Part shown: piece after piece, positions 1 to 64,000 of the stretch
How the letters are laid out: each line of letters starts with the position of its first letter
Position numbering within the stretch: the first letter of the stretch is position 1
Assembly: GCA_963751395.1 (NCBI GenBank)
Contig: CAVVUC010000002.1
Location: forward strand, 1,172,029-1,236,028
Length of the DNA: 64,000 nucleotides
Source of the DNA: an uncultured Verrucomicrobiae bacterium
GTDB lineage: Bacteria; Verrucomicrobiota; Verrucomicrobiia; Chthoniobacterales; Chthoniobacteraceae
Direction of reading: 5' to 3'
Made by a program: the position numbers and the translations under genes
The notes under the pieces: model-generated
The model's database searches: none
Seen by the model: only the letters and a program-made list of their open reading frames with translations
Told to the model about the DNA's origin: nothing

Positions 1-1639
1 AGCGATCCCACGGCGGATTGGAAAAAAGCGGCGCGTAGGAACCCATCGCGACAATGTCCGAGTTGCGCTCCATGCCGGTCATGAACGCCGCTTCGCCAAC
101 CGCGCCGCGCAAGTTGCCGCGCGGCGGACGGGTGACTGCGTATTCTCCGATGTAAATCTTCGGGCCGGTGCGTTTGTAGGTGTCGTATTGTTTCGTCTTG
201 CCCATGAAAGCCTCGGGCGAGAGGTAGTAATGTTCGTCGATAATATCGAGCGGCCGCTCCGTGGGGATGCCCTGCCACTGGTTCGCAAGGATTTTCATCG
301 CGGGATGCTTCTTCTTGATCGCGTCGTGGAACTGGTAATAGCGCGCGTTGTATTCCGGTCCGCCGTTCTCATTTCCAATCTCAATGAACTTCAAATGAAA
401 CGGCCCGGGGTGTCCGGCTTTTGCCCGCAACGACCCCCACTCACTGTCGGCGGGGCCGTTGGCGTATTCGATCGCATCCAGCGCGTCCTGCAAAAACTCT
501 GGATTGATGGGCGTGGAGATTTTGCGACCGGATTTTCTTTGCTCCTCGTGAGACATGCCGCAGTTGATGACAAACAAAGGTTCCGCGCCTATGTCCTCGC
601 AGAGCTGGAGATACTCGTGATAGCCGAGTCCGTCGGTTGAGTTATAGCCCCACAAGTTCCAATGACCAGGGCGCTGGGCTATGTCGCCGATGGTCTTTTT
701 CCATCGCGTCGCCTCGGCCAGCTTGTCTCCCTCCACAAAACAGCCGCCCGGAAATCGGACAAAGCCGGGATGCATGTCGGCGAGCAGTTGGGCCAGATCG
801 GCACGCAGTCCATTCGGGCGATCCTTGAAGGTGTCCTTAGGAAACAAAGAAAGCATGTCCAGCCAGATCGTGCCGGGTTGCTTTGTCGAAAGGACGAGCC
901 GCGCATTCGGCTCCGTCGCGCTGGCGATGAGCTTGCAGTCGAACTTCACCCAATCCGCGCCGATGCCCTGAACCTCCTGAGTCGCCAATGCCGTGCCGTC
1001 CTGCTTTTCGATCGAGACAGTCAAAGAGCCGGAGAAGTTCTCCGCACGCGCATAGAACGACAGGTCGTATTCCTTGCCCTGCACGACGGCGATGCCGGAC
1101 TTCGATTCGCTTACGGCCTTCTCAAACTGCGGCAACCACTTGTCCGGCTCGCCCTGGGGCACTTGAGCGCAGCCTTTGAAACCATCGTTCGCCACGCCCG
1201 CGCGCTCGCCTGCGTTGGCGACCTGCAGCTTCAGGCTTGTCGGGTTGTTTGCGTTCAGAGGCTTGCTGTCATCCAGTTCCATCTTTGCGTCCGCGCCTGC
1301 ACCTTTGATAAGCGACCATCCCAGCGCCGCTTTGAACTCCGGCAGCCGTTGCGCCTGCATGTTGCCGTTCTCATCCTTCTTCCACAACACCTGCGCGGCG
1401 GCATCCTCGAACGACCGGTTCTGCAACATCTCCGCGTAAAGTCCGCCGTCGCCCGCGCGATTGATCTCCTCAAAAAAGATGCCGTAGAGCGTCGGGCTGA
1501 CCGTTACTCCCGGCTTGTTCACTTCGACAGTGATGCGGGCCGGGGAGGCTTTCTTCTGCTCGCCGTGGGCGGGTTGCAAAAGGAGGGTTGCCGCGCAAAA
1601 AAACGCGCCGGCTTTTGCGATGAGTATTTGGTGGTTCAT
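1..1639 (-). CDS. abfA: alpha-L-arabinofuranosidase, glycoside hydrolase family 51 (partial; C-terminus lies beyond the window start)
   Basis: Manual reverse-strand translation from the ATG at 1639..1637 is open to position 1. It begins MNHQILIAKAGAFFCAATLLLQPAHGEQ (signal peptide) and contains PTLYGIFFEEINRAGDGGLYAEMLQNRSFED, FVRFPGGCFVEGD and FIEIGNENGGPEY (the GH51 acid/base GNE motif). It is absent from the ORF track only because its stop codon lies outside the window. Confidence 0.85.
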   Translation of the reverse strand, partial: MNHQILIAKAGAFFCAATLLLQPAHGEQKKASPARITVEVNKPGVTVSPTLYGIFFEEINRAGDGGLYAEMLQNRSFEDAAAQVLWKKDENGNMQAQRLPEFKAALGWSLIKGAGADAKMELDDSKPLNANNPTSLKLQVANAGERAGVANDGFKGCAQVPQGEPDKWLPQFEKAVSESKSGIAVVQGKEYDLSFYARAENFSGSLTVSIEKQDGTALATQEVQGIGADWVKFDCKLIASATEPNARLVLSTKQPGTIWLDMLSLFPKDTFKDRPNGLRADLAQLLADMHPGFVRFPGGCFVEGDKLAEATRWKKTIGDIAQRPGHWNLWGYNSTDGLGYHEYLQLCEDIGAEPLFVINCGMSHEEQRKSGRKISTPINPEFLQDALDAIEYANGPADSEWGSLRAKAGHPGPFHLKFIEIGNENGGPEYNARYYQFHDAIKKKHPAMKILANQWQGIPTERPLDIIDEHYYLSPEAFMGKTKQYDTYKRTGPKIYIGEYAVTRPPRGNLRGAVGEAAFMTGMERNSDIVAMGSYAPLFSNPPWDR

Positions 1640-1768
1640 AGGGAGGAGGGATTGTGGGTTTTGATGCGCGACGAAGAAACGTGCGGTTCGCGCACCCGGC
1701 TTCGATCGCGACGCAGAGACTTCCTTTTTCAGCGGGCGCAATCAAGCCGCAAAAGTCCAGTCACCCGG

Positions 1769-3157
1769 CTACGTTGCTTCGCCGAGCAAATCGTAAACTT
1801 GTGTGCCGGTGATGCGCACGTCGATGAATTCGCCTACGGGGGCGGGGCGGTTCAGGATCACCTGGCCGTCGATGTCGGGCGCGTCGGAGGCGCTGCGGGC
1901 GGCGAGGGGTTTCTCGACCAGGACGCGAAGCCGCGAGCCGACCTGCGCCGCGGAGATTTCGCGCGCGATTCTCTGCTGAAGTTTCATGGCGCGCTTGAAG
2001 CGGGCGGTTTTGATTTTCGCCGGAATCTGGCCGGGCATCTTCGCGGCGCGGGAGCCTTCTTCCTGCGAGTAGGTGAAGACGCCGAGGCGCTCGAAGCGGA
2101 CGGTTTCGATGAACTGGAGGAGCGACTCGAAGTGCTGGTCGGTCTCGCCCGGGAAGCCGACGATGAAGGTCGTGCGCAATGCGATGCCGGGGATGCCTGC
2201 GCGGATGCGGGCGATAAGGTTCTCGATGTGTTCGCGGGATGTCTCGCGTCGCATGAGATCGAGCATGTCGCCGTGGATGTGCTGCAACGGCATGTCGATG
2301 TAGCGCGCGACCTTGTCGCACCCGGCAATCGTCGCGATGAGTTCGTCGCTCCAATGCGCCGGGTGGGTGTAGAGGAGGCGTATCCAAAACTCGCCGCCGA
2401 TCTTTTGCAGTTCGCGCAGCAGCTTCGTCAAAGTCGGGCCGCGGCTTGAGTCCACTGGCTGGGTCGGGTTGGCGCGCTGTTCCCACAGGTCCATGCCGAA
2501 GTAGGTCGTGTCCTGGCTGATGAGGTTGATTTCCTTCACGCCCTCGGCGACCAGCGCGCGGACTTCGGCGACGACCGATTCGATGGTGCGGCTTCGATGC
2601 TTTCCGCGCATCTGCGGGATCACGCAGAAGCTGCACGGGTGATTGCAGCCCTCGGCGATTTTCACATAGGCGGTGTGCGACGGCGTGAGGCGGAAGCGGG
2701 GCGTGTCGTAATCCGGAATGTAAACGGGTTTGCGCGTGACGAGGTTCAGGGGCTCCCAGTGCGGATCGGTGAGTGAATGGTGATTGGTGAGTGGTGAATG
2801 GTCAGAGGGTTGGGCGAGGATTTGTGCGACGATTTTCCCAGCATCGGCCACCTGGTCCAGGCCGATGAAGGCATCGACCTCGGGCATCTCGCTCTGGAGT
2901 TGCGTGGAAAAGCGCTGCGCCATGCAGCCGCTCACGATCAGCTTCTGGCCCGGCTTTTTGCGCAGGCCGCGCTGCTGGTGTGCTTCGAGGATGGCTTCGA
3001 TGGACTCTTTCTTCGCGGAGTCGATGAAAGCGCACGTGTTCACGATGAGCACGTCGGCTTCCTCGGCGTCGGAGGTGAGCTGCATGCCGTGCTGGAGAAC
3101 TCCACCAAGCATGATCTCGGCATCGACGAGATTCTTCGCGCAGCCGAGGCTGACCAT
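1769..3157 (-). CDS. rimO: ribosomal protein S12 methylthiotransferase RimO
   Basis: ORF 1769..3205 carries the RimO N-terminal MTTase motif VSLGCAKNLVDAE, the radical-SAM CxxxCxxC (CSFCVIP) and a TRAM-like C-terminus. The true start is probably the internal Met (MVSLGC...) at 3157. The 16 codons upstream, and a linker insert (SDHSPLTNHHSLTDPHW, about 2768-2805), are encoded by heptamer tandem repeats. Confidence 0.85.
   Translation of the reverse strand: MVSLGCAKNLVDAEIMLGGVLQHGMQLTSDAEEADVLIVNTCAFIDSAKKESIEAILEAHQQRGLRKKPGQKLIVSGCMAQRFSTQLQSEMPEVDAFIGLDQVADAGKIVAQILAQPSDHSPLTNHHSLTDPHWEPLNLVTRKPVYIPDYDTPRFRLTPSHTAYVKIAEGCNHPCSFCVIPQMRGKHRSRTIESVVAEVRALVAEGVKEINLISQDTTYFGMDLWEQRANPTQPVDSSRGPTLTKLLRELQKIGGEFWIRLLYTHPAHWSDELIATIAGCDKVARYIDMPLQHIHGDMLDLMRRETSREHIENLIARIRAGIPGIALRTTFIVGFPGETDQHFESLLQFIETVRFERLGVFTYSQEEGSRAAKMPGQIPAKIKTARFKRAMKLQQRIAREISAAQVGSRLRVLVEKPLAARSASDAPDIDGQVILNRPAPVGEFIDVRITGTQVYDLLGEAT
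2768..2805. repeat. single-arm GAATGGT-family heptamer tandem array inserted in frame in the rimO inter-domain linker
   Basis: ggtgagtgaatggtgattggtgagtggtgaatggtcag encodes SDHSPLTNHHSLTDPHW on the minus strand. It uses the same unit family as the 30301-30380 hairpin. Confidence 0.8.
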
Positions 3158-3166
3158 GCCGACCTT

Positions 3167-3205
3167 GGTGATTTTGGAATTTTGATTTTCGATTTTGGAT
3201 TTCAC
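3167..3205. repeat. single-arm GATTTTG heptamer tandem array, translated as the apparent N-terminal extension of rimO
   Basis: ggtgattttggaattttgattttcgattttggatttcac. It uses the same unit as the 21505-21591 element. No obvious partner arm. Confidence 0.8.
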
Positions 3206-4098
3206 TCAATCAGGACGCCGGGCGGCTCGTAGGGAACAGGTTGCCCGTCTCTTGTTAATATCACTGCGTCTTTGTCCCGGATTTCGATCCAGAATTTTGC
3301 GCCTTTGAAAGTCAGTGGACGCTCGTTGGGATAGAGCCAGTCGTTGAAGATGGGCGGGGAACCTTGCGCATCTTTCGTGATTCTCACCCAGGTTTTGGTG
3401 CGTGGTTGTAGCGTGACTGCTCTTTCCAAGCTCGGCGTCGGAGAAGACATCGGTGGAACGGTCAGGTCGGACGACCTCACTGGTTCGGCTCGCCGAACTT
3501 CGACGTTGTCGATCATCTGCGGTGTTGCGGCAGGAGTCGCCGAGGGTTGGGGGACTGGAATGGCGACGCGTTCCGGCAAAGCCACGACGGGAGTGGGCGA
3601 GGGGATGGCAGGCACTTCCTTTGGTGGCGTTGCGGCGGGAGTCGGAGAAGACACGGAACCGGTGGATGCGATTTTGCTTCCGGGGGTTTCGATTTTTCCG
3701 AGATTGATCCGCTGGAGATTGATGACAAAATCCATGACAACCGCGCCGCCCACGAGCACGACCGCGCCGATGATGAGCGGCCTCCAAAACTTCCAGTTGA
3801 TCCGGTTCACGGAGTTGACCGGCGCAGGCTTGTTGCTGAGGTATTCGTAATCGCCGCTGCCGACCGGGTTCGGATTCTCAAATGCCATGACGAACTCGGA
3901 GACATCGACGCCCAAATACTTCGCGTAAATCACCAGGAACCCTCTCGCGTAAGTGATGCTTGGGAAGTTTGTGAAGTCGTCCTTCTCAAGCGCGGTAATC
4001 TGGTCCGGTCGAATCCTCGTCACATGCGAGGCTTCTTCGATGGAAATCTGATTCCTCAGCCGCGCTTCACGCAGCTTTTTGCCGACAGTTGCAACCAT
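3202..4098 (-). CDS. rodZ: RodZ-like cytoskeleton protein (N-terminal XRE-type HTH, transmembrane segment, proline-rich linker, C-terminal DUF4115)
   Basis: N-terminal HTH LREARLRNQISIEEASHVTRIRPDQITALE, one hydrophobic transmembrane segment, a P/T/S-rich linker and a C-terminal motif KTWVRITKDAQG...KGAKFWIEIRDKDAV typical of the RodZ C-domain. Confidence 0.7.
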   Translation of the reverse strand: MVATVGKKLREARLRNQISIEEASHVTRIRPDQITALEKDDFTNFPSITYARGFLVIYAKYLGVDVSEFVMAFENPNPVGSGDYEYLSNKPAPVNSVNRINWKFWRPLIIGAVVLVGGAVVMDFVINLQRINLGKIETPGSKIASTGSVSSPTPAATPPKEVPAIPSPTPVVALPERVAIPVPQPSATPAATPQMIDNVEVRRAEPVRSSDLTVPPMSSPTPSLERAVTLQPRTKTWVRITKDAQGSPPIFNDWLYPNERPLTFKGAKFWIEIRDKDAVILTRDGQPVPYEPPGVLIE

Positions 4099-4108
4099 AT
4101 TGATTTCC

Positions 4109-6523
4109 CTAGTGAACGAGTTGATCGAGGTCCTTCAAAATCTCGCGCGGCTTGGCTCCTTCGCCGGGCGCGACATAGCCGCGTTGTTCGAGAATGTCCA
4201 CCACGCGGGCGGCACGCGTGTAGCCGAGGCGCAACCGGCGCTGGAACAGGGAGGTCGAGGCCTTCTTTTCCTGGCGCATGACCTCGATGCACTTCTGCAC
4301 CAATTCCTCGTCCTCCTCGTTGACTTCCTCTTCGATCTGGCCACTGGATTGCAGCTTCTCGTGGATTTCATTTTCAAATGCCGGCTCGGCCTGGGACGAA
4401 ACGAAATCAACCAGGCGGCGAATTTCATCGTCGGTCACGAGCACACCTTGCGCTCGGACGAGGCGGGAGGTTCCCGGCGGCAGATACAGCATGTCGCCCT
4501 GGCCGAGGAGGCGATCGGCGCCGTTTTCGTCGAGGATGACGCGGCTGTCGAGTTTCGACGCGACCTGGAACGCGATGCGGCTAGGGATGTTCGCTTTGAT
4601 GATGCCGGTGACGACATCGGCCCGCGGCGTCTGCGTCGCGACGATCATGTGGATGCCGGCCGCGCGCGCCATCTGCGTGATGCGGGCAATGGCGCTCTCG
4701 ACATCGGCTGGCGCGGTCTGCATCAAGTCGGCCAGTTCGTCCACGATCACCACGATGTAAGGCATGTGATCGGGGATGATGAGTTCCTCGTCCCGCGGAA
4801 CGCGAATCGGCTCCGGCTCGGGTTCGTCGGTGAAAAGCTCGTCGTCGGACTTGTCGCTGAAGTCGATGGTTTTCGGTTCGACAGGCGCTTCTTTCGGGCG
4901 CTCCTTCTTTTCCTCGTCGAGCTCCTTTTGCGATTTCGGTTTCGGACGCGCGTTGAAGCTGGTGATGTTGCGGACGCCGGTCTTGGCGAAAATCTTGTAG
5001 CGCTTCTCCATTTCATCGATCACCCAGCGCAAGGCGAGCAGCACCTTTTTCGGATCGGTGACGACGGGGATCACAAGATGCGGCAGCGTGTTGTAGATCT
5101 GCATCTCGACCACTTTCGGATCGATCATGATGAAGCGAATCTGCTCCGGCGTGAACCGGTAGAGCATGCTGGAGATGATCGAGTTGATGCAGACGCTCTT
5201 GCCGCTGCCGGTCGCGCCGGCCACGAGGCAATGCGGCATCTGCGCGAGATCGGCGATGATGGTGCGCCCATAGACGTCCTTGCCGAGCGCGATGGGGATT
5301 TTCGCTTTTGTGGAGTTCCAGTCTTCGGAGTCGAGAAGTTCGCGCAGCGTGACTTTGACTTTGCGGCTGTTGGCGATTTCGATGCCGACGGTGTCTTTGC
5401 CGGGGATCGGCGCGAGGATGTTGATGCGTTCGGCGCTGGTCGCGCGGGCAAGATCGCGTTCGCGGTTGACGATCTTGTCCACGCTCACTCCTTTGGCCGG
5501 GTAGAGTTCGTAGCGCGTAATGGTCGGGCCTTTCGTGATGTCGCCAGCCGCAACGCTGACGCCGAATTGCGCGAGTGCTTCGATCAAGGTGTCTTGAATG
5601 GCGCGGAGTTCGTCCGGGTCGGCCGCCTGCCGGCCCGTCATGTCCGCGGAATCCAGCAGTTCGATGTCGGGCAGCGAGTAGTTGTCGAAATGGACCGGTT
5701 CTTTCGGAACGATTTTCGCCTTCTCCGTCTTCGGCAGAACGATCGCGGTGTCGATGATTTGCGGGGCGGGGCGATCGACCAGGTCGCTTTCCGGCGCAGG
5801 CTCGGGCATGATCGGCGCGCCTCCCTTCTTGCCGAGTTGCCGCTGAAGTTTCCTAGCCTCGCGTTCCAGCTTCTTCTGTTCGAGTTCCAGGCGTTCCCGC
5901 TCACCGGCGCGAGCCATCTGGCGCTGACGGTACTGTTCCAAAAGCACACCCGGCAGGTTGATCGCTTTTCGCAGCAGATAAAACGGCCGGATGCCCGTCA
6001 TCATGATGAGGCATGTGACATACAGGCAGATCAGCAGGATGTGCGATCCACCGTAGCCGAGCCAGCTTTGGAGCACCCGATCGCCGAGCCAGTAGCCGAA
6101 CCATCCGCCCGGGCCGCGGATATTCATCAGCCTGGGCCATGTCTGCAAATAGGTGTGCTGCAAGTGAGCCAGGCATGCTCCGGACAGAATGAACGCGGCG
6201 ACCCAGGGCAGCCGTCGTGCGATTTTCACCTCCGGCGAGATCAGCTTCGCGCCGCCATAGCCGAGCAGCACCGCTGCAACAAGGTAGGACGCCGCACCGA
6301 AGAGGAAGTAAAAAATGCTGGCGAGAATGGCGCCCGCCGGGCCGATGAAGTTCTGCGCCGGGTGATTCGCCGGCGAGATGTAACTAAGCGGAAACCAGCC
6401 CGGCAAATCCTTCGGCGTGTAGGAAACCAGCGAAAAAAGCAGCAGCGTGCCGAGGCCGAGGAGGACCAGGCCGACGACTTCACTGACCGTGCGATTTTCT
6501 TGTGCGCGAGGCATTCGGGTCAT
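4109..6523 (-). CDS. ftsK: DNA translocase FtsK/SpoIIIE
   Basis: 804 aa. N-terminal polytopic membrane domain, a central KE-rich linker, the FtsK ATPase core (Walker A GATGSGKS; IVVIVDELADLM) and a C-terminal gamma winged-helix domain (RRLRLGYTRAARVVDILE). Confidence 0.95.
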   Translation of the reverse strand: MTRMPRAQENRTVSEVVGLVLLGLGTLLLFSLVSYTPKDLPGWFPLSYISPANHPAQNFIGPAGAILASIFYFLFGAASYLVAAVLLGYGGAKLISPEVKIARRLPWVAAFILSGACLAHLQHTYLQTWPRLMNIRGPGGWFGYWLGDRVLQSWLGYGGSHILLICLYVTCLIMMTGIRPFYLLRKAINLPGVLLEQYRQRQMARAGERERLELEQKKLEREARKLQRQLGKKGGAPIMPEPAPESDLVDRPAPQIIDTAIVLPKTEKAKIVPKEPVHFDNYSLPDIELLDSADMTGRQAADPDELRAIQDTLIEALAQFGVSVAAGDITKGPTITRYELYPAKGVSVDKIVNRERDLARATSAERINILAPIPGKDTVGIEIANSRKVKVTLRELLDSEDWNSTKAKIPIALGKDVYGRTIIADLAQMPHCLVAGATGSGKSVCINSIISSMLYRFTPEQIRFIMIDPKVVEMQIYNTLPHLVIPVVTDPKKVLLALRWVIDEMEKRYKIFAKTGVRNITSFNARPKPKSQKELDEEKKERPKEAPVEPKTIDFSDKSDDELFTDEPEPEPIRVPRDEELIIPDHMPYIVVIVDELADLMQTAPADVESAIARITQMARAAGIHMIVATQTPRADVVTGIIKANIPSRIAFQVASKLDSRVILDENGADRLLGQGDMLYLPPGTSRLVRAQGVLVTDDEIRRLVDFVSSQAEPAFENEIHEKLQSSGQIEEEVNEEDEELVQKCIEVMRQEKKASTSLFQRRLRLGYTRAARVVDILEQRGYVAPGEGAKPREILKDLDQLVH

Positions 6524-6624
6524 AGTAGTCTTAAATCCAAATTTGGAAATTTGAATCTGAAACTCCCGCCTTCGATAAGGGCGGATTTCTCAAATCAGCT
6601 CCGCTTTAACCACGAAACTTCATC

Positions 6625-7565
6625 ATGCAAATCACGGAACCCATCGTATTCGAACCCTTGTTCATGGAACGCGTCTGGGGCGGGAGACGGCTTGAGACTT
6701 TGTTCGGCAGGCATCTACCCGGAGGCGAACGCATCGGCGAATCGTGGGAGGTCGTCGATCGCGAGGAGGCGCAAAGCGTGGTCCATGCCGGCCCGCTGCG
6801 TGGCAAAACACTGCACGAATTGTGGACCGGACATCGCGACCTGGTTTTTGGAAGAATCGCGAGCGACCCGCCCCGCTTTCCGCTTCTGTTCAAGCTCCTC
6901 GACGCTCAGGAGCGGCTCTCGGTGCAGGTGCATCCGCCATTGCGAGTGGCGGCTCAGCTTCGCGGCGAACCCAAGACAGAGATGTGGTATTTCCTTCACA
7001 CCGATCCCGACAGCGACATTTTCGTCGGATTGAAAAAGGGCGTGACGCGGGAAGCGTTCGAGCGCGCGTTGCACAATGGCACGGTCGAAGAAGCCGTCCA
7101 TCGCATCCCTGTCAAAACAGGGCAGTCGATCTTCATTCCGAGTGGACGGCTCCACGCGATCGGCGCTGGCAACGTCATTGTCGAAGTGCAACAAAACAGC
7201 GACACGACCTACCGCGTCTTCGACTGGAACCGCGTCGGTCTCGACGGCAAGGCGCGCGAACTGCACATCGAGCAATCGCTTGCATCGACCGACTTCAACG
7301 ACATCGAACCGGGCGTCGATCAGCCGCGCGGGGAGGTGCTCGCCGAGTGCGAATACTTCCGCGTTGAAAAGTGGAATCTGGAACAACCGCACCTCGCCGC
7401 CGAACCCGGCTCGTTTGCGATCTTTGCCTGCGTGAGCGGCGGAGTGGAATGCGCCGGCAGGCAGTTCAAGCCGGGCGATTTTTTTTCGTACCCGCGGCAC
7501 TCGAAGCCCGCGACGTGAAACCGCTCGCGGACGGCAGCAGCGTGTTGCGAGCGACGATTCCGTAG
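6625..7565 (+). CDS. manA: mannose-6-phosphate isomerase, type I (apparent frameshift in a T8 run near 7485-7492)
   Basis: ORF 6625..7518 carries type I PMI motifs (VWGG, LSVQVHP, KTEMWY, IPSGRLHAIG). The expected C-terminal cupin strand FFVPAALEARDVKPLADGSSVLRATIP is in the +1 frame (ORF 7371..7565). The frame change coincides with the homopolymer gattttttttcg. Confidence 0.8.
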
Positions 7566-7579
7566 GTTAAAGCGGCGTT

Positions 7580-7960
7580 ATGTTCGAACATCGCCAACAG
7601 CCGCTGCTTTCTCGAAAGGCGTACACTCGGCGCATGCTGAAGAACGTCGCGGCGGCGTCGCTGATCATTGCGGCGGCGCTATCGATTGGCGTTCTCGGCT
7701 ATCGCGTGTTCGGCGGGTTGCCGTGGATCGATTCGCTGCTAAACGCCTCGATGATCCTTGGCGGCATGGGGCCGGTCGATACTTTGAAAAGCGACACGGC
7801 AAAGTTGTTTGCGTCGTTTTATGCGATGTTCAGCGGTCTGGTCTTCATAGGGGTGGCCGCAGTGCTGCTCGCGCCGGTGGTGCATCGTTTCCTTCATCGC
7901 TTCCATCTCGAATCGGAGGAGCAGCAGGAACCTCGCAGGGCACCGAAGAAGCCGGAATAA
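7580..7960 (+). CDS. hypothetical small membrane protein (2 predicted TM helices; loop ILGGMGPVD faintly reminiscent of a channel pore loop)
   Basis: ORF in a gene-sized gap with two hydrophobic segments (AAASLIIAAALSIGVLGY; LVFIGVAAVLLAPVV). An internal Met at 7634 is an alternative start. No confident family assignment. Confidence 0.4.
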   Translation: MFEHRQQPLLSRKAYTRRMLKNVAAASLIIAAALSIGVLGYRVFGGLPWIDSLLNASMILGGMGPVDTLKSDTAKLFASFYAMFSGLVFIGVAAVLLAPVVHRFLHRFHLESEEQQEPRRAPKKPE

Positions 7961-7994
7961 AGGAATCCGCCGTGATTTCCCGCGAGCCACGCTT

Positions 7995-8669
7995 TCACAT
8001 CTCGAATTTGTAACCCACCTCGCGAATGGTCTGAATGAACCGGGGATGCTGAGGGTCGGGTTCGATGATGTTTCTGAGCGCGTTGATGAAGCGGTCGATG
8101 CTGCGGGGCGTGACGAGGCGATCGTATCCCCAGACGGCATTGAGAATTTCATCGCGACTGAAAGCACGGCCCGGGCGTTTCAGAAAAAATCTCAGCAACT
8201 CGAATTCCTTCGGGGACAGCTTGATTTCGCTGCCGCCCCGCGTGAAGCGATGCGAGGTCACGTCGAGTTCGCAGTCGCCGAACCGATGGACTTGCGGCTC
8301 CGGCTCGCGGCGTCGTCGCAGAAATGCCTCCGCCCGCGCAAGCAGTTCGCGGATTCCGAAAGGCTTCGTCACGTAATCGTCCGCGCCTACTTTCAAGCCG
8401 AGGACGATGTCGGACTCCTGGCCTTTCGCAGTGAGCATGATGATCGGCAGATCGAACTTTTCCTTACGCAGGTGCTGGCAGATTTCGTAGCCGTTGATCT
8501 TCGGCAGCATGAGATCGAGGATGAGCAGGTCGGGCTTGATCTTCAAAACCGCGTCGAGGCCGCGTTCGCCGTCGGTGGCCGTTTTCACGATGTATCCCTC
8601 GAACTCGAAGTTGTCCTTCAATCCCCGCAGCATCGCGTCGTCGTCTTCGATGATGAGCACGGTTTCCAT
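7995..8669 (-). CDS. OmpR/PhoB-family two-component response regulator
   Basis: Receiver domain (LIIEDD...DLLILDLMLP...LTAK) plus a winged-helix C-terminal domain (LSPKEFELLRFF...TIREVGYKF). The long ORF 7995..8789 has an arginine-rich, unlikely N-extension, so the start is taken at the internal Met METVLIIEDD. Confidence 0.85.
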   Translation of the reverse strand: METVLIIEDDDAMLRGLKDNFEFEGYIVKTATDGERGLDAVLKIKPDLLILDLMLPKINGYEICQHLRKEKFDLPIIMLTAKGQESDIVLGLKVGADDYVTKPFGIRELLARAEAFLRRRREPEPQVHRFGDCELDVTSHRFTRGGSEIKLSPKEFELLRFFLKRPGRAFSRDEILNAVWGYDRLVTPRSIDRFINALRNIIEPDPQHPRFIQTIREVGYKFEM

Positions 8670-8671
8670 GT

Positions 8672-9886
8672 TTACGAAATGGGGATGCTGACAGAAAAGC
8701 GGCTGCCTTTTCCCGGCTCGCTCTCGACGGCAAGCTCGCCGCCGTGCGCATCGACGATGCGTTTCACGATGCTCAATCCAAGCCCGCAACCTTCCGCGCT
8801 GCGCGTCAGCTTTTGATCGACCTGGTAGAAGCGCCGGAAGATTTTCGCCCGCTCCGATTTCTCGATGCCGATGCCGTTATCCTCGACCGCGAAGACTACA
8901 CGGCCGCCCGCGCGCTTCGCTTCGACGACGATGCGTTTGTCCTCGCCGGTGTATTTCCATGCGTTCTCGAGGAGGTTCACGAGCACCATGGTGAGCGAGT
9001 CGCGGTCGGCTGAAACCGGCGGCAGCGCTTCGTCGAGCCGGCATTCGACGTGTGCTTCGTTCATCTTCAAGTTCAGTGAATCGAGCGCCGCGCGCACGGT
9101 GTCGGCGGGCGCGACCGGCTCTTTGCGAAAAACATACGTGCCGCGTTCGATGCGGGAGAGCGTAAGGAAGTTCTCGATCAACCGGCTGAGGCGGAGATTT
9201 TCGCGCGAGGCGAGTTCGAGATACTCGTGCAGTTGTTCGTCGCCGCGGTAGCGGCCTTCGCGCAGCGTGTCGAGGAGCACGCGCATGGACGCGAGCGGCG
9301 TCTTGAGTTCGTGCGACACCGTGGCGAGCGTCGAGTTTTTCAACTCCTGCAATTTCATCTGGCGATACACCGCAAACCCGGCCGCCCCTGCAATCGCAAG
9401 GTTCGCGGCCACGGCGATGGCTGCCGTGCGGGTGACGATCGCGATTTGTTCGTTGGCTGCGTCGGACGGCATTCCGGCGTTCTTGAGGTAAAGCTCGACC
9501 TGCCATGAAGCAAATGGCGCTGCCAGTTTCGTCCTCGCAAAAGGCTCGCCGCGCGGCTGCGAATCCTCGACCGCAGGCCGGCCGTTCTCGTCGAGGATTC
9601 GCAGCGTCACATTCGGATCGAACACGCCGCTGTAGAAACGCATGATTTTTTCCGGCGCTTCCTCGCGCGATGGCGGAGCGGTTTCCCATTGATGTCGCAA
9701 CGAGGTCGTCGCGACGGCGAGCGCCTGCTGGTAGGTCTGCGCCATCTGGTCGCGAGTTTCGGCGCGTTCCGCCCGCACCGACTCGACCATGAAGCGGAGC
9801 ATCAGCCCGGTCGGAAGCAGCGGCCCGAGCACGAGCAGCAGCAGCAGGCCTTTCATCTGTCGCGGCGAGATTTCGTGTTGCGCCAT
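8672..9886 (-). CDS. sensor histidine kinase (HisKA + HATPase_c), membrane-anchored
   Basis: H-box [15 protein letters not shown] boxes ([12 protein letters not shown]; [16 protein letters not shown]) and two N-terminal hydrophobic segments. Its stop abuts the response-regulator start, consistent with translational coupling. Confidence 0.85.
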
Positions 9887-9928
9887 TTCACTGATCTTTG
9901 CGCGGGCCGTGGATTTTGCCCATGCAAA

Positions 9929-10690
9929 TCACTTCGGGTTCACGACGGTGTTCGTCGTTCCCAGCCAGCCATTGGCGGCATTTTGCGTGGAAAAAATGTC
10001 GCCCGGTGAAGACCCGCCGTTGGGGCCGGTGATTGTCAGCGTCGATGGATTGGCTTTCACAAACGCGCCGCTGATGTCCGTGCGAATGACGATCGCGCCC
10101 GTCCCCTTCCACACGCCGCCCTTCAAGGTCGCGTCCTTCTCGTATTTGTGGCTGGATTCCCCGCCCGCTGCGAAGCCATTCGCGAGGAGCGGCAGCGAGG
10201 AGTTCGACGTGTCGTTCAGCCCGAGAACGTAGGCCCATTCGTTTTCGCCAGCGGCCAGCGTCAGGTTGGGCGTGTCCTGCGGCGGGTTGTCGATCTGCTC
10301 GTCGGGCGGAGTGGCGCTGCACCATGCCGAACGCGGGAGCCAGAAGATTTTCTCCGACTGAAGGTAAGTCGGAAAAAGCTGCGCGAAGGCCGTGTTCGAG
10401 TCGGAGACCTGAGTGGTTGTCGGTTTGCCGTTCGTGAGCGTGTAGCTCGGAAACAGCCCGTTGTTGTCGCCCGCGTAGATTTTCAGCGCGAGGCCGATTT
10501 GCTTGGCGTTGTTCAGCGCGAGCGTCTGAGCCGCTCTTACTTGAACGCCCTGCATGGCGGGAAGCGCGATGCCGGCGAGGACTGCGATGATCGAGATCAC
10601 CACGAGCAGCTCGATCAGCGTAAAAGCCATCGAGCCATTTTTTGACAAGGCCGGGAACGCCGGCTGGTTGATTGGAGTGGATGTTTTCAT
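9929..10690 (-). CDS. prepilin-type N-terminal cleavage/methylation domain protein (pseudopilin/T2SS GspG-like)
   Basis: N-terminal [24 protein letters not shown] is a canonical class III signal and pilin hydrophobic helix. The start codon is ambiguous (Met at 10702, 10690 or 10630). Confidence 0.7.
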
Positions 10691-10806
10691 GGCTCCAATC
10701 AACCACAGCCATGTTACCGGTTTGTTACCGTCCTGTTCTGAGATGGTTATTTTTCAAAAAGGCGCGCGAGACTTCTTCGGCATCGAAACAAAGCCGCCCG
10801 CCGCCT

Positions 10807-11268
10807 CTAACTCCTGATTCCGCCGAGGCGCGAACCCGCCGGCCAGCGATTCATGATCCGCGCGCCGTCGATTTTCCACGAATCGCCTTCGCTCACGAGC
10901 GAGTAGATGCACGGAAGCACTGCGCCTTCGCCGTCGATGAAAAACACCTGCAGCGTCGCGCGCCTGCCGACGCAATGGAACGCGCCGAACTCGACGCGCT
11001 GAGCCCGCACGATTCCAGGGAAGTCTGTGCGAATCATTTCGGCGAACTGGCCGACGTTGACCCTTTGTTGAAAACTCGCGGAAGCCTGCTGATAGGCCCG
11101 CGGAAAATCCTCCGCCCGGACTGCATTGAGCTGGCTGTTGACGACTTCATACAAGTCCACCGGCTTCACCCTGTCGGTGTAGCCATGCATGTAATAGCTC
11201 AGCAGCGCCGCGCTTCCGCAGATCGAGAAGAAGAGCATCAGCAATGTGATTTTGCCGCGCTGGCTCAT
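10807..11268 (-). CDS. DUF4864-like protein with N-terminal signal/TM segment
   Basis: The long ORF 10807..11484 has an implausible arginine-rich N-terminus. The internal start MSQRGKITLLMLFFSICGSAALL gives about 153 aa with a hydrophobic leader. Its start overlaps the upstream DUF971 gene stop by 4 nt (ATGA). Confidence 0.5.
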   Translation of the reverse strand: MSQRGKITLLMLFFSICGSAALLSYYMHGYTDRVKPVDLYEVVNSQLNAVRAEDFPRAYQQASASFQQRVNVGQFAEMIRTDFPGIVRAQRVEFGAFHCVGRRATLQVFFIDGEGAVLPCIYSLVSEGDSWKIDGARIMNRWPAGSRLGGIRS

Positions 11269-11588
11269 GAGCCGGCTCCTGTGTTTGCGCCTTGGGCGAG
11301 GCGCCTCAGATAATCGAAGGTGTAAAGGCCGGTGCAATGCCCATCCTCCCAAGCCGGCTGAAAGGCGTAGCCGCCGATGAGTTGATAACTCTTCAGACGG
11401 AAGCTTGCGTCGGTGTAGGTGACGTCGGGCCGCTGCACGTTTCCCATCACGTCCGGCTCGCCGCCGCAACCCGCGCAGGGACACGCGCGGCGCAAGAACT
11501 CGAGCACGAGATACGATTCCGTGCCGTCATTCCATTTGATGGCGATCTCGTTGCCGATGGTCTGGATGTTGGTCGGGCTGATGCGCAT
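11265..11588 (-). CDS. DUF971 family protein (gamma-butyrobetaine hydroxylase-like N-terminal domain)
   Basis: 107 aa with KWNDGTESYLVLEFLRRACPCAGCGGE, the characteristic DUF971 CxCxxC signature. Confidence 0.65.
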   Translation of the reverse strand: MRISPTNIQTIGNEIAIKWNDGTESYLVLEFLRRACPCAGCGGEPDVMGNVQRPDVTYTDASFRLKSYQLIGGYAFQPAWEDGHCTGLYTFDYLRRLAQGANTGAGS

Positions 11589-11609
11589 GTTCTTCTTCCA
11601 ATCCGTAGC

Positions 11610-12332
11610 TCAATTTTCCGAAAACGTCTCCGCCGATTTTAACGCCTTCGCGCTGCGCGGGCCAAAGATCGCGGTGCCCACGCGCACCATCGTCGCGCCT
11701 TCTTCAATGGCGACGCCGAAATCGCCGCTCATGCCCATCGACAAATGCGGAAGCTGGATCGCGAATGCTGTCTGCAGATCGTTTCGCAGTGTCCGAAGTG
11801 CGACGAAGAATTTTCGGGAGTCTTCCGCATTCTCCGAAAACGGCGGGATCGTCATCAATCCCTCGATCTGGAGACGGTCGAGCGCGAGCAACTCCTGCAT
11901 GTCGCGGTGAAGATCGTCGCGGGTGAAGCCGAATTTCGTCGATTCGCCGGCGACGTTGATTTCGAGGAGGATTTTTGGAAACAGGCCGAGTTCGGCGGCG
12001 ATGCGATCGATGTCACGCGCGATCGCCAGCGAGTCCACGCCATGAAACAGCTCGAACAATGGCAGGGCCTGCCGGATTTTGTTCTTCTGCAAATGCCCGA
12101 TGAAATGCCAGCGCGCCTTCGATGGGAGCAGGGGAATTTTCGCGCGGGCCTCCTGCACGCGGCTTTCGCCGAAAAGCAGATGTCCGGCATCGATCACCTC
12201 GCGGATCGCATCCGGCGGATGCGTCTTGGAAACGGCGACCAACTCAACCTCATTTGCCGCGCGCCCGGACCTCCCGGCAGCGGCTGCGATGGCCGTTTGC
12301 ACGGCGGCGAGTCTCTCGAAAATTTGTGACAT
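11610..12332 (-). CDS. yggS: YggS-family pyridoxal-phosphate homeostasis protein (PLPHP)
   Basis: VSKTHP, LFGESRVQE, WHFIGHLQKNK and SMGMSGDF...VRVGTAIFG are the UPF0001/YggS hallmarks. Confidence 0.85.
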   Translation of the reverse strand: MSQIFERLAAVQTAIAAAAGRSGRAANEVELVAVSKTHPPDAIREVIDAGHLLFGESRVQEARAKIPLLPSKARWHFIGHLQKNKIRQALPLFELFHGVDSLAIARDIDRIAAELGLFPKILLEINVAGESTKFGFTRDDLHRDMQELLALDRLQIEGLMTIPPFSENAEDSRKFFVALRTLRNDLQTAFAIQLPHLSMGMSGDFGVAIEEGATMVRVGTAIFGPRSAKALKSAETFSEN

Positions 12333-12388
12333 TAATAGTGAGAATCGCGATTGACGACCGGATTAGGAGTCCTCATTATGGTGCCTCA

Positions 12389-13306
12389 ATGCAAGTCGAA
12401 ACCTTCAAAATATTTTGTGATTTGGTTGAAACGGGCAGCTTCTCCAAAGCAGCCGTGATCAATTCAATAACCCAAAGCGCTGTCAGTCAACAAATACGAT
12501 CGTTGGAGATACGCTACGACGTAACGCTCATCGACCGGGGACGGCGGAACTTCTCGCTTACACCCGAAGGCGAGGCCTTTCTCGAAGCGAGCAAACAAAT
12601 CCTGGAGATTTACGATAACCTCGGCAACCGGCTTCACGAACTGAAGAACCTGATCGCGGGCGACATTAAAATCGCGGCCATCTACAGCATCGGCCTGCAC
12701 GAGCTGCCTCCGCATTTGAAAGAGTTTCGCAAGCTGCATCCGGACGTCGAGTTGCATGTGGAGTATCGCCGGTCGGCGGAAGTGTATCAGCTCGTGCTCA
12801 ATGGCGAAGCCGATATGGGCCTCGTCTCGTATCCCGCGAAGCGAAAGGGCTTGCAGATTGAGCCGTTCACATCGGACCGGCTCGTGGTCATCTGTCATCC
12901 GAACCATCGCCTGGCGAAACTTAAAAGCATCCGGATCGAGGAAATCACAGGGGAGAAATTCATCTCGTTCGAGCCGGACCTGCCGACACGCAAAGTCATC
13001 GACCGCCATCTGCGCGAGAACGGTGTCGTGGTCAAGCCCGCGATGGAATTCGACAACATCGAGACCGTCAAACGCGCGGTGGAAATCGAGAACGGCATCT
13101 CGATCGTCCCGAATCACACCGTCGAGCAGGAAGTCGCCAGCCACATTTTGAGCGCGGTGGATATTGTGGAGCCGGAGATGGTGCGTCCTCTTGGAATCTT
13201 GCTGAAACGCAATCGTTCCTGCTCACCCGCCCAAAAGGCGTTCATGGCCCTGCTTCAAACTGCCGGGAAAGCATCGGGGCAAAATGCTTCGGGTTCAGAT
13301 TCCTGA
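12389..13306 (+). CDS. LysR-family transcriptional regulator
   Basis: From the internal Met MQVETFKIFCDLVETGSFSKAA (LysR HTH), followed by a LysR substrate-binding domain. It is divergent from yggS. The upstream part of ORF 12122.. is antisense junk. Confidence 0.8.
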   Translation: MQVETFKIFCDLVETGSFSKAAVINSITQSAVSQQIRSLEIRYDVTLIDRGRRNFSLTPEGEAFLEASKQILEIYDNLGNRLHELKNLIAGDIKIAAIYSIGLHELPPHLKEFRKLHPDVELHVEYRRSAEVYQLVLNGEADMGLVSYPAKRKGLQIEPFTSDRLVVICHPNHRLAKLKSIRIEEITGEKFISFEPDLPTRKVIDRHLRENGVVVKPAMEFDNIETVKRAVEIENGISIVPNHTVEQEVASHILSAVDIVEPEMVRPLGILLKRNRSCSPAQKAFMALLQTAGKASGQNASGSDS

Positions 13307-13368
13307 GATCGCTCGGGGCACCGGCCTGAAGGCTGGCTTTGTTCGAACACGCGGGCGATCGCCTTGTC

Positions 13369-16368
13369 TCAGGCGATCCGGCCGCAGCAGTTCTTGAACT
13401 TCTTTCCGCTGCCACAAGGGCAGGGATCGTTGCGCCCGACCTTCGGGGCTTCGCGTTTCACGGGCTCGAGTTCGAGAGTCAGCGTGTCGCCGCCTTCGGG
13501 TTCGCGGGCCGGCCTTGCGGCGGAGGGCGGAGCGACGGGGCCGCCTTGGGACACGACCGATCCTTGCGGCTCCGAGTGCAGCAGGTGTTGCGGCAGAGTG
13601 GCGAGGAAATGCTCGAACGCCATGATGTTCGAGGTGCTGCGGAAGAGGTTGTGCAGGACTTCGCCTTTGATGTTCGCCATCAACTCGACGAACATTTCGT
13701 AGGCCTCGTTCTTGTATTCGATGAGCGGATCTTTCTGGCCGTAGGCGCGCAGATAAACGGCTTCGCGCAGGCTGTCCATGGCGTAGAGATGCTCCTGCCA
13801 GAGCCGGTCGATGGCGTTCAGGATGATGTAGCGTTCCAGGCTTGTCACCGCCGTCGGCTCCTCGTGGCTGCATTTCAGCTCGTAGGATTTCTTGATTTTT
13901 TCGATCAAAAAGCTGCCGGCTTCTTCTGCCGACATTTTGTCGAAGCCGGTTTTCTCCGCGTTGAGGCCGAGCGGGAAGGTGGTGTTGACCCAGTTCAGCA
14001 GGCCGACGCGGTTCGGTTCCTCGCCGTCGGTCGCCGTGAGGTATTCCTGCACCTTCGCGGGGACTGCTTCGTCGATGACCTCGAAGATCATCTTGCGCGG
14101 GTCCTCGGTGTCGATCGCTTCGTTGCGATAGCCATAGACGACTTCGCGCTGCATGTTCATCACGTCGTCGAACTCGAGCGTGCGTTTGCGCGCGAGGTAG
14201 TTGCGTTGCTCGACGCGTTTCTGCGCGGTTTCGACGCTGCGATTGAGCCAGGGGTGCTCAAGCTCCTGGCCTTCCTCGAGGCCGAAGCGCTCCATGATTT
14301 TCGTCATGCGATCGGCCGCGCCGAAGTTGCGCATCAGGTCGTCCTCGAAGCTGACGTAGAACCGCGACGAGCCGGGGTCGCCCTGGCGTGCGCAGCGTCC
14401 GCGCAACTGCCGGTCGATGCGCCGCGATTCGTGGCGCTCGGTGCCGATGACGTAAAGCCCGCCGACTTCCGTCACGCCGGGGCCGAGTTTGATGTCGGTG
14501 CCGCGGCCCGCCATGTTGGTCGAAATCGTGACCGTGCCGGGCTGGCCGGCGCGCGCGACGATCTCGGCCTCCTGCATGTGGTACTTCGCGTTGAGGACGT
14601 TGTGCGGGATTTTCTCGCGCTTGAGCATGCGCGAGAGCACTTCGGAGGCTTCGACGCTCACGGTGCCGACGAGCACCGGCTGGCCCTTGCGCGTGCGCAG
14701 CGCGGATTTCGTTGACGACCGCGTTGAATTTCTCGCGCCGCGTTTTGTAGATGAAATCGTTGTAGTCCTTGCGGATGCACGGGCGGTTCGTCGGGATGAC
14801 GTTGACGTCGAGCTTGTAGATGTCGTGGAACTCGTTCGCCTCGGTCTCGGCGGTGCCGGTCATGCCGGCGAGCTTGAAGTAAAGGCGGAAGTAATTCTGG
14901 ATCGTGATCGTCGCAAGCGTCTGCGTCTCGCGGTCGATCTGCACGCCTTCCTTCGCCTCGACGGCCTGATGCAAACCGTCGCTCCAGCGGCGGCCCGGCA
15001 TTTTGCGGCCGGTGAATTCATCGACGATGACGACCTTGTTGTCCTCGACGACGTACTGCACGTCCTTTTCAAAAAGGCAGTAGGCGCGGAGCAGCTGCGA
15101 GATGTTGTGGATGCGCTCGGACTGATGGTCGCATCTTCGCCTGGCGACTTGGCCTTCACGCGCAGCCTTGCCGGCTTCGTCCAGCGTCGTGTCGTTGTCG
15201 ATGTCGGCAAACTCCGTCATCAAATCCGGCAGCACGAACGCGTCCGGGTCGTCGGGATTCAGAAACGCGCGGCCCTGTTCGCTGAGATCGGCCTCGTGCG
15301 CGCGCTCGTCGATGGTGAAGAACAGCTCCTCCTTTAGCGCGAACAGCGCTTCCTTCTGCGCGTCGGAGTAAAAGGAGAGCTCGGCCTTGTCGATGATCCT
15401 GCGGCGTTCGGGATCCTCCATCATGCGCAGGAGACCTTTGTTGCGCGGCTGGCCGAGTTTGACCTTGAACATGATCACGTCCGGCATCTTCGTTTTTGCC
15501 CTGCTTGAAAAGCTCCTCCGCCTCGCTGGCAGAGCCGGTTGCAGAGCATCGTCTGCTTCTGCACGAGCTGATCGACGAGCGGTTTGAACTTGTCGTACTG
15601 ATGCGTCGAGATGGTTGCCGGGCCGCTGATGATGAGCGGCGTGCGCGCTTCGTCGATGAGGATGGAATCGACTTCGTCCACGATGGCGAAATGATAGCCG
15701 CGCTGCACCTGCTGCTCCTTGCTCGTGGCCATGCCGTTGTCGCGCAGGTAATCGAACCCGAACTCGCTGTTCGTGCCGTAGGTGATGTCGCAGTAATACT
15801 GCTCGCGACGGACATTCGGCGCCTGGTCGTGCTGGATGATGCCGACGGTGAGCCCGAGGAATTTGTAAAGCTCGCCCATCCACTCGGCGTCGCGCCGGGC
15901 GAGGTAATCGTTCACGGTCACGAGATGCGCGCCTTTGCCGGTGAGCGCGTTGAGGTAAAGCGGCAGCGTGGCGACCAGCGTCTTGCCTTCGCCGGTGGCC
16001 ATTTCCGCGATGCGCCCGCGATGCAGCACCATGCCGCCGATGAGCTGCGTGTCGAAATGGACCATCTCCCAGGTCATCGGCTGGTCGCAGACGCTGAACG
16101 AATGCTTCCGCTCGGTGAGCCGGCGCGCCGCGTTTTTTACCACCGCAAAAGCCTCCGGCAGAATCTCGTCGAGCACGTCCTGCTGCTCGTTCAGATCCTC
16201 GATTTTTGCGAGCCGCTCCTTCCATTGCGCCGTCCTGGCACGGAGGTCGTCATCGGAAACGGATTGCAGTTCCTGCTCGATCTGATTGATCCGCTCGACG
16301 ATCGGTCGCATGCGCTTGATCTCGCGCGTGTTTTTCGAGCCGATGATTTTCTTGAGGAGCCAGTTCAT
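13369..16368 (-). CDS. secA: preprotein translocase ATPase SecA (two apparent frameshifts)
   Basis: Three overlapping minus-strand ORFs tile one SecA: the N-terminus ([20 protein letters not shown]...[11 protein letters not shown]) in ORF 15475..16410, the middle (PPXP/helical scaffold, MTGTAETE) in 14258..16225, and the C-terminus with the Zn finger [16 protein letters not shown] in 13369..14676. Frame changes occur near 15480-15500 (a ttttt run) and near 14680-14700. Confidence 0.85.
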
Positions 16369-16510
16369 AACAAAATGTGGGCGGGTGCCGGGAGGCGCAA
16401 TTAAGCGCAAAACGCCCGCAACCGCTACATTTTAATTGCGATGCGCCGGGCGGCAAATTCCCGGAGCGAGCGCCCGGTGTCGGAAGCCCTTGCGGCAGGT
16501 TTCCGTGCAG

Positions 16511-16729
16511 TTAAAGGAGCTGGCCGGTCGGCTGCTGCGTGTGGACCGCGGAGGGGGCCGACGCCGGCTGGCTGCCGTTCTTCATAAGCGCGCGCTCCTT
16601 GATGTCGAGAACGCGTTCCTGCTGATCCAGCTTCCGCTCCTCGACCAAATAGGTGGGGATGTATTTCAAACCCGCGGCGATGATGACAGTGAAGCAGATC
16701 CAGAGAATGACTTTGTTGGTTTCTTTCAT
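16511..16729 (-). CDS. small membrane-anchored coiled-coil protein (FtsB/DivIC-like architecture?)
   Basis: About 72 aa from the internal Met: MKETNKVILWICFTVIIAAGLKY (TM segment) then a charged coiled-coil region (EERKLDQQERVLDIKERA). No family assigned. Confidence 0.35.
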   Translation of the reverse strand: MKETNKVILWICFTVIIAAGLKYIPTYLVEERKLDQQERVLDIKERALMKNGSQPASAPSAVHTQQPTGQLL

Positions 16730-16894
16730 GTTCTTTCTCCACGTTTGAGCCGCGTGTTTCGGCTGCGAAGTGCGTCCATAATAAAAAAACCATAACATCT
16801 GTCAACGAATATCCCGCGTTTGCCGGGCGGTCTCGTTCCCTGAAAACTGCGACGCAACTTTACATCCGGCGGGGCAGCCGCTAAATACGCGCCG

Positions 16895-17122
16895 ATGATG
16901 TTGAAGACAATTCCCGGCGTGCAGTCCGTGACGATCGGCCCTGTGCTTTCGTCGCATCGGGCGGAAGTCGATTCGTCCAGCGACCTGGCGCTCGTGATTC
17001 AGTTCCCGAACGAACAGGCTCTGCGAAACTACGAAAAGAATCCGACCCACCAAAAAGCCGTGAAGCAAGTGCTTCTGCCGCTCGTCCGGAAATTCGTGGT
17101 TTATGATTTTGTGAATCGCTGA
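16895..17122 (+). CDS. Dabb-like stress-responsive dimeric alpha/beta-barrel protein, apparently N-terminally truncated
   Basis: 75 aa. IPGVQSVTIGPVLS...LALVIQFPNEQALRNYEKNPTHQKAV...VVYDFV matches the C-terminal two-thirds of the Dabb fold. An in-frame stop lies at 16841 and no alternative start supplies the first beta strand. Confidence 0.4.
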   Translation: MMLKTIPGVQSVTIGPVLSSHRAEVDSSSDLALVIQFPNEQALRNYEKNPTHQKAVKQVLLPLVRKFVVYDFVNR

Positions 17123-17156
17123 GGCGCCATCATTCCCGTTATCGCCGGCACACCCA

Positions 17157-18107
17157 ATGAAATTCCCTCCGCTCGATTTTTCCAAAATCCGCACCTACGC
17201 GCTTGAGGAACGCGCCAACAAAGTCGCTGTTGCGGACTTCGCGCGGGTCCACGAAAGCGGTGGAAGCTTTGCGGACTTCCTCGAAAAACTCCCGAACTTC
17301 CTCGCCGCCGCTGATTTCAAGAAAGTCGTGGCCGCCATCGTGGCCGCCGTGCGCACGGACCGACCGGTCCTCCTGATGATGGGAGCGCATCCGATCAAGT
17401 GCGGGCTGAATCCGCTCATCGTCGATCTGATGAGACGCCGGGTGATCTCCGCAGTCGCGTTCAATGGCGCGGGAGCGATCCACGATTTCGAAACGGCCTT
17501 TCAGGGCGAGACGAGCGAGGACGTTCAACGCGGTTTGGACGACGGTTCATTCGGCATGGTCGATGAAACACCGCGCTTGATGAACGCGGCCATTGAGGTT
17601 GGCGTGCGGCGTGGCTTGGGTGCCGGCGAGGCGCTCGGGCGCGCGATTGCGGACGGCGCATTTGTGAACCGCCACTTGAGCATCCTGAACACCGGCATCG
17701 AAATGAACGCGCCCGTCACCGTCCATATCGCAATCGGCACGGACATCATTCATCAGCATCCAACCACGAGCGGCGCGGCGCTCGGCGAGGCGTCGTATCG
17801 CGACTTCCAGCGATTCGCCTCGGTCGTCGCGCAACTCGAAGGCGGCGTCGTGTTGAACATCGGCAGCGCCGTCATCATGCCCGAGGTTTTTTTGAAAGCT
17901 CTCACCATCGCGCGCAACCTCGGCAACACGGTAAGCAACTTCACCACCGCGAACTTCGACATGATCCGGCACTATCGCCCATCCGAAAACGTCGTTCGCC
18001 GCCCGACACATCTCGGCGGCCAGGGTTTCTATATCGTCGGCCACCATGAGTTGATGATTCCGCTGCTATTCGCTGCGGTCGTCGAGGAGTTAAGAATTAA
18101 GAGTTAG
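17157..18107 (+). CDS. deoxyhypusine synthase-like (DS family) protein
   Basis: 316 aa. Segments PVLLMMGAHPIKCGLNPLIVDLMRRRVISAVAFNGAGAIHDFE and VLNIGSAVIMPE parallel the DHS segments VFLGYTSNLISSGIRE...VDVLVTTAGGVEEDL and ILGGGVVKHH. This rests on remembered DHS motifs only. The C-terminal codons ELRIKS* are encoded by the left arm of a heptamer hairpin. Confidence 0.4.
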   Translation: MKFPPLDFSKIRTYALEERANKVAVADFARVHESGGSFADFLEKLPNFLAAADFKKVVAAIVAAVRTDRPVLLMMGAHPIKCGLNPLIVDLMRRRVISAVAFNGAGAIHDFETAFQGETSEDVQRGLDDGSFGMVDETPRLMNAAIEVGVRRGLGAGEALGRAIADGAFVNRHLSILNTGIEMNAPVTVHIAIGTDIIHQHPTTSGAALGEASYRDFQRFASVVAQLEGGVVLNIGSAVIMPEVFLKALTIARNLGNTVSNFTTANFDMIRHYRPSENVVRRPTHLGGQGFYIVGHHELMIPLLFAAVVEELRIKS

Positions 18108-18172
18108 AAGTTAAAAAACGTCATCGACTCAAAACTGCTGTCCTTAATTCTTAACTCATAAGTCTTAACTTT
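18087..18172. repeat. heptamer-tandem inverted-repeat hairpin (AAGAATT/AAGAGTT/AGAAGTT versus AATTCTT/AACTCAT/AAGTCTT)
   Basis: gagttaagaattaagagttagaagttaa, a 27-nt spacer, then ccttaattcttaactcataagtcttaactt. The left arm encodes the last 6 codons plus the stop of the DHS-like gene, and the right arm ends 10 nt before the rfaE ATG. Confidence 0.9.
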
Positions 18173-18182
18173 TCGCCTTTCC

Positions 18183-19191
18183 ATGACCCGCGACCGGCTC
18201 CATCACATCCTCCAATCCTTCAAAGCAAAGCGCATCCTCGTCATCGGCGACCTGATGCTCGACGAGTTCATCTGGGGAAACGTGAAGCGCATTTCGCCGG
18301 AAGCGCCGGTGCCGGTGGTTGAAGTCGAGCGCGAATCTTATTTCCCTGGCGGCGCTGCCAACGTCGCGCGCAACTTGCGCGAGTTTGCCGATGACGTGCA
18401 TGTGATGGCTCTGATCGGCACCGATTCCCACGCACAGCAGTTGAAGCAGCTCTTGAACGAACACGGCATCCGTCTCGACTGCATCCAGGAGGATCCCGAA
18501 CTACCGCACCATTGTGAAGACGCGCATCATCGCGCGACATCAACAGGTCGTGCGCGTGGATCGCGAGAAGAAAATCAGCCTCACCGAGGCCCAGGAAGAG
18601 TGCGCAATGCAACAATTGCACGCGTTGATTCCGCAGATCGACGCGCTCATTCTGGAGGATTACAGCAAGGGGTTGTTGAATCAGTCGTTTGTCGATCGCG
18701 TGCTCGCTTGCGCGACGGCAGCGGGAAAAATTGTCACCGTCGATCCGAACCCGAACAACAAACTCGCATGGCACGGTGTCACGGCGGTGACACCGAACCG
18801 CAGCGAGGCTTTCGCTGCCGCCGGCCAGCCGTGGACGGACCCGGTGCATCCGGTGGAAAACGACACGAACCTGTTCGATGTCGGCCGGATGCTGCTCGGA
18901 AAATGGGGCGCGGCCAACCTGCTCATCACGCTTGGCGAACAAGGCATGATGCTCTTCCGGCAGGATGCGCAGCCGTTCCACATTCCCACACGGGCGCAGG
19001 ATGTCTTCGACGTTTCAGGCGCAGGCGATACCGCGATTTCCCTCTTCACGCTGGCGCTCTGCAGCGGCGCGACACCGATCGAGGCGGCGGACATATCGAA
19101 CCACGCGAGCGGCGTGGTCGTCGGCAAACTAGGCACCGCCACGCTGACACCGGCGGAGTTGGTCGCGAGCTTCGAGGCCAATGCAGAATGA
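18183..19191 (+). CDS. rfaE: D-glycero-beta-D-manno-heptose-7-phosphate kinase (RfaE/HldE domain I, PfkB family), one apparent frameshift
   Basis: N-terminal KRILVIGDLMLDEFIWGNVKRISPEAPVPVV is the RfaE domain I signature. The remainder (KTRIIARHQQVVRVDRE...DVSGAGDT...) is in another frame (ORF 18514..19191), with the shift near 18500-18525. Confidence 0.75.
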
Positions 19192-19424
19192 ATGTCGTGT
19201 CCCTGTTTTTGGCGCGTGAGAGAAAGCCACGCCAACCGTGAGAGGCTCAGGGACTACCCGCGGGTCTGGCGTGCCCGTTCAAGACCGGGCAGGGGAAGAA
19301 GCATCGGGGCAACGGCGAGTGGCACCCGAAAGGCGTGATTGGTCCATTTTCAACTGGCTTCCGTCCTTGCCCCACAAAAAAAGCATTGTGATCGCGGCTT
19401 CGTGCGGTGTTGATTGCCCGCACG

Positions 19425-20255
19425 ATGAAGCTAGAAGCCCCGGCCAAGATCAATCTGTCGTTGAAGGTTTGTGGAAAACGAGAGGACGGCTTTCACGAAA
19501 TCGAAACGCTCATGGTTTCCATCTCGCTTCGGGATGAGTTGACCATCGAGCCGGCGGAGGTGGAAGGCGTCGCCTTGACTTGCAGCGATGCCTCGATCCC
19601 GTCCGACGACACGAATCTCGTTGTTCGCGCGGCGAAGCTGTTCTTTGCGAGGACCGGCCTCGCGCCGCGCGTGAAGATCAATCTTCTAAAACGCATCCCG
19701 CATGGCGCGGGACTCGGAGGCGGCAGCAGCGATGCGGCGGCGACTTTGCTCGGGCTGAACGATCTTTTCGACACGCATTTTAAGACGGATGCGCTTGCCG
19801 GAATGGCGGCGGAACTTGGCTCGGACATTCCATTCTTCATCCATCGCTCTGCGGCGCTCTGCCGCGGGCGGGGGGAGCTGATTTCACCGGTGCAATTTCC
19901 GCAGCGGCTGCCGTTGCTTCTGCTCAAGCCTCCGTTTGGAGTCCCGACGCCGTGGGCCTACACGCAATGGCGCGACTCTGTTGAGTTGCCCGGCATTCCT
20001 TACGCCTCGCAGAAATTTTCGTGGGGTGAGTTGACCAACGACCTGGAGCGGCCGGTGTTTCAGAAATACATCTTCCTCGCCGTGCTCAAGCGCTGGCTGC
20101 TCGCCCAACCGGAGACCGTCGGGGCACTGATGTCCGGCTCCGGTTCAACCTGCTTTGCGGTCCTGCGCGACGCTTCCGATGCGGTCTCTCTTGCCGGGAA
20201 GGCGGCTGCGGAATTTGAATCCAGCCTCTGGACTTGGGCGGGAACGACCGGGTAG
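19425..20255 (+). CDS. ispE: 4-diphosphocytidyl-2-C-methyl-D-erythritol kinase
   Basis: [15 protein letters not shown]...[20 protein letters not shown] is the GHMP-kinase IspE signature. Confidence 0.85.
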
Positions 20256-20329
20256 CCCATCGCGAGCCATCCAGTTCCGCGCAGTATTTTCCTTTCGCGT
20301 TTTGCTTTCCACCTTTAGCTTTCCCCGCC

Positions 20330-20821
20330 ATGCGCCGCGCAATTTATCCCGGGAGTTTCGATCCGATCACCAACGGTCACCTCGACATCATCGCGAGGGC
20401 GTGTCGCATTTTTGACGAAGTGATCATCGCCGTGGCTTACAACGACGCAAAGCAGGGCTTGTTCACTGCCGAGGAGCGGCTTGCCCTGATCCGTCTGACA
20501 ACGGGGCGGTTCGCGAATGCGCGCGTGGCAAAGTTCGACGGGCTCCTGGTTGAATACGCGCGCGAGCAGCAGGCCGTTGCCGTGATTCGCGGGCTGCGGG
20601 CGATCTCGGATTTCGAGTTCGAGTTCCAGATGGCCCTGATGAACCGGAAGCTGGAACCGGCGGTCGAGACGCTCTTCCTGATGCCAAAGGAGGAATGCAC
20701 CTATCTGAGTTCGCGCATCGTGAAGGAGATCGCCCGGCTCGGTGGAAACGTGGAGGCATTTGTGCCACATTCCATTGCCGAGGCTCTGAAGGCGAAGTTC
20801 TCACAGCAACATCCTGCTTAA
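20330..20821 (+). CDS. coaD: pantetheine-phosphate adenylyltransferase
   Basis: From the internal Met: [21 protein letters not shown] (the nucleotidyltransferase HxGH motif). About 160 aa. Confidence 0.9.
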
Positions 20822-20839
20822 CAGAAGCCTGTTCAGTTT

Positions 20840-21310
20840 ATGAAAGTGCATTTGAAACAAATCCCGGTCGAGGGTTTGCATATCGAAGGAGAGGAAAGCG
20901 AACGTCTCCTCGATGTCGAGAATCCGAATTTCCGCCCGCTTGGCCCGGTGCGTTATTCGCTCGACGTGGGGCTGTCCGGCTCCGGTCTGTTTGCCACTGG
21001 CACGCTCGAAGTGGATTTGGAGATGGAGTGCGTGACGGGGCTGGAGAAGTTCATTTACCCGCTCAAGATCGAATCGTTCGCGATGCAGACCGAGCTCGAC
21101 GGACGCGAAACGGTGGACTTGACGCCATTCGTCCGGGAAGATATTTTGCTCGCCCTTCCGCCGTATCCTCACTGTGATTGGAACGGGGAGCGTGTTTGCG
21201 CCGGTGTGCAAACCAAACTCGTCGGCGATACCAAGGCCGGTGTGCCGCTTTCCCAGGTGACGGTCGCGTGGGATGAGCTGGATAAACTGAAACTGAAAAC
21301 AACCAAGTAA
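20840..21310 (+). CDS. yceD: YceD/DUF177 family protein (large-subunit rRNA accumulation protein)
   Basis: 156 aa, acidic, immediately upstream of rpmF-plsX in the conserved position. C-terminal CxxC-like region PHCDWNGERVCAG. Confidence 0.65.
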   Translation: MKVHLKQIPVEGLHIEGEESERLLDVENPNFRPLGPVRYSLDVGLSGSGLFATGTLEVDLEMECVTGLEKFIYPLKIESFAMQTELDGRETVDLTPFVREDILLALPPYPHCDWNGERVCAGVQTKLVGDTKAGVPLSQVTVAWDELDKLKLKTTK

Positions 21311-21321
21311 CCTAAGAATTT

Positions 21322-21504
21322 ATGGGAGTACCAAAACGCAAGACATCGAAAATGCGCCTTCGGACGCGCAAAGCCGCCAACCGCTGGCACGCACCTCAAC
21401 TTGTCAAGTGCCCGCAATGCGGCAGCCGCCTGCGCGCCCACACCGCCTGCCCGTCGTGCGGCTACTACAAGGGCCGTCAGGTTCTCACCATCGAAGCAGC
21501 CTAG
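21322..21504 (+). CDS. rpmF: 50S ribosomal protein L32
   Basis: MGVPKRKTSKMRLRTRKAANR...CPQCGSRLRAHTACPSCGYYKGRQV is canonical L32 with a zinc ribbon. Confidence 0.9.
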   Translation: MGVPKRKTSKMRLRTRKAANRWHAPQLVKCPQCGSRLRAHTACPSCGYYKGRQVLTIEAA

Positions 21505-21591
21505 TGATTTCCGATTTTAGATTTTTGATTTTCGACCTGCGAAAAGCAGCGCGCACTTGAAATCCAAAATCCAAAATCCAAAATCCAAAAT
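21505..21591. repeat. heptamer-tandem inverted-repeat hairpin (left arm GATTTCC/GATTTTA/GATTTTT/GATTTTC; right arm GAAATCC + AAAATCC x3)
   Basis: Seen directly: tgatttccgattttagatttttgattttcga, a 23-nt spacer, then gaaatccaaaatccaaaatccaaaatccaaaat. It exactly fills the rpmF-stop to plsX-ATG gap. Confidence 0.9.
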
Positions 21592-22635
21592 ATGAAGATT
21601 GCGCTCGACGCCATGGGCGGCGATTTCGCGCCGAAGAACATCATCGGCGGTGCCGTCCTCGCCCTCGCGGAGTATTCCGAGATCACGAAGCTGTTCCTTG
21701 TTGGCGATTCGGCTCGAATTGAAGCCGAACTCAAGACCAACAACTTCACCGATCCGCGCATCGAGATCGTCCATGCCTCGCAGGTCGTGGAGATGACCGA
21801 CGGGGCGGTGGAGTCGGTGCGGAAGAAAAAAGACTCGTCCGTGAGCCGGGCGGTCGATCTCGTGAAGAATGGCGACGCCGATGCGATCGTCAGCGCCGGT
21901 CACACGGGGGCGGCAGTCGCGGCGACCACGATCAAGCTGCGCACGCTGCCGGGCGTGGAGCGGCCGGGCATAGCGTCCGTGATCCCGACGGAAAGCAACG
22001 TCTTCGTCCTCATCGACGCCGGGGCCAACATCGACGCCCGACCGATCCATCTCCTGCAATACGCGGTCATGGGGTCGGTCTATTCCAAGCACGTCCTCGG
22101 CTACCAGAATCCCGCGATCGGTTTGATGTCGATCGGCGACGAGGACGTGAAGGGGAGTGATTTCACCAAGGAGGTCTTCAAGCTCCTCAAGGACAGCAAG
22201 CTGAACTTCCGCGGCAACATCGAGGGGCACGACCTTTTTGAAAACCCGGTCGAGGTGGTGTTGTGCGATGGTTTTATCGGCAATGTCGTTTTGAAAACCT
22301 GCGAAGCGATCGCCCATGCGATTTTCCAGTGGCTCAAGCACGAGATGTATAAGACGCCGTTGCGCAAACTCGGGGGGATGCTGGCGAAAGGCGCATTCAA
22401 GACGATTTACAAAAAGACGAACTACGAGGAATACGGGGGCAGCCCGCTGCTCGGGGTGAACGGCATCTGCATCATCGCGCACGGATCGAGCACACCGCTC
22501 GCGATCAAGAACGCGATCCGCGTGGCCGCCGAATCGATCTCTCACCAACTCAATCCTCACATCATCGAGGAAATCCAACGCTACCATGAAACGACCACAG
22601 CCCCGCTTCCCGCGCCTCTTCAAACCCAAGCGTAG
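21592..22635 (+). CDS. plsX: phosphate acyltransferase PlsX
   Basis: MKIALDAMGGDFAPKNIIGGAVLAL...GNIEGHD...GSPLLGVNGICIIAHGSS are PlsX motifs. Confidence 0.9.
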   Translation: MKIALDAMGGDFAPKNIIGGAVLALAEYSEITKLFLVGDSARIEAELKTNNFTDPRIEIVHASQVVEMTDGAVESVRKKKDSSVSRAVDLVKNGDADAIVSAGHTGAAVAATTIKLRTLPGVERPGIASVIPTESNVFVLIDAGANIDARPIHLLQYAVMGSVYSKHVLGYQNPAIGLMSIGDEDVKGSDFTKEVFKLLKDSKLNFRGNIEGHDLFENPVEVVLCDGFIGNVVLKTCEAIAHAIFQWLKHEMYKTPLRKLGGMLAKGAFKTIYKKTNYEEYGGSPLLGVNGICIIAHGSSTPLAIKNAIRVAAESISHQLNPHIIEEIQRYHETTTAPLPAPLQTQA

Positions 22636-23608
22636 CGTCTCCATCATCGGCACCGGAAGCTACGTGCCCGAGAGGGTGATTACCAATGCCGATCTCGAAA
22701 ACATCGTCGATACCACGGATGAGTGGATCCTCACGCGCACAGGCATCCGCGAGCGCCGGATGGCGGCGGACAACGAATTCACGAGCGACATGGCCACCAA
22801 GGCGGCTCGCAACGCCATCGAACAGGCGGGCATCAAGCCGGAGGAAATCGACCTTATCATCGTCGCCACCGTTACGCCGGACATGTTCTTCCCGGCAACG
22901 TCCTGTCTGGTTCAGCGCAATCTGGATGCGAAACGCGCCGCCTGTTTCGACATGTCAGCCGCTTGTTCCGGCTTTCTCTACGGGCTCGAAATCGCGCAGC
23001 AATTCATCACGAGCCACACTTTCAACACCGTGCTCGTCATTGGAGCCGACAAGCTCAGCACGCTCATCGACTGGACCGACCGCAACACCTGCGTTCTTTT
23101 CGGCGACGGCGCCGGAGCGGCCATCCTGCGCACGCGCGCCGGTTCCCACGGGGTCATCACCACTTACATGGGAGCGGACGGAAATTTCGCGGACATCCTT
23201 TCGATGCCCGGCGGCGGGTGCCGTTATCCAATCACGAAGGACAACCTGCACCTGAGGCTCAACACGATCAAAATGACCGGCAAAGAGGTTTACAAACAAG
23301 CGGTCAACGCGATGCTCACGGCCGCCACCGCCGCCCTCGATCAATCCGGGCTGAAGCTCGACGAACTCGCCTGCATCATTCCGCACCAGGCGAATATGCG
23401 GATCATCGAGGCGCTTGCGGACCGCATGAAAGTTCCGCTCGACCGCTTCCTCATCAACCTCGACCGTTACGGCAACACTTCCGCCGCCGCCGTCGCCATC
23501 GCGCTCGACGAGGCCAACCGCACCGGGCGCATGAAGATCGGCGACTATGTGCTGCTCGTTGTTTTCGGCGGTGGATTGACGTGGGCAAGTTCGGTCATTC
23601 AATGGTAG
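22586..23608 (+). CDS. fabH: 3-oxoacyl-ACP synthase III
   Basis: IIGTGSYVPERVITNADLE, the active-site region CSGFLYGL and the C-terminal thiolase fold. The only ATG start overlaps plsX by 50 nt, so the start is uncertain. Confidence 0.85.
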   Translation: MKRPQPRFPRLFKPKRSVSIIGTGSYVPERVITNADLENIVDTTDEWILTRTGIRERRMAADNEFTSDMATKAARNAIEQAGIKPEEIDLIIVATVTPDMFFPATSCLVQRNLDAKRAACFDMSAACSGFLYGLEIAQQFITSHTFNTVLVIGADKLSTLIDWTDRNTCVLFGDGAGAAILRTRAGSHGVITTYMGADGNFADILSMPGGGCRYPITKDNLHLRLNTIKMTGKEVYKQAVNAMLTAATAALDQSGLKLDELACIIPHQANMRIIEALADRMKVPLDRFLINLDRYGNTSAAAVAIALDEANRTGRMKIGDYVLLVVFGGGLTWASSVIQW

Positions 23609-24483
23609 CTTCCAACGTGCTCGTAGAAACACACGCCCATCTTGACTACGCGGACTTCGAGGCCGATCTCGCGGCGGTGATCGATCGCGCGACGGAGGCA
23701 GGCGTGAAACGCATCCTCACCATCGGCACGTCGGTGGAAAGCAGCCGGCGCGCGGTGGCTCTGGCGGAAAAATATCCCGGCGTCATCTACGCCGTCGTCG
23801 GCGTGCATCCGACATCGGCACTTGAAGCCGGGGAGGACATCATCACGCCGCTGCGCGAGCTGGCGAAAAGCCCGCGCGTGGTTGCCATCGGTGAAACCGG
23901 AATCGATTATCACCGCATGCCGAGCCAGGAGCTTCTCGACTCCGACAAGTTCGAGGGAAAATACACCGAGTCGCTCTCGCAGAACCAGCTCTCGGTCGAA
24001 GGTTCAATCCGGGACGGAGCCTACAAGTCGGCGCAGGCGATTTTGTTTCAGGAGCAGCTTGATCTCGCGGTCGAACTCGGGCTCAACATCGTGATCCATC
24101 AGCGCGACGCGTGGGACGACACGCTGGAGATCCTGAAACCTTACACGGGAAAACTGCGCGCCGTGTTTCACTGCTTCGGCAACACTTTTGAACAGGCTCA
24201 GGAGGTGTTGAGTCTCAACCACATGATTTCCTTCACCGGGATCGTGACCTTCAAGAACGCAGCGCTCGTGCAGGAGGTGGCCGCGCGTGTTCCTGCGGAT
24301 TCGTTCATGGTCGAGACCGATTGCCCGTATCTCGCGCCCATGCCGTTTCGCGGCAAGCGCTGCGAACCGGCGCACACACGGCTGGTCGCGGAGGCGATTG
24401 CGAAACTGCGCGACGAGACGTTCGACGAGGTGGCGCGGCAGACGACCGAAAATGCGGAGGCATTTTTCCGGTTCGATCGCTGA
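23602..24483 (+). CDS. tatD: TatD-family metal-dependent hydrolase (DNase)
   Basis: MVASNVLVETHAHLDY...VAIGETGIDYHR...IVIHQRDAW...SFTGIVTF...VETDCPYLAP are TatD motifs. Its start overlaps the fabH stop (ATGGTAG). Confidence 0.85.
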   Translation: MVASNVLVETHAHLDYADFEADLAAVIDRATEAGVKRILTIGTSVESSRRAVALAEKYPGVIYAVVGVHPTSALEAGEDIITPLRELAKSPRVVAIGETGIDYHRMPSQELLDSDKFEGKYTESLSQNQLSVEGSIRDGAYKSAQAILFQEQLDLAVELGLNIVIHQRDAWDDTLEILKPYTGKLRAVFHCFGNTFEQAQEVLSLNHMISFTGIVTFKNAALVQEVAARVPADSFMVETDCPYLAPMPFRGKRCEPAHTRLVAEAIAKLRDETFDEVARQTTENAEAFFRFDR

Positions 24484-24489
24484 TCGCCG

Positions 24490-27400
24490 ATGAGCGGACT
24501 CGACAGCAACGGACAGGTAAAGCCTTTCGTTTTCATGGATCCGGCGGGGAAGCGATGGCCCCGGCTCCGTCTGGCGCTTCTCATCTGTGGCGTCCTGCTT
24601 TTCATCTGTGTCGTCTGGTTTATCGAGTCGCTCTTCGTCAAACCGGAACTGCGTCTGCCTGCGTCGGTTCGCAAACTCAAAGGCCAGCTCAAGGAACTCC
24701 AACACCAAAATGCGCTGGCACAGGGACCCGACAAATCGATCGTCTGGCAGAAATTCTATCCGCAGTCGCAGGCCGCCCGGGAGCGGCTGGCCAAACTTCG
24801 CGAGCAGTTGCACTCGAAGCCGCAGAAACATTTCGGAGAAATCCGGCTGGGCTTTTATGTCGATTGGGACGCGAACAGTTATCAGTCGCTGCTCACGCAC
24901 GCGGGCCAGCTCACGCACGTCTGCCCGGAATGGATGACGGTGGTCGATGGGCTCGGCAATGTGCGTGTGGACGAAGACCTGCGCATCGAGCGTCTGGCGG
25001 TCAGCAAAGGTCTCGTGCTCATGCCGATGCTCAACAACCTTGTCGAGGACACGTGGGCTCCCGAGCCGGTGGAAAATCTCGCGTCCGGTCCCGAAGACCG
25101 CCGCAACAAATTCATCGTGACCCTGCTCTCGCACCTCGAAGACGCCAGGGCGGGCGGCGTGGTCATCGACTGGGAGCAGATTGATCCGAGCTACAAGAAG
25201 CAGCTCGCCGCCTTCCTCACGAAGATCGCCTCCGCCCTGCATGCAGTGGACAAGGAGCTGTGGCTTGTGGTTCCGATGGGCGATGAAATCGAGTCGCTCG
25301 ATCTCGAAGCGCTGGCCGGGACGGTCGATCATTTCATCGCGATCCTTCACGACGAAAACTCCGACACCGATGCGCCCGGCCCGATCGCCTCGCAGGACTG
25401 GTTCGACGGCTGGCTTCAGGTCATCAATGGCTACGGCGAGCCTGGTCAATGGATCGCCGCGATCGGCGCGTATGGATACGACTGGACGAGCGGCAGCAAG
25501 AAGGCCGAGACGATCAGCTTCGCCGATGCCATGAGCCGTGCGAGCTACTCCGGCATCGACAAGGTCGAGATCAAGGAGCCTTCGTTTAACGCAACCTTCT
25601 CCTATTCCGAACCCTTGGGTGAACACACGGTGTGGTTTCTCGACGCCATCACTTTTCTCAACCAGCTTCGTTCCGTGCGGGCCCAGGGGATTGGCGGCAT
25701 GGCGATCAGCCGGCTGGGGATGGAGGACCCGCAAATCTGGGATGTGCTCAGCTTCAAAGATGCGTGGAAGCTCGATGACGCCGCGATCAATCGCCTGAAG
25801 TTCATCAAGACTTCCGACACCATCACCAACGTCGGACAGGGAGAAATCGTGACGGTGGACGACACGCAGGACAACGGTGTGCGCGACGTTCAACTCGATC
25901 CCGGCGGCCGCTTTTCCGCAACCTACAGGGCGGACGCGGACCTCCAGCGAGGGTTCCCGACCTACCCTGTCCTGTATCATCAAGGATCGGGTGGTGAACA
26001 CGACGTCACGATTACCTTTGACGACGGTCCCGATCCGAAATGGACGCCGCAGATTCTGGACATCCTCAAACAACGCGGCGTGAAAGCCGTGTTCTTCCTC
26101 GTCGGGAGGCAGTCGGAGCAATACCCCGGACTCGTGCGGCGCATCGTCGCGGAAGGCCACGAGATCGGAAATCACACCTACACACATGCCAATCTTGCCG
26201 AGCTTTCCACGCGCGAACTCGAACTCGAGATGAATGCGACGCAACGCCTGGTCGAGGCCATCACCGGGCTTTCCACAACGATCTGCCGGCCGCCATACAA
26301 CGCCGATTCGCGACCGACGCAGCTTGCGGAACTCCGGCCGCTAAAGCTCCTGCAAGACGATCTCGGCTACCTCCTCGTGCTCGAAAACATCGACCCGGAG
26401 GACTGGTCCCGGCCCGGAGCCGACATGATCTTGCAGCGTATCAAGCAACTGCGGAAGCTGGGCAGCATCATCCTCCTGCACGACGCCGGCGGCGACCGCA
26501 GGCAGACGGTCGAGGCGCTGCCCGGGATCATCGACTGGCTGCAAACGCGCGGCGATCGCATCGTCTCGCTGGGCACGTTGCTCAACATTCCACGCGACGA
26601 GTTGATGCCGCCGGTAAAGAAGAATGTCGATCCTGTGACGCGATTGGTCTCAGGGACCGGTTTCCGAATCTGGCACGTGGTCGAACAGTTCGGCTGGGCG
26701 TTCATGATCGTTGCCACGGGCTTGATCGTCCTGCGCACGATCATCGTCGCGGCTCTCGCGTGGTATCATCATCAAAAGACGAAGTCGGTTGTGGCCGAGC
26801 CCTTTTCTCCGCCGATCAGCATTCTCATCGCGGCTTACAACGAGGCAAAAGTGATCCAGGCGACGCTTCGTTCCGTCGTGGACACCGATTACGCCGGCGA
26901 CATCGAAGTGCTCGTGATCGACGACGGATCGAGCGATGACACTGCGGGCGAAGTCGGCAAGGCCGCATTTCTGGACAAACGCATCCGCCTTCTTCAGCAG
27001 ACGAATCGCGGAAAAGCCGAGGCGCTGCGCAACGGCCTTGCGCACGCGAAGAACAAGGTGATCGTTTTGCTCGATGCCGATACGCACTTCGAGCGCGGTA
27101 CTCTTGGCGCGCTTGTGCAACCGCTTTCCGACCCAAAAGTTGGCGCGGTTTCCGGCCATGCCAGAGTCGGCAACATGCGCACCTTCATCGCGCGGTGCCA
27201 GTCGCTCGAATACATTTGCGGATTCAATCTCGACCGGCGCGCCTACAGCGAGTGGAACTGCATCACCGTTGCGCCCGGCGCGATCAGCGCGTTCCGCAAA
27301 GCCGCAATCGAAGAAGCGGGCGGCTTCAGTCCCGACACACTCGCCGAGGACACAGACCTCACGCTCAGCCTCCACAGATGCGGCTACCGCATCGATTACA

Positions 27401-27882
27401 CGCCCGGCGCAGTTGCATGGACGGAAGCTCCCGAGACTTTTGCGACTCTGGCGAAGCAGCGGTTCCGCTGGGCTTTCGGAACGCTGCAGTGTTTGTGGAA
27501 GCATCGCGACCTGATCTTCAACCCGCAATACAAGGCGCTCGGCTGGTTCAGTCTTCCGAGCACCTGGTTCTTCCAGATCATCCTCGTCGCAATCACGCCG
27601 GTGGTGGATTTTCTTTTGATTTCGTCGCTGCTCGTTGGTGGCGGCGGGGCGATGTGGGCCTACTTCGTCACGTTCCTTGCGACGGATTTGCTGCTTGCCA
27701 TGATGGCCTGTGCGCTTGATGGCGAGAAGCTGCGCAAGTCGTGGATCATCATCCCGATGCGCCTGATTTATCGGCCGCTGCTCAGCTACGTCATCTGGCG
27801 CTCGATCTTCAAGGCCGTGAAAGGCGCGTGGGTCACCTGGGGAAAACTGGAGCGCACCGCCTCGGTGCCGGCAAGAGCGTGA
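24490..27882 (+). CDS. multidomain membrane protein: GH18-like glycoside hydrolase domain + CE4 polysaccharide deacetylase (NodB) domain + processive GT2 glycosyltransferase (PgaC/IcaA/cellulose-synthase-like)
   Basis: N-terminal TM, then a GH18-type domain (LGFYVDWDANSY; GGVVIDWEQ with DxxDxDxE-type catalytic residues; AYGYDW). A CE4 domain follows (ITFDDGPDP...HEIGNHTYTH). A GT2 domain follows (ILIAAYNE...VLVIDDGSSDDT...LLDADT...QRFRWAFG, the QxxRW motif) with about 4 C-terminal TM helices. Confidence 0.8.
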   Translation: MSGLDSNGQVKPFVFMDPAGKRWPRLRLALLICGVLLFICVVWFIESLFVKPELRLPASVRKLKGQLKELQHQNALAQGPDKSIVWQKFYPQSQAARERLAKLREQLHSKPQKHFGEIRLGFYVDWDANSYQSLLTHAGQLTHVCPEWMTVVDGLGNVRVDEDLRIERLAVSKGLVLMPMLNNLVEDTWAPEPVENLASGPEDRRNKFIVTLLSHLEDARAGGVVIDWEQIDPSYKKQLAAFLTKIASALHAVDKELWLVVPMGDEIESLDLEALAGTVDHFIAILHDENSDTDAPGPIASQDWFDGWLQVINGYGEPGQWIAAIGAYGYDWTSGSKKAETISFADAMSRASYSGIDKVEIKEPSFNATFSYSEPLGEHTVWFLDAITFLNQLRSVRAQGIGGMAISRLGMEDPQIWDVLSFKDAWKLDDAAINRLKFIKTSDTITNVGQGEIVTVDDTQDNGVRDVQLDPGGRFSATYRADADLQRGFPTYPVLYHQGSGGEHDVTITFDDGPDPKWTPQILDILKQRGVKAVFFLVGRQSEQYPGLVRRIVAEGHEIGNHTYTHANLAELSTRELELEMNATQRLVEAITGLSTTICRPPYNADSRPTQLAELRPLKLLQDDLGYLLVLENIDPEDWSRPGADMILQRIKQLRKLGSIILLHDAGGDRRQTVEALPGIIDWLQTRGDRIVSLGTLLNIPRDELMPPVKKNVDPVTRLVSGTGFRIWHVVEQFGWAFMIVATGLIVLRTIIVAALAWYHHQKTKSVVAEPFSPPISILIAAYNEAKVIQATLRSVVDTDYAGDIEVLVIDDGSSDDTAGEVGKAAFLDKRIRLLQQTNRGKAEALRNGLAHAKNKVIVLLDADTHFERGTLGALVQPLSDPKVGAVSGHARVGNMRTFIARCQSLEYICGFNLDRRAYSEWNCITVAPGAISAFRKAAIEEAGGFSPDTLAEDTDLTLSLHRCGYRIDYTPGAVAWTEAPETFATLAKQRFRWAFGTLQCLWKHRDLIFNPQYKALGWFSLPSTWFFQIILVAITPVVDFLLISSLLVGGGGAMWAYFVTFLATDLLLAMMACALDGEKLRKSWIIIPMRLIYRPLLSYVIWRSIFKAVKGAWVTWGKLERTASVPARA

Positions 27883-29117
27883 TGGGATTTCAGATTGCAG
27901 ATTGGAAAGCCTGGCATCGCTTCGCTCGTTGCAGCAGATTTCAGATTGCCCGGGTGCGCACGAAGCGAGGATTTCTTCAATCTTCAATCTTCAATCTTCA
28001 ATCTGTATTGGCCGTCCTCCTTCTTTCCGCGTGCCAGGAGCCGGCGCCCCTGCCCGTCGATCCGAACGCGCCGAAGAAACTCGTCGTCCCTGACAAAGGC
28101 GCCTACACCGGAGCCTACATCGATTTCGGCGATACCGAGGACGACGTCACGCTCGAGGCGATCGAGGACTTCGAGACGCTTGTCGGCAAGCACCAGGCGA
28201 TCGTCGCATCGTCGAGTTACTGGGGCGAGCAGACGTTTCCCGCCGCCAACGTCAGCCTCATCTGGCGGCACGGCTCGATTCCTCTGGTCTTCTGGTCGCC
28301 GTGGGACAAGCCCTACGTCGAGAACGAGGACGACGATGCTCCCGTGTGGTATGCCGCCGCCAACAAGTATTCGCTTTGGAACATCATCGACGGGAAGTGC
28401 GACGACTACATCGACAAATGGGCCGATGGCGCGAAGCAGTTCGGCCAGCCGATGTTCGTTTCATTCTGCAATGAAATGAACGGCATCTGGTTTCCGTGGT
28501 CCGGCATTTTTTACGGAGCCGATGCCGATGTGCCCGGCGAGAAGGACAAAAAAATGGGGCCGGAGACGTTCAAGCGAGCGTGGCGGCATGTGGTCGATCG
28601 GGTTCGCGCTCGCGGCGCCACGAACATCCTCTGGGTTTTCCACCTCATGAACTACTCCATCCCGCAGGACAACTGGAACTACGCGAAGCAGTATTATCCG
28701 GGGCCGGATTACGTGGACTGGCTTGGGCTCAGCGTTTACGGCATGCAGGTTCGCGAGGAACACTGGTCGGAGTTCTCGCAAATCATGGTCGATGGCAAGC
28801 TCACCGGCGGCCTGCTCGACTGGCCTTACGAGGAGTTGTGCCGGATGGATTCAACAAAACCGATCATGCTCGCGGAATGGGGTTGCGGCGAGTTTCCGGA
28901 GTTCGGCGACAAGGCGCGATGGATTCGGGAGGGGTTCGAGGAAATGAGAAAGCGTCCGCGCATCAAGGCCGCGGTGTTCTGGCACGAGCGCTGGCAGAAC
29001 GAAGAGGAGCACTACAGCAACCTTCGCGTGAACTCGTCGCCGGAGTCGCTCGATGCTTACCGCAAAGGCGTGTCCGATCCATTCTGGCTCGACAAGCCGA
29101 TCCTCAAGCCGCGCTAA
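27882..29117 (+). CDS. GH26-like glycoside hydrolase lipoprotein (start uncertain)
   Basis: Lipobox-type signal VLAVLLLSAC. The catalytic region is FVSFCNEMNGIWFPWSG (GH26/GH5 NE-acid motif) and IMLAEWG (nucleophile). A start at ATG 27882 would overlap the upstream stop (TGATG) and translate the heptamer hairpin. In-frame TTG at 28008 is an alternative. Confidence 0.6.
   Translation: MGFQIADWKAWHRFARCSRFQIARVRTKRGFLQSSIFNLQSVLAVLLLSACQEPAPLPVDPNAPKKLVVPDKGAYTGAYIDFGDTEDDVTLEAIEDFETLVGKHQAIVASSSYWGEQTFPAANVSLIWRHGSIPLVFWSPWDKPYVENEDDDAPVWYAAANKYSLWNIIDGKCDDYIDKWADGAKQFGQPMFVSFCNEMNGIWFPWSGIFYGADADVPGEKDKKMGPETFKRAWRHVVDRVRARGATNILWVFHLMNYSIPQDNWNYAKQYYPGPDYVDWLGLSVYGMQVREEHWSEFSQIMVDGKLTGGLLDWPYEELCRMDSTKPIMLAEWGCGEFPEFGDKARWIREGFEEMRKRPRIKAAVFWHERWQNEEEHYSNLRVNSSPESLDAYRKGVSDPFWLDKPILKPR
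27883..28006. repeat. heptamer-tandem inverted-repeat element (CAGATTG units; CAATCTT x4 on the opposite arm) with a nested dyad
   Basis: gggatttcagattgcagattgg...gatttcagattgcc...gatttcttcaatcttcaatcttcaatcttcaatctg. Confidence 0.9.
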
Positions 29118-30285
29118 ACTCCCGCCCGATCGAGCAGCGAAGCGAGCACTTTTTCCGCCTCGAAGTATTCATGCGCCACCTCGTAAGCGGCGCGGCAGTG
29201 CGCGGCGTAGTCGGCGTTGATCTCGCGCACGGCCTCGGTGATTTCATCGAGCGTGCGAAATGCGAACAACCCTCGCTGCTGACCGTAGTGCTTCGTGAAT
29301 CCCGTCTCCTGCGTGATCGCGGGACGGCCTGCGGCGAGGTAGCACGCGGTGCGGTCGCTGAACCAGCCGGTGTTCAAGCGCACATACTGATCCTTCGCAG
29401 CGGTGAACTCGCCCTTCGAGTTCCGGAGGTATCGCAGGTAGTCCATGTAATCGATGCTCATCGGGTTTGGGTCGGTGAACCGCCAGCGGTTCTCGAGGAA
29501 AAGCTCGCGCGTCGGCGCGTCGTTGATCGTCGCTGCGAGTTCGAAGTCCTCGCCCGATCGTGCAGGCGCTTCGACGAATTTCAGAAACTCGAGCGACTTG
29601 CTCCAGAGATATTTGTCGCCGCGCCACTCGATGTCCTTGCGGCCGCTGGTGTTCCAGTTGGCGACGGTCGTGAACACGGCTCCGGCGGGCGGCGGCGCGC
29701 TTGCTTTCCAAAGATCGGTCACGACCGGCTGGCGCGTTGGCAGCCAGGTCAACCCGTGCAGCGGCACGGGAAATTCGTCCGAGCCGATGTTCTCTCCGAA
29801 CGTGAAAAGCGTGCGGTGCTTTTTCAAGTAATCGAGTGTTGTCGTCTCGCCCTTGTCCACCTTGATCTGCTCCACGCCGGGATCGCTCTCGACGTAAATG
29901 ATGCGGCCGCTCTGAGCAGGTCCTCGTTGAATTCCTGCGTGCCGCAGATGTTCAGAATCGCATCGGCCTCGCGGTATAACTCGACGATGCGCGACTTCGG
30001 AAGGCCGGCGCACGGGTGGTCCGGCAGGAAACGCGCGCAATAGCTCCAGCGGCCCTCGAACCCGAATTGCGCCGCGAGCTTTTCGAGAATCGACGCGGCG
30101 TAGCTGTAGTCCTCGTTCTGCTCGTAGGTGACCGGGTTGTACGGATAGCGCGCCGAATCTTCGACGTAGTAAACGTCGTGCCCGAGCCGCTGCAACCCGA
30201 CGATGTAATGGACGTGCTGCCAGATGACGCCCGCGATGGGAACGCCGGCCGTGAAGCCCATGACGACGATTTTCTTTTTTTTCAT
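29114..30285 (-). CDS. GT-B fold glycosyltransferase (GT4-like C-terminal EX7E region), one apparent frameshift
   Basis: The N-terminus MKKKKIVVMGFTAGVPIAGVIWQHVHYIVGLQRLGHDVYYVEDS (ORF 29824..30285) continues in another frame as GRIIYVESDPGV...LAAGRPAITQETGFTKHYGQQRGLFAF (ORF 29114..30352). The shift is near 29885-29900, at a gcggccgc run that needs one more g. Confidence 0.6.
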
Positions 30286-30300
30286 ACCTTTGGACGATGC

Positions 30301-30380
30301 GGAATGTGAATGGTGATTGGTGAATCGTGAATGGCGGAGGTGCGATACTCATTCACGCATTCACCAATCACCATTTACGT
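30301..30380. repeat. heptamer-tandem inverted-repeat hairpin (GAATGTG/AATGGTG/ATTGGTG/AATCGTG versus CATTCAC/CAATCAC/CATTTAC)
   Basis: ggaatgtgaatggtgattggtgaatcgtgaatgg, a 13-nt spacer, then ctcattcacgcattcaccaatcaccatttacg. It sits between the GT start and the acetyltransferase stop. Confidence 0.9.
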
Positions 30381-30965
30381 CTTCAACTCCTTTACAATCA
30401 CCGCAGGGTTGCCGGCGACGATGACGTTTTCCGGGACGCTCTTCGACACGACCGATCCGGCGGCGATGACGGAGTTCTCGCCGATGGTCACGCCTTTCAA
30501 AATCACCGCGTTCATGCCGATCCAGACGTTGTCACCGATTCGAACAGGTTTGGCGGATATCGGCGGGCGTTCCGGGCGCGGCTTGCTGTAGGGTGAGATT
30601 GCCATCGCGTCGATGCGGCGCAAGGCCGGTTCAAGCGGATGAAAATCCGAATCGGCGATGCCGACATTCCACGAGATCAAACAATACGAGCCGATCTCGA
30701 TCGACTCCTCGGCCATGATTAACGCGCCGTTCAGCAGCGTATAATCGCCGACCTTGCAGTGACCGTTCACGCCGATTGAAAACGAGACACCGGCGTAGCA
30801 GGAGACGCATTTGCCCAGTTCAACGGCGGGGTCTTTCTTGCTCTTGATGAAGCGAAAAATTTGGGTGGTTTCGCAATAAAGCCCCTCGTCCCATACGACG
30901 TTTGGCGGGATCGGATGGTGGTACCAATCGTCGTCGATGCGGCGGTCTGCGTTGATGTTGCTCAT
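30375..30965 (-). CDS. hexapeptide-repeat (LbH) acyl/acetyltransferase
   Basis: The C-terminal half has left-handed beta-helix hexapeptide repeats ([31 protein letters not shown]). Its last codons overlap the right arm of a heptamer hairpin. Confidence 0.75.
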
Positions 30966-33040
30966 GTCTTTGATGCGGTTCCGCCGGTCCTGGATTCGCC
31001 GGCTCTGGCTGCGTATTGATCTGCGACGGCTTGAAGCGCGTCCGTATTCACGCCTTCCGTGGCGATGCCGATGTTGCTCTTCTCGCTCACGAGCAGGCTG
31101 AGAAGCTGGCCGACCAGGCTGCTGTTCATGCCTTCGCCATCGCCTCCTCCGCCGCTTACAAACAGGCGTTCCGGCACCAGCGGCTGGCTGCTCTTCGAGA
31201 ATTGCTCCGCGACCAGATTCAACGCGAACAGCCTTGGGTCGCGATAAGCGTTCACCTTCTGCAATGTCACCGCCGCCTCGGACAGGCCGATCTGCGCGAT
31301 GCGCGAGGCCTCGCCTTTGCCGATCAGCTCCTTCGATGTCGCTTCGCCTTGCGCGAGCGCGATCTGCCGCTTCGCGAGCCGCTCGGATTCGGCGAGCTGC
31401 GCTTCGCCGCGGTTGGCGGCCACTTCAATGTCGATCTTCGACTGCGTCAGCTCTGTCTGTTTCGCCGCAGCCGCTTCGGCCTGCTTGAACTGGCGCAGGT
31501 TTTCGGCGGCCTCCTGCTGTTTCACATAGGTCGCCTTCTGTTCGTCGGCGAGCCGGCGCTGGCGCAGTTGATCGAACAGCCGCTCGATCGGGTCCTCCTT
31601 GCCGGCCTCGATTTTCGACTCCGGCCGTCCGATCAGCACGGCGACGCAGTTGATGTCGTATTCCTTGAAACGCGCGCCGAGGGCGACCGTCGCCTGCCGC
31701 TGGATTTCCTCACGCTTGGTGAGCAGGTCGAGCATGCTGCTGTTCTGCGCCACGTCCCGGAAATAGGCCGTGAGAATCGGATCGAGCGTCTGGTTGATGA
31801 GCCGCTTCACGTCGCCGAACCGCTGAATCACGCTGGGTGCCTTTTGGTAATCGATATGCACCACCAGCGAGAGCGGCAGCGTCGGTTCGTACGCATCGGC
31901 GGTGATGAGCGCGATGCTTTCGAGGTTCTCGTCGTATTTGTGTTCCTCGACTTCGTTCGTGATCCAGCGCAGGACGAAGTTGATTGTCGGCACGTATTCG
32001 ATCTTCACCGCGTATGGATTGAGCGCGTATTTGCCCGGCGCGAGCGCGTGGCGCCACACGCCGCGCTGGCCCTTCTCGACTTGCTCGCCGTAGCGAAACG
32101 CATCGCCGCTTACGTCGCTGCCTGTCACGCCGTGATAGGAAACGACAACGCCGACGTAGCCGATCGGCACCATGGTTTTCATCTGAATTTCGATCGTCGC
32201 GAACCATCGGTTGATGAAAAACGTGCCGTCGGTGAGCACCTGCAATTGCTTGCCGCGCTTGCCGCCAAGCGCGAGAAACGCCTCGGGGTCCTGGAAGCAC
32301 TCGTGGTCGGGTTGGCCGCTGCCCGGCTTCACTTCGGGTGCGATGATTTCGCCCGAGGCGATCATCGGGCCGTCCTGCACGCTGACAACGCCGATGGTAT
32401 CCGTCGGCAGCAGATAACCGGGGTCGTTGCCCTCCGCGACTGCTGCTCCGGCGGTCCCGATGATCACAGGCTGGAAGCCGCGCATCATGTCGAGCTGCGT
32501 TTTCCATTGCACATATTTCGTCTCCTCGTCGTCGCGGATCGGTCCCGAAAAAACGCGGTCCTCGCTGATGACGACGAACAGCGCGAGGTTGATCGCGTAA
32601 ACGCCTTCGCGAAGAATGGCGCGTTGTCTGCCGCGATGGCCTTTGTTGCTCAGGAACGCCTGTGCGTCCTGGAAGTGGTTGCTCTCGATCGTCGTGCCCA
32701 GCGTTTGCGTCGCCGGCAGCGGCTCGCCGTCGCGCGCATAGACGTAGCCGATCTTGCCCTGGCCGACTGTTACGAGCGGCTGTTTGTGAACGCGGTATTG
32801 CCACGAATAGAGGCCGAAGTGAATGCCGCCGCGCAGAATGTTCGTCTGGAAACCGGCCTCGCCGCTGCGGGCGATGATCTGGCCTTGCTTGAGCGACCCC
32901 TTGGGGCTCCAGAGTTTTTCGATCACGCCGATCTGCGTGTGCGGGATGTAAACGATTCCGAGCAGGCGTGGGAGGAAGAACAAAACGCCGAGGCCCAGCG
33001 CCAGAAGCAGGAGAGTGAAGACGGAAGGCAATGGGATCAT
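30962..33040 (-). CDS. SPFH/band-7 flotillin-like protein
   Basis: 692 aa with an N-terminal TM and an SPFH-like region. It has a long Ala/Gln/Glu-rich coiled coil ([51 protein letters not shown]) typical of flotillin/YqiK proteins. Confidence 0.5.
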
Positions 33041-33128
33041 GGAGCGGTGGAGTTTGTTGTTGCTGGTGAGCGTTAATGGCTACTCAGATGCGACCGAGTT
33101 TGGAAGCGCGAAAAGAGGGGAGGCGATT

Positions 33129-33322
33129 GGCGAAATCCGAATGACGAATGACGAAGCCCGAAGAACTGACGGAAGCGCTGGTTTCGCCCTCACCTCAATC
33201 CTCTCCCAGCGGGAGAGGATCAAGGTGAGGGTCGGCGATGCAACCCGACGCCACGGCCTTTCTTCGTTCATTCCGACTTCGGGCTTGTTTCGTCATTCGG
33301 ATTTCGTCATTCGTCATTCGCC
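33129..33322. repeat. compound element: outer heptamer-tandem arms (CGAATGA/TCATTCG family) flanking a 48-bp GC-rich palindrome (ccctcacctcaatcctctcccagcgggagaggatcaaggtgaggg)
   Basis: Left arm gaaatccgaatgacgaatgacgaagcccgaag and right arm cttcgggcttgtttcgtcattcggatttcgtcattcgtcattcg. The central perfect dyad is ctctcccagcgggagagg. The element ends at the hemL ATG. Confidence 0.9.
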
Positions 33323-33325
33323 ATC

Positions 33326-34615
33326 ATGACCCGAACAAAATCCGCCGAAGCTTTTCAAACTGCACGGCGCTACATTCCCGGCGGCGTCAACTCGCCGGTG
33401 CGCGCTTTTCGCGGCGTCGGCGGCGAGCCGTTCTTCGTGAACCGCGCGCGCGGCTCGCGCATTTGGGACATCGACGGCAATGAATACATCGACTACGTCG
33501 GCACGTGGGGGCCTGCCATTCTCGGCCACGCCCCGGAAGTCGTGATCGACGCGATCAACGCCGCCGCGCGGAACGGCGTGAGCTTCGGCATTCCGAATCC
33601 GTTCGAGATCGAGATGGCGAAGACGATCTGCGCGTGGGTGCCGTCGATTGAAAAGGTTCGCATGGTCAACAGCGGCACCGAAGCGACGATGTCCTGCATC
33701 CGACTCGCTCGGGGATTCACGAAGCGCGACAAGATCGTGAAGTTCGAGGGCTGCTATCACGGCCACGTCGATTCGCTTCTGGTCAAGGCCGGCAGCGGCG
33801 CGCTCACGCACGGCGAGCCTGACAGCGCGGGCGTTCCGAAGGCGTTCGCCGATTTGACGGTCACGCTGCCGTTCAACGACCCCGAGGCGCTGAAGGCGGT
33901 GTTCGAGCGCGATGGCAATGAAATCGCCGGTGTCATCCTCGAACCGATTCCGGCAAATGCAGGGTTGTATTTTCCGCGCGTCGGCTACTTGGAACTGCTG
34001 CGGAAGCTTTGCTCGGACCACGCTGCGATTTTGATTTTTGATGAAGTGATGACCGGCTTCCGGGTCGCGCGCGGCGGGGCGCAGGAGTTGTTCGGCATCA
34101 AGCCCGACCTCACGGCGCTCGGCAAGGTGATCGGCGGTGGTCTGCCGGTCGGCGCGTTCGGAGGGCGGGGGGACATCATGGATTGCCTTTCGCCGGACGG
34201 CCCGGTGTATCAGGCCGGAACGCTTTCGGGAAATCCGCTGGCGATGGCCGCGGGCCTCGCGCAGTTGCGGGAACTCGAACGCCGCGACGGCTGGAAACGG
34301 CTGGAAAAACTCGGCGCGATTCTCGAAGAGGCGATGCGCGACGTTCTCCACAAGCACAGCGGCAGGCTCGCTTTTCACCGCGTCGGTTCGATGTTCTGCC
34401 TGTTCTTCACCGGCGGCGAAGTGCGCGACCTCGCCTCGGCGCAAACCAGCGACCGTAAAGCGTTCGCCGCGTTTTTCCACGCCTGTCTCGACGACGGCGT
34501 TTACTTCGCCCCGTCGCAATTCGAAACCGGCTTCCTCTCGCTTGCCCACACCGACGACGACCTTGCCCGCACGGCGGAAGTGGTCGTGCGCTCCCTGGGT
34601 GCTGTGATGGGATAG
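33326..34615 (+). CDS. hemL: glutamate-1-semialdehyde 2,1-aminomutase
   Basis: 429 aa. ARRYIPGGVNSPVRAF...GTWGPAILGHA...DEVMTGFR and the PLP lysine region match class III aminotransferase HemL. Confidence 0.9.
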   Translation: MTRTKSAEAFQTARRYIPGGVNSPVRAFRGVGGEPFFVNRARGSRIWDIDGNEYIDYVGTWGPAILGHAPEVVIDAINAAARNGVSFGIPNPFEIEMAKTICAWVPSIEKVRMVNSGTEATMSCIRLARGFTKRDKIVKFEGCYHGHVDSLLVKAGSGALTHGEPDSAGVPKAFADLTVTLPFNDPEALKAVFERDGNEIAGVILEPIPANAGLYFPRVGYLELLRKLCSDHAAILIFDEVMTGFRVARGGAQELFGIKPDLTALGKVIGGGLPVGAFGGRGDIMDCLSPDGPVYQAGTLSGNPLAMAAGLAQLRELERRDGWKRLEKLGAILEEAMRDVLHKHSGRLAFHRVGSMFCLFFTGGEVRDLASAQTSDRKAFAAFFHACLDDGVYFAPSQFETGFLSLAHTDDDLARTAEVVVRSLGAVMG

Positions 34616-34643
34616 AGCGGCGCTGCAATGGCGCGGATGTTTG

Positions 34644-35541
34644 CTACTTTCCCGCCCGCGGGTCGAGCGCGTCGCGCAGCGCGTCGCCGAGGAAGTTGAG
34701 CGCGAGCAGGGTTCCGGACATCACGAGCGCCGGGTAAACAAGCAGCCACCAGTTGCTGCGCACGGGATTGATCACCTGCGCGCCGTCGCTCATCAACGAG
34801 CCCCAGCTTGCCAGCGGGGCCTGAATCCCGAGGCCGAGGAAGCTCAGGAACGACTTCGTCGAGAATCACGGCGGGAATGGTCAGCGTGAGATAGATGACC
34901 ACGATGCCGACGAGGTTCGGCAGCAAATGGCGCGTGATGATTTTCGCATTGCTCTGGCCGAGGGCGCGCGCGGCGGCGACGAACTGCTGTGACGAAAGCG
35001 CGAGCACCTGTCCGCGCACAATGCGCGCCATCGTGAGCCATTCGATGAGGCCGAGCGACAAGACGAGGATGACGATGCGCGAGTAGCCGACGAGCCAGTC
35101 GAGCCGCAAGGCGAGCAGCCAGTTTTTCACGGTGCTGTCGAAGGTGTTGATGAAAATGAGGATGATGATGAGGCGCGGCACGGCGTAGAGCACCTCGACG
35201 ATACGCATCATGAGCGCGTCCCATTTGCCGCCGGCGTATCCGGCGACGAGCCCGTAGCTGGTGCCAACGACAAGGCTGATGAACGCGCCGGAAAGCCCGA
35301 CGAGAAGGGAGATGCGGCCGCCGGTGAGCACGCGGTGAAGCACGTCGCGCCCGTTCAGGTCCGTGCCGAACGGATGCGCGAGGGACGGCGGCGCGAACTG
35401 GTTCGGCGAGACCTCGCCGTAGCTCGCGGGCATCACGAGCGGACCGATCACCGCCGCGACGGCGACGACGGCGACGACGGCGAGCGAGATTCTCGCGACC
35501 CGTCTTTTCAAAAAGCGCTGCCAGGCTCCGGGTTCAGTCAT
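34644..35541 (-). CDS. ABC transporter permease, DppC/OppC-like (apparent frameshift near the C-terminus)
   Basis: N-terminal region with TM1 and a BPD_transp_1 domain (ORF 34501..35541). The expected C-terminal helices (SFLGLGIQAPLASWGSLMSDGAQ...) are in another frame ending at a stop at 34644-34646, with the shift near 34860-34880. Confidence 0.7.
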
Positions 35542-36454
35542 AGAGCTTGATGCGCCGGTCGAGGAACGTGTAGGCGATGTCCACGGCGAGGTTGAGCACG
35601 ACGAGCAGCGCGCAATAGACGATGACCACGCCGCCGAGCAGAAAGCCGTCGCGGTTTTGAATCGAGTTCACGAAAAATCCGCCCGCGCCCGGGATGTTGA
35701 AAACCGTCTCGATGATGACCGAGCCGGTGAGGAGGTTCGCGGCGAGGGGGCCGAGAAAAGAGACGACGGGCAGGATCGCGACTTTGAGCGCGTGCTTGTA
35801 GATGATGCGCGATTCGGCGACGCCTTTCGCGCGCGCGGTGCGGACGAAATCGGAGCCGAGCACTTCGAGCATGCTCGTGCGCATCAGCCGCGCGATGTAG
35901 GCGACGTAGGGCGCTGCCAGGGTGAGCGACGGGAGCACGAGATCGCTCCAGCTTCCCCAGCCGCCGACGGGGAGCCAGCGCAGCTTCAATCCGAACAGGA
36001 GGATGAGCAGCGGCCCGGTGACAAAAGTCGGCGTCGAAATCGCCAGCAGCGCGACAAACATCGCCCCGGCGTCGGCCGGCGTGTCGCTGCGCACCGCCGC
36101 CCAGCTTCCAAGCCACACGCCGGCCGTCGTGGCGATGAGGAACGCGGCAAGGCCGAGCGTCGCGGAGACCGGCAGCGCCTGCGCCAGCAGTTCGTTCACG
36201 GAGCGGTTGCGATACTTCGTCGAGAGCCGCAGGTCGCCGCGTAGCAGGTCGCAAATGTAGTCGAAGTATTGCCGCGAGAGCGGGCCGTCGAGTTTGTACT
36301 TCGCAAGAAGCTGCTTCTCGATCTGGGGCGGTATTTTTCGTTCGCGATCGAACGGTCCGCCGGGCGCGAGCCGGATGAGGAAAAACGTGAACGACACCAC
36401 GCAGAACAGCACGAGCAGCATGGACGCGAAGCGGCGGAGGATGAAGGCGATCAT
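35534..36454 (-). CDS. ABC transporter permease, DppB/OppB-like
   Basis: 306 aa. MIAFILRRFASMLLVLFCVVSFTFFLIRLAPGGP is the typical DppB N-terminus, with a BPD_transp_1 fold. Confidence 0.8.
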   Translation of the reverse strand: MIAFILRRFASMLLVLFCVVSFTFFLIRLAPGGPFDRERKIPPQIEKQLLAKYKLDGPLSRQYFDYICDLLRGDLRLSTKYRNRSVNELLAQALPVSATLGLAAFLIATTAGVWLGSWAAVRSDTPADAGAMFVALLAISTPTFVTGPLLILLFGLKLRWLPVGGWGSWSDLVLPSLTLAAPYVAYIARLMRTSMLEVLGSDFVRTARAKGVAESRIIYKHALKVAILPVVSFLGPLAANLLTGSVIIETVFNIPGAGGFFVNSIQNRDGFLLGGVVIVYCALLVVLNLAVDIAYTFLDRRIKLYD

Positions 36455-36460
36455 CGGGAA

Positions 36461-36555
36461 AATGACGAATGAATGTCGAAGCCGGAATGTTCAATGACGA
36501 ATGCGCAAACGAACGGGCACATTCGGATTTCGTCATTCGTCATTCGGATTTCGTC
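36461..36555. repeat. heptamer-tandem inverted-repeat hairpin (AATGACG/CGTCATT family) with an inner dyad ccgaatgt...acattcgg
   Basis: aatgacgaatgaatgtcgaag...atttcgtcattcgtcattcggatttcgtcattt. The right arm encodes the C-terminus (EMTKSE) of the DNA MTase, and the left arm abuts the dppB-like start. Confidence 0.9.
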
Positions 36556-37373
36556 ATTTCAAAAAGTTCATCCGACAATCGCTTGCGCGCCTCCTTCAAA
36601 TACTCCTCGTCGATCTCGAAGCCGATGAACCTGCCAACGCCGCATTCCTTTGCGGCGAGCGCGGAGTGGCCGATGCCGAGAAACGGATCGAGCATCACGA
36701 GTCCGGCGCGCTGGCCGTGGAGCTTGATGCATTGCGTGGCGAGCGCGACCGGGAACGTCGCCGGATGCGGGCGCTCCCCGGCGCGGCTCTTGATCGTCTT
36801 GTAGGGAATGAACCAGTTGTTGCCGCGGCAGCGCCGGTCGCGCCCTTCGGTGTGGCCCCAGCGCGCGATGTTGCTCTTGTCCGAGTATGCGACGCCGATG
36901 GCGAGGCGGTCGAGTGTCACGAAGCCACTTTTCGTGAGATGGAAAAGATATTCGTGGCAGTCGGTGATGTAGCGCGGCGAGTTGATCGGCTTGAAATGCC
37001 CCGCCGAAATGTCCAGGCCGTCGCGAGTCGTCACGGTGATCGACTTGATCCAGTGGATCGTGTTTTGCAGCACGAAGAGCGGCCGGAGTTGCAGTACCAG
37101 CTCGTGCGGCAGCATCGGGTTCGCGGGCGCCGCGCCGACGTTGAGAAAAAACGAGCCGTCCGGTTTGAGCACGCGCTTGATCTCGGAGGCCCATTGCCCG
37201 CACCAGTGGAGATATTCCTCGCGCGCCGCGTCGTCGGAATACTTCGAATACGCGATGCCGAGATTGTAAGGCGGCGAGGTCACGACGAGATCGACCGACT
37301 CGCTCGCGAGCGCGCGCATCCCGGCGAGGCAATCGCCGTGATGCAGTTCGAATTCCGTGTTGGTTTCGGGCAT
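36540..37373 (-). CDS. DNA methyltransferase, beta-class amino-MTase (N4-C or N6-A; SPPY motif)
   Basis: From the internal Met: MPETNTEFELHHGDCLAGMRALASESVDLVVTSPPYN (D21-class MTase motif IV). The SAM-binding motif LDPFLGIGHSALAAKECGVGRFIGFEIDEEY is C-terminal, as in the beta permutation. The C-terminal codons EMTKSE* are encoded by a heptamer hairpin arm. Confidence 0.8.
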   Translation of the reverse strand: MPETNTEFELHHGDCLAGMRALASESVDLVVTSPPYNLGIAYSKYSDDAAREEYLHWCGQWASEIKRVLKPDGSFFLNVGAAPANPMLPHELVLQLRPLFVLQNTIHWIKSITVTTRDGLDISAGHFKPINSPRYITDCHEYLFHLTKSGFVTLDRLAIGVAYSDKSNIARWGHTEGRDRRCRGNNWFIPYKTIKSRAGERPHPATFPVALATQCIKLHGQRAGLVMLDPFLGIGHSALAAKECGVGRFIGFEIDEEYLKEARKRLSDELFEMTKSE

Positions 37374-37551
37374 GGCGGAATTGATTAAAGCGAAACGCGG
37401 GGCGGAACCAGCCGAATGTTCGTTTACGCAAAAACCGGCCCGCCGCAACCTGAATTGCTCGCCCGCCGGAAGCGTGCCGCACATTAGCCAGTGGCGCTGG
37501 CCTCCGAACCGCCATCCCAACCCACATCCGCCCCGGCAGGGCGCGGGAATG

Positions 37552-40500
37552 TCACCACGTCTGGCTGCGGGTGCGGTAGGCGCGGGTGAAGCGGTCGGTG
37601 GCCGTCAAGCCGGTGCGCAGGCCGAGGCGGCGGCGTTTCGCGAAGGGCAGGTTTGGCTGGACACGACGGAGCATCGGGTCGGCTTCAAATTCGCGCCAGA
37701 TGGTTTCAAGTTCTGTCTGCGGCAAACCGTAGGCTTCGGCCACGCAGGCATCCACGGCATCCAGCACTTCCTCCAGGGCGGATGCGCCGCTCTCGCCTGT
37801 GAGTTGAACGGCTATCGCGCGCCACCCGGCGAGCGCGGCGGGCGGCGGAATCGGGAGATCGAGGAGCGCGGCGAGGCGCAGACTTTCGCCGGGATGCAGG
37901 AGCAGACCTTCGACAAACGCAGCAGCGAGTTCGCGGTCGTTGAAGGCCGCCCATTTCTCCACGTCGTCGCCGGGCTGGACGATCCATTGGCCGGCGAGTT
38001 CGGTCGTCGCGGGGACACCGATCTCGCATGCTTCGCTGCCTTGGAGCGCGGGGCACCAGTCCACCCGAAGATCCACACTGCCACGCAGGCATTCGCGGAC
38101 GCTCGCCGCGCCGAATGTCGCGAGGCGGTCGCGCAACACCTGTTCGGTCTGGTGAAGCTGCTGGCAGGCGGCGAGAAATCGTGTGCGAAGGGTGCGCAAC
38201 TGCGGCGCAAATTCGAGGAGTCGATCCGTCCACGGCAGTCGGCTCACGGTGGTCACGTAAACATTTGCCCGCGCACGAAAGAGCACCGCTTCGCGATGCG
38301 CAATCGCCCAGACGTATTGATAAATGCGAGAGAGAACGAGCAAGTCGAAGGGAAAGTCAGCGAGACGATCCTCCGGAAAAAAGAGACTTGCCGTATTCAA
38401 CAGAATCAATTCGTGCGGATCGAACGGCGCGCAATAAAGCGCCGGTGCGATGCGATGAAACGCAAAACCCTTCACCGGCAAAATATCGGCGAATCGCCAC
38501 ACGCTGGAGTCGTCCATCCGCAACACGTCGATGTTCGTTTCCACCGGCTCGCCTTCGATCGCTCCAGCCGCGATGTGCTCGCCTTTGAAAACGGGCAATC
38601 CGCCTTCATCGGCAGTGACTCTTTGGCCACGAAATGCCGCGCCCATTCGAATCATCGTCTCCTGTTCCCAGCGCAAATTATCCGCATCGTCGGTCGGTTG
38701 TTCGCGCGCCCAGCGAACGATACGGGCTCCGCGTTTGCCGACAAAAAAGCGCTGCGCAATGTCGCCAAAAGTCTGACCAACGAAACGGTCGAGAATCCGT
38801 TTTCGCTCCGGCGTCAGCCGCGTCAGCCAGCGCCCATCCGCGCTGAACAAATCGGCGTAAGGCAGTTCCACGACCGGCGCGGATTCGAGATCGAAACGGA
38901 CATGCACCTCCTCGCCCTCGGTGAAGACCGCGCACCGCTCGTCCGCGACGCGGAGCCGCACCGTCTCCCCTTCCAGCGCCGGACGCCGCTCCGCGAGCAG
39001 GATCATGCAGACGACATCGGCGCCAAAAAGCTGCGGACTGATCAATTCCAGATCGACAATCTCGCGCACCGTCCAGCGTCCCGTGCCGGGGCGGAAAAAC
39101 TCGCGGAGTTTCGCGCTGTCGTCGTTGTCGCCCACCGAGAGCGGCAGCACGAAGCCGAGGCGTCCCGGCGCGCGTCCTTCGCCGCCATTCGGGCGCAGCC
39201 AGTAGTCGAGCGCTTTGAAAAGAAAGAGATTGCAGAGATTGCTGCGCGCGGAGAATTCCTCGTCAAAGTAGGCGATGGCGGAGGCATCGAGCGGCACGGT
39301 CTGGCGCTCGGGGCGGACATAGGGCGGATTGCCCGCGACGGCGTCGTAACCGTAGGTGTCCACGAGCGCGAACTCGTTCAGCTCTCCGGCGAAAAGCCCG
39401 GCGGAAATCTGCGGCGCGTGCAGTGAATCGTGACCGCCGGTGACGGTTGGTTCGGGGAAACCTTGAGCCTGCAACTGCTCCCGGAAGGCGAACAGATGCC
39501 AGAGGATTTGCAGTTGGGCGATGGTGGCGGAGAAGGCGTTGAGGTCGTTGCCGCGGACATTGGCGAGCGTGGCGAGCGCCTCCTCCCATGTGGCTGCACC
39601 GCGACTGGCCGCATCGCCGATCATCGCCTTCCATGCCTCGATGAGAAACGTGCCGACGCCACAGGTAGGATCGAGCACACGATTGCCGGGGCGCAGGTCG
39701 AGGTGCCTGACGATGAAGCGCGCGACTTCCGGCGGCGTGTAGTGCTCGCCGTATTCCTTGCGTTGCGTGTTGTCGAGGAACTGGCCGTAAACGCCGCTGA
39801 GCACGTCCTGCTCGACCGTGGAGAAATCGAAGCGGGAGAGATAGAATAAGGCGCGCTCGATGGCTGTGGAAAGATGCGGGTCGGCGCAGGTGAGAACCCA
39901 GTCGAGACTGCCTTCCTCGAAAAAGGCCGCCGCGAGATGAGCCGCCGCACCGTAGCTTTCGCGCAGAAACCACGCATAGCCTTTTTCGAATACCCTGCGC
40001 CAGGTCTGAAACGCGGCGACACCGCCGTTGCAGAGGTAGCGTTTCTCTCCGAAAAAACCGTGATCCTCGAAGAATCGCAGCATCACGCACCGGGCGATGA
40101 GCAGACTGGACGTTTCGGAGGCGAGAAGCGTGACGGCGTTGCGGCTCTCTTCTTCCGGCGATTCGCCTTTGGCGCGAGCCTCGTATTCGGCCAGCGTGAA
40201 GCATCCCAGACGCGCCGCCGCGAGATTGTCACGCACCGTCCGCCGGAATGCGGCAACGGCTTCCCGGTGCCGTTTCATGGCCTCGCGGTTCGGGACGTTC
40301 CTTCCGCGAAGCTGGAATGGATCGAGATGAAAAGTCTCGATCTCGAATTCCACCGCAAACGCATCGCGCATCTCTCGGATTTCGCGGGCGCGTTGCGCAA
40401 GCGTTTCGAGAGCACGCTGGCTCGCGAGATTGAGCAGTCCCGCGGCGCTGCGAAGTGCAAGATAGAATTCGGCGCGCGCCTCCGAGAGCGTGAGTTCGTC

Positions 40501-41103
40501 GAGCGCTTCTGCATTCGGGCGGTTGCTCAGCTTTACTTCGGCGATTTGCGATACCTCGCCGCGCCGGAATGCTTCGAGCCTCGGATTCGAGGAGGAGTGT
40601 TCCGCGAGGATTTCATGGCAGGCGTTCCGCAACGCTTCCTGAGTGAGATTCTCCCAGCACAACACAATGTCGCGGCTCGGATCATATTGCGCAGTGCGGG
40701 AACTGACCGGACGCAGAACGAAGCATTCTGGATCGATCATGGCAAACCACGCCGTGTCGAGCCCGATGTATTTCGCCTTGTCCCGAAAAATGGCGCTACG
40801 GCTCTGAGGGTTGAGAAACACTCCATGCTCGTCCTTTACCTCCACCACGAGCCAGCGGACGGGGGAGCCGTCTGGAATGCCACTCGGAGCGAGAACAGCT
40901 AGATCAGGAATGCCGCCAGCCTGATCGGCAGTATCCACGAGCAAGTCAGCGGACCTGTAGCCGAAGACCGTGATGAACAAATCGCGAATGTATGGATATA
41001 GATTCCTTTCCTGGCCTCGGGGACACGCTGTAATCGCCGCAACAATTTCAGCGAATCGCGAGCGACGGCGGTTTCCATTTTGGCGAGGAGGTTGGGCGGG
41101 CAT
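37552..41103 (-). CDS. type IIG/IIL restriction-modification enzyme (MmeI-like): N-terminal PD-(D/E)xK nuclease + gamma-class N6-adenine MTase (NPPY) + C-terminal target-recognition region
   Basis: 1183 aa. A putative N-terminal nuclease motif IPDLAVL...WLVVEVKDE; MTase motif I VLDPTCGVGTFL preceded by HYTPPEVARFIV; motif IV AVAGNPPYVRPE; and a long C-terminal region with no other recognisable motifs, the usual place for the TRD. Confidence 0.7.
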   Translation of the reverse strand: MPAQPPRQNGNRRRSRFAEIVAAITACPRGQERNLYPYIRDLFITVFGYRSADLLVDTADQAGGIPDLAVLAPSGIPDGSPVRWLVVEVKDEHGVFLNPQSRSAIFRDKAKYIGLDTAWFAMIDPECFVLRPVSSRTAQYDPSRDIVLCWENLTQEALRNACHEILAEHSSSNPRLEAFRRGEVSQIAEVKLSNRPNAEALDELTLSEARAEFYLALRSAAGLLNLASQRALETLAQRAREIREMRDAFAVEFEIETFHLDPFQLRGRNVPNREAMKRHREAVAAFRRTVRDNLAAARLGCFTLAEYEARAKGESPEEESRNAVTLLASETSSLLIARCVMLRFFEDHGFFGEKRYLCNGGVAAFQTWRRVFEKGYAWFLRESYGAAAHLAAAFFEEGSLDWVLTCADPHLSTAIERALFYLSRFDFSTVEQDVLSGVYGQFLDNTQRKEYGEHYTPPEVARFIVRHLDLRPGNRVLDPTCGVGTFLIEAWKAMIGDAASRGAATWEEALATLANVRGNDLNAFSATIAQLQILWHLFAFREQLQAQGFPEPTVTGGHDSLHAPQISAGLFAGELNEFALVDTYGYDAVAGNPPYVRPERQTVPLDASAIAYFDEEFSARSNLCNLFLFKALDYWLRPNGGEGRAPGRLGFVLPLSVGDNDDSAKLREFFRPGTGRWTVREIVDLELISPQLFGADVVCMILLAERRPALEGETVRLRVADERCAVFTEGEEVHVRFDLESAPVVELPYADLFSADGRWLTRLTPERKRILDRFVGQTFGDIAQRFFVGKRGARIVRWAREQPTDDADNLRWEQETMIRMGAAFRGQRVTADEGGLPVFKGEHIAAGAIEGEPVETNIDVLRMDDSSVWRFADILPVKGFAFHRIAPALYCAPFDPHELILLNTASLFFPEDRLADFPFDLLVLSRIYQYVWAIAHREAVLFRARANVYVTTVSRLPWTDRLLEFAPQLRTLRTRFLAACQQLHQTEQVLRDRLATFGAASVRECLRGSVDLRVDWCPALQGSEACEIGVPATTELAGQWIVQPGDDVEKWAAFNDRELAAAFVEGLLLHPGESLRLAALLDLPIPPPAALAGWRAIAVQLTGESGASALEEVLDAVDACVAEAYGLPQTELETIWREFEADPMLRRVQPNLPFAKRRRLGLRTGLTATDRFTRAYRTRSQTW

Positions 41104-41514
41104 CGTTTGATGCTGAGTAAGGAATCAAATGGCGACAAGAAAAGAGTCGATTTGCCATGGGTCAATCTTCCGGTCCGCCATTGCTTCGCCCACCCCGCCA
41201 AGTTCCGAAGAATCCTCCGGCTTGCGGGTCGCGCCCGCGCTTGCTTTGCCTGCGTGGTGCCGCTCGCAGGTGGCGAGGGCTTCTTCTCCCGCATCGGAGC
41301 GTGCCCGATGTGGTTGGGCTCTGCCCTGCGCCCAGTTCGCGGGCGTTCATGTTCTGACGCGAAAAGAGTGGTTGAATGGCTTTGTGCCGCCAGGCCGAAT
41401 TTGGGTGCGTGTGCTTCTCGCTGGCGTGATGTATTTTCTGCTCTCGAAAAAACACAGCCAAGGCTGCACACGCTTCTGGAAAGTTGGCGCGCAGATGGCT
41501 ATAGTCCTCGCTGC

Positions 41515-42444
41515 ATGGCAGTCCAATACAAGGATTACTACCAGACACTCGGGGTCGCGAAGACGGCGACTCATGACGAAATCCGAAAAGCGTTCCGCAA
41601 GCTGGCGCGGCAGTATCATCCGGACGTTGCCAAGGACAAGAAATCCGCGGAGGCGAAATTCAAGGAGATCAACGAGGCGTACGAGGTGTTGAGCGACGCC
41701 GACAAGCGGAAGAAATACGACGAGCTTGGCCCGGACTGGCAGCGCGGCGGATCGTATCAGCCGCCGCCCGGATGGCAGGGCTACACCCAGGGCACGCGCG
41801 GCGGAGGCGAGGAGTTTCATTTCGGCGGCACGGGATTCAGCGATTTTTTCGAGGCGATGTTTGGCGGCATGGGCCGGAAGAGTTATGGAGGCGGATTCGA
41901 AAAGACCTTCGGTGCGGGAAAACGCGGGCAGGACATCGAGGCCGATATTTTGGTGACGATCGACGAGGCGCTGCACGGTTCTCGTCGCAAGATTTCGTTC
42001 CGTCGTTCGGAAAGTGCGAAGGTAGAGACTTTCGAAGTGCGGATTCCGCAGGGCGTTCACGAAGGGCAAAAGATCCGGCTGGCAGGGCAGGGGGGAGCCG
42101 GCCTGCGCGGAGGCGCAGCCGGCGATTTGTATCTGCGGGTGCGTTTTGCGAAACATCCCGACTTCCGCGCCGATGGGGTGGATTTGATTCATGACCTGGC
42201 GCTCGCCCCGTGGCAGGCGGTGCTCGGATGCGAGGTTACAGTGCCGACGCTCGAGGGTGCGGCGAAGTTGAAGATTCCGCCGGGCACGCAGGGCGGCCAG
42301 CGTTTCAGACTCAAGGAGCGGGGTCTCAACAAACCCAACAAGACGCGAGGGGATCTTTACGTGGTTGCCAGCATCGAAATTCCAACCTCGCTCAGCAACG
42401 AGGAGATGGAATTGTGGGCCAGGATGGCGGCGCTGCGGCATTAG
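41515..42444 (+). CDS. cbpA: DnaJ-class chaperone lacking the zinc-finger domain (CbpA-like)
   Basis: J domain DYYQTLGVAKTATHDEIRKAFRKLARQYHPDV, a Gly/Phe-rich region and C-terminal DnaJ_C beta domains, with no CxxCxGxG repeats. Confidence 0.8.
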   Translation: MAVQYKDYYQTLGVAKTATHDEIRKAFRKLARQYHPDVAKDKKSAEAKFKEINEAYEVLSDADKRKKYDELGPDWQRGGSYQPPPGWQGYTQGTRGGGEEFHFGGTGFSDFFEAMFGGMGRKSYGGGFEKTFGAGKRGQDIEADILVTIDEALHGSRRKISFRRSESAKVETFEVRIPQGVHEGQKIRLAGQGGAGLRGGAAGDLYLRVRFAKHPDFRADGVDLIHDLALAPWQAVLGCEVTVPTLEGAAKLKIPPGTQGGQRFRLKERGLNKPNKTRGDLYVVASIEIPTSLSNEEMELWARMAALRH

Positions 42445-42531
42445 TTTGGCGATCCCGACAGGGCGGCTTTCAGAGGAAGCGGATCACCTTCGGGATTGAT
42501 GAAATGGAATGGCGTGCAATGATGTGCGCCC

Positions 42532-43665
42532 ATGCAAGTCCCTCTCCTCGATCTCAAGTTGCAATATCAACCGCTCCGAGAACAGATCCGCGCGGTATTC
42601 GACGAACTCGCCGACAGTCAGGCGCTGATTCTGGGGCCGCAGGTCGAGCAGCTCGAACAGTCGGTGGCGGCTTACTGCGGAGCGAATCACGCGATCGGCG
42701 TGTCTTCAGGTACTGACGCCGAACTCGCGATTCTGATGGCGCTTGGGATCGGGCCGGGGGACGAGGTGATCACCACGCCGTACACATTTTTTGCGACAGC
42801 AGGCTGCATCGCCCGCGTCGGCGCGAAGCCGGTCTTCGTCGATATCGATCCGGCGACCTACAACATTTCTCTGCCGCTGTTGAAAGCGGCTTTGGAAAAA
42901 TCGGATCGCGTGAAGGCGATCATCCCGGTGCATCTGTTTGGCTGCTGCGCGGACATGGACGCGATCCTCGCACTCGCTCGCGAATACGGCGTGCCCGTGC
43001 TCGAAGACGCGGCGCAGGCTCTCGGCAGCCAGCATCCGCTCGGCGGCGCGGGTGCGATGGGCGAGTTCGGCTGGTTCTCGTTTTACCCGACGAAAAACCT
43101 CGGCGCTTTCGGCGATGCGGGCATGGTGACTTGCCGGGACGCGGAGATGGCGGGGAAGATCAAGGCGCTCCGCAATCACGGCATGGAGCCGCGGTATTTT
43201 CACAAATGGATCGGAGGCAACTTCCGCATCGACGCGATCCAGGCCGCCGTCTTGAACATCAAGCTGCCGCATCTGGACGCCTGGTCGGCGGCGCGTCGCG
43301 AGCACGCGAATTTTTACCGCGAGGAATTCGCGAGGGTGGAACTGAACGGGACGATTGCGCTGCCGGTCGAGCCTTACGCATTGAGCGGTCTCGCGAATCA
43401 CCACATCTACAACCAGTTCGTGATTCGCGCGCCGCGCCGCGATAAACTGCGCCAGCACTTGCAGAAGCACGGCGTCGGTTCGGAAGTTTACTATCCACTC
43501 GCGCTGCATCTACAGGAGTGCTTTGCGGATCTGGGCGCACGGGAAGGGGATTTCCCCGAGGCGGAGCGGGCGAGCCGGGAAACGCTGGCGCTGCCGATTT
43601 TTCCGGAACTTACGCGCGAGCAGCAGAGCTACGTCGTGGAGACGATCCGCGCGCTTTATCAATAA
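42532..43665 (+). CDS. DegT/DnrJ/EryC1/StrS-family sugar aminotransferase (PLP-dependent)
   Basis: 377 aa. LLDLKLQYQPLREQI..., AIGVSSGTDAE and FSFYPTKNLGAFGDAGMV (PLP-lysine region) are typical of ArnB/WecE/PseC-type enzymes. Confidence 0.85.
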   Translation: MQVPLLDLKLQYQPLREQIRAVFDELADSQALILGPQVEQLEQSVAAYCGANHAIGVSSGTDAELAILMALGIGPGDEVITTPYTFFATAGCIARVGAKPVFVDIDPATYNISLPLLKAALEKSDRVKAIIPVHLFGCCADMDAILALAREYGVPVLEDAAQALGSQHPLGGAGAMGEFGWFSFYPTKNLGAFGDAGMVTCRDAEMAGKIKALRNHGMEPRYFHKWIGGNFRIDAIQAAVLNIKLPHLDAWSAARREHANFYREEFARVELNGTIALPVEPYALSGLANHHIYNQFVIRAPRRDKLRQHLQKHGVGSEVYYPLALHLQECFADLGAREGDFPEAERASRETLALPIFPELTREQQSYVVETIRALYQ

Positions 43666-43713
43666 GGCGTTCGCAGGGTCGCGCTTCCGGGGCGCGTGCG
43701 TTGCCCGGCCGGC

Positions 43714-44325
43714 TTACTCGGCAGCCGTGGTCGCGCCCTCGCCCACCATGTAACGGGTGAAGCGGCGGATGATCATGTTCTCGCCCAGCTCGGCGATCTT
43801 GCTGTTCAGCAGGTCCTTGATCGTTTGATCGGGATTCTTGATGAACGGCTGGTCGAGCAAACAGACGCCGGCGTAGAACTTGTCCACTTTTCCCTCGACG
43901 ATCTTGTCCACGATGTTCGCAGGTTTGCCTTTGACCTGCTCCCGGTAAATCTCGCGTTCCTTTTCCAGTTCGGCTGCGGGAACTTCCTCGCGTGTCACGT
44001 AGAGCGGATGCGCTGCGGCGATGTGAAGCGTGATGTCTTTTACGAACTCGCGGAAAATCTCGTTCTTGGCCACGAAATCGGTTTCGCAATTGACTTCAAC
44101 CAGAACACCGACCTTGCCCTGCAAATGAATGTAGGAGGCGACGACGCCTTCCTTCGTGGCTCTCGTGGATTTCTTCGCCGCTCCTGCAATGCCCTTGGTG
44201 CGGAGAATCGCCTCGGCTTTTTCCAAGTCGCCGCCTGCTTCGCCCAGGGCACGCTTGCAGTCCATCATGCCGGCGTTGGTCTTTTCACGGAGTTGTTTGA
44301 CGAGTTGTGGATTGATTTCGGACAT
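43714..44325 (-). CDS. tsf: translation elongation factor Ts
   Basis: From the internal Met: MSEINPQLVKQLREKTNAGMMDCKRALGEAGGDLEKA (UBA-like N-domain), then the EF-Ts core (about 204 aa, short form). The long-ORF N-extension is implausible. Confidence 0.85.
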   Translation of the reverse strand: MSEINPQLVKQLREKTNAGMMDCKRALGEAGGDLEKAEAILRTKGIAGAAKKSTRATKEGVVASYIHLQGKVGVLVEVNCETDFVAKNEIFREFVKDITLHIAAAHPLYVTREEVPAAELEKEREIYREQVKGKPANIVDKIVEGKVDKFYAGVCLLDQPFIKNPDQTIKDLLNSKIAELGENMIIRRFTRYMVGEGATTAAE

Positions 44326-44334
44326 AGAAAAGTT

Positions 44335-44420
44335 GAGAGGTTGAAGGGTTGAGCTGTTGAGAAAAGATCGGGGCGTCGAATTTAAGAGTTCAACTTCCCA
44401 ACGCCCAACTGGTTTCGAGG
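44335..44420. repeat. heptamer-tandem inverted-repeat hairpin (GTTGAGA/GGTTGAA/GGGTTGA units)
   Basis: gttgagaggttgaagggttgagctgttgag...agttcaacttcccaacgcccaac, between the tsf start and the rpsB stop. Confidence 0.85.
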
Positions 44421-44422
44421 TG

Positions 44423-45154
44423 CTATTCCCCGACGCCTGCGAGTTCTGCTTCCTCGCGCTTCGAACCTTCGCCGCTGGCCGATACGATCGCATCAACCAA
44501 CTTCTGAAGCACGATGCGAATGGCACGAATGGCGTCGTCGTTGCCGGCAATCGGGTAATCGATCAACTCCGGATCGGCGTTCGTGTCAACGATTGCCACC
44601 GTTGGAATGCCGAGCCGTTTCGCCTCGGCGACGGCGATTGATTCACGCTGGGTGTCGATGATGATGAGCGCATCGGGCAGTTTCTGCATCTCGCGGATGC
44701 CTTCGAGATTGCGCTTGAGCTTTTCCCCTTCGCGGCGGATGGCCGCGAGTTCCGACTTGCCCATTTTGCTGTAATCGGGCGACTTCTCGATCTCCTCGAT
44801 GAACTTCATGCGCGCGATGCTCTTGCGGATGGTCGCGAGGTTCGTGAGAGTGCCGCCGAGCCAGCGCTGGTTGACGTAGAACTGTCCACAGGCTGCAGCC
44901 GCTTCCTTGATTGCTTCCTGCGCCTGCTTCTTGCAGCCGACGAAGAGCACCTTGCCGCCGCGCCGGGCGAGATCGCCGAGGAACTGTGTGGCGGCATCGA
45001 GCTGTTTTGCAGTGACTCCGAGGTTGATGATGTAGATCGCGTTGCGTTTCTCAAAAATGTACGGCTTCATTTTTGGATTCCAGCGTTTGGTCTGATGACC
45101 AAAGTGGACTCCAGCCTCGAGAAGTTCCGTCATTGTTTCTGTGGTAGTTGCCAT
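44423..45154 (-). CDS. rpsB: 30S ribosomal protein S2
   Basis: [18 protein letters not shown]...[14 protein letters not shown]...RWLGGTLTN...[29 protein letters not shown]. The start is at M10 or M17 of the long ORF. Confidence 0.9.
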
Positions 45155-45244
45155 TGTGTAAAGCGGTGAAAAGAGCCGCACACTATTCGATGTCGGCCCG
45201 GTGAATGCAAGCGTGTTTTAGAGGAATTTTTGAGGGGCGTTTCG

Positions 45245-45793
45245 TCATTCCACCGAACCCTCCGCGTGCGTTTCGATGAAGCGCGCGTAGAGCCAGCAGA
45301 GGTCGGAGAGCCGGTTCAGGTAGCGGATGATTTCCGGGTTCACTCCGCCGGCTTCCTCTCCGAGGCGGACAACCCGCCGTTCTGCGCGCCGGCACACGGT
45401 GCGGGCGACGTCGAGCGCGGCTGCGGAAGCGGTCGCGCCGGGAGTTGCCCAGTGCTTGAAGCTGATCTTGTGATTCTTCTCGAGGTCGTCGATCAAGGCC
45501 GTGAGCCGGTCCACCATCGGGGACGTGACAAATTCAAAGCCGCCTTTGGCATAGCGCCCGCGGTCCTCGTCGAGGACGGCGAGCTCGCCCATCAGAATGA
45601 CCAGTTCCTTTTGGATCGCAAAGACCGGCTCTTCGATGAAGGCATCGCCGACGATGGCGCGCGCGACACCGAGCGCGGAATTCAATTCATCGACCGCGCC
45701 ATACGCCTCCACCCGGACATCCGTCTTGGCAACGCGCCTGTTGTACATCAACGCGGTCGTTCCGTCGTCACCGGTTTTCGTAGCGATTGACAT
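45245..45793 (-). CDS. ATP:cob(I)alamin adenosyltransferase, PduO-type
   Basis: TKTGDDGTTAL...VEAYGAVDELNSALGVA...IQKELVILMGELA is the PduO/MMAB family signature. Confidence 0.8.
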   Translation of the reverse strand: MSIATKTGDDGTTALMYNRRVAKTDVRVEAYGAVDELNSALGVARAIVGDAFIEEPVFAIQKELVILMGELAVLDEDRGRYAKGGFEFVTSPMVDRLTALIDDLEKNHKISFKHWATPGATASAAALDVARTVCRRAERRVVRLGEEAGGVNPEIIRYLNRLSDLCWLYARFIETHAEGSVE

Positions 45794-45800
45794 GGCGGGA

Positions 45801-45871
45801 AATGTTGAGGGGTTGGGAAGGTGAGTAGTTGAGGATTTTTCTCAACGGCTCAACAACTCAACCCCTCAACG
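45801..45871. repeat. heptamer-tandem inverted-repeat hairpin (GTTGAGG family)
   Basis: aatgttgaggggttgggaaggtgagtagttgagga ttttt ctcaacggctcaacaactcaacccctcaacg, between the PduO-type gene start and the rpoC stop. Confidence 0.9.
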
Positions 45872-45876
45872 AATTA

Positions 45877-50017
<4,141 letters not shown>

Positions 50018-50024
50018 AGGACTT

Positions 50025-53861
<3,837 letters not shown>

Positions 53862-54039
53862 AGTATGGCGCTTTGTTGGTTGTTTCTCCGCGAGTTCACG
53901 GGTGTGACTTCGACTGGAGAAAAGGGTTATCCGTTCAACTTGGTCCGTGTTGGATACAGACAAAGAGAACGAAAGCCGCCGCCAGACGCGCTGGCGGCGA
54001 TTTTCGTTCCACTCGACTTTTCAAAAATGGTTCGGTTCA

Positions 54040-54110
54040 GGTTCGCTGATTCCTGCTGAAAATGGGTCTGAACGTCAAACACAAATCGGCGCGCGGCAAG
54101 CGAAATATTT
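54040..54110 (-). terminator. candidate rplL-rpoB intergenic attenuator/terminator hairpin
   Basis: On the minus strand, the GC-rich dyad gcggcggcggcgaaatatttcgcttgccgcgcgcc is followed by a T-rich tract (gatttgtgttt), between the rplL stop and the rpoB start. This is the classic position of the L7/L12-beta attenuator. Confidence 0.35.
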
Positions 54111-54142
54111 CGCCGCCGCCGCGCACGATAGTGTTTGTCGTT

Positions 54143-54526
54143 TTACTTGATTTCGACCTTGGCTCCAGCCGCCTCGATCTTTTTCTTGATCTCTTCGGCT
54201 TCTTCCTTGGTGACGCCTTCCTTGAGCGGCTTGGGCGCGCCTTCGACAAGGGCTTTCGCTTCGGCGAGACCGAGACCGGCCACCGCTGCGCGGACTTCCT
54301 TGATGACGGCGATCTTGTTGCCGCCGGTTTCCTTGAGGATCACGTCAAATGACGTTTTCTCTTCGGCAGCAGGAGCCGCCGCGCCTGCGGGCGCACCGGC
54401 TGCAGCCACGGCCACGGGAGCCGCTGCGCTGACGCCCCACTTTTCTTCGAGGGCTTTGACGAGTTCGGCGACTTCAAGAACGGTCAGGCCGCTGAGTTGT
54501 TCCACTAACGTGTTGGTATCTGCCAT
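54143..54526 (-). CDS. rplL: 50S ribosomal protein L7/L12
   Basis: 127 aa, [32 protein letters not shown]...KVEIK. Confidence 0.95.
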
Positions 54527-54530
54527 CTGT

Positions 54531-54627
54531 AAATTATGAATTATGAATTATGAGTTATGAATGAAATCCGCCGCGGCATCGCCGCGCAATTTTCACTTCA
54601 TTCTTCATTTTTCATCCTTCATCCTTT
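54531..54627. repeat. heptamer-tandem inverted-repeat hairpin (ATGAATT/ATGAGTT versus TTCATTC/TTCATCC)
   Basis: aattatgaattatgaattatgagttatgaatgaaat, a GC-rich spacer, then tttcacttcattcttcatttttcatccttcatcc. It lies immediately upstream of the rplL start codon. Confidence 0.9.
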
Positions 54628-54749
54628 CTTTTTGCGGTGTCGTCGCACACTGAGGCTTCAGCGCATTTGAGGCGGACAGCCGTCCGCCCGACGAGGAACC
54701 ATTTGTTTGTTGTTAAGTTGGAATCCGCGCACAACGCCCGGATTCCGAT

Positions 54750-54831
54750 CTTACTCCTGCTCCTGATCTTGTTCCTTATCTTCCCGATGTGTGAAGGAGA
54801 TAAAGAGCAAGAGCAGGAGCAGGAGGTAAGA
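54750..54831. repeat. imperfect ~35-bp-stem hairpin built from CTCCTG / GAGCAG hexamer repeats
   Basis: cttactcctgctcctgatcttgttccttatcttc, a 10-nt loop, then gaaggagataaagagcaagagcaggagcaggaggtaag. It lies in the unusually long (310 nt) rplJ-rplL spacer. Confidence 0.8.
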
Positions 54832-54837
54832 AATTGG

Positions 54838-55356
54838 TTATGCGGGCGCGCCCTCCTTCTCGGACTTCGCCTTGAGCACGCGGGCCAAAGCCGACGCGGG
54901 TTCGTTGAGCACGCGGACGAGCTTGCTCGCCGGAGCGTTGAGCACGCCGAGCAGCGTCGCGAGCAGCACTTCGCGCGAGGGAAGGTCGGCGATCGCCTTG
55001 ATCTGCTCGGTGGAGACCACCGCACGATCAATCACGCCGACTTTCATGATCGGCTTTTGAAATTCTGCTGTGAATGTCTTGAGAACTTTCGCGGCGGCGG
55101 CAACGTCCTTTTCGCCCACGACGATCGCCGTCTGGCCTTTTAGTTCGCCAAGTTCCGGAAGTCCGGCTTCCTTGGCTGCGCGGCGAAGGAAGGTGTTTTT
55201 CACGACGTGGCAGCGGGCGCCGACGCCGTGCAGGCGGTTCCGCAGTTCGCCGAACTGAGCGACTTTCAAGCCGGTGTAATCCGCGACGAACAGGAACGGC
55301 GAAGTGTTTAGCTTCGCTTGCAAATCTTCAACGATGGTTGCTTTCTCGGGTCTCAT
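54838..55356 (-). CDS. rplJ: 50S ribosomal protein L10
   Basis: 172 aa, MRPEKATIVEDLQAKLNTSPFLFVADYTGLKVAQFGELR. Confidence 0.9.
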   Translation of the reverse strand: MRPEKATIVEDLQAKLNTSPFLFVADYTGLKVAQFGELRNRLHGVGARCHVVKNTFLRRAAKEAGLPELGELKGQTAIVVGEKDVAAAAKVLKTFTAEFQKPIMKVGVIDRAVVSTEQIKAIADLPSREVLLATLLGVLNAPASKLVRVLNEPASALARVLKAKSEKEGAPA

Positions 55357-55371
55357 TTCAGTTCGGTCCGG

Positions 55372-56073
55372 TTAGATTTTTGAAAATTGCGAGGCGTCAA
55401 TCTTGAGGCTTGGCAGCATGGTCGCGCTCAGCGTCAAGTTTTCGATGAAGGTTCCTTTTGCAGTGGCCGGACGCGCTTTCGCGACCGCCTCGATCACTGC
55501 CGCGCCGTTTTCCTGCAGCGCCTGGGCATCGAATGAAAACTTGCCGACTGGAACGGCGACGTTGCCGTTCTTGTCGAGCTTGAATTCCACGCGTCCCGCT
55601 TTCACTTCCTTCACCGCTTTCGCCGTGTCCTCGGTGACGGTGCCCGTCTTCGGGTTCGGCATCAGGCCGCGCGGGCCGAGCACCTTGCCGAGCTTGCGGA
55701 CCTCCGCCATCGCCGCAGGCGTCGCGATCGCGACATCGAAGTCCTGAAAACCGCCCACGCATTTCTCGATCATGTCCTTGAACCCGACAAACTCCGCGCC
55801 GGCGCCCCTGGCGGCTTCCGCTGCCTGGCCTTCGGCGAAAACGAGCACGCGGACATTCTTGCCCGAGCCGTTCGGAAGCGGGCAGGTGCCGCGCACCATT
55901 TGATCCGATTGCTTCGGGTCAACGCCGAGCCGGAACGAGAGGGTGACCGTCTGGTCGAACTTCGTTGCGGGAAGGGATTTCAACACGCCGACGGCTTCGT
56001 CGAGCGAGTAAGCCTTGTGAGCATCCACCTTTTCAGCGGCGGAGCGGTAACGTTTGCTGCGATTTTGTTGCAT
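55372..56073 (-). CDS. rplA: 50S ribosomal protein L1
   Basis: 233 aa with [41 protein letters not shown] and VEFK.DK.G.V.VPVGK, L1-family motifs. Confidence 0.9.
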
Positions 56074-56280
56074 GAGATGTTGCAGTTCAAGCGAGCGGTC
56101 AGCTCTCCTGCGGTTAAATTTTCAGCGCTTCCAGCCACCGGGCCGGACACGCGGGAGTGCAGAGATTAGTCAGTCGCCGCTGCCCGTCAATGGATTTTTT
56201 CGGGAAAATTTCCCGGCAACCCGCCCGGTGAAACCGCCGCGGATCGCTCGCGCCGGCTTTCTCCGAAAAAAGCCCGTTTC

Positions 56281-57738
56281 TTGTTGCTGCCGGCGGCGCG
56301 TCCCGGCAATTTGCCCGCCGTGAAACAACCACCGCATGACACGTCGCCAGGGGCGAAGGGATTGGTTGGCGACTCGGCGCTCCTGGTGTTTGCCATCGCC
56401 GCCGCCGGATTTGTGTTTGCCGCATTCTGCCGCTTGAGCCTGGTGTTCGATGGCAGCTATTACCTCCTGAGCACGCTGCAAGACGCGGCCCCGATGATCC
56501 CGCACAGGCGGTGGTGCGATTGGATTCTCGATCTGCCGGTTCTCTGGCTGACGCCGCTTTTTCCGCTGCCGGCCGATTTGGGAGTCGTTCACGGGCTGGC
56601 GCGATCGCTCCCGCCTCTGTTCAGCCTCGCGGTGTGCCTGGGCATGTGCGCGGGGAAATGGCGGGGCCTGCGCGTTTGGGTTGCGATCGGAATCCTGCTG
56701 ATGCCCCTCCCGGGCCAGTTGCCGATCGTGAGCGAAGCGACTCCCGCGCTTCAACTTTCCTGGGTGCTGTTCGTGTTCGCATGGCGCGGCTGCCCTCTTG
56801 CCTGGTCGCCTGCGGTTGCGATCGCTCTCGCGGGGATGCTCACACTGCATCCGATCGCGAGTCCGCTCTGCCTGTTCGCGGCAGCCATCTGCGCCTGGTT
56901 CCCCCCGGCGAACGCCGCTGCGCGGTCCCGATGGATCAAGCCCTGGTCCATGATTTTCGCCGCGGCTTCGATTGCAAAACTCGTCGAGACCCTGGCGCTC
57001 GCCAACTCCTACGAGCGCGAGCACATGCTCGCGTCCGTCTGGATTCGTGAGCTCGCGAGCGGCCTGTGGTACACGCCATTCCCGGTGCTGATTCCACTGC
57101 TCGCCGAAAGGACGCTCGCGGTCTGGAGCGCGTGGGGCCCGGGCCGGCGCATTGTCCCGCCGTGGCTGCCTCGAGGTCTCTGGGCCGTTTCATTTGTTCT
57201 CGGCGTCTATTACTCCATCGATGTCACCGGCTGGTCGTCGTCTCTCAATTACCGAAAATTCGGAGCCGCGATTGCCGTTCCCGTTGTCCTCATGGCGTCG
57301 TTCCATGCATGGCGGGTCCGGCGCGGCATCGACGGCCGGCCCGCCGCCCCGGTGCCGCTCCGCATTCCGTCGGTTTATCCCGCGCTTCTGTTCTCGCTGA
57401 TTCTATCGGTCATCGCCGTGCGGTGGTGCCAGCTTTGCGAGTCGTTGATGACGCGCCTCGCCGCGCGACCGACGCGCGCGATGTATTTCGAGGAACTCCC
57501 GCCGCCCGAGCGATACAGCGCGTTAAACCACTGGTCCACGACCTCGCTTTCACTGCTCCTGCAAGGCACCGGGCCGGCGAAGGTGTTCATCCACGATCGC
57601 GCCATCCAATGCAGTGCCGAGGGACTGAGTATTTGTCCCGGCGTTGTCGCGCGCTGCGAAGACAAGCACATCAAGCTGGCGTGGCTGAACCAGGCGATCT
57701 CCAAGATCCGGGCAGCCGAGTGCGCGGATCCGCACTGA
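56281..57738 (+). CDS. hypothetical polytopic integral membrane protein (about 10 TM; possibly a GT-C-type glycosyltransferase, unassigned)
   Basis: 485 aa, very hydrophobic with many Trp/Pro-rich TM segments. No diagnostic motif recognised. Confidence 0.45.
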   Translation: MLLPAARPGNLPAVKQPPHDTSPGAKGLVGDSALLVFAIAAAGFVFAAFCRLSLVFDGSYYLLSTLQDAAPMIPHRRWCDWILDLPVLWLTPLFPLPADLGVVHGLARSLPPLFSLAVCLGMCAGKWRGLRVWVAIGILLMPLPGQLPIVSEATPALQLSWVLFVFAWRGCPLAWSPAVAIALAGMLTLHPIASPLCLFAAAICAWFPPANAAARSRWIKPWSMIFAAASIAKLVETLALANSYEREHMLASVWIRELASGLWYTPFPVLIPLLAERTLAVWSAWGPGRRIVPPWLPRGLWAVSFVLGVYYSIDVTGWSSSLNYRKFGAAIAVPVVLMASFHAWRVRRGIDGRPAAPVPLRIPSVYPALLFSLILSVIAVRWCQLCESLMTRLAARPTRAMYFEELPPPERYSALNHWSTTSLSLLLQGTGPAKVFIHDRAIQCSAEGLSICPGVVARCEDKHIKLAWLNQAISKIRAAECADPH

Positions 57739-57763
57739 AACCAACCGCCGCTATGCAACCTCC

Positions 57764-60067
57764 TCACTCCCGCCGTGGCTCGACCCCGAGCAGGTGGCGG
57801 ACGAAAAAGTCGGCGAGGCGGCGGCGGCCATAAGGCGAACCGATGACGCCGTGGCCGGCTCCGGGGACGACGAGGAGGTCGAAGTCTTTGTTGGCGCGGA
57901 TGAGGGCGTTCGCGACTTGCATCGTCGAGGCGGGATCGACGTTGTGGTCGAGTTCACCGACGGCGAGGAGGAGATGGCCGGTGAGTTTGGGCGCGAGCGT
58001 CACGTTGGATTGTTCGGCGTATTCGTTGCCGACGGGCCAGCCCATCCAGAGTTCGTTCCACCAGATTTTGTCCATGCGGTTGTCGTGGCAGCCGCAATCG
58101 GCGACGGCGACTTTGTAAAAATCCCCGTGGGTCAGCAGCGCACCGACGGCATTTTGTCCGCCCGCAGAGGTGCCGTAAATGCCGACGCGGCCCAGGTCGA
58201 GCGCCGGATCGTGCGCGGCGGCGGCGCGGAGCCAGAGGATGCGGTCGGGGAAGCCGGCGTCGGCGATGTTTTTCCAGCAGACATCGTGGAATTTCTTCGA
58301 CCGGTGCGACGTGCCCATGCCGTCGATTTTCACCACGACGAAACCGAGTTCGGCGAGCGCCTGCGCGGAGTCAGACGCGTGAAAAGACTTCGGCACATGG
58401 ATGTCTTGCGGGCCGGCGTAGATGTCTTCGATGACCGGGTATTTTTTCGCGGGATCGAAATTCGACGGACGGCAGATCACCCCGTAAATGTCGGTGGTGC
58501 CGTCGCGGCCTTTGGCGCAGAAGCGTTCCGGCGCGCGCCATCCGGTTTCTCGCAGGGCTGAGTCGTCCGCTTTTTCCAACGGGCAGACCAGCGCGCCGGT
58601 GTCGGCACGGCGGAGTTCGCTCACGGGTGGCAGGTCCGGGCGCGACCACGTATCGACCAAGAATCGCCGGTCGGGTGAAAAGTCGGCGCTGTGCGTGCCG
58701 TCGCCCTCGGTGAGAACGACGAGGCCCGTGCCGTCGAAGCGGACGCGGCAATGGTGGATTTGATATGGGTCCTGCCCCGGACGGATGCCGCCCGCCTGGA
58801 ACCAGACCTCGCGCTTTTCCTCATCGACTCGATCCACTTCGCGGACGACCCATTCGCCGCGCGTGATCTGATTTTTCACGCGACCGTCGCGGGTGTCGTA
58901 GAGATACAGGTGATTCCACCCGTCGCGCTCCGACATCCAGATGAGTTCGCCGGTCGCATCGAGCCAGTGCAGAAAGTATTTCCCCGCGTAGTCGATAAAG
59001 GTCGGGCTCGTTTCCTCGACGAGCGCCTGCGCGGCTCCGGTGCCCGCATCGACGGCAACGACGCGCAGAACCTGATGCCCGCGCTGGTTGTAAACGAAAG
59101 CGAACCGCTTTGAGTCCGGCATCCAACGGATGTCGTCGATGCTCCACGGATTCGGAAACAGCGTGTCGGCGACGGGAATTTCCTTTCGCGCTGCGATGTC
59201 GAACAAGTGCGGCTTCGAGATCGGAATGGCGTCACCGGGTTTTGCGTAGTCGAACGAATGAACCTTCGGCTGCACTTGATCGGCGGGCGACGACTCGACG
59301 ACGGTGACTTTGCGCCGATTGCCCTGACGCGTGCGCATCGCGACGAGCCGCTGGCGGTCCGGCGACCAATGAAATCGTCTGTTATAGCCGTCCTTCGCCG
59401 TGCCGTCGGTCGTGAGGGGAAGCGTCGTGCCGGTCTTGCGGTCACGAAGGCAGAGGTTGTGACCGCGCACGATGACCTCCTGCGAATCACGATCCGGCAC
59501 CTTGCCCGGCGCGGCGTCGGGATGGGGCGGGGGAGTCTTGTCGGAAATGACGGCGGTCGATTCCTCATCGGTCGCCGTGAAAACTGCGAGCGTGTGCTTT
59601 GCTGCGTCGGCGGCGAGCCAGACGTGGCCGGCGTAGGTCTGCTGGCGACGGCTCGCGCCGGGAGGCAGCGTTCCGTATGAATGGTGGTCGCCTTCGGTGT
59701 CGATCCATAGCAAATCGACCGGACCGTTAGTCTGGTTGGCGAAGGTGATGAAGGTGGATTCGTTGCTGTTCTTTGAACGCTGCTCCGTGCCTGACGGCGT
59801 GAGGCTCGCCTCGGCCGCGGGAGGTTTGTAACCCGTTTCGCGGGTGCCGCGCACCGCATCCACCAGCACGTATTCCTTTTTCCCGCCTGCCAGATCGCGA
59901 CGATACCAGAACCGGTCGCCGCCATCGATCCAGTGCGGCTTGACCCGGGCGTTGAGCACTTTGCCCGCGGTTCGCTTTTCCCATTCATTGAACCGCTGGT
60001 AGTCAGTCACAGTGCCTTGTGCCCAGGTCACGACCGGAAGCAGCAGCAGAACGGGGAGAAATTTCAT
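57764..60067 (-). CDS. S9-family serine peptidase (dipeptidyl-peptidase IV-like: beta-propeller + alpha/beta-hydrolase domain)
   Basis: Signal peptide from the internal Met (MKFLPVLLLLPVVTWAQG). N-terminal DPPIV-type propeller, then a C-terminal catalytic domain with the nucleophile GTSAGG (IYGTSAGGQNAV), Asp (LAVGELDHNV) and His (GAGHGV). Confidence 0.8.
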   Translation of the reverse strand: MKFLPVLLLLPVVTWAQGTVTDYQRFNEWEKRTAGKVLNARVKPHWIDGGDRFWYRRDLAGGKKEYVLVDAVRGTRETGYKPPAAEASLTPSGTEQRSKNSNESTFITFANQTNGPVDLLWIDTEGDHHSYGTLPPGASRRQQTYAGHVWLAADAAKHTLAVFTATDEESTAVISDKTPPPHPDAAPGKVPDRDSQEVIVRGHNLCLRDRKTGTTLPLTTDGTAKDGYNRRFHWSPDRQRLVAMRTRQGNRRKVTVVESSPADQVQPKVHSFDYAKPGDAIPISKPHLFDIAARKEIPVADTLFPNPWSIDDIRWMPDSKRFAFVYNQRGHQVLRVVAVDAGTGAAQALVEETSPTFIDYAGKYFLHWLDATGELIWMSERDGWNHLYLYDTRDGRVKNQITRGEWVVREVDRVDEEKREVWFQAGGIRPGQDPYQIHHCRVRFDGTGLVVLTEGDGTHSADFSPDRRFLVDTWSRPDLPPVSELRRADTGALVCPLEKADDSALRETGWRAPERFCAKGRDGTTDIYGVICRPSNFDPAKKYPVIEDIYAGPQDIHVPKSFHASDSAQALAELGFVVVKIDGMGTSHRSKKFHDVCWKNIADAGFPDRILWLRAAAAHDPALDLGRVGIYGTSAGGQNAVGALLTHGDFYKVAVADCGCHDNRMDKIWWNELWMGWPVGNEYAEQSNVTLAPKLTGHLLLAVGELDHNVDPASTMQVANALIRANKDFDLLVVPGAGHGVIGSPYGRRRLADFFVRHLLGVEPRRE

Positions 60068-60143
60068 TGGAGCCTTTGTTGCAGCTTCGGCGTGAAGCGT
60101 CAATTTCCGAAGGCGGAACGCTGTGGAGCGGATGGATTTGGGT

Positions 60144-60296
60144 GGCACAGGCGTCCCGCCTGTTGGCGATGGCGTCCCCGCCGAAACGAGCTTTCAAAAA
60201 CGTGGATTCACAGTAAACGGTTCCGAAGTCAAACTCCGCCCTCGAAGAAAGTCCGCGATGGCGGGGACGCCATCGCCAACAGGCGGGACGCCTGTG
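60144..60296. repeat. MITE-like element: 38-bp near-perfect terminal inverted repeats (ggcacaggcgtcccgcctgttggcgatggcgtccccgcc) separated by ~76 bp
   Basis: The arms at 60144-60182 and 60259-60296 are reverse complements with 1 mismatch. Each arm contains an internal direct repeat ggcgtccc(c)gcc. Confidence 0.85.
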
Positions 60297-60307
60297 CTAC
60301 CCAAGCC

Positions 60308-61966
60308 TTACCTTTTGCGCTGGTAAACGCGGACCCAGTCCACGTCCATGCTTTTGCCGTCGAGCTTCGAAGTGATCGGTCCCGCCCACGGGAAAACCGC
60401 CGTGCTGAAAATTACCGGCGACTCCGCGACGGCGACGGTGTTCGGCTTGCGATCGATCTCCCGCCCATCCCAAAAATAGACGATCTCCTTTTCCTCCCAG
60501 AGCACGCCGTAAGTGTGGAAGTCCTTGCTGAGATCCACGGGCGCGCGCCAGCATTTCGATAGCGAAGTCATGCCGTTTTGGTGGAGCGACATGTTGATCG
60601 CGTTCGGCCAGTGGCCTTCGTTCACGTCGATCTCGAATCCCTTCCCCGGCTCCCGAATGCCGGGGTTCGTCCAGAATGCGTTGTTGAGTCCGGGCGCGCC
60701 GGCATAGCGGTAGCGCGCCTCCCAATAACCAAACTTCTGCCGGAACTTCTTCGTGCCCGCCATCCCGCTCGTCCATTCCAATCCGCCACGCTTTTCCTTT
60801 TTCGTCACGAGCTTGAGCAGACCTTTCTCGACGACGATGTTTTCCGGCCAGCGACCCGAGAGCAGCTTGCCCCACGTTTGTCCCTTCGCCACGTTCCAGA
60901 CTTCGGGATCGAGCGCGCTGCCGTTGAACTCGTCCTGAAAAGTCAGTTCCCACTCGCCGGCGGGCGGGCCACTTTGCGCGATGATCTGCTGATAACGTCC
61001 AAGCAACACAGCCGCCTGCGAGCGCTTCAGCGGCGTGGTCTGTTTCGCGATCGGATCGTCCGGCCCGTCGAGAAAACCGAGCGCCGCCGCGTGCCCGACA
61101 ACGTCCGCCTTGTCCTGCGGCAGGTGCGCCCACGCAAGCGGCTTCCCGCTTTTCTCCGCTGCCGCGACGAGACAGCCGAGAGCGTTCTGCGGGAGCAGCC
61201 GCATCCAGAGCGAGCGCGAGCCGCCGAGCCATCCGCGAGTTGCAGCCTTCGTGGTGATCTGCCCGGCAGTGCCCGGATCTTTCTCGCCCGAAATTTTCAG
61301 GAGTGCCGAAAGGAAAATCTCGGGTGTCATCTCGGCCTCGGGAGCGAACTTCTTCGGCGTCGTTCCGCCAAGAACGCCCGCCGCCGCCAGCCGTCCCGCG
61401 ACATCTGCGGCGGGATGGCCTTTCATATCGTCGAACTCAACACTGGCCTCGCGGAACTCGGCGGACGGGATGATCTCGTCGAGAATCAGCGTCTGCCAGA
61501 CCATCTTTGCATCTTGTGGGTCGAGGATTTCCAGCCGCACCGCGCTCACACGGAGGTTCCCGCTGCCGCCGTTGCTGAGCACGATTTTCTCCCCGCCTTT
61601 GCCCGCGAAGGGAAAGGTGCCGACCGTTTCCCAGCGTGATTCACCGGCGCTGAGATCGAACGTTTTCGACAGCTTTTGTTCGGTCGCGCCGGTCACCTGG
61701 ACGATGGCGGCGGGAGTGTTGCCGCCGTGCGCGACGACGTAAAACGACACGCGAACCGGGCAGACACTCTGCACGTTGGGGGTCCAGGTTGCGGTCGCAT
61801 CCTTTTCACCGGTCCAGATCGTGCCACGATTCGGCGCGTAACCATCAAGCGAGCCGAACCGCCAGTTGCCTTTCGTGGAAAATTGCGGACCGAGGGGCAC
61901 GACGGGCGCGGCGTTTGCGAGCAATGCGACGGCGAGAAAAACAGGCAGCAGGACTTTGATGTTCAT
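60308..61966 (-). CDS. glycoside hydrolase family 16 protein (beta-glucanase/laminarinase-like) with an N-terminal extension domain
   Basis: Signal peptide MNIKVLLPVFLAVALLANA. The C-terminal domain carries the GH16 catalytic motif GFEIDVNEGHW (ExDxxE). The N-terminal ~330 aa contain a beta-rich domain of unknown function and an SLH-like segment. Confidence 0.75.
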   Translation of the reverse strand: MNIKVLLPVFLAVALLANAAPVVPLGPQFSTKGNWRFGSLDGYAPNRGTIWTGEKDATATWTPNVQSVCPVRVSFYVVAHGGNTPAAIVQVTGATEQKLSKTFDLSAGESRWETVGTFPFAGKGGEKIVLSNGGSGNLRVSAVRLEILDPQDAKMVWQTLILDEIIPSAEFREASVEFDDMKGHPAADVAGRLAAAGVLGGTTPKKFAPEAEMTPEIFLSALLKISGEKDPGTAGQITTKAATRGWLGGSRSLWMRLLPQNALGCLVAAAEKSGKPLAWAHLPQDKADVVGHAAALGFLDGPDDPIAKQTTPLKRSQAAVLLGRYQQIIAQSGPPAGEWELTFQDEFNGSALDPEVWNVAKGQTWGKLLSGRWPENIVVEKGLLKLVTKKEKRGGLEWTSGMAGTKKFRQKFGYWEARYRYAGAPGLNNAFWTNPGIREPGKGFEIDVNEGHWPNAINMSLHQNGMTSLSKCWRAPVDLSKDFHTYGVLWEEKEIVYFWDGREIDRKPNTVAVAESPVIFSTAVFPWAGPITSKLDGKSMDVDWVRVYQRKR

Positions 61967-62055
61967 GGAATTGGCGACGACACGAGGGGGAGGCTTTGAT
62001 AATGCAAGAAACGTCGATCAAGGCAAGATGCAGTCGGGGCATGGAGGCGAAAGTA

Positions 62056-62124
62056 GAAGGGATTTCCAAATCCCTTCATGCGTCGTCCGCGGTTCAGTTC
62101 CGAAGGGATTTGGAAATCCCTTTT
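62056..62124. promoter_or_regulatory. pair of 20-22 bp quasi-palindromic sites (gaagggatttCCaaatcccttc / gaagggatttGGaaatccctt) in the divergent GH16 / FAD-oxidoreductase intergenic region; candidate operator
   Basis: The two sites are seen directly 46 bp apart centre to centre, and each is the reverse complement of the other. A related ccaaatttgg dyad lies in the ftsK/manA divergent region (6530-6563). Confidence 0.4.
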
Positions 62125-62172
62125 ACAGATGGCACTTGGCGCGAAATCCCAAATATGCGTAGATAACTCTTG

Positions 62173-64000
62173 TGCGCCCCACCATTCTCAGACGACTGCT
62201 TGTTTTTGTTTACGAATGCTTGTTGAGCCTTCTCGTGTTCGCCCAAACGACACATGCTGGCGTGACAAATGTTCTCGTCGAAGCGGAGACTTTTTCCGCA
62301 ACGGGCGGATGGCAGGTGGACGCGCAGTTTGTCGAGCAAATGGGCTCGCCGTATCTCATCGCACATGGCCTGGGCAAGCCGGTGGCCGATGCGAGCACGA
62401 CGGTTCCTTTTTCCGAGACTGGCGACTATCGCGTGTGGGTGCGGACGCGGAACTGGGTGCCATCGCATCCCGAAGCGCCTCCGGGCCGGTTCAAAGTCGC
62501 CGTGAACGGCGTGACGCTCGCGCCCGAGTTTGGAACCGAACTCGGCACTTGGCACTGGCAGAGCGGCGGCACGGTTTCCATCTCCGGCACGACGGCGCAA
62601 CTCGCCCTGAAAGACCTCACAGGCTTTGACGGGCGATGCGATGCGATTGCGTTCATCAAGGGTTCCGATGAACCGCCGCCGGCAAGCGGAGCGGCGCTTG
62701 CGAACTGGCGTCAGGCCGTGCTGAACGAATCGCTCTCGCCTTCGACGGTGCGGCAGTTTGACTGCGTGATTGTCGGTGGCGGCATGGCGGGTTGCTGCGC
62801 GGCGATCGCGGCGGCGCGCTCGGGGATCACTGTGGCATTTGTGCATGACCGCCCGGTGCTCGGTGGCAATGCCAGCCAGGAAGTGCGTGTGGCGACGCGC
62901 GGCCAAATCCGAAATTCGATCGTGGATGAAATCGACACGCTTCCGTATGCGAACCGCGACAGCCGCACGGTGACAAGTGACGCGGATCGTCTCGCGAAGA
63001 TTCAGGCGGAACCGAACATCACGCTGTTCATGCCGTGGCGGGCGTATGCGGTTGGCACGGACGAGGCAAAGCGGATCACTCACGTGGACGCGCGCAACAT
63101 AAAGACCGCCAACCGGGTGCGCTTGCAGGCTGCGATTTTCATCGACTGCACGGGCGACGGCTGGATTGGCTATTGGGCAGGAGCGGATTACCGGATGGGC
63201 CGCGAGTCGGTTTCGGAGTTTGGCGAGTCACGGGCCCCGGCGACACCGGATGCAAAGACGATGGGAAACTCGCTGATGTGGAGCACGAAGACGGCGGCCT
63301 CGGCGGTGGCGTTCCCGAGCGTTCCGTGGGCGCTCGATGTTTCCGGGACGAACGCCGATACGGGCGGCGACTGGGATTGGGAATACGGAATGTCGCTGAA
63401 CACAATTACCGATGCCGAGGAAATTCGCGACTTCCTGTTGCGGGCGATCTACGGCAATTTTTCCAACGCGAAAGCAAAATCCGGGAACGCCAATCTGGAC
63501 CTCGCGTGGGTGCCATTCGTCGCCGGCAAGCGCGAATCCCGCCGGCTGCTCGGCGACCACATTCTCACACAGGCCGATCTCGTGAACGGCGTTTATTTCG
63601 AGGACGCCATCGCAACGACCGACTGGGGCATCGACCTCCATTCCGAGACCGCGATTGCGTATCGCTCGACCTACTCGAAAACCACCATCGCGAGTTCGTG
63701 TTATTTTCCATTTCGCTCGCTCTACTCACGCAACGTCCCGAACCTGATGATGGCGGGGCGCTGCTTCAGCGCGACACACGTCGGCATGGGGAGTCCGCGC
63801 GTGCAGAATACGACCGGCCAGATGGGAGTCGCGGTCGGTTACGCTGCCGCGATCTGCAAGCAATATGGAATCCTGCCACGCGACATCTACCGCATCGCCG
63901 ATCGCACGCTGGAACTTCAGGCGCGCATCAGCGGAGTCTGGCCGCAGCGCGCGGAAGCCGTTCCGGTGATCATCGACAATACCGATGCGTGCGCCGCGGC
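62173..64000 (+). CDS. FAD-dependent oxidoreductase (PF12831-like; partial, continues past the window end)
   Basis: Manual translation from GTG 62173 (in-frame stop at 62161) is open to 64000. It has a signal peptide, an N-terminal beta-rich domain, then FDCVIVGGGMAGCCAAIAAARSGITVAFVHDRPVLGGNAS (Rossmann GxGxxG FAD motif). It is absent from the ORF track because it has no stop within the window. Confidence 0.7.

Follow-up and report, generated by a model that had tools for sequence, protein, structure and literature searches.

Paired heptamer arrays at gene boundaries of Verrucomicrobiota: probable slippage-shaped microsatellites kept in one orientation

Short tandem arrays of mostly heptameric units, set in inverted pairs at gene boundaries, recur through the 64-kb window analysed here (the whole stretch of 64,000 nucleotides), and we consider it somewhat probable (roughly 55%) that these elements are paired heptanucleotide microsatellites that were born and reshaped by slippage and have been kept in one orientation. 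An earlier note on this DNA had taken the repeat to be specific to its genome; instead, the identical architecture, and partly the same units, are found across Chthoniobacterales and other Verrucomicrobiota. The paired-array repeat is lineage-wide, fast-evolving, and of microsatellite type.

Applying one uniform criterion to all periods (12 or more of 14 lag matches) and dinucleotide shuffles within 100-nt blocks as the null, we detected 11 period-7 arrays in the window, whereas the shuffles averaged 0.5 and never exceeded 2; periods 5, 8, 10, and 11 gave 0–2 arrays. All eleven sites were inspected, and they comprise the nine intergenic loci (A to I, hence 9/11 intergenic) and the two copies in rimO that had been described before. 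Tandem Repeats Finder reported period-7 repeats in rimO (2773-2802; 3170-3202) and at loci B (21513-21532 and 21560-21591), C (27886-27904 and 27974-28004), D (30302-30334 and 30350-30375), E (33138-33155 and 33289-33324), F (36529-36558), and I (54532-54562 and 54596-54626), together with a period-8 repeat at locus H (45841-45872). Units are irregular in A, G, and H, where lag-7 identity is merely 0.17–0.65 (0.61–0.65 in A) and H is nearer to period 8. The term heptamer is not strict, because arrays of period 8 and of period 7 are similarly frequent in relatives (67 vs 59 in L001-083).

Locus A (18087..18174) has arms at 18087-18119 (GAGTTAAGAATTAAG...) and 18142-18174 around a 22-nt spacer; the left arm contains the stop codon (TAG, 18105-07) of an ORF at 17157..18107, and a PfkB-family kinase starts at ATG 18183. 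The entire spacer from the rpmF stop (TAG 21502-04) to the plsX ATG (21592) is occupied by locus B (21505..21591), whose left arm (21505-21537) holds four copies of GATTTYN and whose right arm (21558-21591) holds 4.6 perfect copies of AAATCCA. Downstream of the stop codon (27880-82) of a 1130-aa glycosyltransferase/deacetylase, locus C (27885..28005) combines a left arm of the CAGATTG type (27885-27907), an additional unit copy at 27936-27949, and a right arm with 4.4 perfect copies of TCTTCAA (27970-28005) that probably lies within the signal peptide of a GH26 lipoprotein. The genes flanking locus D (30301..30380; arms 30301-30334, GAATGGT type, and 30349-30380) are on the minus strand: one arm includes the stop codon (30375-77) of a hexapeptide acetyltransferase (30375..30965), and the ATG of the next gene is at 30285. 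Locus E (33129..33322) is flanked by divergent genes, a Band7/SPFH gene (start 33040, minus strand) and a class-III aminotransferase (ATG 33326), and its arms (33129-33163, GAATGAC type, and 33283-33322) enclose a 119-nt spacer with a nested palindrome at about 33190-33235.

The arms of locus F (36460..36558) at 36460-36504 and 36519-36558 are built of AATGACG / TTCGTCA and TTCGGAT units; the stop codon (36540-42) of an N6/N4 DNA methylase (36540..37520) falls within one arm, and an ABC permease starts at 36454. Locus G (44331..44412; arms 44331-44362, GTTGAGG type, and 44386-44412) is found at the junction of two minus-strand genes, rpsB (stop 44423-25) and tsf (start 44325). At locus H (45801..45871; arms 45801-45833 and 45840-45871), with GTTGAGG / CTCAAC-type units of period about 8, one arm contains the rpoC stop codon (45866-68), and a PduO-type adenosyltransferase starts at 45793. 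Locus I (54531..54627) carries 4.4 copies of AATTATG at 54531-54565 and CTTCATC-type units at 54593-54627, with a GC-rich apical hairpin between them; its end is 4 nt short of the rplL start (54526, minus strand), the rplJ stop being 210 nt distant. The stops within arms A, D, and F agree with the previous proposal that arms encode the C-termini of these three proteins.

Both rimO arrays are single-arm copies on the minus strand, and both of the in-frame additions previously assigned to them were recovered. The array at 2768..2805 (GTGAATG on the plus strand, CATTCAC in rimO sense) encodes a hypervariable linker (...SDHSPLTNHHSLT...) that exceeds the linker of five homologues by 13 residues, the extra stretch being the array-encoded one. 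The array at 3167..3205 (GATTTTG on the plus strand, CAAAATC in rimO sense) encodes the start codon and the first 12 residues (VKSKIENQNSKI).

In line with the claim that arms abut or overlap start and stop codons, the arm nearest the downstream start codon ends 0–15 nt short of that start in 9/9 loci, and in 7/9 it contains 0–2 G and no ATG, GTG, or TTG. Window arms are strongly strand-asymmetric in G and C. In the related loci described below, polarity is strict: the G-rich arm leads in 47 of 53 hairpins and trails in the other 6. Arrays that follow a stop codon are G-rich on the sense strand by 29:4, and those that precede a start codon are G-poor by 32:17, a polarity of only about 2:1. Unpaired arrays show the same bias (9:3 G-rich after stops; 14:9 G-poor before starts). 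A Shine-Dalgarno-like motif is present at 1/35 predicted starts in the window and at 2/45 independently called genes in relatives; such sites are essentially missing from the lineage, and G is mildly depleted ahead of its start codons.

The transcribed strand (for locus E the plus strand, because divergent genes flank it) was folded as RNA and scored by z-score against shuffles. Strong hairpins formed at six loci (A, -4.2; B, -3.8; D, -6.4, with -7.9 for the antisense; E, -9.4; H, -7.7; I, -6.7) and weak ones at the other three (C, -1.7; F, -2.6; G, -1.5). The GC-rich and often dyad-forming spacer of the earlier note applies to part of the loci: spacer G+C is at least 0.60 in 6/9, and a dyad within the spacer can be seen by eye in B, C, E, and I. 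Pairing in B, C, and I includes 1–2 mismatches per unit because the two arms bear different unit variants, and a register shift of 7 nt pairs about equally well in B, C, E, and I. In B and C, a run of perfect copies in one arm faces a heterogeneous partner. We saw no compensatory pattern in arm pairing; a homogenised arm often costs pairing (B, C, I). In 4/8 co-directional loci it is the antisense strand that folds with clearly greater stability, and two others differ by less than 2 kcal/mol.

The window comes from a soil genome of the Chthoniobacterales (Verrucomicrobiota), and our comparison sample comprised about 1.9–2 Mb from 163 related loci. In this sample, 80 of 176 arrays with 7- or 8-base units have an inverted partner within 250 nt, compared to 16 for a direct-repeat control, and paired arrays gave 55 hairpin loci. 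Orthologous spacers (rpmF-plsX, upstream of coaD, fabH-tatD, and yceD-rpmF) hold other units, REP-like palindromes, or nothing, depending on the species; strong structure is present in 22 of 74 rpmF-plsX spacers, whose sequences are unrelated, z is above -2 in 48 of the 74, and 11 spacers are too short for a hairpin. In L027, L035, and L051, conserved flanks enclose orthologous arrays that are distinguished by indels, which, along with the perfect copies (4.4–4.6) in one arm of B and C, upholds the earlier description of a slippage-type structured repeat. The same strain is represented by one short-read contig, which is identical to the window and breaks inside hairpin G (rpsB-tsf spacer), and the nearest other relatives share just 82–85% protein identity. 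At locus B, a small inverted repeat (GATTTTGC..GCAAAATC) is exact in 8/80 relatives and present in looser form in 31; the idea that the locus might have grown out of this conserved block is only suggestive, because the nearest relatives are without it.

Unit sequences are diverse and recurrent at once, with 103 distinct units among 203 arrays. The shared GA(A/T)T core noted before stands within the window (7/9 units vs 1.6 expected) and is far weaker across relatives (22/103 units vs 10.3 expected), where TTGA and TGAA are the enriched words (z about 8). As had been reported, unit types recur at distant loci, namely AATGACG (33.1 and 36.5 kb), GTTGAGG (44.3 and 45.8 kb), GATTTTG (3.2 and 21.5 kb), and GAATGGT (2.8 and 30.3 kb); certain unit families also recur between genomes, including the mixed TTCGTCA/TTCGGAT pattern. 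Recurrence of unit families within the window exceeds what 103 unit types would lead one to expect and is unexplained by purely local birth, so that a contribution from copying between sites, or from selection acting on the unit sequence, is required as well. Loci with the same unit are often close together (1.5–3 kb in the window, 250 nt in L016), arm lengths and unit order differ at each copy, and periods 6, 7, and 8 are mixed within the lineage.

We propose that each element would consist of two short tandem arrays on opposite strands, with units mostly of 7 nt and sometimes of 6 or 8, around a short and usually GC-rich spacer, such that either strand could fold into an imperfect hairpin of 25–35 bp. 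We take such elements to be a trait of Verrucomicrobiota, above all of Chthoniobacterales. Arrays would be born and altered in place by replication slippage, as is partly shown by the orthologous indels, the runs of perfect copies in one arm, and the pairing retained after a register shift. Slippage would homogenise units within an arm and change how many copies it holds; thanks to the periodicity of each arm, the two could still pair in several registers after one has slipped. The elements would be dispensable at any given site and would persist in narrow intergenic spacers in a single orientation, in a lineage essentially devoid of Shine-Dalgarno sites. The G- or purine-rich arm, lying after or over the upstream stop codon, often bears TGA, TAA, or TAG, and a period of 7 or 8 nt would cycle that stop through all three frames. 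The G-poor arm, with few start and few stop triplets, would be suited to the position directly before the next start codon, and the same logic would permit G-poor arrays to be read through as protein, as in the linker and N-terminus of rimO. Once composition is corrected for, stop triplets taken together show no enrichment on the G-rich strand (43 units vs 40 expected), and the codon argument may thus be a by-product of the composition rule. In a polycistronic transcript the stem would bridge stop and start as an intercistronic structure with a possible part in processing or coupling. Candidate roles are a double-stranded RNase III substrate, a 3′-end stabiliser, a weak attenuator, or a coupling device; the stem would not serve as a canonical terminator.

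A stronger version of this last idea, in which the hairpins are themselves selected as intercistronic or 3′-end structures (RNase III sites, mRNA stabilisers, weak attenuators, or translational coupling, the last through an upstream-terminating ribosome that unwinds the first arm and so exposes the leader in the second), seems to us possible and rather doubtful. In seven co-directional gene pairs, the interval from stop to start is exactly where a stem of 25–35 bp (-21 to -40 kcal/mol) is placed, among them rpsB-tsf, rpmF-plsX, and the junction after rpoC; several relatives have canonical GC-rich hairpins with T-runs at the same position of the rpoC-pduO junction, structured rpmF-plsX spacers recur despite unrelated sequences, and RNase III cleavage of a heptamer-array hairpin in the Haemophilus influenzae hmw 5′-UTR raises expression (PMC12721329). 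Selection on the RNA is harder to reconcile with a sense strand that has no energy advantage over the antisense, with arms often homogenised at the expense of pairing and no compensatory pattern seen, and with the missing hairpin in most orthologous spacers. Hairpins also occur between divergent genes, where there is no stop or 3′ end (locus E and L001), and 0/9 loci combine a GC-rich stem of at least 5 bp with a T-run, the runs at locus ends being merely TTTT in A, F, and G and TTT in H. A canonical terminator was detected nearby at 53976-54000, and the role as bidirectional terminators put forward in the earlier note finds no match at these loci.

The recurrence of unit families at distant sites and in other genomes, the vicinity of same-unit loci, and the REP-like palindromes that relatives host in the same spacers, which indicate that these sites accept insertions, would fit small non-autonomous mobile elements of MITE or REPIN type with heptad-periodic terminal inverted repeats. 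We consider this distinctly unlikely, given that same-unit loci have unrelated spacers (E vs F, z -0.2), flanking direct repeats are at most 4 nt long, every copy has its own arm lengths and order of units, unit types number 103, and no transposase or RAYT-type gene was found among about 38 window ORFs scanned against Pfam. The diversity of units and the mixture of periods 6–8 are also hard to square with a single heptad-recognising protein, as had been suggested, and make it very unlikely that the arrays are binding sites for a single-stranded RNA or DNA protein that covers about 7 nt per monomer, such as a cold-shock-domain or OB-fold protein. The strict short period and the enriched words do point that way, and CspB binds heptamer direct repeats with one protein per unit, according to the discussion of the TAACTGA repeats (PMC4679880); however, word enrichment is inflated because units are related by descent, and arms usually pair with each other, which would compete with single-strand binding. 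Seven is not divisible by three, the GH26 lipoprotein (27974-28004) and rimO (3167-3205) have perfect arrays within or at their 5′ ends, and promoter-like hexamer pairs occur within arms at B, F, and I, as might be expected if gain or loss of units shifted frame or promoter spacing and switched neighbouring genes on and off. That the arrays are such contingency loci is nonetheless highly improbable: most lie outside ORFs, the neighbours are mostly housekeeping genes (rplL, tsf, plsX, rpoC, rimO) for which switching would be harmful, and Rehm et al. rejected the equivalent idea for Xanthomonas on the same grounds (PMC4692102).

The slippage-born, paired microsatellites that we favour have published counterparts. 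Convergent heptamer pairs with the same polarity have already been published for Xanthomonas, hence the class is not undescribed, contrary to what had been thought; the H. influenzae hmw hairpin is likewise comparable. The GGGAATC repeats of Xanthomonas and the GGGGA(C/T)T repeats of Nostoc (Rehm et al. 2015, PMC4692102) resemble the window arrays in their tandem 7-nt units, mostly about 4 copies, their strong intergenic bias, and their occurrence at the same gene junctions of related species with differing lengths and sequences. Two Xanthomonas genomes hold 70 and 75 convergent inverted pairs among about 185 arrays each, with stem-loop potential, lengths that vary between species, and the same polarity relative to ORFs as in the window (PMC4692102). 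The arrangement of opposite-strand arrays with convergent G-rich strands is thus shared (80/176 vs 16; 47:6), as are the tandem 7-nt excess (11 vs 0.5), intergenic bias, and variation at the same junction of heptameric simple repeats of the STRR type. In contrast, Xanthomonas and Nostoc have one dominant unit with a GGG tract (G3-4 per unit) and G-quadruplexes, whereas the window lineage has dozens of AT-rich units with periods 6–8, no G3 tract occurs in window units (GATTTTG, GAATGGT, CAGATTG, AATGACG, and others), hairpin pairing is common (80/176 arrays with an inverted partner), and the host phylum is without Shine-Dalgarno sites.

In the hmw1A/hmw2A 5′-UTR of H. influenzae, the only experimentally dissected heptamer-array hairpin that we found in the literature, an (ATCTTTC)n array likewise forms one arm of a long start-adjacent hairpin, and RNase III cuts the stem, which leads to higher expression; it differs in being one phase-variable virulence locus, with at least 10 repeats, rather than a dispersed family, and in having a non-repetitive G-rich region as partner arm and the opposite polarity, with the pyrimidine-rich arm first (PMC12721329). 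The cyanobacterial STRR and the Beggiatoaceae/cyanobacterial TAACTGA repeats are dispersed intergenic heptamer arrays of 2–6 copies that often end a few nucleotides from a start codon, occasionally enter ORFs in a stop-free orientation, and are patchy across lineages, but they are overwhelmingly direct, single arrays, with one inverted set among 170 in a Beggiatoa genome and one dominant unit (PMC4679880). Rho-independent terminators also form a stem-loop right after the stop codon, and some relatives have a true terminator at rpoC-pduO where the window has hairpin H; window stems differ in being AT-rich and mismatched, with no run of five or more T, and in lying between divergent genes as well and abutting the next start codon. 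REP, BIME, and REPIN elements are similar as dispersed intergenic hairpins with inverted arms and a spacer, located between co-directional or convergent genes and frequently in strongly expressed operons. Each REP is, however, a 20–40-nt imperfect palindrome of a conserved family spread by RAYT, whereas window arms are strand-asymmetric tandem arrays of 103 units that are not self-complementary and have no family consensus, in agreement with the earlier exclusion of REP.

CRISPR arrays had rightly been set aside too, as the units here are 7 nt, contiguous, and in two inverted arrays, compared to direct repeats of 23–50 nt with unique spacers. The MITE class was rejected on the unrelated spacers of E and F and on flanking direct repeats of at most 4 nt, with no target-site duplications. 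A search with Rfam covariance models gave 0 matches at the gathering score, and the nine loci had no match at E values of up to 1 either, which leaves the proposed Rfam check in accord with the earlier note. One member absent from that note was added, a hexamer-array hairpin at 54748..54832 directly after the rplJ stop (sense CTCCTG... / CAGGAG...), in which the pyrimidine-rich arm comes first.

All eleven repeat sites of the window were read, and each of the nine intergenic loci (A, 18087-18174; B, 21505-21591; C, 27885-28005; D, 30301-30380; E, 33129-33322; F, 36460-36558; G, 44331-44412; H, 45801-45871; I, 54531-54627) showed the architecture described in the earlier note, an AT-rich array followed by a spacer and the reverse-complement array; the two remaining sites are single-arm arrays in rimO. 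Eight of the eleven sites carried period-7 arrays according to Tandem Repeats Finder, which also called one array of period 8 (45841-45872) and none at loci A and G. Using a uniform criterion across periods (lag matches at 12 or more of 14 consecutive positions), we detected 11 period-7 arrays in the window; dinucleotide shuffles made within 100-nt blocks, which preserve the AT-rich islands, contained 0.5 on average and never more than 2. Under the same criterion, periods 5, 8, 10 and 11 yielded 0-2 arrays each, and periods 6 and 12 were elevated owing to codon repeats. Loci A, G and H are unclean as heptamer arrays (lag-7 identity 0.17-0.65), with H lying nearer to period 8.

The RNA folding that the earlier note had proposed was performed on the transcribed strand, or on the + strand for locus E, which lies between divergent genes. 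Six hairpins were strong (z-scores of -4.2 for A, -3.8 for B, -6.4 for D, -9.4 for E, -7.7 for H and -6.7 for I) and three were weak (-1.7 for C, -2.6 for F and -1.5 for G). When the arms were shifted by one unit, those of B, C, E and I paired as well as in their best register, and those of H and G paired in a single register only. At B and C, one arm consists of 4.4-4.6 perfect copies and its partner is heterogeneous, leaving one mismatch per unit; this is the mark of recent slippage within an arm, at a cost to pairing. We also identified a member that had been overlooked, an 85-nt hairpin at 54748-54832 directly 3′ of the rplJ stop codon, which has arms built of hexamer repeats (CTCCTG... 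and CAGGAG...) and a polarity opposite to that of hairpin I. The 311-nt rplJ-rplL spacer that holds both is extremely structured (z of -9.5), with two further hairpins, one small (about 54722-54749) and one GC-rich (about 54672-54692).

Neighbouring genes were named from Pfam scans. The hairpins separate an unknown ORF from a PfkB-family kinase (A), rpmF from plsX (B), a large glycosyltransferase/deacetylase from a GH26 protein (C), a hexapeptide acetyltransferase from an unknown ORF (D), an N6/N4 DNA methylase from an ABC permease (F), rpsB from tsf (G), rpoC from a PduO-type adenosyltransferase (H), and rplJ, 210 nt away, from rplL (I); locus E lies between divergent Band7/SPFH and aminotransferase genes. 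The start-nearest arm ends 0-15 nt ahead of the downstream start codon in all nine cases, and the upstream stop codon falls inside the other arm at A, D, F and H and within 0-3 nt of it at B, C and G. The hairpin therefore essentially fills the whole spacer.

Arrays of this kind displace predicted start and stop codons and extend proteins with array-encoded tails and linkers. The rimO gene has two such stretches: a linker, encoded by the array at 2768-2805, that exceeds the linkers of five relatives by 13 residues and is hypervariable across relatives, several of which have peptides that look heptamer-derived (e.g., ITNHESPITN); and an N-terminus whose start codon and first 12 residues come from the array at 3167-3205. 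The GH26 protein downstream of locus C (window 27954-28030) looks like a lipoprotein; with a GTG start at 27954 its N-terminus would be MRTKRGFLQSSIFNLQSVLAVLLLSAC, and a perfect 4.4-copy TCTTCAA array would sit in the signal peptide, where losing or gaining a single 7-nt unit would throw the sequence out of frame; the alternative TTG start at 28008 would avoid this. In more distant Verrucomicrobiota, heptamer arrays apparently lie in frame within coding regions (retrieved loci L115 and L157, at about 17070-17110, and L100-L102, at about 10490-10600), one example being four copies of AAAGTCC in an apparent Mur ligase gene.

We evaluated several established identities for these elements. No Rfam match was obtained at the nine loci, whether at the gathering score or with E allowed up to 1; the weak matches were only to miRNA-precursor models, on the hairpin at 54748-54832. 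As for the terminator role suggested in the earlier note, none of the nine loci has the stem and T-run of a canonical terminator. A textbook terminator, a GC-rich hairpin and then a T-run, on both strands, is present at 53976-54000 between rplL and rpoB, the classical position of the rplL-rpoB attenuator. No tRNA or tmRNA was found in the window, and the few promoter-like hexamer pairs inside the arms at B, F and I are expected by chance from AT-rich sequence. A MITE is ruled out by the unrelated spacers and the absence of target-site duplications, and a REP element by arms that are not self-complementary and share no family consensus; a CRISPR array was likewise rejected for these repeats. 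Lastly, sense and antisense folding energies, compared as a test for selection on the RNA, showed no consistent difference: the antisense fold was clearly more stable at four of the eight co-directional loci, and the two folds were less than 2 kcal/mol apart at two more. We see no sign of strand-specific selection at the RNA level.

RimO and PlsX homologs place the window in the Chthoniobacterales (Verrucomicrobiota), the best matches being 82-85% identical and named as Chthoniobacteraceae, Chthoniobacter, "Spartobacteria" or Udaeobacter metagenome-assembled genomes. We examined the surroundings of plsX in 80 loci from species-representative genomes, of the PduO-type gene in 80 metagenome loci and of rimO in three loci, about 2 Mb in all. 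The paired-array architecture was present in many of these loci, often with unit families of the window (AATGACG, CAGATTG, GTTGAGA, GATTTTC and GTGAATC), and 8-nt units (GGTTGAGA, CGTTGAAG, TTTCCTGA) were about as common as 7-nt units. The elements are thus not genome-specific, as had been supposed. Across the 2 Mb, 80 of 176 arrays had an inverted partner within 250 nt, compared with 16 that had an extra direct copy, and the paired arrays form 55 hairpin loci. Their spread is patchy, with 55 of 83 Chthoniobacterales loci lacking any period-7 array, against 1.7 per 10 kb in the window.

Turnover at individual junctions is fast. The 203 arrays comprise 103 distinct canonical units; five different units occupy the spacer upstream of coaD in different species, and four occupy the fabH-tatD spacer. 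Depending on the species, the rpmF-plsX spacer holds one of several heptamer or octamer hairpin types, one of two kinds of REP-like palindrome, or nothing, being then 39 nt long. Only 22 of 74 rpmF-plsX spacers folded at z of -3 or below, and a conserved hairpin after rpmF was accordingly rejected as a general rule. Orthologous arrays of three related genomes differ by indels between alignable flanks, which, together with the perfect-copy arms of B and C and the hairpin folds, bears out the description of a slippage-prone structured repeat. A few unit families recur both within the window and across genomes; this is left unexplained by local birth and points to copying between sites or to selection on the unit sequence.

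Several other features were observed around rpmF and plsX. The two REP-like palindrome families are gtcatcccgagcgcagtcgagggatc... and gtgggagcggcctttgcgccgcgaag... (L017, L030, L051; L018, L019, L036, L045, L047). Many relatives (among L004-L083) share a block, TTTTGCATTC-N12-15-GCAAAATC, about 45 nt upstream of plsX and ending 9 nt before the ATG, which allows two readings, a small inverted repeat and TTGCAT-N17-CAAAAT; the loose pattern occurs in 31 of 80 loci and the exact GATTTTGCA..GCAAAATC in eight of 80, and at this position the window has arrays built of the same two words. Directly 5′ of the rpmF start, many Chthoniobacterales (L011, L017, L025, L026, L027, L035, L047 and L050) conserve a pyrimidine-rich 8-nt array (TTTCCTGA TTTCCTGC TTTCCTGA) that the window lacks.

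With respect to gene ends, the arrays are markedly polar. Of the 55 hairpin loci, 53 have a non-zero G-C skew, and in 47 of these the G-rich arm precedes the other, a statement that is valid on both strands because the element is an inverted repeat. At or after stop codons the sense strand of the array is G-rich (29:4), and just 5′ of start codons it is G-poor (32:17); the polarity persists in partnerless arrays (9:3 after stops and 14:9 before starts). The same polarity has been reported for the heptamer repeats of Xanthomonas and Nostoc (Rehm et al., PMC4692102). The median distance from the end of a G-poor array to the start codon is 5 nt. Of the nine start-proximal arms in the window, seven lack ATG, GTG and TTG and have 0-2 G; stop triplets occupy two or more frames in seven of the nine stop-proximal arms. 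Shine-Dalgarno sites are essentially absent from the lineage: an SD-like motif was found at one of 35 predicted starts in the window, a set that includes rplL, rplJ, rplA, tsf and rpsB, and in two of 45 independently called genes of relatives (L001-L003), and G is depleted upstream of starts (22-24% compared with 29-31% overall). Once base composition was allowed for, the three stop triplets taken together were not specifically enriched on the G-rich strand (43 units against 40 expected); TGA alone was enriched, at the cost of TAA and TAG. The codon logic proposed below may thus be a consequence, instead of a cause, of a composition rule.

Among the long microsatellites of many bacterial genomes, heptanucleotide repeats show the greatest over-representation, the cyanobacterial STRRs have been known since 1990, and we know of no established function for dispersed heptanucleotide repeats. 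The closest described class is that of the heptameric SSRs of Xanthomonas and Nostoc (PMC4692102), so that the earlier note's view of an undescribed class does not hold; Xanthomonas genomes carry 70-75 convergent pairs each, with the same polarity, at the same junctions in related species and with variable length (PMC4692102). Compared with these SSRs, the elements of the window are AT-rich and incapable of forming G-quadruplexes, use dozens of units with periods of 6-8, and belong to a type that is often paired; the cyanobacterial STRRs and TAACTGA repeats are single-array relatives. Literature searches returned no description of such repeats in Verrucomicrobia. The elements are a variant within the known heptamer-repeat kind, not a new class, and they extend the phenomenon to a third, poorly studied phylum. 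Their form here is especially clean: the units are numerous and AT-rich, almost half of the arrays are paired, the polarity at gene ends is strong and the host lacks Shine-Dalgarno sites, and this combination allows testable ideas on why only one orientation survives. The most useful lead is the polarity rule in such a lineage.

These loci combine a large excess of period-7 and period-8 arrays, frequent inverted pairing, marks of slippage, fast junction turnover and gene-end polarity. We propose that the elements would be born and reshaped in place by replication slippage, with periodic arms able to re-pair in several registers, so that a hairpin could outlive a change in copy number, and that selection at gene boundaries would filter orientation, tolerating only one. 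The G-rich strand often carries TGA, TAA or TAG. Since neither 7 nor 8 is divisible by 3, an array containing a stop triplet would close all frames within three units and, at the 3′ end of a gene, would therefore add no long tail. The G-poor strand, nearly free of start and stop triplets, could function as leader sequence or, as in rimO, be translated. Less securely, the 25-35-bp imperfect stems might act as intercistronic structures in polycistronic RNA. The best experimental analog is the Haemophilus influenzae hmw 5′-UTR, in which an (ATCTTTC)n array forms one hairpin arm and cutting by RNase III raises expression (PMC12721329), and positional support comes from relatives with true terminators at the position of hairpin H.

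A more ambitious reading, which we regard as improbable, is that periodic-arm hairpins are a functional gene-boundary module in bacteria without Shine-Dalgarno initiation. Its first arm would halt ribosomes in every frame and prevent Rho loading, and the second would supply the G-free, start-codon-free leader needed for SD-independent initiation. The stem joining them would be opened by the terminating ribosome or by RNase III, setting the expression ratio of neighboring cistrons, for which slippage of 7-nt units would be a built-in rheostat. If true, this would give a function to the 35-year-old puzzle of the heptamer repeats of cyanobacteria and Xanthomonas, which have the same polarity.

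We also searched for sequence from the same strain. Exact-protein look-ups for plsX and rplL returned no match, and a metagenome scan with the PduO-type protein recovered only distant relatives (at most 75% identity). The look-up for EF-Ts retrieved one 1.2-kb short-read contig (Logan, run ERR10755939), which is 100% identical to window 43188-44376 and ends inside the spacer of hairpin G, suggesting that inverted arrays break short-read assemblies. Such breaks, together with shifted start and stop calls, matter for the quality and annotation of metagenome-assembled genomes in soil Verrucomicrobiota, which include Udaeobacter relatives, dominant in many soils.

Three further palindromic features were noted in the window. 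The spacer of locus E holds a nested GC-rich palindrome of a different kind, CCCTCACCTCAATCCTCTCCCAGCGGGAGAGGATCAAGGTGAGGG (33190-33235). A short AT-rich near-palindrome, AAATCCAAATTTGGAAATTTGAATCTGAAA (6530-6565), lies between ftsK (start 6523) and a divergent mannose-6-phosphate isomerase-like gene (6625), and could represent a reduced or degenerate example of the paired-array kind. Within 62040-62150, an AT-rich intergenic region contains two copies of a self-complementary sequence of about 22 nt, GAAGGGATTTCCAAATCCCTTC and GAAGGGATTTGGAAATCCCTTT, which look REP-like and are not arrays of heptamers.

Follow-up and report, generated by a model that had tools for sequence, protein, structure and literature searches.

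The rimO locus

The window (the whole stretch of DNA that was analysed, 64,000 nt) comes from a soil Verrucomicrobium (Chthoniobacteraceae). Its gene for ribosomal protein S12 methylthiotransferase (rimO) carries two short heptamer arrays, one between two of its domains and one at its 5' end. The features of the locus are as follows.

1769-3205, minus strand: rimO ORF (ribosomal protein S12 methylthiotransferase), 478 codons if the start is GTG 3205
2773-2802, minus strand: linker heptamer array (TRF period 7, 4.3 copies, 86% matches)
3155-3157, minus strand: alternative ATG start (codon 17), with AAGG at about -10 to -7
3170-3202, minus strand: 5' heptamer array, sense unit CAAAATC (TRF period 7, 4.7 copies, 33 nt)
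3203-3205, minus strand: candidate GTG start, overlapping the TGA (3202-3204) of the rodZ-like gene; an in-frame TGA (3206-3208) lies just upstream
3202-4098, minus strand: upstream rodZ-like gene (Pfam HTH_25; NCBIfam RodZ)

The assignment of the ORF to RimO in the initial annotation is borne out. The protein matches TIGR01125 over its full length (480 bits against a curated cut-off of 357, 5e-144). It contains three Pfam domains (UPF0004, residues 14-115; Radical_SAM, residues 182-366; TRAM (TRAM_2), residues 422-477) and has the radical-SAM motif CxxxCxxC in the form AEGCNHPCSFC. It also matches RimO from T. maritima (PDB 4JC0, 1e-90). In a collection of 5.8 billion proteins, the closest RimO shares 83% identity with it. 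The synteny of the rodZ-like gene and rimO is kept in L081, L083 and L085.

The linker array

(a) The linker array is located between the regions coding for the UPF0004 and radical-SAM domains. Its sense strand reads CATTCAC CACTCAC CAATCAC CATTCAC, with 1 G per 30 nt. Upon comparison with array-free orthologues, the inserted block spans nt 2774-2803, which code for residues 135-144 (DHSPLTNHHS). These 10 codons (30 nt) take the place of one codon (3 nt), a net gain of 27 nt. An insert of 17 residues, encoded exactly by the array, had initially been described. The insertion in the linker is real, the 17-residue segment exists (residues 134-150), and the forward-strand letters at 2768-2805 read exactly as quoted. 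However, 17 residues need 51 nt (2756-2806), and the quoted array has 38 nt. Only 10 codons are inserted, and the SLTDxxW motif beside them (here SLTDPHW) is native sequence according to the orthologue comparison.

(b) Alignment with RimO from T. maritima (4JC0) leaves a 19-residue gap exactly at the insert, which is also missing from many Chthoniobacterales. The insert is lineage-specific, as had been proposed. L081, L084 and L085 have orthologous arrays at this position, and L001 has a decayed copy. These species share the insert by descent; the same linker in unrelated taxa, which would have spoken against the proposal, was not encountered. As shown by the partly decayed orthologous copies in related species, the linker array is old. 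Between species, the lengths of orthologous coding arrays differ by 0, -3 or +6 nt. Differences of 7 or 21 nt were not seen, and steps of 7 nt would be lethal frameshifts here. It had been argued that arrays of 21 nt (3 x 7) preserve the reading frame. This rule was rejected on the basis of the array lengths (30 and 33 nt), the net gain and the interspecies length differences.

(c) Other lineages have other units at the same linker site, namely CCATCAA (L007), ATCTTCC (L008) and CCAGTCA (L015, L080). In L049, L050, L056 and L071, the RimO linker contains whole in-frame hairpins with AACGCCC-type arms (dG -47 to -62 kcal/mol). These four are Udaeobacter-like RimO genes, and only these carry a full palindrome. 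Among 71 other species, 12 period-7 arrays occur in or just before RimO, 11 of them in the linker and one in the N-terminal tail. None was found elsewhere in RimO in about 82 kb of coding DNA from these 71 species.

(d) An AF2 model of RimO gives pLDDT values under 50 for residues 1-9 and 135-150. The model is moderate (mean pLDDT 71, alignment of 38 sequences), so that the disorder call is soft. With this qualification, the insert falls in a segment predicted to be disordered. The idea that the repeats are tolerated in disordered linkers agrees with this low pLDDT and with the confinement of RimO arrays to length-variable segments.

The heptamer family in the window and beyond

(a) Strong period-7 arrays (at least 17 matches out of 21) occur nine times in the window, compared to an expected 0.03 (Markov shuffles) or 0.015 (triplet shuffles). 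For each of the other periods from 4 to 12, 0-4 arrays are found. TRF reports 13 period-7 arrays in the 64 kb. As expected for heptanucleotide simple sequence repeats (SSRs), there are at least three head-to-tail copies, and the period-7 excess is seen at many dispersed loci. Several unit families coexist, with AT-rich and G-poor units. The modules are mostly found at the borders of genes, where they frequently occur as inverted pairs able to fold into hairpins. Two of these hairpins are related to the rimO arrays.

21505-21597, no strand assigned: hairpin of GATTTTN and AAAATCC arrays that fills the rpmF-plsX spacer (unit family of the rimO 5' array)
30302-30378, no strand assigned: intergenic hairpin, both arms of which are the composite module of the rimO linker array (MFE -51.5 kcal/mol)

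(b) Both arms of the 30302-30378 hairpin agree with the linker array in 20/21 nt (composite CAyTCACCAATCACCATTCAC), which confirms the relationship noticed in the initial annotation. The rimO 5' array belongs to the unit family matched at 21506-21592. In addition, TTCGTCATTCGGATTTCGTC is found exactly at 33289 and 36536, and with one mismatch at 33129 (minus strand). A TGA appears in the unit when its orientation is reversed, and a sister array oriented in this way ends a methyltransferase gene at 36540. There was no Rfam match over the whole window at gathering thresholds; thus, the hairpins do not belong to any curated family of RNAs. In the literature, nothing specific was found on heptamer or tandem repeats in Verrucomicrobia, Chthoniobacter or Udaeobacter.

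(c) One variant unit common to two arrays could be a coincidence (roughly 1 in 80 by our own estimate). The TTCGGAT variant is common to three arrays, which is much harder to put down to coincidence. Perfect four-copy arrays are found in L007 and L015 and, in the window, at 21560 and 27974. They indicate that local homogenisation or slippage is also at work, which counts against the explanation preferred below. At Chthoniobacterales loci, array lengths peak at 29-33 nt. Metagenome matches to the composite 18-mer peak at 3-4 units and drop by about half per added unit, and the notion of a strict size quantum of about 30 nt was softened because of this fall-off.

The 5' array and the start codon

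(a) If translation starts at GTG 3205, the 5' array represents codons 2-13 (KSKIENQNSKIT); if it starts at ATG 3157, the array is part of a 5' leader. Orthologous 5' arrays or their relics are found in L004 and L083, which also have the GTGA junction with the rodZ-like gene. The initial annotation considered all 16 codons upstream of MVSLGC to be encoded by the array and to form an N-terminal extension of the conserved protein. This holds for codons 2-13. K14-V15-G16, however, are part of the conserved RimO core, which begins at KVG and not at MVSLGC. In orthologues, KVG is preceded by a non-conserved tail, which has about 8-13 residues in the majority of predicted proteins. With orthologue tails of similar length, the N-terminal stretch adds no length and is not an extension. 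Between the window and L004, the 16-codon tail has 2, 2 and 2 differences at codon positions 1, 2 and 3 (as read from the aligned sequences).

(b) There is a considerable, though less than even, chance that RimO starts at ATG 3157. The 5' array would then be an untranslated, G-poor and unstructured leader that aids initiation, and only the linker array would be in frame. An AAGG is found 5 nt upstream of this ATG, and the same order (array, AAGG, ATG) recurs upstream of a gene that starts near 30285 on the minus strand. Sister arrays stop 1-2 nt short of two confirmed start codons, those of plsX (ATG 21592) and hemL (ATG 33326), which lack a Shine-Dalgarno sequence. Heptamer repeats beside start codons are also found in Beggiatoaceae and Nostoc, and have been proposed to act in translation there. 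On the other hand, the K-V-G that immediately precedes ATG 3157 is conserved at the protein level in nearly all of 80 species, with wobble at third codon positions. At the position of the ATG, there is no start codon in L020 (GTC), L076 (ATA) and L085 (CTC), and many proteins read KVGI or KVGV. Both the TIGR01125 profile and the 4JC0 alignment begin at K14. Finally, the arrangement of a GTG followed by exactly 16 codons, with the GTGA overlap to the rodZ-like gene, is common to the window, L004 and L083. The 5' array may have a role in translation initiation.

Origin of the arrays

(a) The rimO arrays are probably copies of a dispersed heptanucleotide repeat that are carried along neutrally and that selection has left only at permissive sites. 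The family would consist of genome-wide modules of about 30 nt, in each of which an AT-rich heptamer, poor in G on one strand, is repeated in tandem about 4.3-4.7 times. New copies would arise via copy-and-paste, template switching or gene conversion, and the units may later be made more alike by slipped-strand mispairing. Neither a transposase nor a target-site duplication nor any other sign of insertion was seen (window ORFs were not scanned for Y1 transposase); therefore, the mechanism of spreading can only be inferred. In order to survive within a gene, a module would need a length that is a multiple of 3, a stop-free orientation in the sense strand and a protein segment that can accommodate about 10 additional disordered residues. 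RimO would offer just two such places, the N-terminal tail and the UPF0004/radical-SAM linker, and thus both would have gathered modules repeatedly across Chthoniobacterales. The linker module of the window would go back to a single insertion (30 nt for 3 nt) in the ancestor of a Chthoniobacteraceae subclade. It would have been inherited vertically since then, slowly decaying, with its peptide having no specific function. The rimO case is a tidy but fairly ordinary example of repeat tolerance inside a conserved gene.

(b) The arrays might instead have grown in place, with chance heptamers in the linker and 5' region being expanded by slippage and no transfer between loci. Heptanucleotide SSRs are reported to be abundant and slippage-made in bacteria, and the perfect four-copy, lineage-specific arrays (CCATCAA in L007, CCAGTCA in L015) need homogenisation. 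We consider this origin to be quite unlikely, as the empty orthologous linker sites (L006, L010) contain no seed heptamer and the same order of variant units is seen at separate loci. It also does not fit the whole two-array inverted hairpins in frame in the same linker of other species, or the length differences between orthologous coding arrays, which never amount to 7 or 21 nt. That the inserts are adaptive, either as a His-rich linker useful to an Fe-S enzyme or as an mRNA element that regulates rimO, is very improbable. The linker peptide does contain 4 His in 17 residues, and the insert persists among species with RimO about 80% identical. However, the peptide is not conserved, and an unrelated peptide or none is found at this site in other lineages. 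All differences between the window and L081 within the linker array are amino-acid-changing, and arrays drift to ordinary GC-rich codons in L001 and L083. With respect to an mRNA element, local folds at the rimO arrays are weak (-6.2 and -10.4 kcal/mol in 56-nt windows), a local hairpin was rejected for this reason, and Rfam provides no match.

(c) Short tandem repeats can be mis-assembled, and in some pathogens phase variation is driven by repeats with a unit length not divisible by 3 (PMC4692102). For rimO, it is extremely improbable that the feature stems from faulty assembly or sequencing, or that it is a phase-variable contingency locus. Arrays are found at the same codons in independent assemblies (L081, L082, L084, L085, L004 and L083). 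Their repeats are imperfect (80-86% matches), the copy number is only about 4, and the reading frame is preserved in the window, L081, L084, L085, L004 and L083; a contingency locus was rejected on these grounds. A wider proposal, which we regard as unlikely, is that the modules are more than products of local slippage and form a class of sequence-related G-poor units present across phyla (e.g., TCACCAA, TCACCAT). These would spread by transposase-independent copy-and-paste and serve as unstructured initiation leaders next to starts without a Shine-Dalgarno sequence, the RimO linker being a recurrent trap in which independent insertions are recorded order-wide.

Comparison with known repeat systems

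(a) Short non-autonomous repeats inserted in-frame into conserved genes, at permissive surface or linker positions, are reportedly represented by the Rickettsia palindromic elements (RPEs) of Ogata et al. (2000) and the small dispersed repeats of cyanobacteria of Elhai et al. (2008). The rimO arrays resemble both in these respects, and also in that one gene has been struck independently in different lineages. RPEs are palindromes of 100-150 bp without internal tandem structure. The rimO copies in the window, in contrast, are single heptamer arrays of 30-33 nt. They are an in-frame dispersed family at permissive sites but correspond to single arms; a palindrome is found only in RimO from L049, L050, L056 and L071. 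Unlike in REP/REPIN elements, the hairpin arms consist of tandem heptamers.

(b) Among long SSRs (LSSRs), heptanucleotides are reported to form the most abundant class in many bacterial genomes, and slippage of the polymerase has been named as their source (Mrazek et al. 2007, to the extent relayed in PMC4679880 and PMC4692102). Examples include LSSR(5-11) of Mrazek et al. 2007, cyanobacterial STRR, Xanthomonas GGGAATC and Nostoc GGGGAYT. The arrays described here are similar in having tandem 7-nt units with few copies at many dispersed, mostly intergenic loci, in the preference for period 7, in some inverted pairs with stem-loop potential and in sequence variation between related species (PMC4692102). 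They differ in that the units are AT-rich and G-poor (not G4-forming), that there are several families, that arrays are near 30 nt and that two copies are within a conserved housekeeping gene. The host also differs, being from the Chthoniobacteraceae, for which no description was found.

(c) TAACTGA direct repeats occur in marine Beggiatoaceae (PMC4679880), and contiguous heptamer repeats are found near start codons in Nostoc PCC 7120 (bioRxiv 10.1101/2022.06.06.494920). As in the window, 2-6 heptamer copies are located immediately upstream of starts that often lack a Shine-Dalgarno sequence. Their orientation is limited by stop codons in the unit, and there are occasional copies at ORF edges. 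The unit sequences differ, however, and the stop-free orientation permits an internal in-frame copy in the RimO linker. TAACTGA copies reported inside ORFs are mostly at protein ends, unlike the rimO linker copy.

Significance

The length-tolerant parts of a highly conserved enzyme are a natural trap for genome repeat DNA. With the linker and the N-terminal tail trapping repeats, RimO from Chthoniobacterales is a handy marker to date repeat invasions and to compare them between lineages. For genome annotation, it should be noted that low-complexity peptides (HSPLTNHHS, KSKIENQNSKIT) and ambiguous starts in these genomes stem from heptamer arrays. If the modules are mobile, or act as leaders for starts without a Shine-Dalgarno sequence, this would be relevant to an old question, namely why heptanucleotides are favoured in large bacterial genomes.

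The rimO gene and its two period-7 arrays

The ORF at 1769..3205 (-) codes for a full-length RimO (S12 methylthiotransferase), scoring 480 bits against TIGR01125 (cut-off 357). Its closest database relatives, from Chthoniobacteraceae and other Verrucomicrobiota, have 82-83% sequence identity. The domains and arrays are as follows.

RimO residues 14-115: UPF0004 (Pfam)
RimO residues 182-366: Radical_SAM (Pfam)
RimO residues 422-477: TRAM_2 (Pfam)
2773-2802: linker array, within rimO; TRF period 7, unit GTGAATG, 4.3 copies, 86% matches
3170-3202: 5' array, within rimO; TRF period 7, unit GATTTTG, 4.7 copies, 80% matches

In sense orientation, the linker array reads CATTCAC CACTCAC CAATCAC CATTCAC (one G per 30 nt), and the 5' array reads AAATCC AAAATCG AAAATCA AAATTCC AAAATCA (one G per 36 nt). 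The initial annotation had correctly recognized RimO and the arrays, and the string that it quoted is exactly the + strand of 2768-2805, but its boundaries needed correcting. Its interpretation is partly supported: the repeats do occupy permissive segments, while a 17-residue insert, an N-terminal extension and a frame rule of 21 nt (3 x 7) were not upheld.

The linker insert is lineage-specific and old

The insert is lineage-specific, as had been claimed. In the alignment to T. maritima RimO (PDB 4JC0), HSPLTNHHSLTDPHWEPLN falls opposite a gap of 19 residues. Linker length, counted from FIGLDQ up to the residue preceding the conserved YIPD, was determined for the window and 71 Chthoniobacterales loci (72 sequences). 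The linker comprises 27-28 residues in most of them, 34 in Chthoniobacteraceae with a native LTDxxWEP motif, and 43 in the window. The inserted 30-nt block GACCATTCACCACTCACCAATCACCATTCA corresponds to nt 2774-2803 and to residues 135-144 of the window RimO. In the array-free related locus L006, a single codon is found in place of this block, and both flanks align. Therefore, the true insert is 10 codons rather than 17; SLTDPHW is native sequence.

The linker insert is old: orthologous arrays are found at the same position in other species:

L081 (protein P0007): CATTCAC CAGTCGC CGATCAC CATTCAC
L085 (protein P0020): CATTCAC CATTCAC CCATCGC GAATCAC
L084 (protein P0003): CAATCAC CAATCAC GAATCAC CAATCAC

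L001 has an equal-length copy that has decayed toward GC-rich codons. Orthologous linker arrays differ in length by 0, -3 or +6 nt, never by 7 or 21, which is at odds with the 21-nt rule. Within the array, every difference between the window and L081 is amino-acid-changing (L/V, T/A, N/D), as would be expected for an unconstrained peptide. The proposed disorder of the linker is consistent with an AlphaFold2 pLDDT below 50 at residues 135-150, although the model is only moderate (mean pLDDT 71, shallow alignment); in this moderate model, values below 50 are also obtained for residues 1-9.

The linker as a recurrent recipient site

Several related loci carry other arrays at the same point of the linker as the window:

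L007: CCATCAA x4.3, perfect array
L008: ATCTTCC array
L015 and L080: CCAGTCA x4.1
L027: CAACACT-type array (TRF consensus)

In the Udaeobacter-like loci L049, L050, L056 and L071, a whole hairpin is in-frame in the RimO linker, with two inverted AACGCCC-type arms that fold at -47 to -62 kcal/mol.

Two linkers are particularly long. That of L056 has 70 residues, and its heptamer hairpin appears to hold a second insertion in the loop. That of L075 has 77 residues, in which a longer unit of ~36 nt (GAAAACCTATCGGGGCAGGCA...) is repeated in tandem about three times; this repeat type differs from the heptamers at the same linker site.

Period-7 arrays called by TRF and 21 nt or longer were counted in the RimO genes of the 71 other species. 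There are 11 in the linker (7.7 kb in total), one in the N-terminal tail and none in the remaining ~82 kb of RimO coding DNA. In the protein alignment, length varies only at the N-terminus, in this linker and at the C-terminus. The simplest reading of the concentration in the linker is a high birth rate of modules combined with a selection filter: modules would be born often throughout the genome and then be filtered by selection. There is no need to postulate a site-specific integration mechanism. The array orientation fits such a filter: CATTCAC and CAAAATC are stop-free in all frames in sense orientation, while reversed CATTCAC (GTGAATG) includes TGA.

The N-terminal array and the start codon of rimO

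All orthologs have a non-conserved tail ahead of the conserved K-V/I-G, which in most predicted proteins has ~8-13 residues. With 13 residues, the window is within this range and thus has no N-terminal extension; its peculiarity is the array-derived sequence of the tail. L004 (VNSKIETPDSKIAKVG) and L083 (encoding P0001, VNTEIKTAHTKVAKVG) have an orthologous 5' array or a relic of it, and both keep the GTG, the 16 codons and the GTGA overlap with the stop codon of the rodZ-like gene. In the tail of L007, the array is a different one (CTCCCAA x3.4).

Two start codons are candidates:

GTG 3205 (-): the 5' array would be translated
ATG 3157 (-): codon 17 of the ORF

We lean toward GTG 3205. Ahead of K14, it is the only in-frame canonical start (ATG, GTG, TTG), since the codon directly before it is an in-frame TGA. 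K14 is the first residue aligned with TIGR01125 as well as with 4JC0. KVG is kept at the amino acid level in almost all of 80 species despite wobble (GTC, GTG, GTT, GTA or ATC; GGC, GGG, GGA or GGT). Position 17 is devoid of a start codon in L020, L076, L085 and many KVGI/KVGV proteins. Initiation at ATG 3157 is the somewhat less probable alternative; it is favored by plsX and hemL, whose confirmed start codons immediately adjoin sister arrays, and by the array-AAGG-ATG layout, which is seen again ahead of the gene with its start near 30285(-).

Period-7 arrays throughout the window

With a criterion of at least 17/21 matches, the window has 9 period-7 arrays, compared to 0-4 arrays for periods 4-6 and 8-12. 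Shuffled windows have 0.03 (third-order Markov) or 0.015 (triplet) period-7 arrays, with a maximum of 1. By TRF, the 64 kb hold 13 period-7 arrays. Array length peaks at 29-33 nt in the window and 80 related loci. Arrays outside rimO are located at gene boundaries, most of them being inverted pairs able to fold. In a whole-window Rfam scan, no family matched the heptamer hairpins.

21505-21597: rpmF-plsX hairpin; whole 87-nt spacer, GATTTTN and AAAATCC arrays; MFE -28 kcal/mol
27886-28004: inverted pair; MFE -48 kcal/mol
27974-28004: TCTTCAA x4.4 array, perfect
30302-30378: intergenic hairpin; MFE -51.5 kcal/mol
33125-33325: hemL-side element, ~200 nt; MFE -112 kcal/mol
36529-36558: TTCGTCA-type array, stop-containing orientation
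54525-54627: inverted pair between convergent genes; MFE -36.4 kcal/mol

The left arm of the rpmF-plsX hairpin begins directly after the rpmF stop (21504), and the right arm ends one base short of the plsX ATG (21592); this spacer has no Shine-Dalgarno sequence before the plsX ATG. The hemL-side element separates hemL from a divergent gene (30962-33079, -), and its right arm ends 2 nt before the hemL ATG (33326). Its outer arms are TTCGTCA-type heptamer arrays around a separate GC-rich hairpin core. On the sense strand of the gene that it faces, each arm has few G.

The array at 27974-28004 may be a second translated one: given a candidate start at GTG 27951 (region 27951-28010), it would share the reading frame of a putative lipoprotein signal peptide (..RTKRGFLQSSIFNLQSVLAVLLLSAC). 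This putative lipoprotein has no NCBIfam match. The array at 36529-36558 provides the end of a DNA methyltransferase gene (36540-37604, -), encoding the C-terminal residues EMTKSE and the TGA stop codon. At 54525-54627, AATTATG x4.4 and CTTCATC x4.4 arrays enclose a GC-rich stem (GCCGCGGCATCGCCGCGC), after which comes a T-rich run. Pairing between the arms is limited to 5-bp blocks with 2-nt internal loops between them. This may be a bidirectional terminator. The unit family at 54596-54626 is also found at L008 1541-1615, where inverted AAGGATG and TTCATCC arrays (4.3 copies each) are directly upstream of the L008 rimO start.

In all window arrays and in L007, L008, L015 and L050, one strand of every heptamer unit is nearly G-free (CATTCAC, CAAAATC, TCTTCAA, CTTCATC, CATAATT, TTCGTCA, CCATCAA, CCAGTCA). 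In 5/5 inverted pairs of the window, a G-rich arm is followed by a G-poor one, whichever strand is read.

Composite modules shared between loci

The linker array had been assigned to the same repeat family as the hairpin near 30301, and this is confirmed by a match of 20/21 nt to both arms of 30302-30378, with unit variants in identical order (CAyTCAC-CAATCAC-CATTCAC). No such match occurred in 100 shuffles. The 20-mer TTCGTCATTCGGATTTCGTC, from a different unit family and including an odd TTCGGAT unit, is found without mismatch at 33289 and 36536, and with a single mismatch at 33129(-). The 5' array of rimO shares its unit family with both arms of the rpmF-plsX hairpin. Because internal variants are shared, we argue that sequence was probably transferred between array loci, rather than each array having grown independently from a local seed. 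The route may have been copy-and-paste, template switching or gene conversion. Neither a transposase nor a target-site duplication was found for the heptamer arrays.

An exact scan of metagenome contigs for the composite 18-mer TCACCAATCACCATTCAC returned at least 120 loci (L086-L205). Among the matches listed, contig G+C ranges from 0.30 to 0.72, most matches sit inside longer TCACCAA / TCACCAT arrays (mode 3-4 units), an inverted partner is at most 300 nt away in 24/121 arrays, and 35/121 arrays are surrounded by a stop-free frame spanning 600 nt or more. As a tentative lead, this suggests that the unit family may extend beyond a single lineage. Its unit is similar to the STRR2 heptamer of cyanobacteria (TTGGTCA; TGACCAA on the opposite strand) and to the GTGATTA heptamer of H. 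pylori.

Relation to known repeats

Rickettsia RPEs are selfish repeats that reside in-frame in conserved genes, and so do cyanobacterial small dispersed repeats.

As summarized in PMC4679880 and PMC4692102, heptanucleotide repeats are in excess in many large bacterial genomes, for which a link to polymerase slippage was proposed (Mrazek et al. 2007). Calothrix PCC 7601 has three tandem heptanucleotides, and PMC4692102 describes GGGAATC in Xanthomonas and GGGGAYT in Nostoc, with some inverted pairs. According to PMC4679880, TAACTGA in Beggiatoaceae immediately precedes start codons, and a Shine-Dalgarno sequence is often lacking; stop codons limit its orientation, and a few copies are at ORF edges. 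Nostoc TTTTGAA and GAYAAT repeats are near or overlap start codons, as stated in bioRxiv 10.1101/2022.06.06.494920. Our literature search found no account of heptamer repeats in Verrucomicrobia. What appears to be new here is that one linker has repeatedly captured arrays in an entire order, and that coding and intergenic copies have composite modules in common. Most likely, the rimO arrays are copies of a dispersed heptanucleotide repeat that ride along as neutral passengers and were confined by filtering to the permissive segments of RimO.

Follow-up and report, generated by a model that had tools for sequence, protein, structure and literature searches.

What does a bacterial protein make if it carries a glycoside hydrolase, a deacetylase and a polysaccharide synthase in one chain, and which of its neighbours act with it? 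The question is raised by an open reading frame in the window, the stretch of 64,000 nucleotides from an uncultured Verrucomicrobiae bacterium. The features on which the argument is based are as follows.

24490..27882, plus strand: three-domain fusion gene, ATG start, 1130 aa in a single frame
24526..24570, plus strand: conserved N-terminal motif, aa 13-27 (FVFMDPAGKRWPRLR), predicted to be cytoplasmic
24553..24636, plus strand: transmembrane helix TM1, aa 22-49, hydropathy scan; AlphaFold helix 22-49
24841..25752, plus strand: GH18 (beta/alpha)8 barrel, aa 118-421, YaaH/YdhD/SleL/CHID1 subfamily
25825..25983, plus strand: small all-beta linker domain, aa 446-498, conserved G449, E452, G463 and R465
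25990..26604, plus strand: CE4 (NodB-type) de-N-acetylase, aa 501-705, all five motifs
26692..26760, plus strand: transmembrane helix TM2, aa 735-757, hydropathy scan and AlphaFold, predicted to bring the chain back to the cytoplasm
26809..27501, plus strand: GT2 catalytic domain, aa 774-1004, with DDGS (811-814), DAD (862-864), AEDTD (952-956) and QRFRW (990-994)
27523..27858, plus strand: C-terminal membrane helices, aa 1012-1123, from hydropathy, AlphaFold and superposition
27954..29117, plus strand: GH26-like lipoprotein gene, likely GTG start at 27954, lipobox LSAC with the Cys codon at 28032
27974..28004, plus strand: perfect tandem repeat of TCTTCAA (7 nt, 4.4 copies) within the part encoding the GH26-like signal peptide
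28473 and 28875, plus strand: codons of the aligned GH26-like catalytic Glu residues, acid/base and nucleophile, respectively, from alignment to CtLic26A

The fusion gene was recovered exactly as a sequence-only reading had given it, and the motifs quoted there were all located: YVDWD (aa 123-127), GGVVIDWEQ (222-230), AYGYDW (327-332), ITFDDGPDP (508-516), HEIGNHTYTH (557-566) and QRFRW (990-994). Its assignment of GH18, CE4 and GT2 to one chain was borne out by Pfam, profile and structure-model comparisons. Catalytic residues are present in all three domains, namely D227/E229 in GH18, the D-H-H triad and five motifs in CE4, and DxD, ED-x-D and QRFRW in GT2. The order along the chain is the N-terminal motif, TM1, GH18, the small beta domain, CE4, TM2, GT2 and the C-terminal helices, and the AlphaFold model has a pLDDT of 85.7. 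Both the hydropathy scan and AlphaFold place exactly one transmembrane helix before GH18 and one between CE4 and GT2. Thus, a cytoplasmic GT2 would put GH18 and CE4 outside, a topology that we infer from this arrangement. The positive-inside rule favours neither orientation of TM1 clearly, as five Lys/Arg are found on its N-terminal side versus six on the opposite side.

The GT2 domain is a PgaC-like processive synthase, nearest to PgaC/IcaA. It matches Pfam PF13641 (aa 774-997, 114.8 bits), and the AlphaFold model of this domain with the following helices superposes on the synthases of hyaluronan and cellulose; the translocation channel would be formed by the helices. BLASTP gave 32% identity to Escherichia coli PgaC (E 1e-43, 145 bits), which shares the ED-x-D motif, as compared with 26% identity and 105 bits for NodC. 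The best NCBIfam model was PgaC_IcaA with 190 bits, while the NodC model scored 101 bits. Since 190 bits falls short of the PgaC_IcaA equivalog cut-off of 422 bits, the identity of the polymer is putative.

The GH18-like domain is a true GH18 of the YaaH/YdhD subfamily. Pfam PF00704 matches aa 202-407 with 33.6 bits (cut-off 29.6), and a profile built from the domain matches solved GH18 structures with an E-value of 1e-54, the hits to 5jh8, YdhD and SleL ranging from 1e-54 to 1e-44. The AlphaFold domain superposes on 5jh8 with a TM-score of 0.88. Whether the site retains the catalytic Glu had been left as a check, and D227-W-E229 is kept in the fusion. D288, E289, W332, D385, D413 and W417 are invariant in the 126 close relatives aligned. 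The CE4 domain is of the NodB/PgdA type, with TFDD (511-512), HTYTH (562-566), RPPY (600-603), DPEDW (635-639) and LLH (662-664) in place. It matches Pfam PF01522 (aa 501-610, 116.7 bits), its model superposes on Bc1960 (TM-score 0.85), and it is 38% identical to NodB (E 3e-40), whereas PgaB is reached only with an E-value of 0.02.

The fusion had been thought unusual in having all three activities in one chain. It is instead an ordinary member of a large family and not a rarity, because hundreds of bacterial species share the design. The GH18-like domain was found at 596 or more places in species-representative genomes, and the GH18-CE4-GT2 architecture is present in 68 of the 150 best 50%-identity cluster representatives bearing that domain. 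Among the best 80 loci, all 75 that retain the GT2 end have collinear triple-domain genes, and these 75 span at least seven phyla. Of 82 loci that were examined, which are the best 80 and the duplicate places L001 and L002, 68 have the three domains in one open frame. Some cultured bacteria carry full-length homologues on plasmids, namely Bacillus mycoides, Sphingobium, Deinococcus, Prevotella and Sulfitobacter. The annotated flanks on the Bacillus plasmids (spore germination, relaxase, phosphoesterase) show no obvious link to polysaccharide synthesis, which agrees with a self-sufficient enzyme. Database annotation of the homologues is generic ('glycosyltransferase' or JGI's composite name), and our literature search found no experimental paper on the GH18-CE4-GT2 architecture.

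The conserved module consists of two genes, the fusion and the GH26-like lipoprotein directly downstream. The latter, which matches Pfam PF02156 with 46.5 bits, was rightly regarded as a partner: it lies on the same strand, directly 3' of the fusion, in 30 of 75 related loci. It is absent from the examined flanks of many other members, e.g. those of Udaeobacter, Bacillus and Acidobacteriota. Translational coupling via TGATG had also been suggested. An in-frame ATG at 27882 does overlap the synthase stop; however, the GTG at 27954, downstream of the overlap, is the likelier start because it results in a canonical lipoprotein signal peptide. The TCTTCAA repeat is missing from all related loci.

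On balance, we favour the view that the fusion gene encodes a self-contained, synthase-dependent exopolysaccharide machine whose product, most likely, is partly de-N-acetylated poly-GlcNAc with a beta-1,6 or beta-1,4 linkage. The cytoplasmic GT2 domain would polymerize GlcNAc from UDP-GlcNAc and push the chain through a channel that its membrane helices provide, in the manner of the hyaluronan, cellulose and PNAG synthases. The CE4 domain, held in the periplasm between TM1 and TM2 beside this channel, would then remove part of the N-acetyl groups. GH18, tethered in the same periplasmic loop, may bind the stretches that are still acetylated and probably cleaves them, since D227-x-E229 is kept. 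The GH26-like lipoprotein may serve as a second glycanase, in parallel with BcsZ, PslG and the hydrolase domains of PgaB and PelA. No outer-membrane export component adjoining the fusion gene was identified. This weighs against the proposal, as do two further points: beta-1,4-linked GlcNAc is the normal substrate of GH18 and of NodB/PgdA-type CE4 enzymes, and the PNAG-specific hydrolases known so far belong to GH20 and GH153.

The latter points bear on the linkage. If the product were a beta-1,4 chitin- or chitosan-like polymer or oligomer rather than beta-1,6 PNAG, the protein would in effect be a NodC-NodB fusion equipped with a chitinase, and the deacetylated stretches would be cut by the GH26-like enzyme. 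A GH18 of the chitinase/SleL family, a CE4 so much closer to NodB than to PgaB, the collinearity of nodB-nodC pairs with the CE4-GT2 part and the action of the nearest solved CE4 structures on beta-1,4 GlcNAc are all in keeping with this. We nevertheless consider it rather doubtful, because GT2 is nearer to PgaC than to NodC in both searches and has the ED-x-D of PgaC where NodC has EDR, and because MatB of Streptomyces combines a NodB-like CE4 with a PNAG product that is calcofluor-negative (PMC5972031). A reading that we hold possible, although still unlikely, is that GH18 serves mainly as a lectin-like guide without hydrolytic activity, keeping the growing chain in place for the deacetylase, and that the GH26-like lipoprotein is the real glycanase. 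Among the 126 close relatives, 15 have N for D227 and 19 have Q for E229 while the groove residues are invariant, about 15% of these relatives having N-W-Q instead of D-W-E, and 4 of 28 diverse members no longer have the catalytic Glu; hydrolysis by GH18 is therefore not required family-wide. The fusion itself lacks the first two Asp of the canonical DxxDxDxE, and its closer structural relatives include CHID1, a protein that is termed chitinase-like. On the other hand, the Glu is present in the fusion, in 107 of the 126 and in 24 of the 28, D227 is kept in 110 of the 126, and many members have no GH26-like partner in the examined flanks. That GH18 and CE4 remodel the sacculus locally around the synthase, and not the synthase product, seems hardly credible to us. 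Their closest solved relatives are indeed peptidoglycan enzymes (SleL/YaaH/YdhD for GH18; the PgdA enzymes Bc1960 and SpPgdA for CE4), but MatB-type CE4-GT2 fusions and nodB-nodC pairs tie such deacetylases to the product of the synthase (PMC5972031), both domains are tethered in one periplasmic loop beside the channel, and the architecture is equally conserved across bacteria with very different envelopes.

The span 24490-33040 had further been read as one polysaccharide-modification locus, in which a glycosyltransferase (GT), an O-acetyltransferase and an SPFH protein would work with the synthase. The hexapeptide acetyltransferase (30375-30965) and the SPFH gene (30962-33040) are real; however, both are encoded on the minus strand and run towards the synthase gene. 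With a length of 1172 nt, the 'GT-B' span 29114-30285 is not an open frame. ORF 29824-30285 holds the N-terminal part of the GT-like protein and the frame of 29114-30352 the C-terminal part, both on the minus strand. This points to a frameshift of 1 nt in GCGGCCGC, close to 29905, for which an assembly error is the probable cause. The merged protein matches Glyco_trans_1_2 with 23.2 bits, below the cut-off of 25. Physical closeness, this weak match and the WbbJ/WcaF-like nature of the acetyltransferase speak for a single locus, but all three genes are on the opposite strand, converging on the synthase operon, the GT-like one is frameshifted in the assembly, and none of the three was found in the related loci examined, including those of the two closest relatives. 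We therefore regard their participation as highly improbable and keep to the two-gene module.

The Pga, Ica and Pel systems had been aptly chosen for comparison. E. coli PgaABCD and Staphylococcus IcaADBC follow the same logic of synthase, partial de-N-acetylation and then a glycoside hydrolase, and PgaC and the fusion GT2 share DxD, ED-x-D and QRxRW. However, the PgaB deacetylase is barely related to the fusion CE4, the PgaB hydrolase domain is GH153 rather than GH18, and PgaB is a separate outer-membrane lipoprotein whereas the fusion holds CE4 in the synthase chain. No genes for a PgaA porin or for PgaD/IcaD were seen at the fusion locus. The rhizobial NodB and NodC, although collinear in gene order with the CE4-GT2 part, are separate proteins without a GH18 domain; NodB acts in the cytoplasm, and the NodB-NodC products are short oligomers. 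SleL/YaaH, YdhD, 5jh8 and CHID1 share with the fusion GH18 the fold, the subfamily (profile E 1e-54 to 1e-27, TM-score up to 0.88) and the D-x-E, YD-type and W-x-x-G-x-ED motifs. They are enzymes, soluble or linked to LysM, that turn over peptidoglycan or chitin, whereas the fusion GH18 sits in the periplasmic loop of a synthase and is without the first two Asp of DxxDxDxE. The closest solved structure to the GH26-like protein is Lic26A of C. thermocellum, the GH26 domain of CelH (E 2e-27), and both catalytic Glu residues align. Lic26A is a secreted cellulosomal beta-1,3-1,4-glucanase, whereas the lipoprotein is genetically linked to a GlcNAc-type synthase, so its substrate probably differs.

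The closest characterised relative of the fusion is MatAB of Streptomyces (SCO2963/SCO2962). MatB is laid out like the C-terminal part of the fusion, with an extracellular NodB-type CE4, a TM helix and a PgaC-like GT2, and MatA is a membrane protein of no known domain that is translationally coupled to matB (PMC4391728, PMC5972031). The MatAB product is PNAG according to antibody staining and dispersin B sensitivity, and does not stain with calcofluor (PMC5972031). A MatB-family protein of Streptomyces viridifaciens aligns with 98% of the length of the CE4-GT2 part at 38% identity. The fusion is a single protein, whereas MatA and MatB are separate ones; hmmsearch found no GH18 domain in MatA or MatB, and no GH26-like partner was seen beside MatB-family genes. 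The N-terminal motif F-x-D-x-x-G-[KR]-R-W followed by a TM helix is conserved family-wide (F15, D17, G20, R22, W23, R25 and R27 at 90% or more) and recurs in small proteins at the MatA position: small ORFs 5' of two MatB-family genes encode VFVDxSGRRQRR and a TM helix, their equation with MatA being based on position and the published description, not on comparison with SCO2963 itself. Because AlphaFold confidence is low for the motif, its docking onto the synthase remains a proposal. By its likeness to these MatA-position proteins, the cytoplasmic motif with TM1 may have a supporting role for the synthase like that of IcaD and PgaD.

The open reading frame at 24490-27882 (+) is real and encodes a protein of 1130 aa. 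All of the motifs that the sequence-only reading had quoted were found in this protein at their given positions, and domain searches agree with its assignment of GH18, CE4 and GT2 domains (Pfam PF00704, PF01522 and PF13641, respectively). Overall, the observation stands, and its interpretation is supported in part. The layout of this fusion protein is as follows.

aa 13-27 (window 24526-24570, + strand): short N-terminal segment carrying the motif FVFMDPAGKRWPRLR
aa 22-49: first transmembrane helix (TM1)
between TM1 and the GH18 barrel: two low-confidence helices in the AlphaFold model
aa 118-421: GH18 barrel
aa 446-498: small all-beta domain
about aa 505-705: CE4 domain
aa 735-757: second transmembrane helix (TM2), inside a long helix
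about aa 776-1004: GT2 domain
aa 1012-1123: three long C-terminal helices in the AlphaFold model

The Pfam scores were 116.7 bits for CE4 (aa 501-610), 114.8 bits for GT2 (aa 774-997) and 33.6 bits for GH18 (aa 202-407), the last against a gathering score of 29.6. The weak GH18 call is made solid by solved structures, since a profile built from 28 diverse aligned copies matched 5jh8 (E 1e-54), YdhD (4e-53), SleL/YaaH (1e-49 and 4e-44) and CHID1 (2e-27). In the AlphaFold model, calculated from 126 sequences (mean pLDDT 85.7, pTM 0.60), Foldseek superimposed the GH18 part on 5jh8 with a TM score of 0.88 and an rmsd of 2.2 Å, and the CE4 part on Bc1960 with a TM score of 0.85. The barrel is a (beta/alpha)8 member of the GH18 family. 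Among NCBIfam models, the deacetylase part is matched best by PdaB, PgdA and NodB, and the synthase part by PgaC_IcaA. The latter scores 190.3 bits, which is below the cut-off of 422.3 for TIGR03937, the PgaC/IcaA equivalog for poly-beta-1,6-GlcNAc synthase, so that the fusion is not an equivalog. The GT2 domain and its helices match the Chlorella virus and Xenopus hyaluronan synthases and BcsA over 410-490 aligned columns (Foldseek). By its D, DxD, (T/A)ED and QxxRW motifs (DDGS 811-814, DAD 862-864, AEDTD 952-956, QRFRW 990-994) and the joined helices, the GT2 domain is of the processive membrane synthase type, and the C-terminal helices are predicted to form a channel of the BcsA, HAS and PgaC type. 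Residues 953, 954, 956, 990, 991, 993 and 994 are kept in every alignment row that covers them.

One transmembrane helix lies before GH18 and the other between CE4 and GT2. The UDP-sugar substrate of a GT2 enzyme is cytoplasmic. Because GT2 must use this substrate and one helix stands on each side of the GH18-CE4 part, we infer that both domains sit in a single periplasmic loop (aa 50-730); the helix count would likewise place the N-terminal motif in the cytoplasm. For TM1, the positive-inside rule is indecisive.

All five CE4 motifs are present, namely TFDD (D511, D512), HTYTH (H562, H566), RPPY 600-603, DPEDW 635-639 and LLH664. The Asp-His-His triad consists of D512, H562 and H566 with D511 as the catalytic base, and each of these motifs and residues is at least 90% conserved. 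The GH18 site reads G-G-V-V-I-D227-W-E229, in which the last Asp and the Glu of DxxDxDxE are kept and the first two Asp are replaced. The sequence-only reading had asked whether the catalytic Glu survives; it does, as E229. This Glu is kept in 24 of the 28 diverse members. In alignment A3, whose 126 close relatives are mostly Chthoniobacterales, D227 is replaced by Asn in 15 and E229 by Gln in 19 sequences, and D288, E289, W332, D385, D413 and W417 of the groove do not vary. In about 15% of the close Chthoniobacterales relatives N-W-Q replaces D-W-E with the other groove residues invariant, which suggests that catalysis has been lost repeatedly and binding retained. Across the family, glycan binding by the GH18 domain thus looks universal, and hydrolysis looks likely but dispensable. 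That the domain is mainly non-catalytic, which could coexist with the reading preferred below, is a possibility that we regard as doubtful: the N-W-Q variants speak for it and the retained D227 and E229 of the window protein against it.

The sequence-only reading had considered three such domains in one chain unusual. This view is largely contradicted by the databases. A search with the GH18-like domain (E <= 1e-3) gave 3180 cluster representatives at 50% identity; among the best 150 of these, 68 were GH18-CE4-GT2 proteins of about 1100-1150 aa, with 28-47% identity to the query domain, 26 were GH18-CE4 proteins, and in 55 neither CE4 nor GT2 was matched beside the GH18 domain, many of these being fragmentary records. 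When species-representative genomes were scanned with A2, an alignment of 7 sequences, the domain was located at no fewer than 596 places. We examined 82 loci, the best 80 and two duplicate places (L001 and L002). The three domains were collinear in 75 of the 75 loci among the best 80 that retain the GT2 end, and 68 of the 82 had a single open frame, the remainder being broken by contig ends or frameshifts. By record title, the carriers include Candidatus Udaeobacter, Chthoniobacterales and Akkermansia in the Verrucomicrobiota, Competibacteraceae and Candidatus Thiosymbion in the Gammaproteobacteria, and Desulfobacterota, Acidobacteriota, Bacillus, Neobacillus, a cyanobacterium and Caulobacterales. 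One Clostridiaceae member and Gemmatimonadota members also belong to the family; a homologue search from the GC-rich stand-alone protein P0229 led to Gemmatimonadota and informs taxonomic breadth only. Plasmid-borne full-length homologues with 30-37% identity occur in cultured Bacillus mycoides, B. nitratireducens, Sphingobium, Novosphingobium, Deinococcus, Prevotella nigrescens and Sulfitobacter, and are annotated only as 'glycosyltransferase'. Examples are WP_212091907 from the B. mycoides or B. nitratireducens plasmids and BDX60028 from Sphingobium. Three Streptomyces 'plasmid' GH18 matches (H55-H57) were rejected, as they are stand-alone, unrelated GH18 genes that lack a CE4 or GT2 neighbour. 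Some homologues are larger: P0129 (1541 aa) and P0139 (1549 aa) have two tandem GH18-like domains ahead of CE4-GT2, and P0156, P0159 and P0169 (about 1250 aa) an additional N-terminal membrane segment. In the literature we found no paper describing or testing the GH18, CE4 and GT2 combination; a 2020 operon survey noted only deacetylase clades with N-terminal GT fusions, their product unconfirmed (PMC7112194). The window protein is therefore a typical member of a large, widespread, generically annotated and experimentally untouched family.

Of the neighbours that had been grouped with the fusion, the GH26-like lipoprotein gene holds up as a partner: 34 of 75 loci have it in their flank, and in 30 it comes immediately after the fusion on the same strand. 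Loci with this partner include Chthoniobacterales, Desulfobacterota and Gammaproteobacteria, and not Udaeobacter, Bacillus or Acidobacteriota. Its product scores 46.5 bits with PF02156 (cut-off 20.2), and among solved structures it is closest to the GH26 lichenase domain of C. thermocellum CelH (CtLic26A, E 2e-27), with which both catalytic Glu align (E198 and E332, numbered from the ATG at 27882). The TGATG overlap, through which translational coupling had been proposed, exists but is probably not the true start; the likelier one is GTG 27954, which gives the signal peptide MRTKRGFLQSSIFNLQSVLAVLLLSAC with the lipobox LSAC. In the closest relative, the orthologous protein is a lipoprotein too. 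Between the synthase stop and this start there is a 13-nt direct repeat, GATTTCAGATTGC (27886-27898 and 27937-27949). The part of the gene coding for the signal peptide also contains a perfect 7-nt tandem repeat, TCTTCAA, of 4.4 copies (27974-28004), which was absent from all 91 loci searched. Because seven is not divisible by three, gaining or losing copies would alter the reading frame, and the lipoprotein gene could in this way be phase-variable.

On the two closest long contigs the fusion stands between TatD and a GH26 gene, with unrelated genes beyond the latter, and the genes upstream of the fusion in the window (coaD-like, yceD, plsX, fabH and tatD) are syntenic with one of them. GC content is flat across the fusion region. 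Judging from this synteny and composition, the gene pair is vertically inherited in a housekeeping neighbourhood. Between 23400 and 30500, predicted promoters and terminators were no more numerous than in shuffled sequence. On a Sphingobium plasmid (L089, 9384-12729), the place of the GH26-like gene after the fusion is taken by two overlapping hypothetical genes (247 and 866 aa) and a two-component system; the two hypothetical genes may encode alternative partner or export proteins.

The wider six-gene module of the sequence-only reading, in which GT-like, hexapeptide acetyltransferase and SPFH genes join the pair, is highly unlikely. These three genes do adjoin the synthase operon, but on the minus strand and convergent on it, and were found in none of the related loci examined, so that they are not members of the module. 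The supposed GT-B gene (29114-30285) is split by a 1-nt frameshift in GCGGCCGC near 29905 (29880-29930, minus strand), and the merged 390-aa protein matches Glyco_trans_1_2 (PF13524) below threshold only. An assembly indel is the likelier cause, because rpoC is broken in the same window. Within 45866-53034 (minus strand), rpoC lies in at least three ORFs (45866-46963, 47228-47716 and 47864-49300), each with RNA polymerase Rpb1 domains; an ORF with no Pfam hit (49346-50017) separates them from rpoB, whose ORF (50014-53034) is without the N-terminal Rpb2 domains. Essential genes in this assembly thus seem to be affected by indel errors. A likely restriction-modification island with raised GC (0.63-0.65) occupies 35538-41103 (minus strand). 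One of its genes (37552-41103) codes for 1183 aa with N6_Mtase and Eco57I-type methylase domains, and another (36540-37520) for an N4/N6 DNA methylase.

The N-terminus of the fusion may bear on MatA, a component of the Streptomyces PNAG system MatAB; without matA, PNAG is reportedly not made (PMC5972031, PMC4391728). The fusion has no separate upstream gene of this kind; instead, its own N-terminus has the motif and transmembrane helix of ORFs upstream of two MatB-family genes.

L085:2891-3658: MatA-position ORF, short motif and transmembrane helix, otherwise Pro/Ala-rich tail
L087:3388-3933: MatA-position ORF, of the same composition

These small ORFs read ...VFVDASGRRQRRIRR or ...VFVDSSGRRQRRVRR, followed by the helix and the tail, and would be MatA by their position and the papers' description. 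We ruled out that MatA is a free-standing GH18-like domain, as the domain HMM has no match in the ORFs that precede the S. viridifaciens and Kocuria MatB-like genes. Judged by eye, hardly any GH18-like protein of the family, whether fused, two-domain or stand-alone, lacks the motif phi-F-x-D-x-x-G-[KR]-R-[WR] followed by a transmembrane helix; a strict pattern recovered the motif in only 27 of 64 fusions.

It is plausible, and on balance we think it probable, that the fusion is a self-contained synthase-dependent machine for a GlcNAc polymer. Three independent domain affinities indicate the GlcNAc base of this polymer. The GT2 domain would polymerise and translocate the chain, the tethered CE4 domain would partly de-N-acetylate it on emergence, and the tethered GH18 domain would bind acetylated stretches and, in the window protein, probably cleave them; GH18 catalysis, where present, needs the 2-acetamido group. 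The GH26-like lipoprotein would serve as a second glycanase, and the N-terminal motif with TM1 as a MatA-like accessory element. An action of the GH18 and CE4 domains on peptidoglycan is most improbable. As to linkage, beta-1,6 is favoured by the PgaC-like GT2 and by MatB as a precedent, and beta-1,4 by GH18 and the NodB-type CE4; a chitosan-like product rather than PNAG is an idea that we consider rather unlikely. With similarly low confidence we propose that the family might be a bacterial one-polypeptide route for making, deacetylating and trimming a chitin/chitosan-like beta-1,4 GlcNAc/GlcN polymer and, separately, that the conserved N-terminal motif (F-x-D-x-x-G-[KR]-R-W with TM1, as in the MatA-position proteins) might activate PNAG-type synthases in the way of IcaD or PgaD, a role so far unrecognised.

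Either the beta-1,4 route or the activating motif, if true, would make these proteins a new sub-class of synthase-dependent exopolysaccharide systems, found in such abundant soil lineages as Candidatus Udaeobacter, Chthoniobacterales and Acidobacteriota. If the machine reading is right, one gene, or a two-gene module in this lineage, would supply GlcNAc-polymer synthesis, inner-membrane export, partial deacetylation and trimming. Since the architecture occurs in these lineages, in Desulfobacterota and on plasmids of cultured Bacillus cereus-group strains, it could be a common unstudied source of cationic matrix polysaccharide. The family is also a compact model for the coupling of modification enzymes to a synthase channel and for the role of MatA-like elements. 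The window locus itself, as an ordinary member, is of modest value; specialists may find reasonable leads in the family, in its GH26 partner and in the MatA-like motif that it shares.

Among known systems, the CE4-GT2 part of the fusion aligns over 98% of its length, at 38% identity, with a Streptomyces viridifaciens protein of the MatB family, annotated 'bifunctional polysaccharide deacetylase/glycosyltransferase family 2', whose family occurs throughout Streptomyces and Kitasatospora. MatAB is described as required for hyphal aggregation, its product was identified as PNAG by antibody F598 and dispersin B, and the CE4 of MatB looks NodB/PgdA-like and its GT2 PgaC-like (PMC5972031, PMC4391728). 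MatB and the fusion share the MatAB-type arrangement, in which an extracellular CE4 is joined through one transmembrane helix to a PgaC-like GT2. The GT2 of the fusion is 32% identical to PgaC (E 1e-43), with ED-x-D in both, and 26% identical to NodC, which has EDR instead. Its CE4 is 38% identical to NodB (E 3e-40) but only 21% to E. coli PgaB (E 0.022), and the hydrolase of PgaB-type proteins is GH153 whereas here it is GH18, so the fusion lacks the PgaB-like CE4 and GH153 of that type. The family is an architectural variant of the MatAB and Pga kind of system.

Follow-up and report, generated by a model that had tools for sequence, protein, structure and literature searches.

Canonical STRR (short tandemly repeated repetitive) sequences consist of the 7-bp units CCCCAGT, TTGGTCA and CAACAGT, and their presence in filamentous cyanobacteria was reportedly described by Mazel in 1990 and by Vioque in 1997. 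Located between cyanobacterial genes in many copies per genome, these 7-bp repeats form hairpins; no function is known for them, although roles in transcript stability or translational coupling have been proposed (PMC2670836). Another heptamer, TAACTGA, is found as direct repeats in Beggiatoaceae, Cyanobacteria and Bacteroidetes (MacGregor 2015, PMC4679880), with one inverted case in 170 sets (PMC4679880). Heptanucleotides are the commonest long simple repeats in bacteria according to Mrazek (2007), as summarized in PMC4679880, and slippage has been proposed as their origin. REP sequences are of a different build: they measure 20-40 bp and show stems of 8-9 bp or longer, fixed loops and a terminal GTAG or CGTC tag (PMC3733652).

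A further intergenic motif is known as BoxC, PIT (potential intrastrand triplex) or TM_ECO. It is present in 23 copies in E. coli MG1655, always between genes and often as inverted pairs (Holder et al. 2015, PMC4666352). Its consensus is 5'-CCCTCNCCC N3-6 GGGNGAGGG N3 GGGNGAGGG-3', it folds in vitro into an intrastrand purine-motif triplex (based on CD and NMR), and it has been linked to local genome instability and not to the function of neighbouring genes (PMC4666352). The same paper cites earlier work by Bachellier and by Hoyne and Maher; as it reports from its reference 41, neither promoter nor terminator activity was seen for the E. coli copies.

Here we describe a locus in which both types of repeat meet. 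The window, a 64-kb stretch of DNA from an uncultured verrucomicrobial bacterium, contains a flotillin-like gene and hemL in divergent orientation, separated by a spacer of 285 nt (33041-33325). Inspection of the sequence and a repeat finder both reveal a nested inverted repeat inside this spacer, in which heptamer arms surround a dyad (Table 1). The element runs from 33122 to 33323 and thereby occupies about 202 of the 285 nt. The earlier note had described this nested hairpin, and it is indeed present; the flanking genes were also named correctly, as seen from the domains in Table 1. Some dimensions needed correction. The element was said to cover the whole spacer, but about 81 nt beside the flotillin start lie outside it, and its end at the hemL ATG (33326) lies 3 nt before that codon. 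The dyad, given as 48 bp and perfect, measures 45 bp and is not perfect because it holds two mismatches on the plus strand. For hemL itself, near database relatives of the product are named glutamate-1-semialdehyde aminomutase and point to a verrucomicrobial source, and a start at 33326 gives an N-terminus consistent with that of the orthologs.

Table 1. Features of the nested element, its flanking genes and related copies. Coordinates refer to the window.
Feature	Coordinates	Strand	Sequence or remark
SPFH/Band 7 (flotillin-like) gene	30962..33040	-	Band_7/SPFH domain; flanking, divergent from hemL
Left outer arm	33122..33163 (or from 33128)		TGGCGAA ATCCGAA TGACGAA TGACGAA GCCCGAAG; degenerate heptamers with constant CGAA core
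Left linker	33164..33186		Weak predicted pairing with 33256-33276 in the minimum-free-energy structure
Inner GC-rich dyad	33187..33231		21-nt arms and 3-nt loop (AGC)
BoxC/PIT/TM-type motif	33199..33231	+	TCCTCTCCC-AGC-GGGAGAGGA-TCA-AGGTGAGGG
BoxC/PIT/TM-type motif, second copy	33187..33219	-	Central hairpin common to the plus-strand copy ("palindromic TM")
8-nt-block variant of the motif			TCCTCTCCCAGCGGGAGAGGATCAAGGTGAGGG
Right linker	33232..33276		Predicted secondary hairpin of small size, then degenerate TTCG units
Right outer arm	33277..33323		CTTCGGGCTT GT TTCGTCA TTCGGAT TTCGTCA TTCGTCA TTCGCCA
hemL, glutamate-1-semialdehyde aminomutase	33326..34615	+	Aminotran_3 domain; flanking gene, not part of the element
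Second heptamer-hairpin member	36455..36560		Exact 27-mer CATTCGGATTTCGTCATTCGTCATTCG in common with the hemL-upstream element
Nested loci in metagenomes			L147, L156, L167, L168, L209, L220/L224

The two outer arms differ in composition. The left one is rich in purines, with TGA and ATG present in each of the three frames, whereas the right one is pyrimidine-rich and has no stop codon at all. Open reading frames that run through the stop-free arm (for example 33015..33329) are artefacts. The arms can pair in two alternative registers of 25 nt, each 92% complementary, and share one perfect 10-mer pair (AAGCCCGAAG/CTTCGGGCTT). In the inner dyad, where 33187-33207 faces 33211-33231, 19 of 21 pairs are Watson-Crick; the two mismatches on the plus strand (C33196/A33222 and A33197/C33221) become G.U pairs in RNA of the minus strand.

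RNA structure prediction on both strands, as suggested earlier, yields very stable folds. For 33100-33340 the energies are -119.9 kcal/mol on the plus strand and -114.2 kcal/mol on the minus strand (z = -7.4 and -7.3, respectively), and none of 200 shuffled sequences was equally stable. The dyad alone reaches RNA z-scores of -8.5 (plus) and -8.9 (minus) and a DNA z-score of -7.7. The nested structure is real and far from chance. Extrusion of the whole element as a cruciform is unlikely, because the outer arms are imperfect and lie 113-126 nt apart; the inner dyad is the sole plausible cruciform in the element.

Comparison of the dyad with the BoxC/PIT consensus (PMC4666352) gives agreement at 21 of the 24 defined positions on each strand, whereas 100 shuffles produced no match. 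The three departures from the consensus fall on the outer base of each block, which means that the blocks are effectively 8 nt long. By this sequence definition, the inner dyad qualifies as BoxC/PIT, a known motif of which it represents a palindromic copy. Like the published copies it is a dyad with the three-block pattern, intergenic (here in the flotillin-like/hemL spacer), not tied to particular genes and part of a family that is widespread across phyla; inverted ("palindromic") configurations are found in the published family too. Differences concern the 8-nt blocks and the mode of inversion: here the two inverted copies overlap and make up one hairpin, whereas the E. coli copies lie tens of bases apart. 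In addition, the host is verrucomicrobial, the motif is placed within heptamer arms, and the predicted structure is a Watson-Crick hairpin.

Within the 64-kb window there is a single BoxC/PIT copy. The variant found here, GGGAGAGGATYAAGGTGAGGG (8-nt blocks, ATYAA second loop), is present at 8 unrelated metagenome loci. When a related copy of the motif, taken from the planctomycete locus L106 and not identical to the window's dyad, served as the query, 5409 of 5426 E. coli genomes gave matches. In 0.94 Mb of sampled DNA we counted 11 hairpins that carry the motif core (CCTCTCCC-loop-GGGAGAGG), the window's own included, where we estimate that about 0.1 would be expected.

The arms likewise belong to a dispersed family. 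The window contains GAATGACGAATGACGAA three times, where 0.02 occurrences would be expected, and the third copy is part of a second hairpin at 36455-36560. This hairpin separates the stop of 36568..37527 (minus strand) from the start of 35534..36454 (minus strand), which encodes an ABC permease, and it folds weakly (z = -1.2 and -2.4). In total the window holds 16 period-7 arrays, compared with 2.3 in shuffled sequences. Both arms of the element are among these 16, and six further heptamer-armed hairpins are built from other units. Consequently, the hemL-upstream element exemplifies a general tendency of this genome; only its position between divergent genes and its core set it apart.

Outside the window the family is large. 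With one genome scanned for each bacterial species, TTCGTCATTCGTCATTCG yielded at least 120 stretches. Among those listed, a tally by record titles gives about 49 for Verrucomicrobiota, 21 for Planctomycetota, 13 for Bacteroidota, 9 for Chloroflexota, 8 for Cyanobacteria and 5 for Acidobacteriota; viral stretches with the heptamer repeat number 52. The sampled cyanobacterial loci, 8 in number, carry single arrays that do not form hairpins. The arms draw on a limited set of units (TGACGAA, ATCCGAA, GCCCGAA and GCACGAA) around the constant CGAA/TTCG core. A left-arm stretch of 25 nt, CGAAATCCGAATGACGAATGACGAA, is identical in L040, L069, L105, L120 and L291, loci that span Tepidisphaerales, Tepidisphaeraceae, verrucomicrobial and viral sequences. 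For the right arm, 40 nt match a hairpin of the viral contig L243 at 97.5%. Single contigs can hold several copies (three each in L040 and L090), and the arms of such same-contig copies show the same irregular order of units around unrelated loops. Arms match somewhat better within a hairpin than between hairpins (47.2 against 40.2, p = 5e-4). Overall, arms of the AATGACG family are seen in unrelated contexts: before the ABC permease gene, at gene ends and in phages. A literal full-text search of the literature for the arm sequence gave nothing relevant.

Arms and core are also found together at other sites. We scanned metagenomes for AATGACGAA followed after 20-50 nt by CCTCTCCC-loop-GGGAGAGG, which returned at least 120 stretches. 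Most of these are chance neighbours with a single AATGACGAA that belongs to another repeat, and the raw count is therefore not evidence for nesting. In only 9 matches, from at least 7 distinct soil-metagenome loci, is a BoxC-type hairpin flanked by heptamer arms on either side, and L147 shows the same double, palindromic core as the window. Arms and BoxC-type dyad are also present separately in many genomes. "Modular assembly", the term used in the earlier note, is thus a fair description of two independent repeat families whose nesting recurs in at least seven loci, and it is kept here as a description only.

The most regular property of the family is its polarity. All 77 family hairpins sampled have the AATGACG array in first place, followed by the CGTCATT array. 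This order reads the same on either strand and can be distinguished from the opposite arrangement. Hairpins made of other heptamers show the same bias, in 11 of 13 cases among the sampled loci and in 6 of 7 within the window (the latter by reading the arm sequences by eye). A search for reversed hairpins in viral contigs turned up two with the common order and a small one (L299) with the opposite order, which indicates that the rule is strong but not absolute. With regard to gene context, a heuristic ORF picker (rather than a gene caller) placed 31 of the 77 hairpins between co-directional genes, 5 between divergent and 4 between convergent ones. Typical proportions of intergenic regions are such that this split is close to random placement. 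The hairpins lie near gene ends, with median distances of about 6 nt to stop codons and about 28 nt to start codons. Among the 31 between co-directional genes, the stability of sense and antisense RNA did not differ (15 against 16). Two phage contigs carry single arrays in gene sense that sit exactly on stop/start junctions and provide both codons.

We also asked how the arms relate to the heptamer and hairpin families introduced above. Resemblance to STRR is found in the 7-bp tandem units, the intergenic position, the many copies and the inverted arrays that form hairpins between genes. Nonetheless, the unit is AATGACG/CGTCATT with a CGAA core and not one of the canonical STRR units, the hosts are mainly Verrucomicrobiota and Planctomycetota rather than heterocystous or filamentous cyanobacteria, and a strict arm polarity is documented here. 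With the TAACTGA repeats the arms have in common a heptamer that places stop codons in all frames of one strand, a patchy spread across phyla that suggests transfer, and arrays whose ends lie only a few nt from start codons without a Shine-Dalgarno sequence. The orientation differs: in the TAACTGA repeats the stop-bearing strand leads toward the start codon, whereas here it is the stop-free strand (CGTCATT) that leads toward hemL. Moreover, the unit is different and the arrays are paired into hairpins.

REP, BIME and REPIN sequences are similar in being small dispersed extragenic palindromes that form mosaics with other motifs, and in being often arranged as inverted doublets, which have a preferred orientation and the capacity to form larger hairpins. 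A true GTAG REP doublet is located elsewhere in the window, at 62053-62126. Membership of the hemL-upstream element in the REP/REPIN group was rejected; its arms are variable tandem heptamers of 35-47 nt and no tag-stem-loop unit is present. CGTC-tagged REPs, considered because CGTC recurs in the arms, were ruled out on the same anatomical grounds.

As for the neighbouring genes, the data do not support a dedicated regulator of hemL or of the flotillin gene. Neither the arms nor the dyad were found upstream of hemL relatives with 85, 82, 81 and 80% protein identity, and no element was seen upstream of the orthologs in L294, L001, L298 and L295-297; the gene neighbourhood of the relatives at 80-85% identity differs as well. 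Searching the whole window against Rfam at gathering thresholds gave no family, and for the spacer, at E-values up to 10, only noise appeared (microRNA and snoRNA models at 10-20 bits). A riboswitch or conserved hemL leader was rejected on these grounds. No sigma-70 promoter was found on either strand of the spacer, with a standard scan or with a relaxed scan for TANNNT plus a -35 box. A terminator scan of 33041-33325 called no terminator-like site, and an intrinsic (Rho-independent) terminator was dismissed given that there is no U-tract and that both flanks are gene starts. The predicted accessibility of the hemL start codon is 0.49-0.52 for every transcription start assumed and is the same with or without the left arm.

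We consider it probable (roughly 70%) that the locus is a gene-unspecific mosaic of two dispersed intergenic repeat families. The arms would be STRR-like degenerate heptamer arrays (AATGACG, with complement CGTCATT) in mutually inverted orientation, and the core would be a palindromic copy of the BoxC/PIT intrastrand-triplex motif. Such arrays may lengthen and shorten through replication slippage, and arms are presumably copied between sites and between genomes, those of phages included. Template switching across the stable central hairpin (quasipalindrome correction) could maintain and extend the symmetry; in this way, a longer palindrome may come to be centred on a hairpin as stable as the BoxC dyad. 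Quasipalindrome template-switch mutagenesis, a subject of Ripley and of the Lovett laboratory, is said to correct and extend imperfect inverted repeats around a hairpin. By analogy it offers a route that might keep two arms matched; it is a mechanism and not a sequence family. A transcript that crosses the locus on either strand would be predicted to form a hairpin of about 200 nt, acting as a generic barrier or processing substrate rather than as a switch that responds to a signal. Most likely the hemL leader contains at least the CGUCAUU arm.

What a neutral mosaic leaves unexplained is the polarity: its strictness, together with the same bias in other heptamers, is suggestive of selection or of a directional mechanism. 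One way to account for it is an insulator under selection that acts in both directions and would shelter divergent units from read-through and antisense transcription. RNA from either strand would then present a purine-rich arm, a loop and a pyrimidine-rich arm; with the arms in this order, the RNA:DNA hybrid at hairpin closure would be of the weak pyrimidine-RNA type and might favour pausing, termination or RNase III processing, while TGA in all frames of the entering arm would halt stray ribosomes. The polarity counts (77 of 77 in the AATGACG family, 11 of 13 in unrelated heptamers) agree with this idea, as do the short median distances to stops (about 6 nt) and starts (about 28 nt) and the single phage arrays placed in gene sense on stop/start junctions. 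To our knowledge, the phyla concerned have few canonical terminators. Still, we regard it as unlikely. The element has no U-tract and no terminator-like site, and the copy upstream of hemL lies between two gene starts, where a terminator is of use to neither gene. Convergent sites are not enriched (4 against 5 divergent) and stability is not biased to the sense strand, so that the context statistics and the divergent site are left unexplained. One hairpin (L299) is reversed, and PMC4666352, citing its reference 41, reports BoxC/PIT elements in E. coli to be inactive as terminators or promoters. Inheritance could produce polarity as well. If whole hairpins were inserted as non-autonomous mobile elements of the MITE or REPIN kind by a transposase that acts on hairpin DNA, a conserved orientation is what descent predicts, and REP doublets likewise have a preferred orientation (PMC3733652); a dispersed multi-copy family with irregular arms in common within and between genomes and viral contigs would fit too. 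Yet copies with the same arms have wholly different loops, unlike a MITE, arm lengths and unit numbers vary, and by eye no flanking direct repeat or target-site duplication is seen at 33122/33323. The 8-9-bp stems and fixed loops of CGTC- and GTAG-tagged REPs do not resemble the arms, and one mobile family is insufficient where many different heptamers form like hairpins in a single window. A MITE was rejected on the loops and flanks, and we judge insertion as a mobile unit to be rather improbable overall.

The remaining two explanations give the element a specific partner. The earlier note saw in it a regulatory RNA or a cruciform that controls two divergent promoters, that is, a dedicated cis-regulator of hemL, the flotillin gene or both. 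Its place next to the hemL ATG speaks for this, together with the very stable fold on both strands, the inner dyad that is fully paired on the flotillin-sense strand when G.U pairs are included, and the lack of a visible ordinary promoter, by which transcription may start in or beyond the element. The proposal does not stand up to the comparative results: there is no conservation upstream of hemL orthologs, no Rfam match and no promoter detected, and the same modules are found at unrelated genes and in phages. As the predicted accessibility of the start codon is independent of the upstream arm, and outer arms with so long and imperfect a spacer between them would not readily form a cruciform, a regulator of this kind is very improbable. 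Even less credit can be given to protein-binding arrays, in which a small DNA-binding protein would recognize each 7-bp unit as an operator-like heptad and bind cooperatively, with the duplex arrays rather than the hairpin as the working form. The omega repressor, with WATCACW heptads in direct and inverted arrays, offers a parallel, and the 7-bp period, the constant CGAA/TTCG core with variable flanks, the fixed convergent orientation and the many spaced GAAATGACG sites of viral contig L299 are compatible with it. The likeness to omega heptads is a possible analogy, no candidate protein is known, and many unrelated heptamers behave alike in one genome; a single regulator is hard to fit to thousands of contexts in distant phyla. 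We find this scarcely conceivable.

Summarizing, the feature is real, more ordinary than proposed, and not a regulator of hemL. Three properties were not found in the searchable literature and appear undescribed: the near-invariant orientation of the arms, the identity of irregular arms across phyla (and in viral contigs), and their recurrence around BoxC-type cores. Tentatively, and with considerable doubt, one might go further and view heptamer-armed palindromes as an undescribed cross-phylum class of intergenic elements that is commonest in Verrucomicrobiota and Planctomycetota and is also borne by the phages of these phyla. The purine-rich arm with its stop and start codons would be 5' on both strands, the elements could serve as bidirectional transcription and translation insulators or RNase III sites where canonical terminators are lacking, and BoxC-type cores might be nucleation points for arm growth.

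For annotation, the structure should be labelled as repeat DNA and not as a hemL leader or a small-RNA gene. Should the polarity have a functional basis, transcript boundaries might be recognized by these elements in phyla whose terminators are little understood. Should it instead stem from descent, they would be a new case of small repeat DNA that moves between phyla.

Tandem-heptamer arms are found on five further hairpins of the window, all of them at gene junctions. These hairpins are built from other units (AGTTAAG, GATTTTC/AAAATCC, CAGATTG, GTGAATG and ATGAATT), and the window as a whole holds 16 period-7 arrays against 2.3 in shuffled sequences. Among its heptamer-armed hairpins, only 21505-21596 starts with the pyrimidine-rich arm.

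Repeat features and open reading frames in the window and in compared database contigs
Sequence	Coordinates	Strand	Feature
Window	18085-18164; 21505-21596; 27883-28009; 30303-30378; 54527-54627		Other tandem-heptamer-armed hairpins
Window	33015-33329	+	ORF crossing the hemL-upstream element, 104 codons
Window	33080-33271	-	ORF crossing the same element, 63 codons
Window	45804-45870; 54754-54825		Highly stable hairpins, low-complexity arms with periods other than 7
Window	60138-60304		Inverted repeat, 58-nt arms (88% complementary), 51-nt spacer
Window	62053-62126		GTAG-tagged REP doublet, GTAGAAGGGATTTCCAAATCCCTTC then inverted copy
L249 (viral contig)	2336-2361; 8708-8721; 9870-9898	sense of phage genes	Single AATGACG arrays
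L253 (viral contig)	5276-5309; 7191-7231	sense of phage genes	Single AATGACG arrays
L243 (viral contig)	1506-1647		AATGACG/CGTCATT hairpin, 140 nt, between two minus-strand genes
L299 (viral contig)	4020-4200		Reversed-polarity hairpin: CGTCATTCGTCATT, 14 nt, AATGACGAATGACG
L040 (Tepidisphaerales)	1821-1940; 6078-6193; 7427-7516		Hairpin copies
L105 (Tepidisphaerales MAG)	1641-1762		Hairpin copy

The single AATGACG arrays of the viral contigs L249 and L253 lie exactly at stop/start junctions of phage genes: one gene ends in a TGA that belongs to the array, and the following gene has its ATG at the array or within a few nucleotides of it. The hairpin in L243 includes 40 nt with 97.5% identity to the right arm of the window element. 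The hairpin in L299 is the sole one of reversed polarity that was seen; its region contains numerous GAAATGACG sites at irregular spacing, an arrangement more reminiscent of protein-binding sites. For the four Tepidisphaerales copies, arms of at least 50 nt with one and the same irregular unit order are common to all, and the loops (17-19 nt in three of the four) are unrelated to one another.

Other repeats were encountered in the metagenome loci. Three contigs from independent assemblies (L295, L296 and L297), carrying the hemL protein P0004, end at an identical sequence 160-175 nt upstream of this gene, which suggests an assembly-breaking repeat there. A further palindromic repeat, ...GATTGCTTCG(C/T)...CTCGCAATGACGAA in form, is also widespread; it occurs in L123, L131, L137, L152, L166 and additional metagenome loci, and is the source of most chance neighbours in the scan for heptamer arms near BoxC-type hairpins.

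Within the window, the inverted copy of the REP doublet carries one mismatch and is separated by 24 nt; the doublet folds at -44.8 kcal/mol (z = -7.9) and resembles a GTAG-superfamily REPIN, this superfamily having been reported for Verrucomicrobia. The two highly stable hairpins have CTCAAC-based arms with a period of about 8 (z = -9.3) and CTCCTG hexamer arms (z = -9.1), respectively. Arms without simple repeats characterize the inverted repeat at 60138-60304, which may be a MITE or the leftover of an insertion-sequence end.

Gene-calling software might report the two ORFs crossing the hemL-upstream element, both of them probable artefacts; the longer one exits via the stop-free CGTCATT arm.
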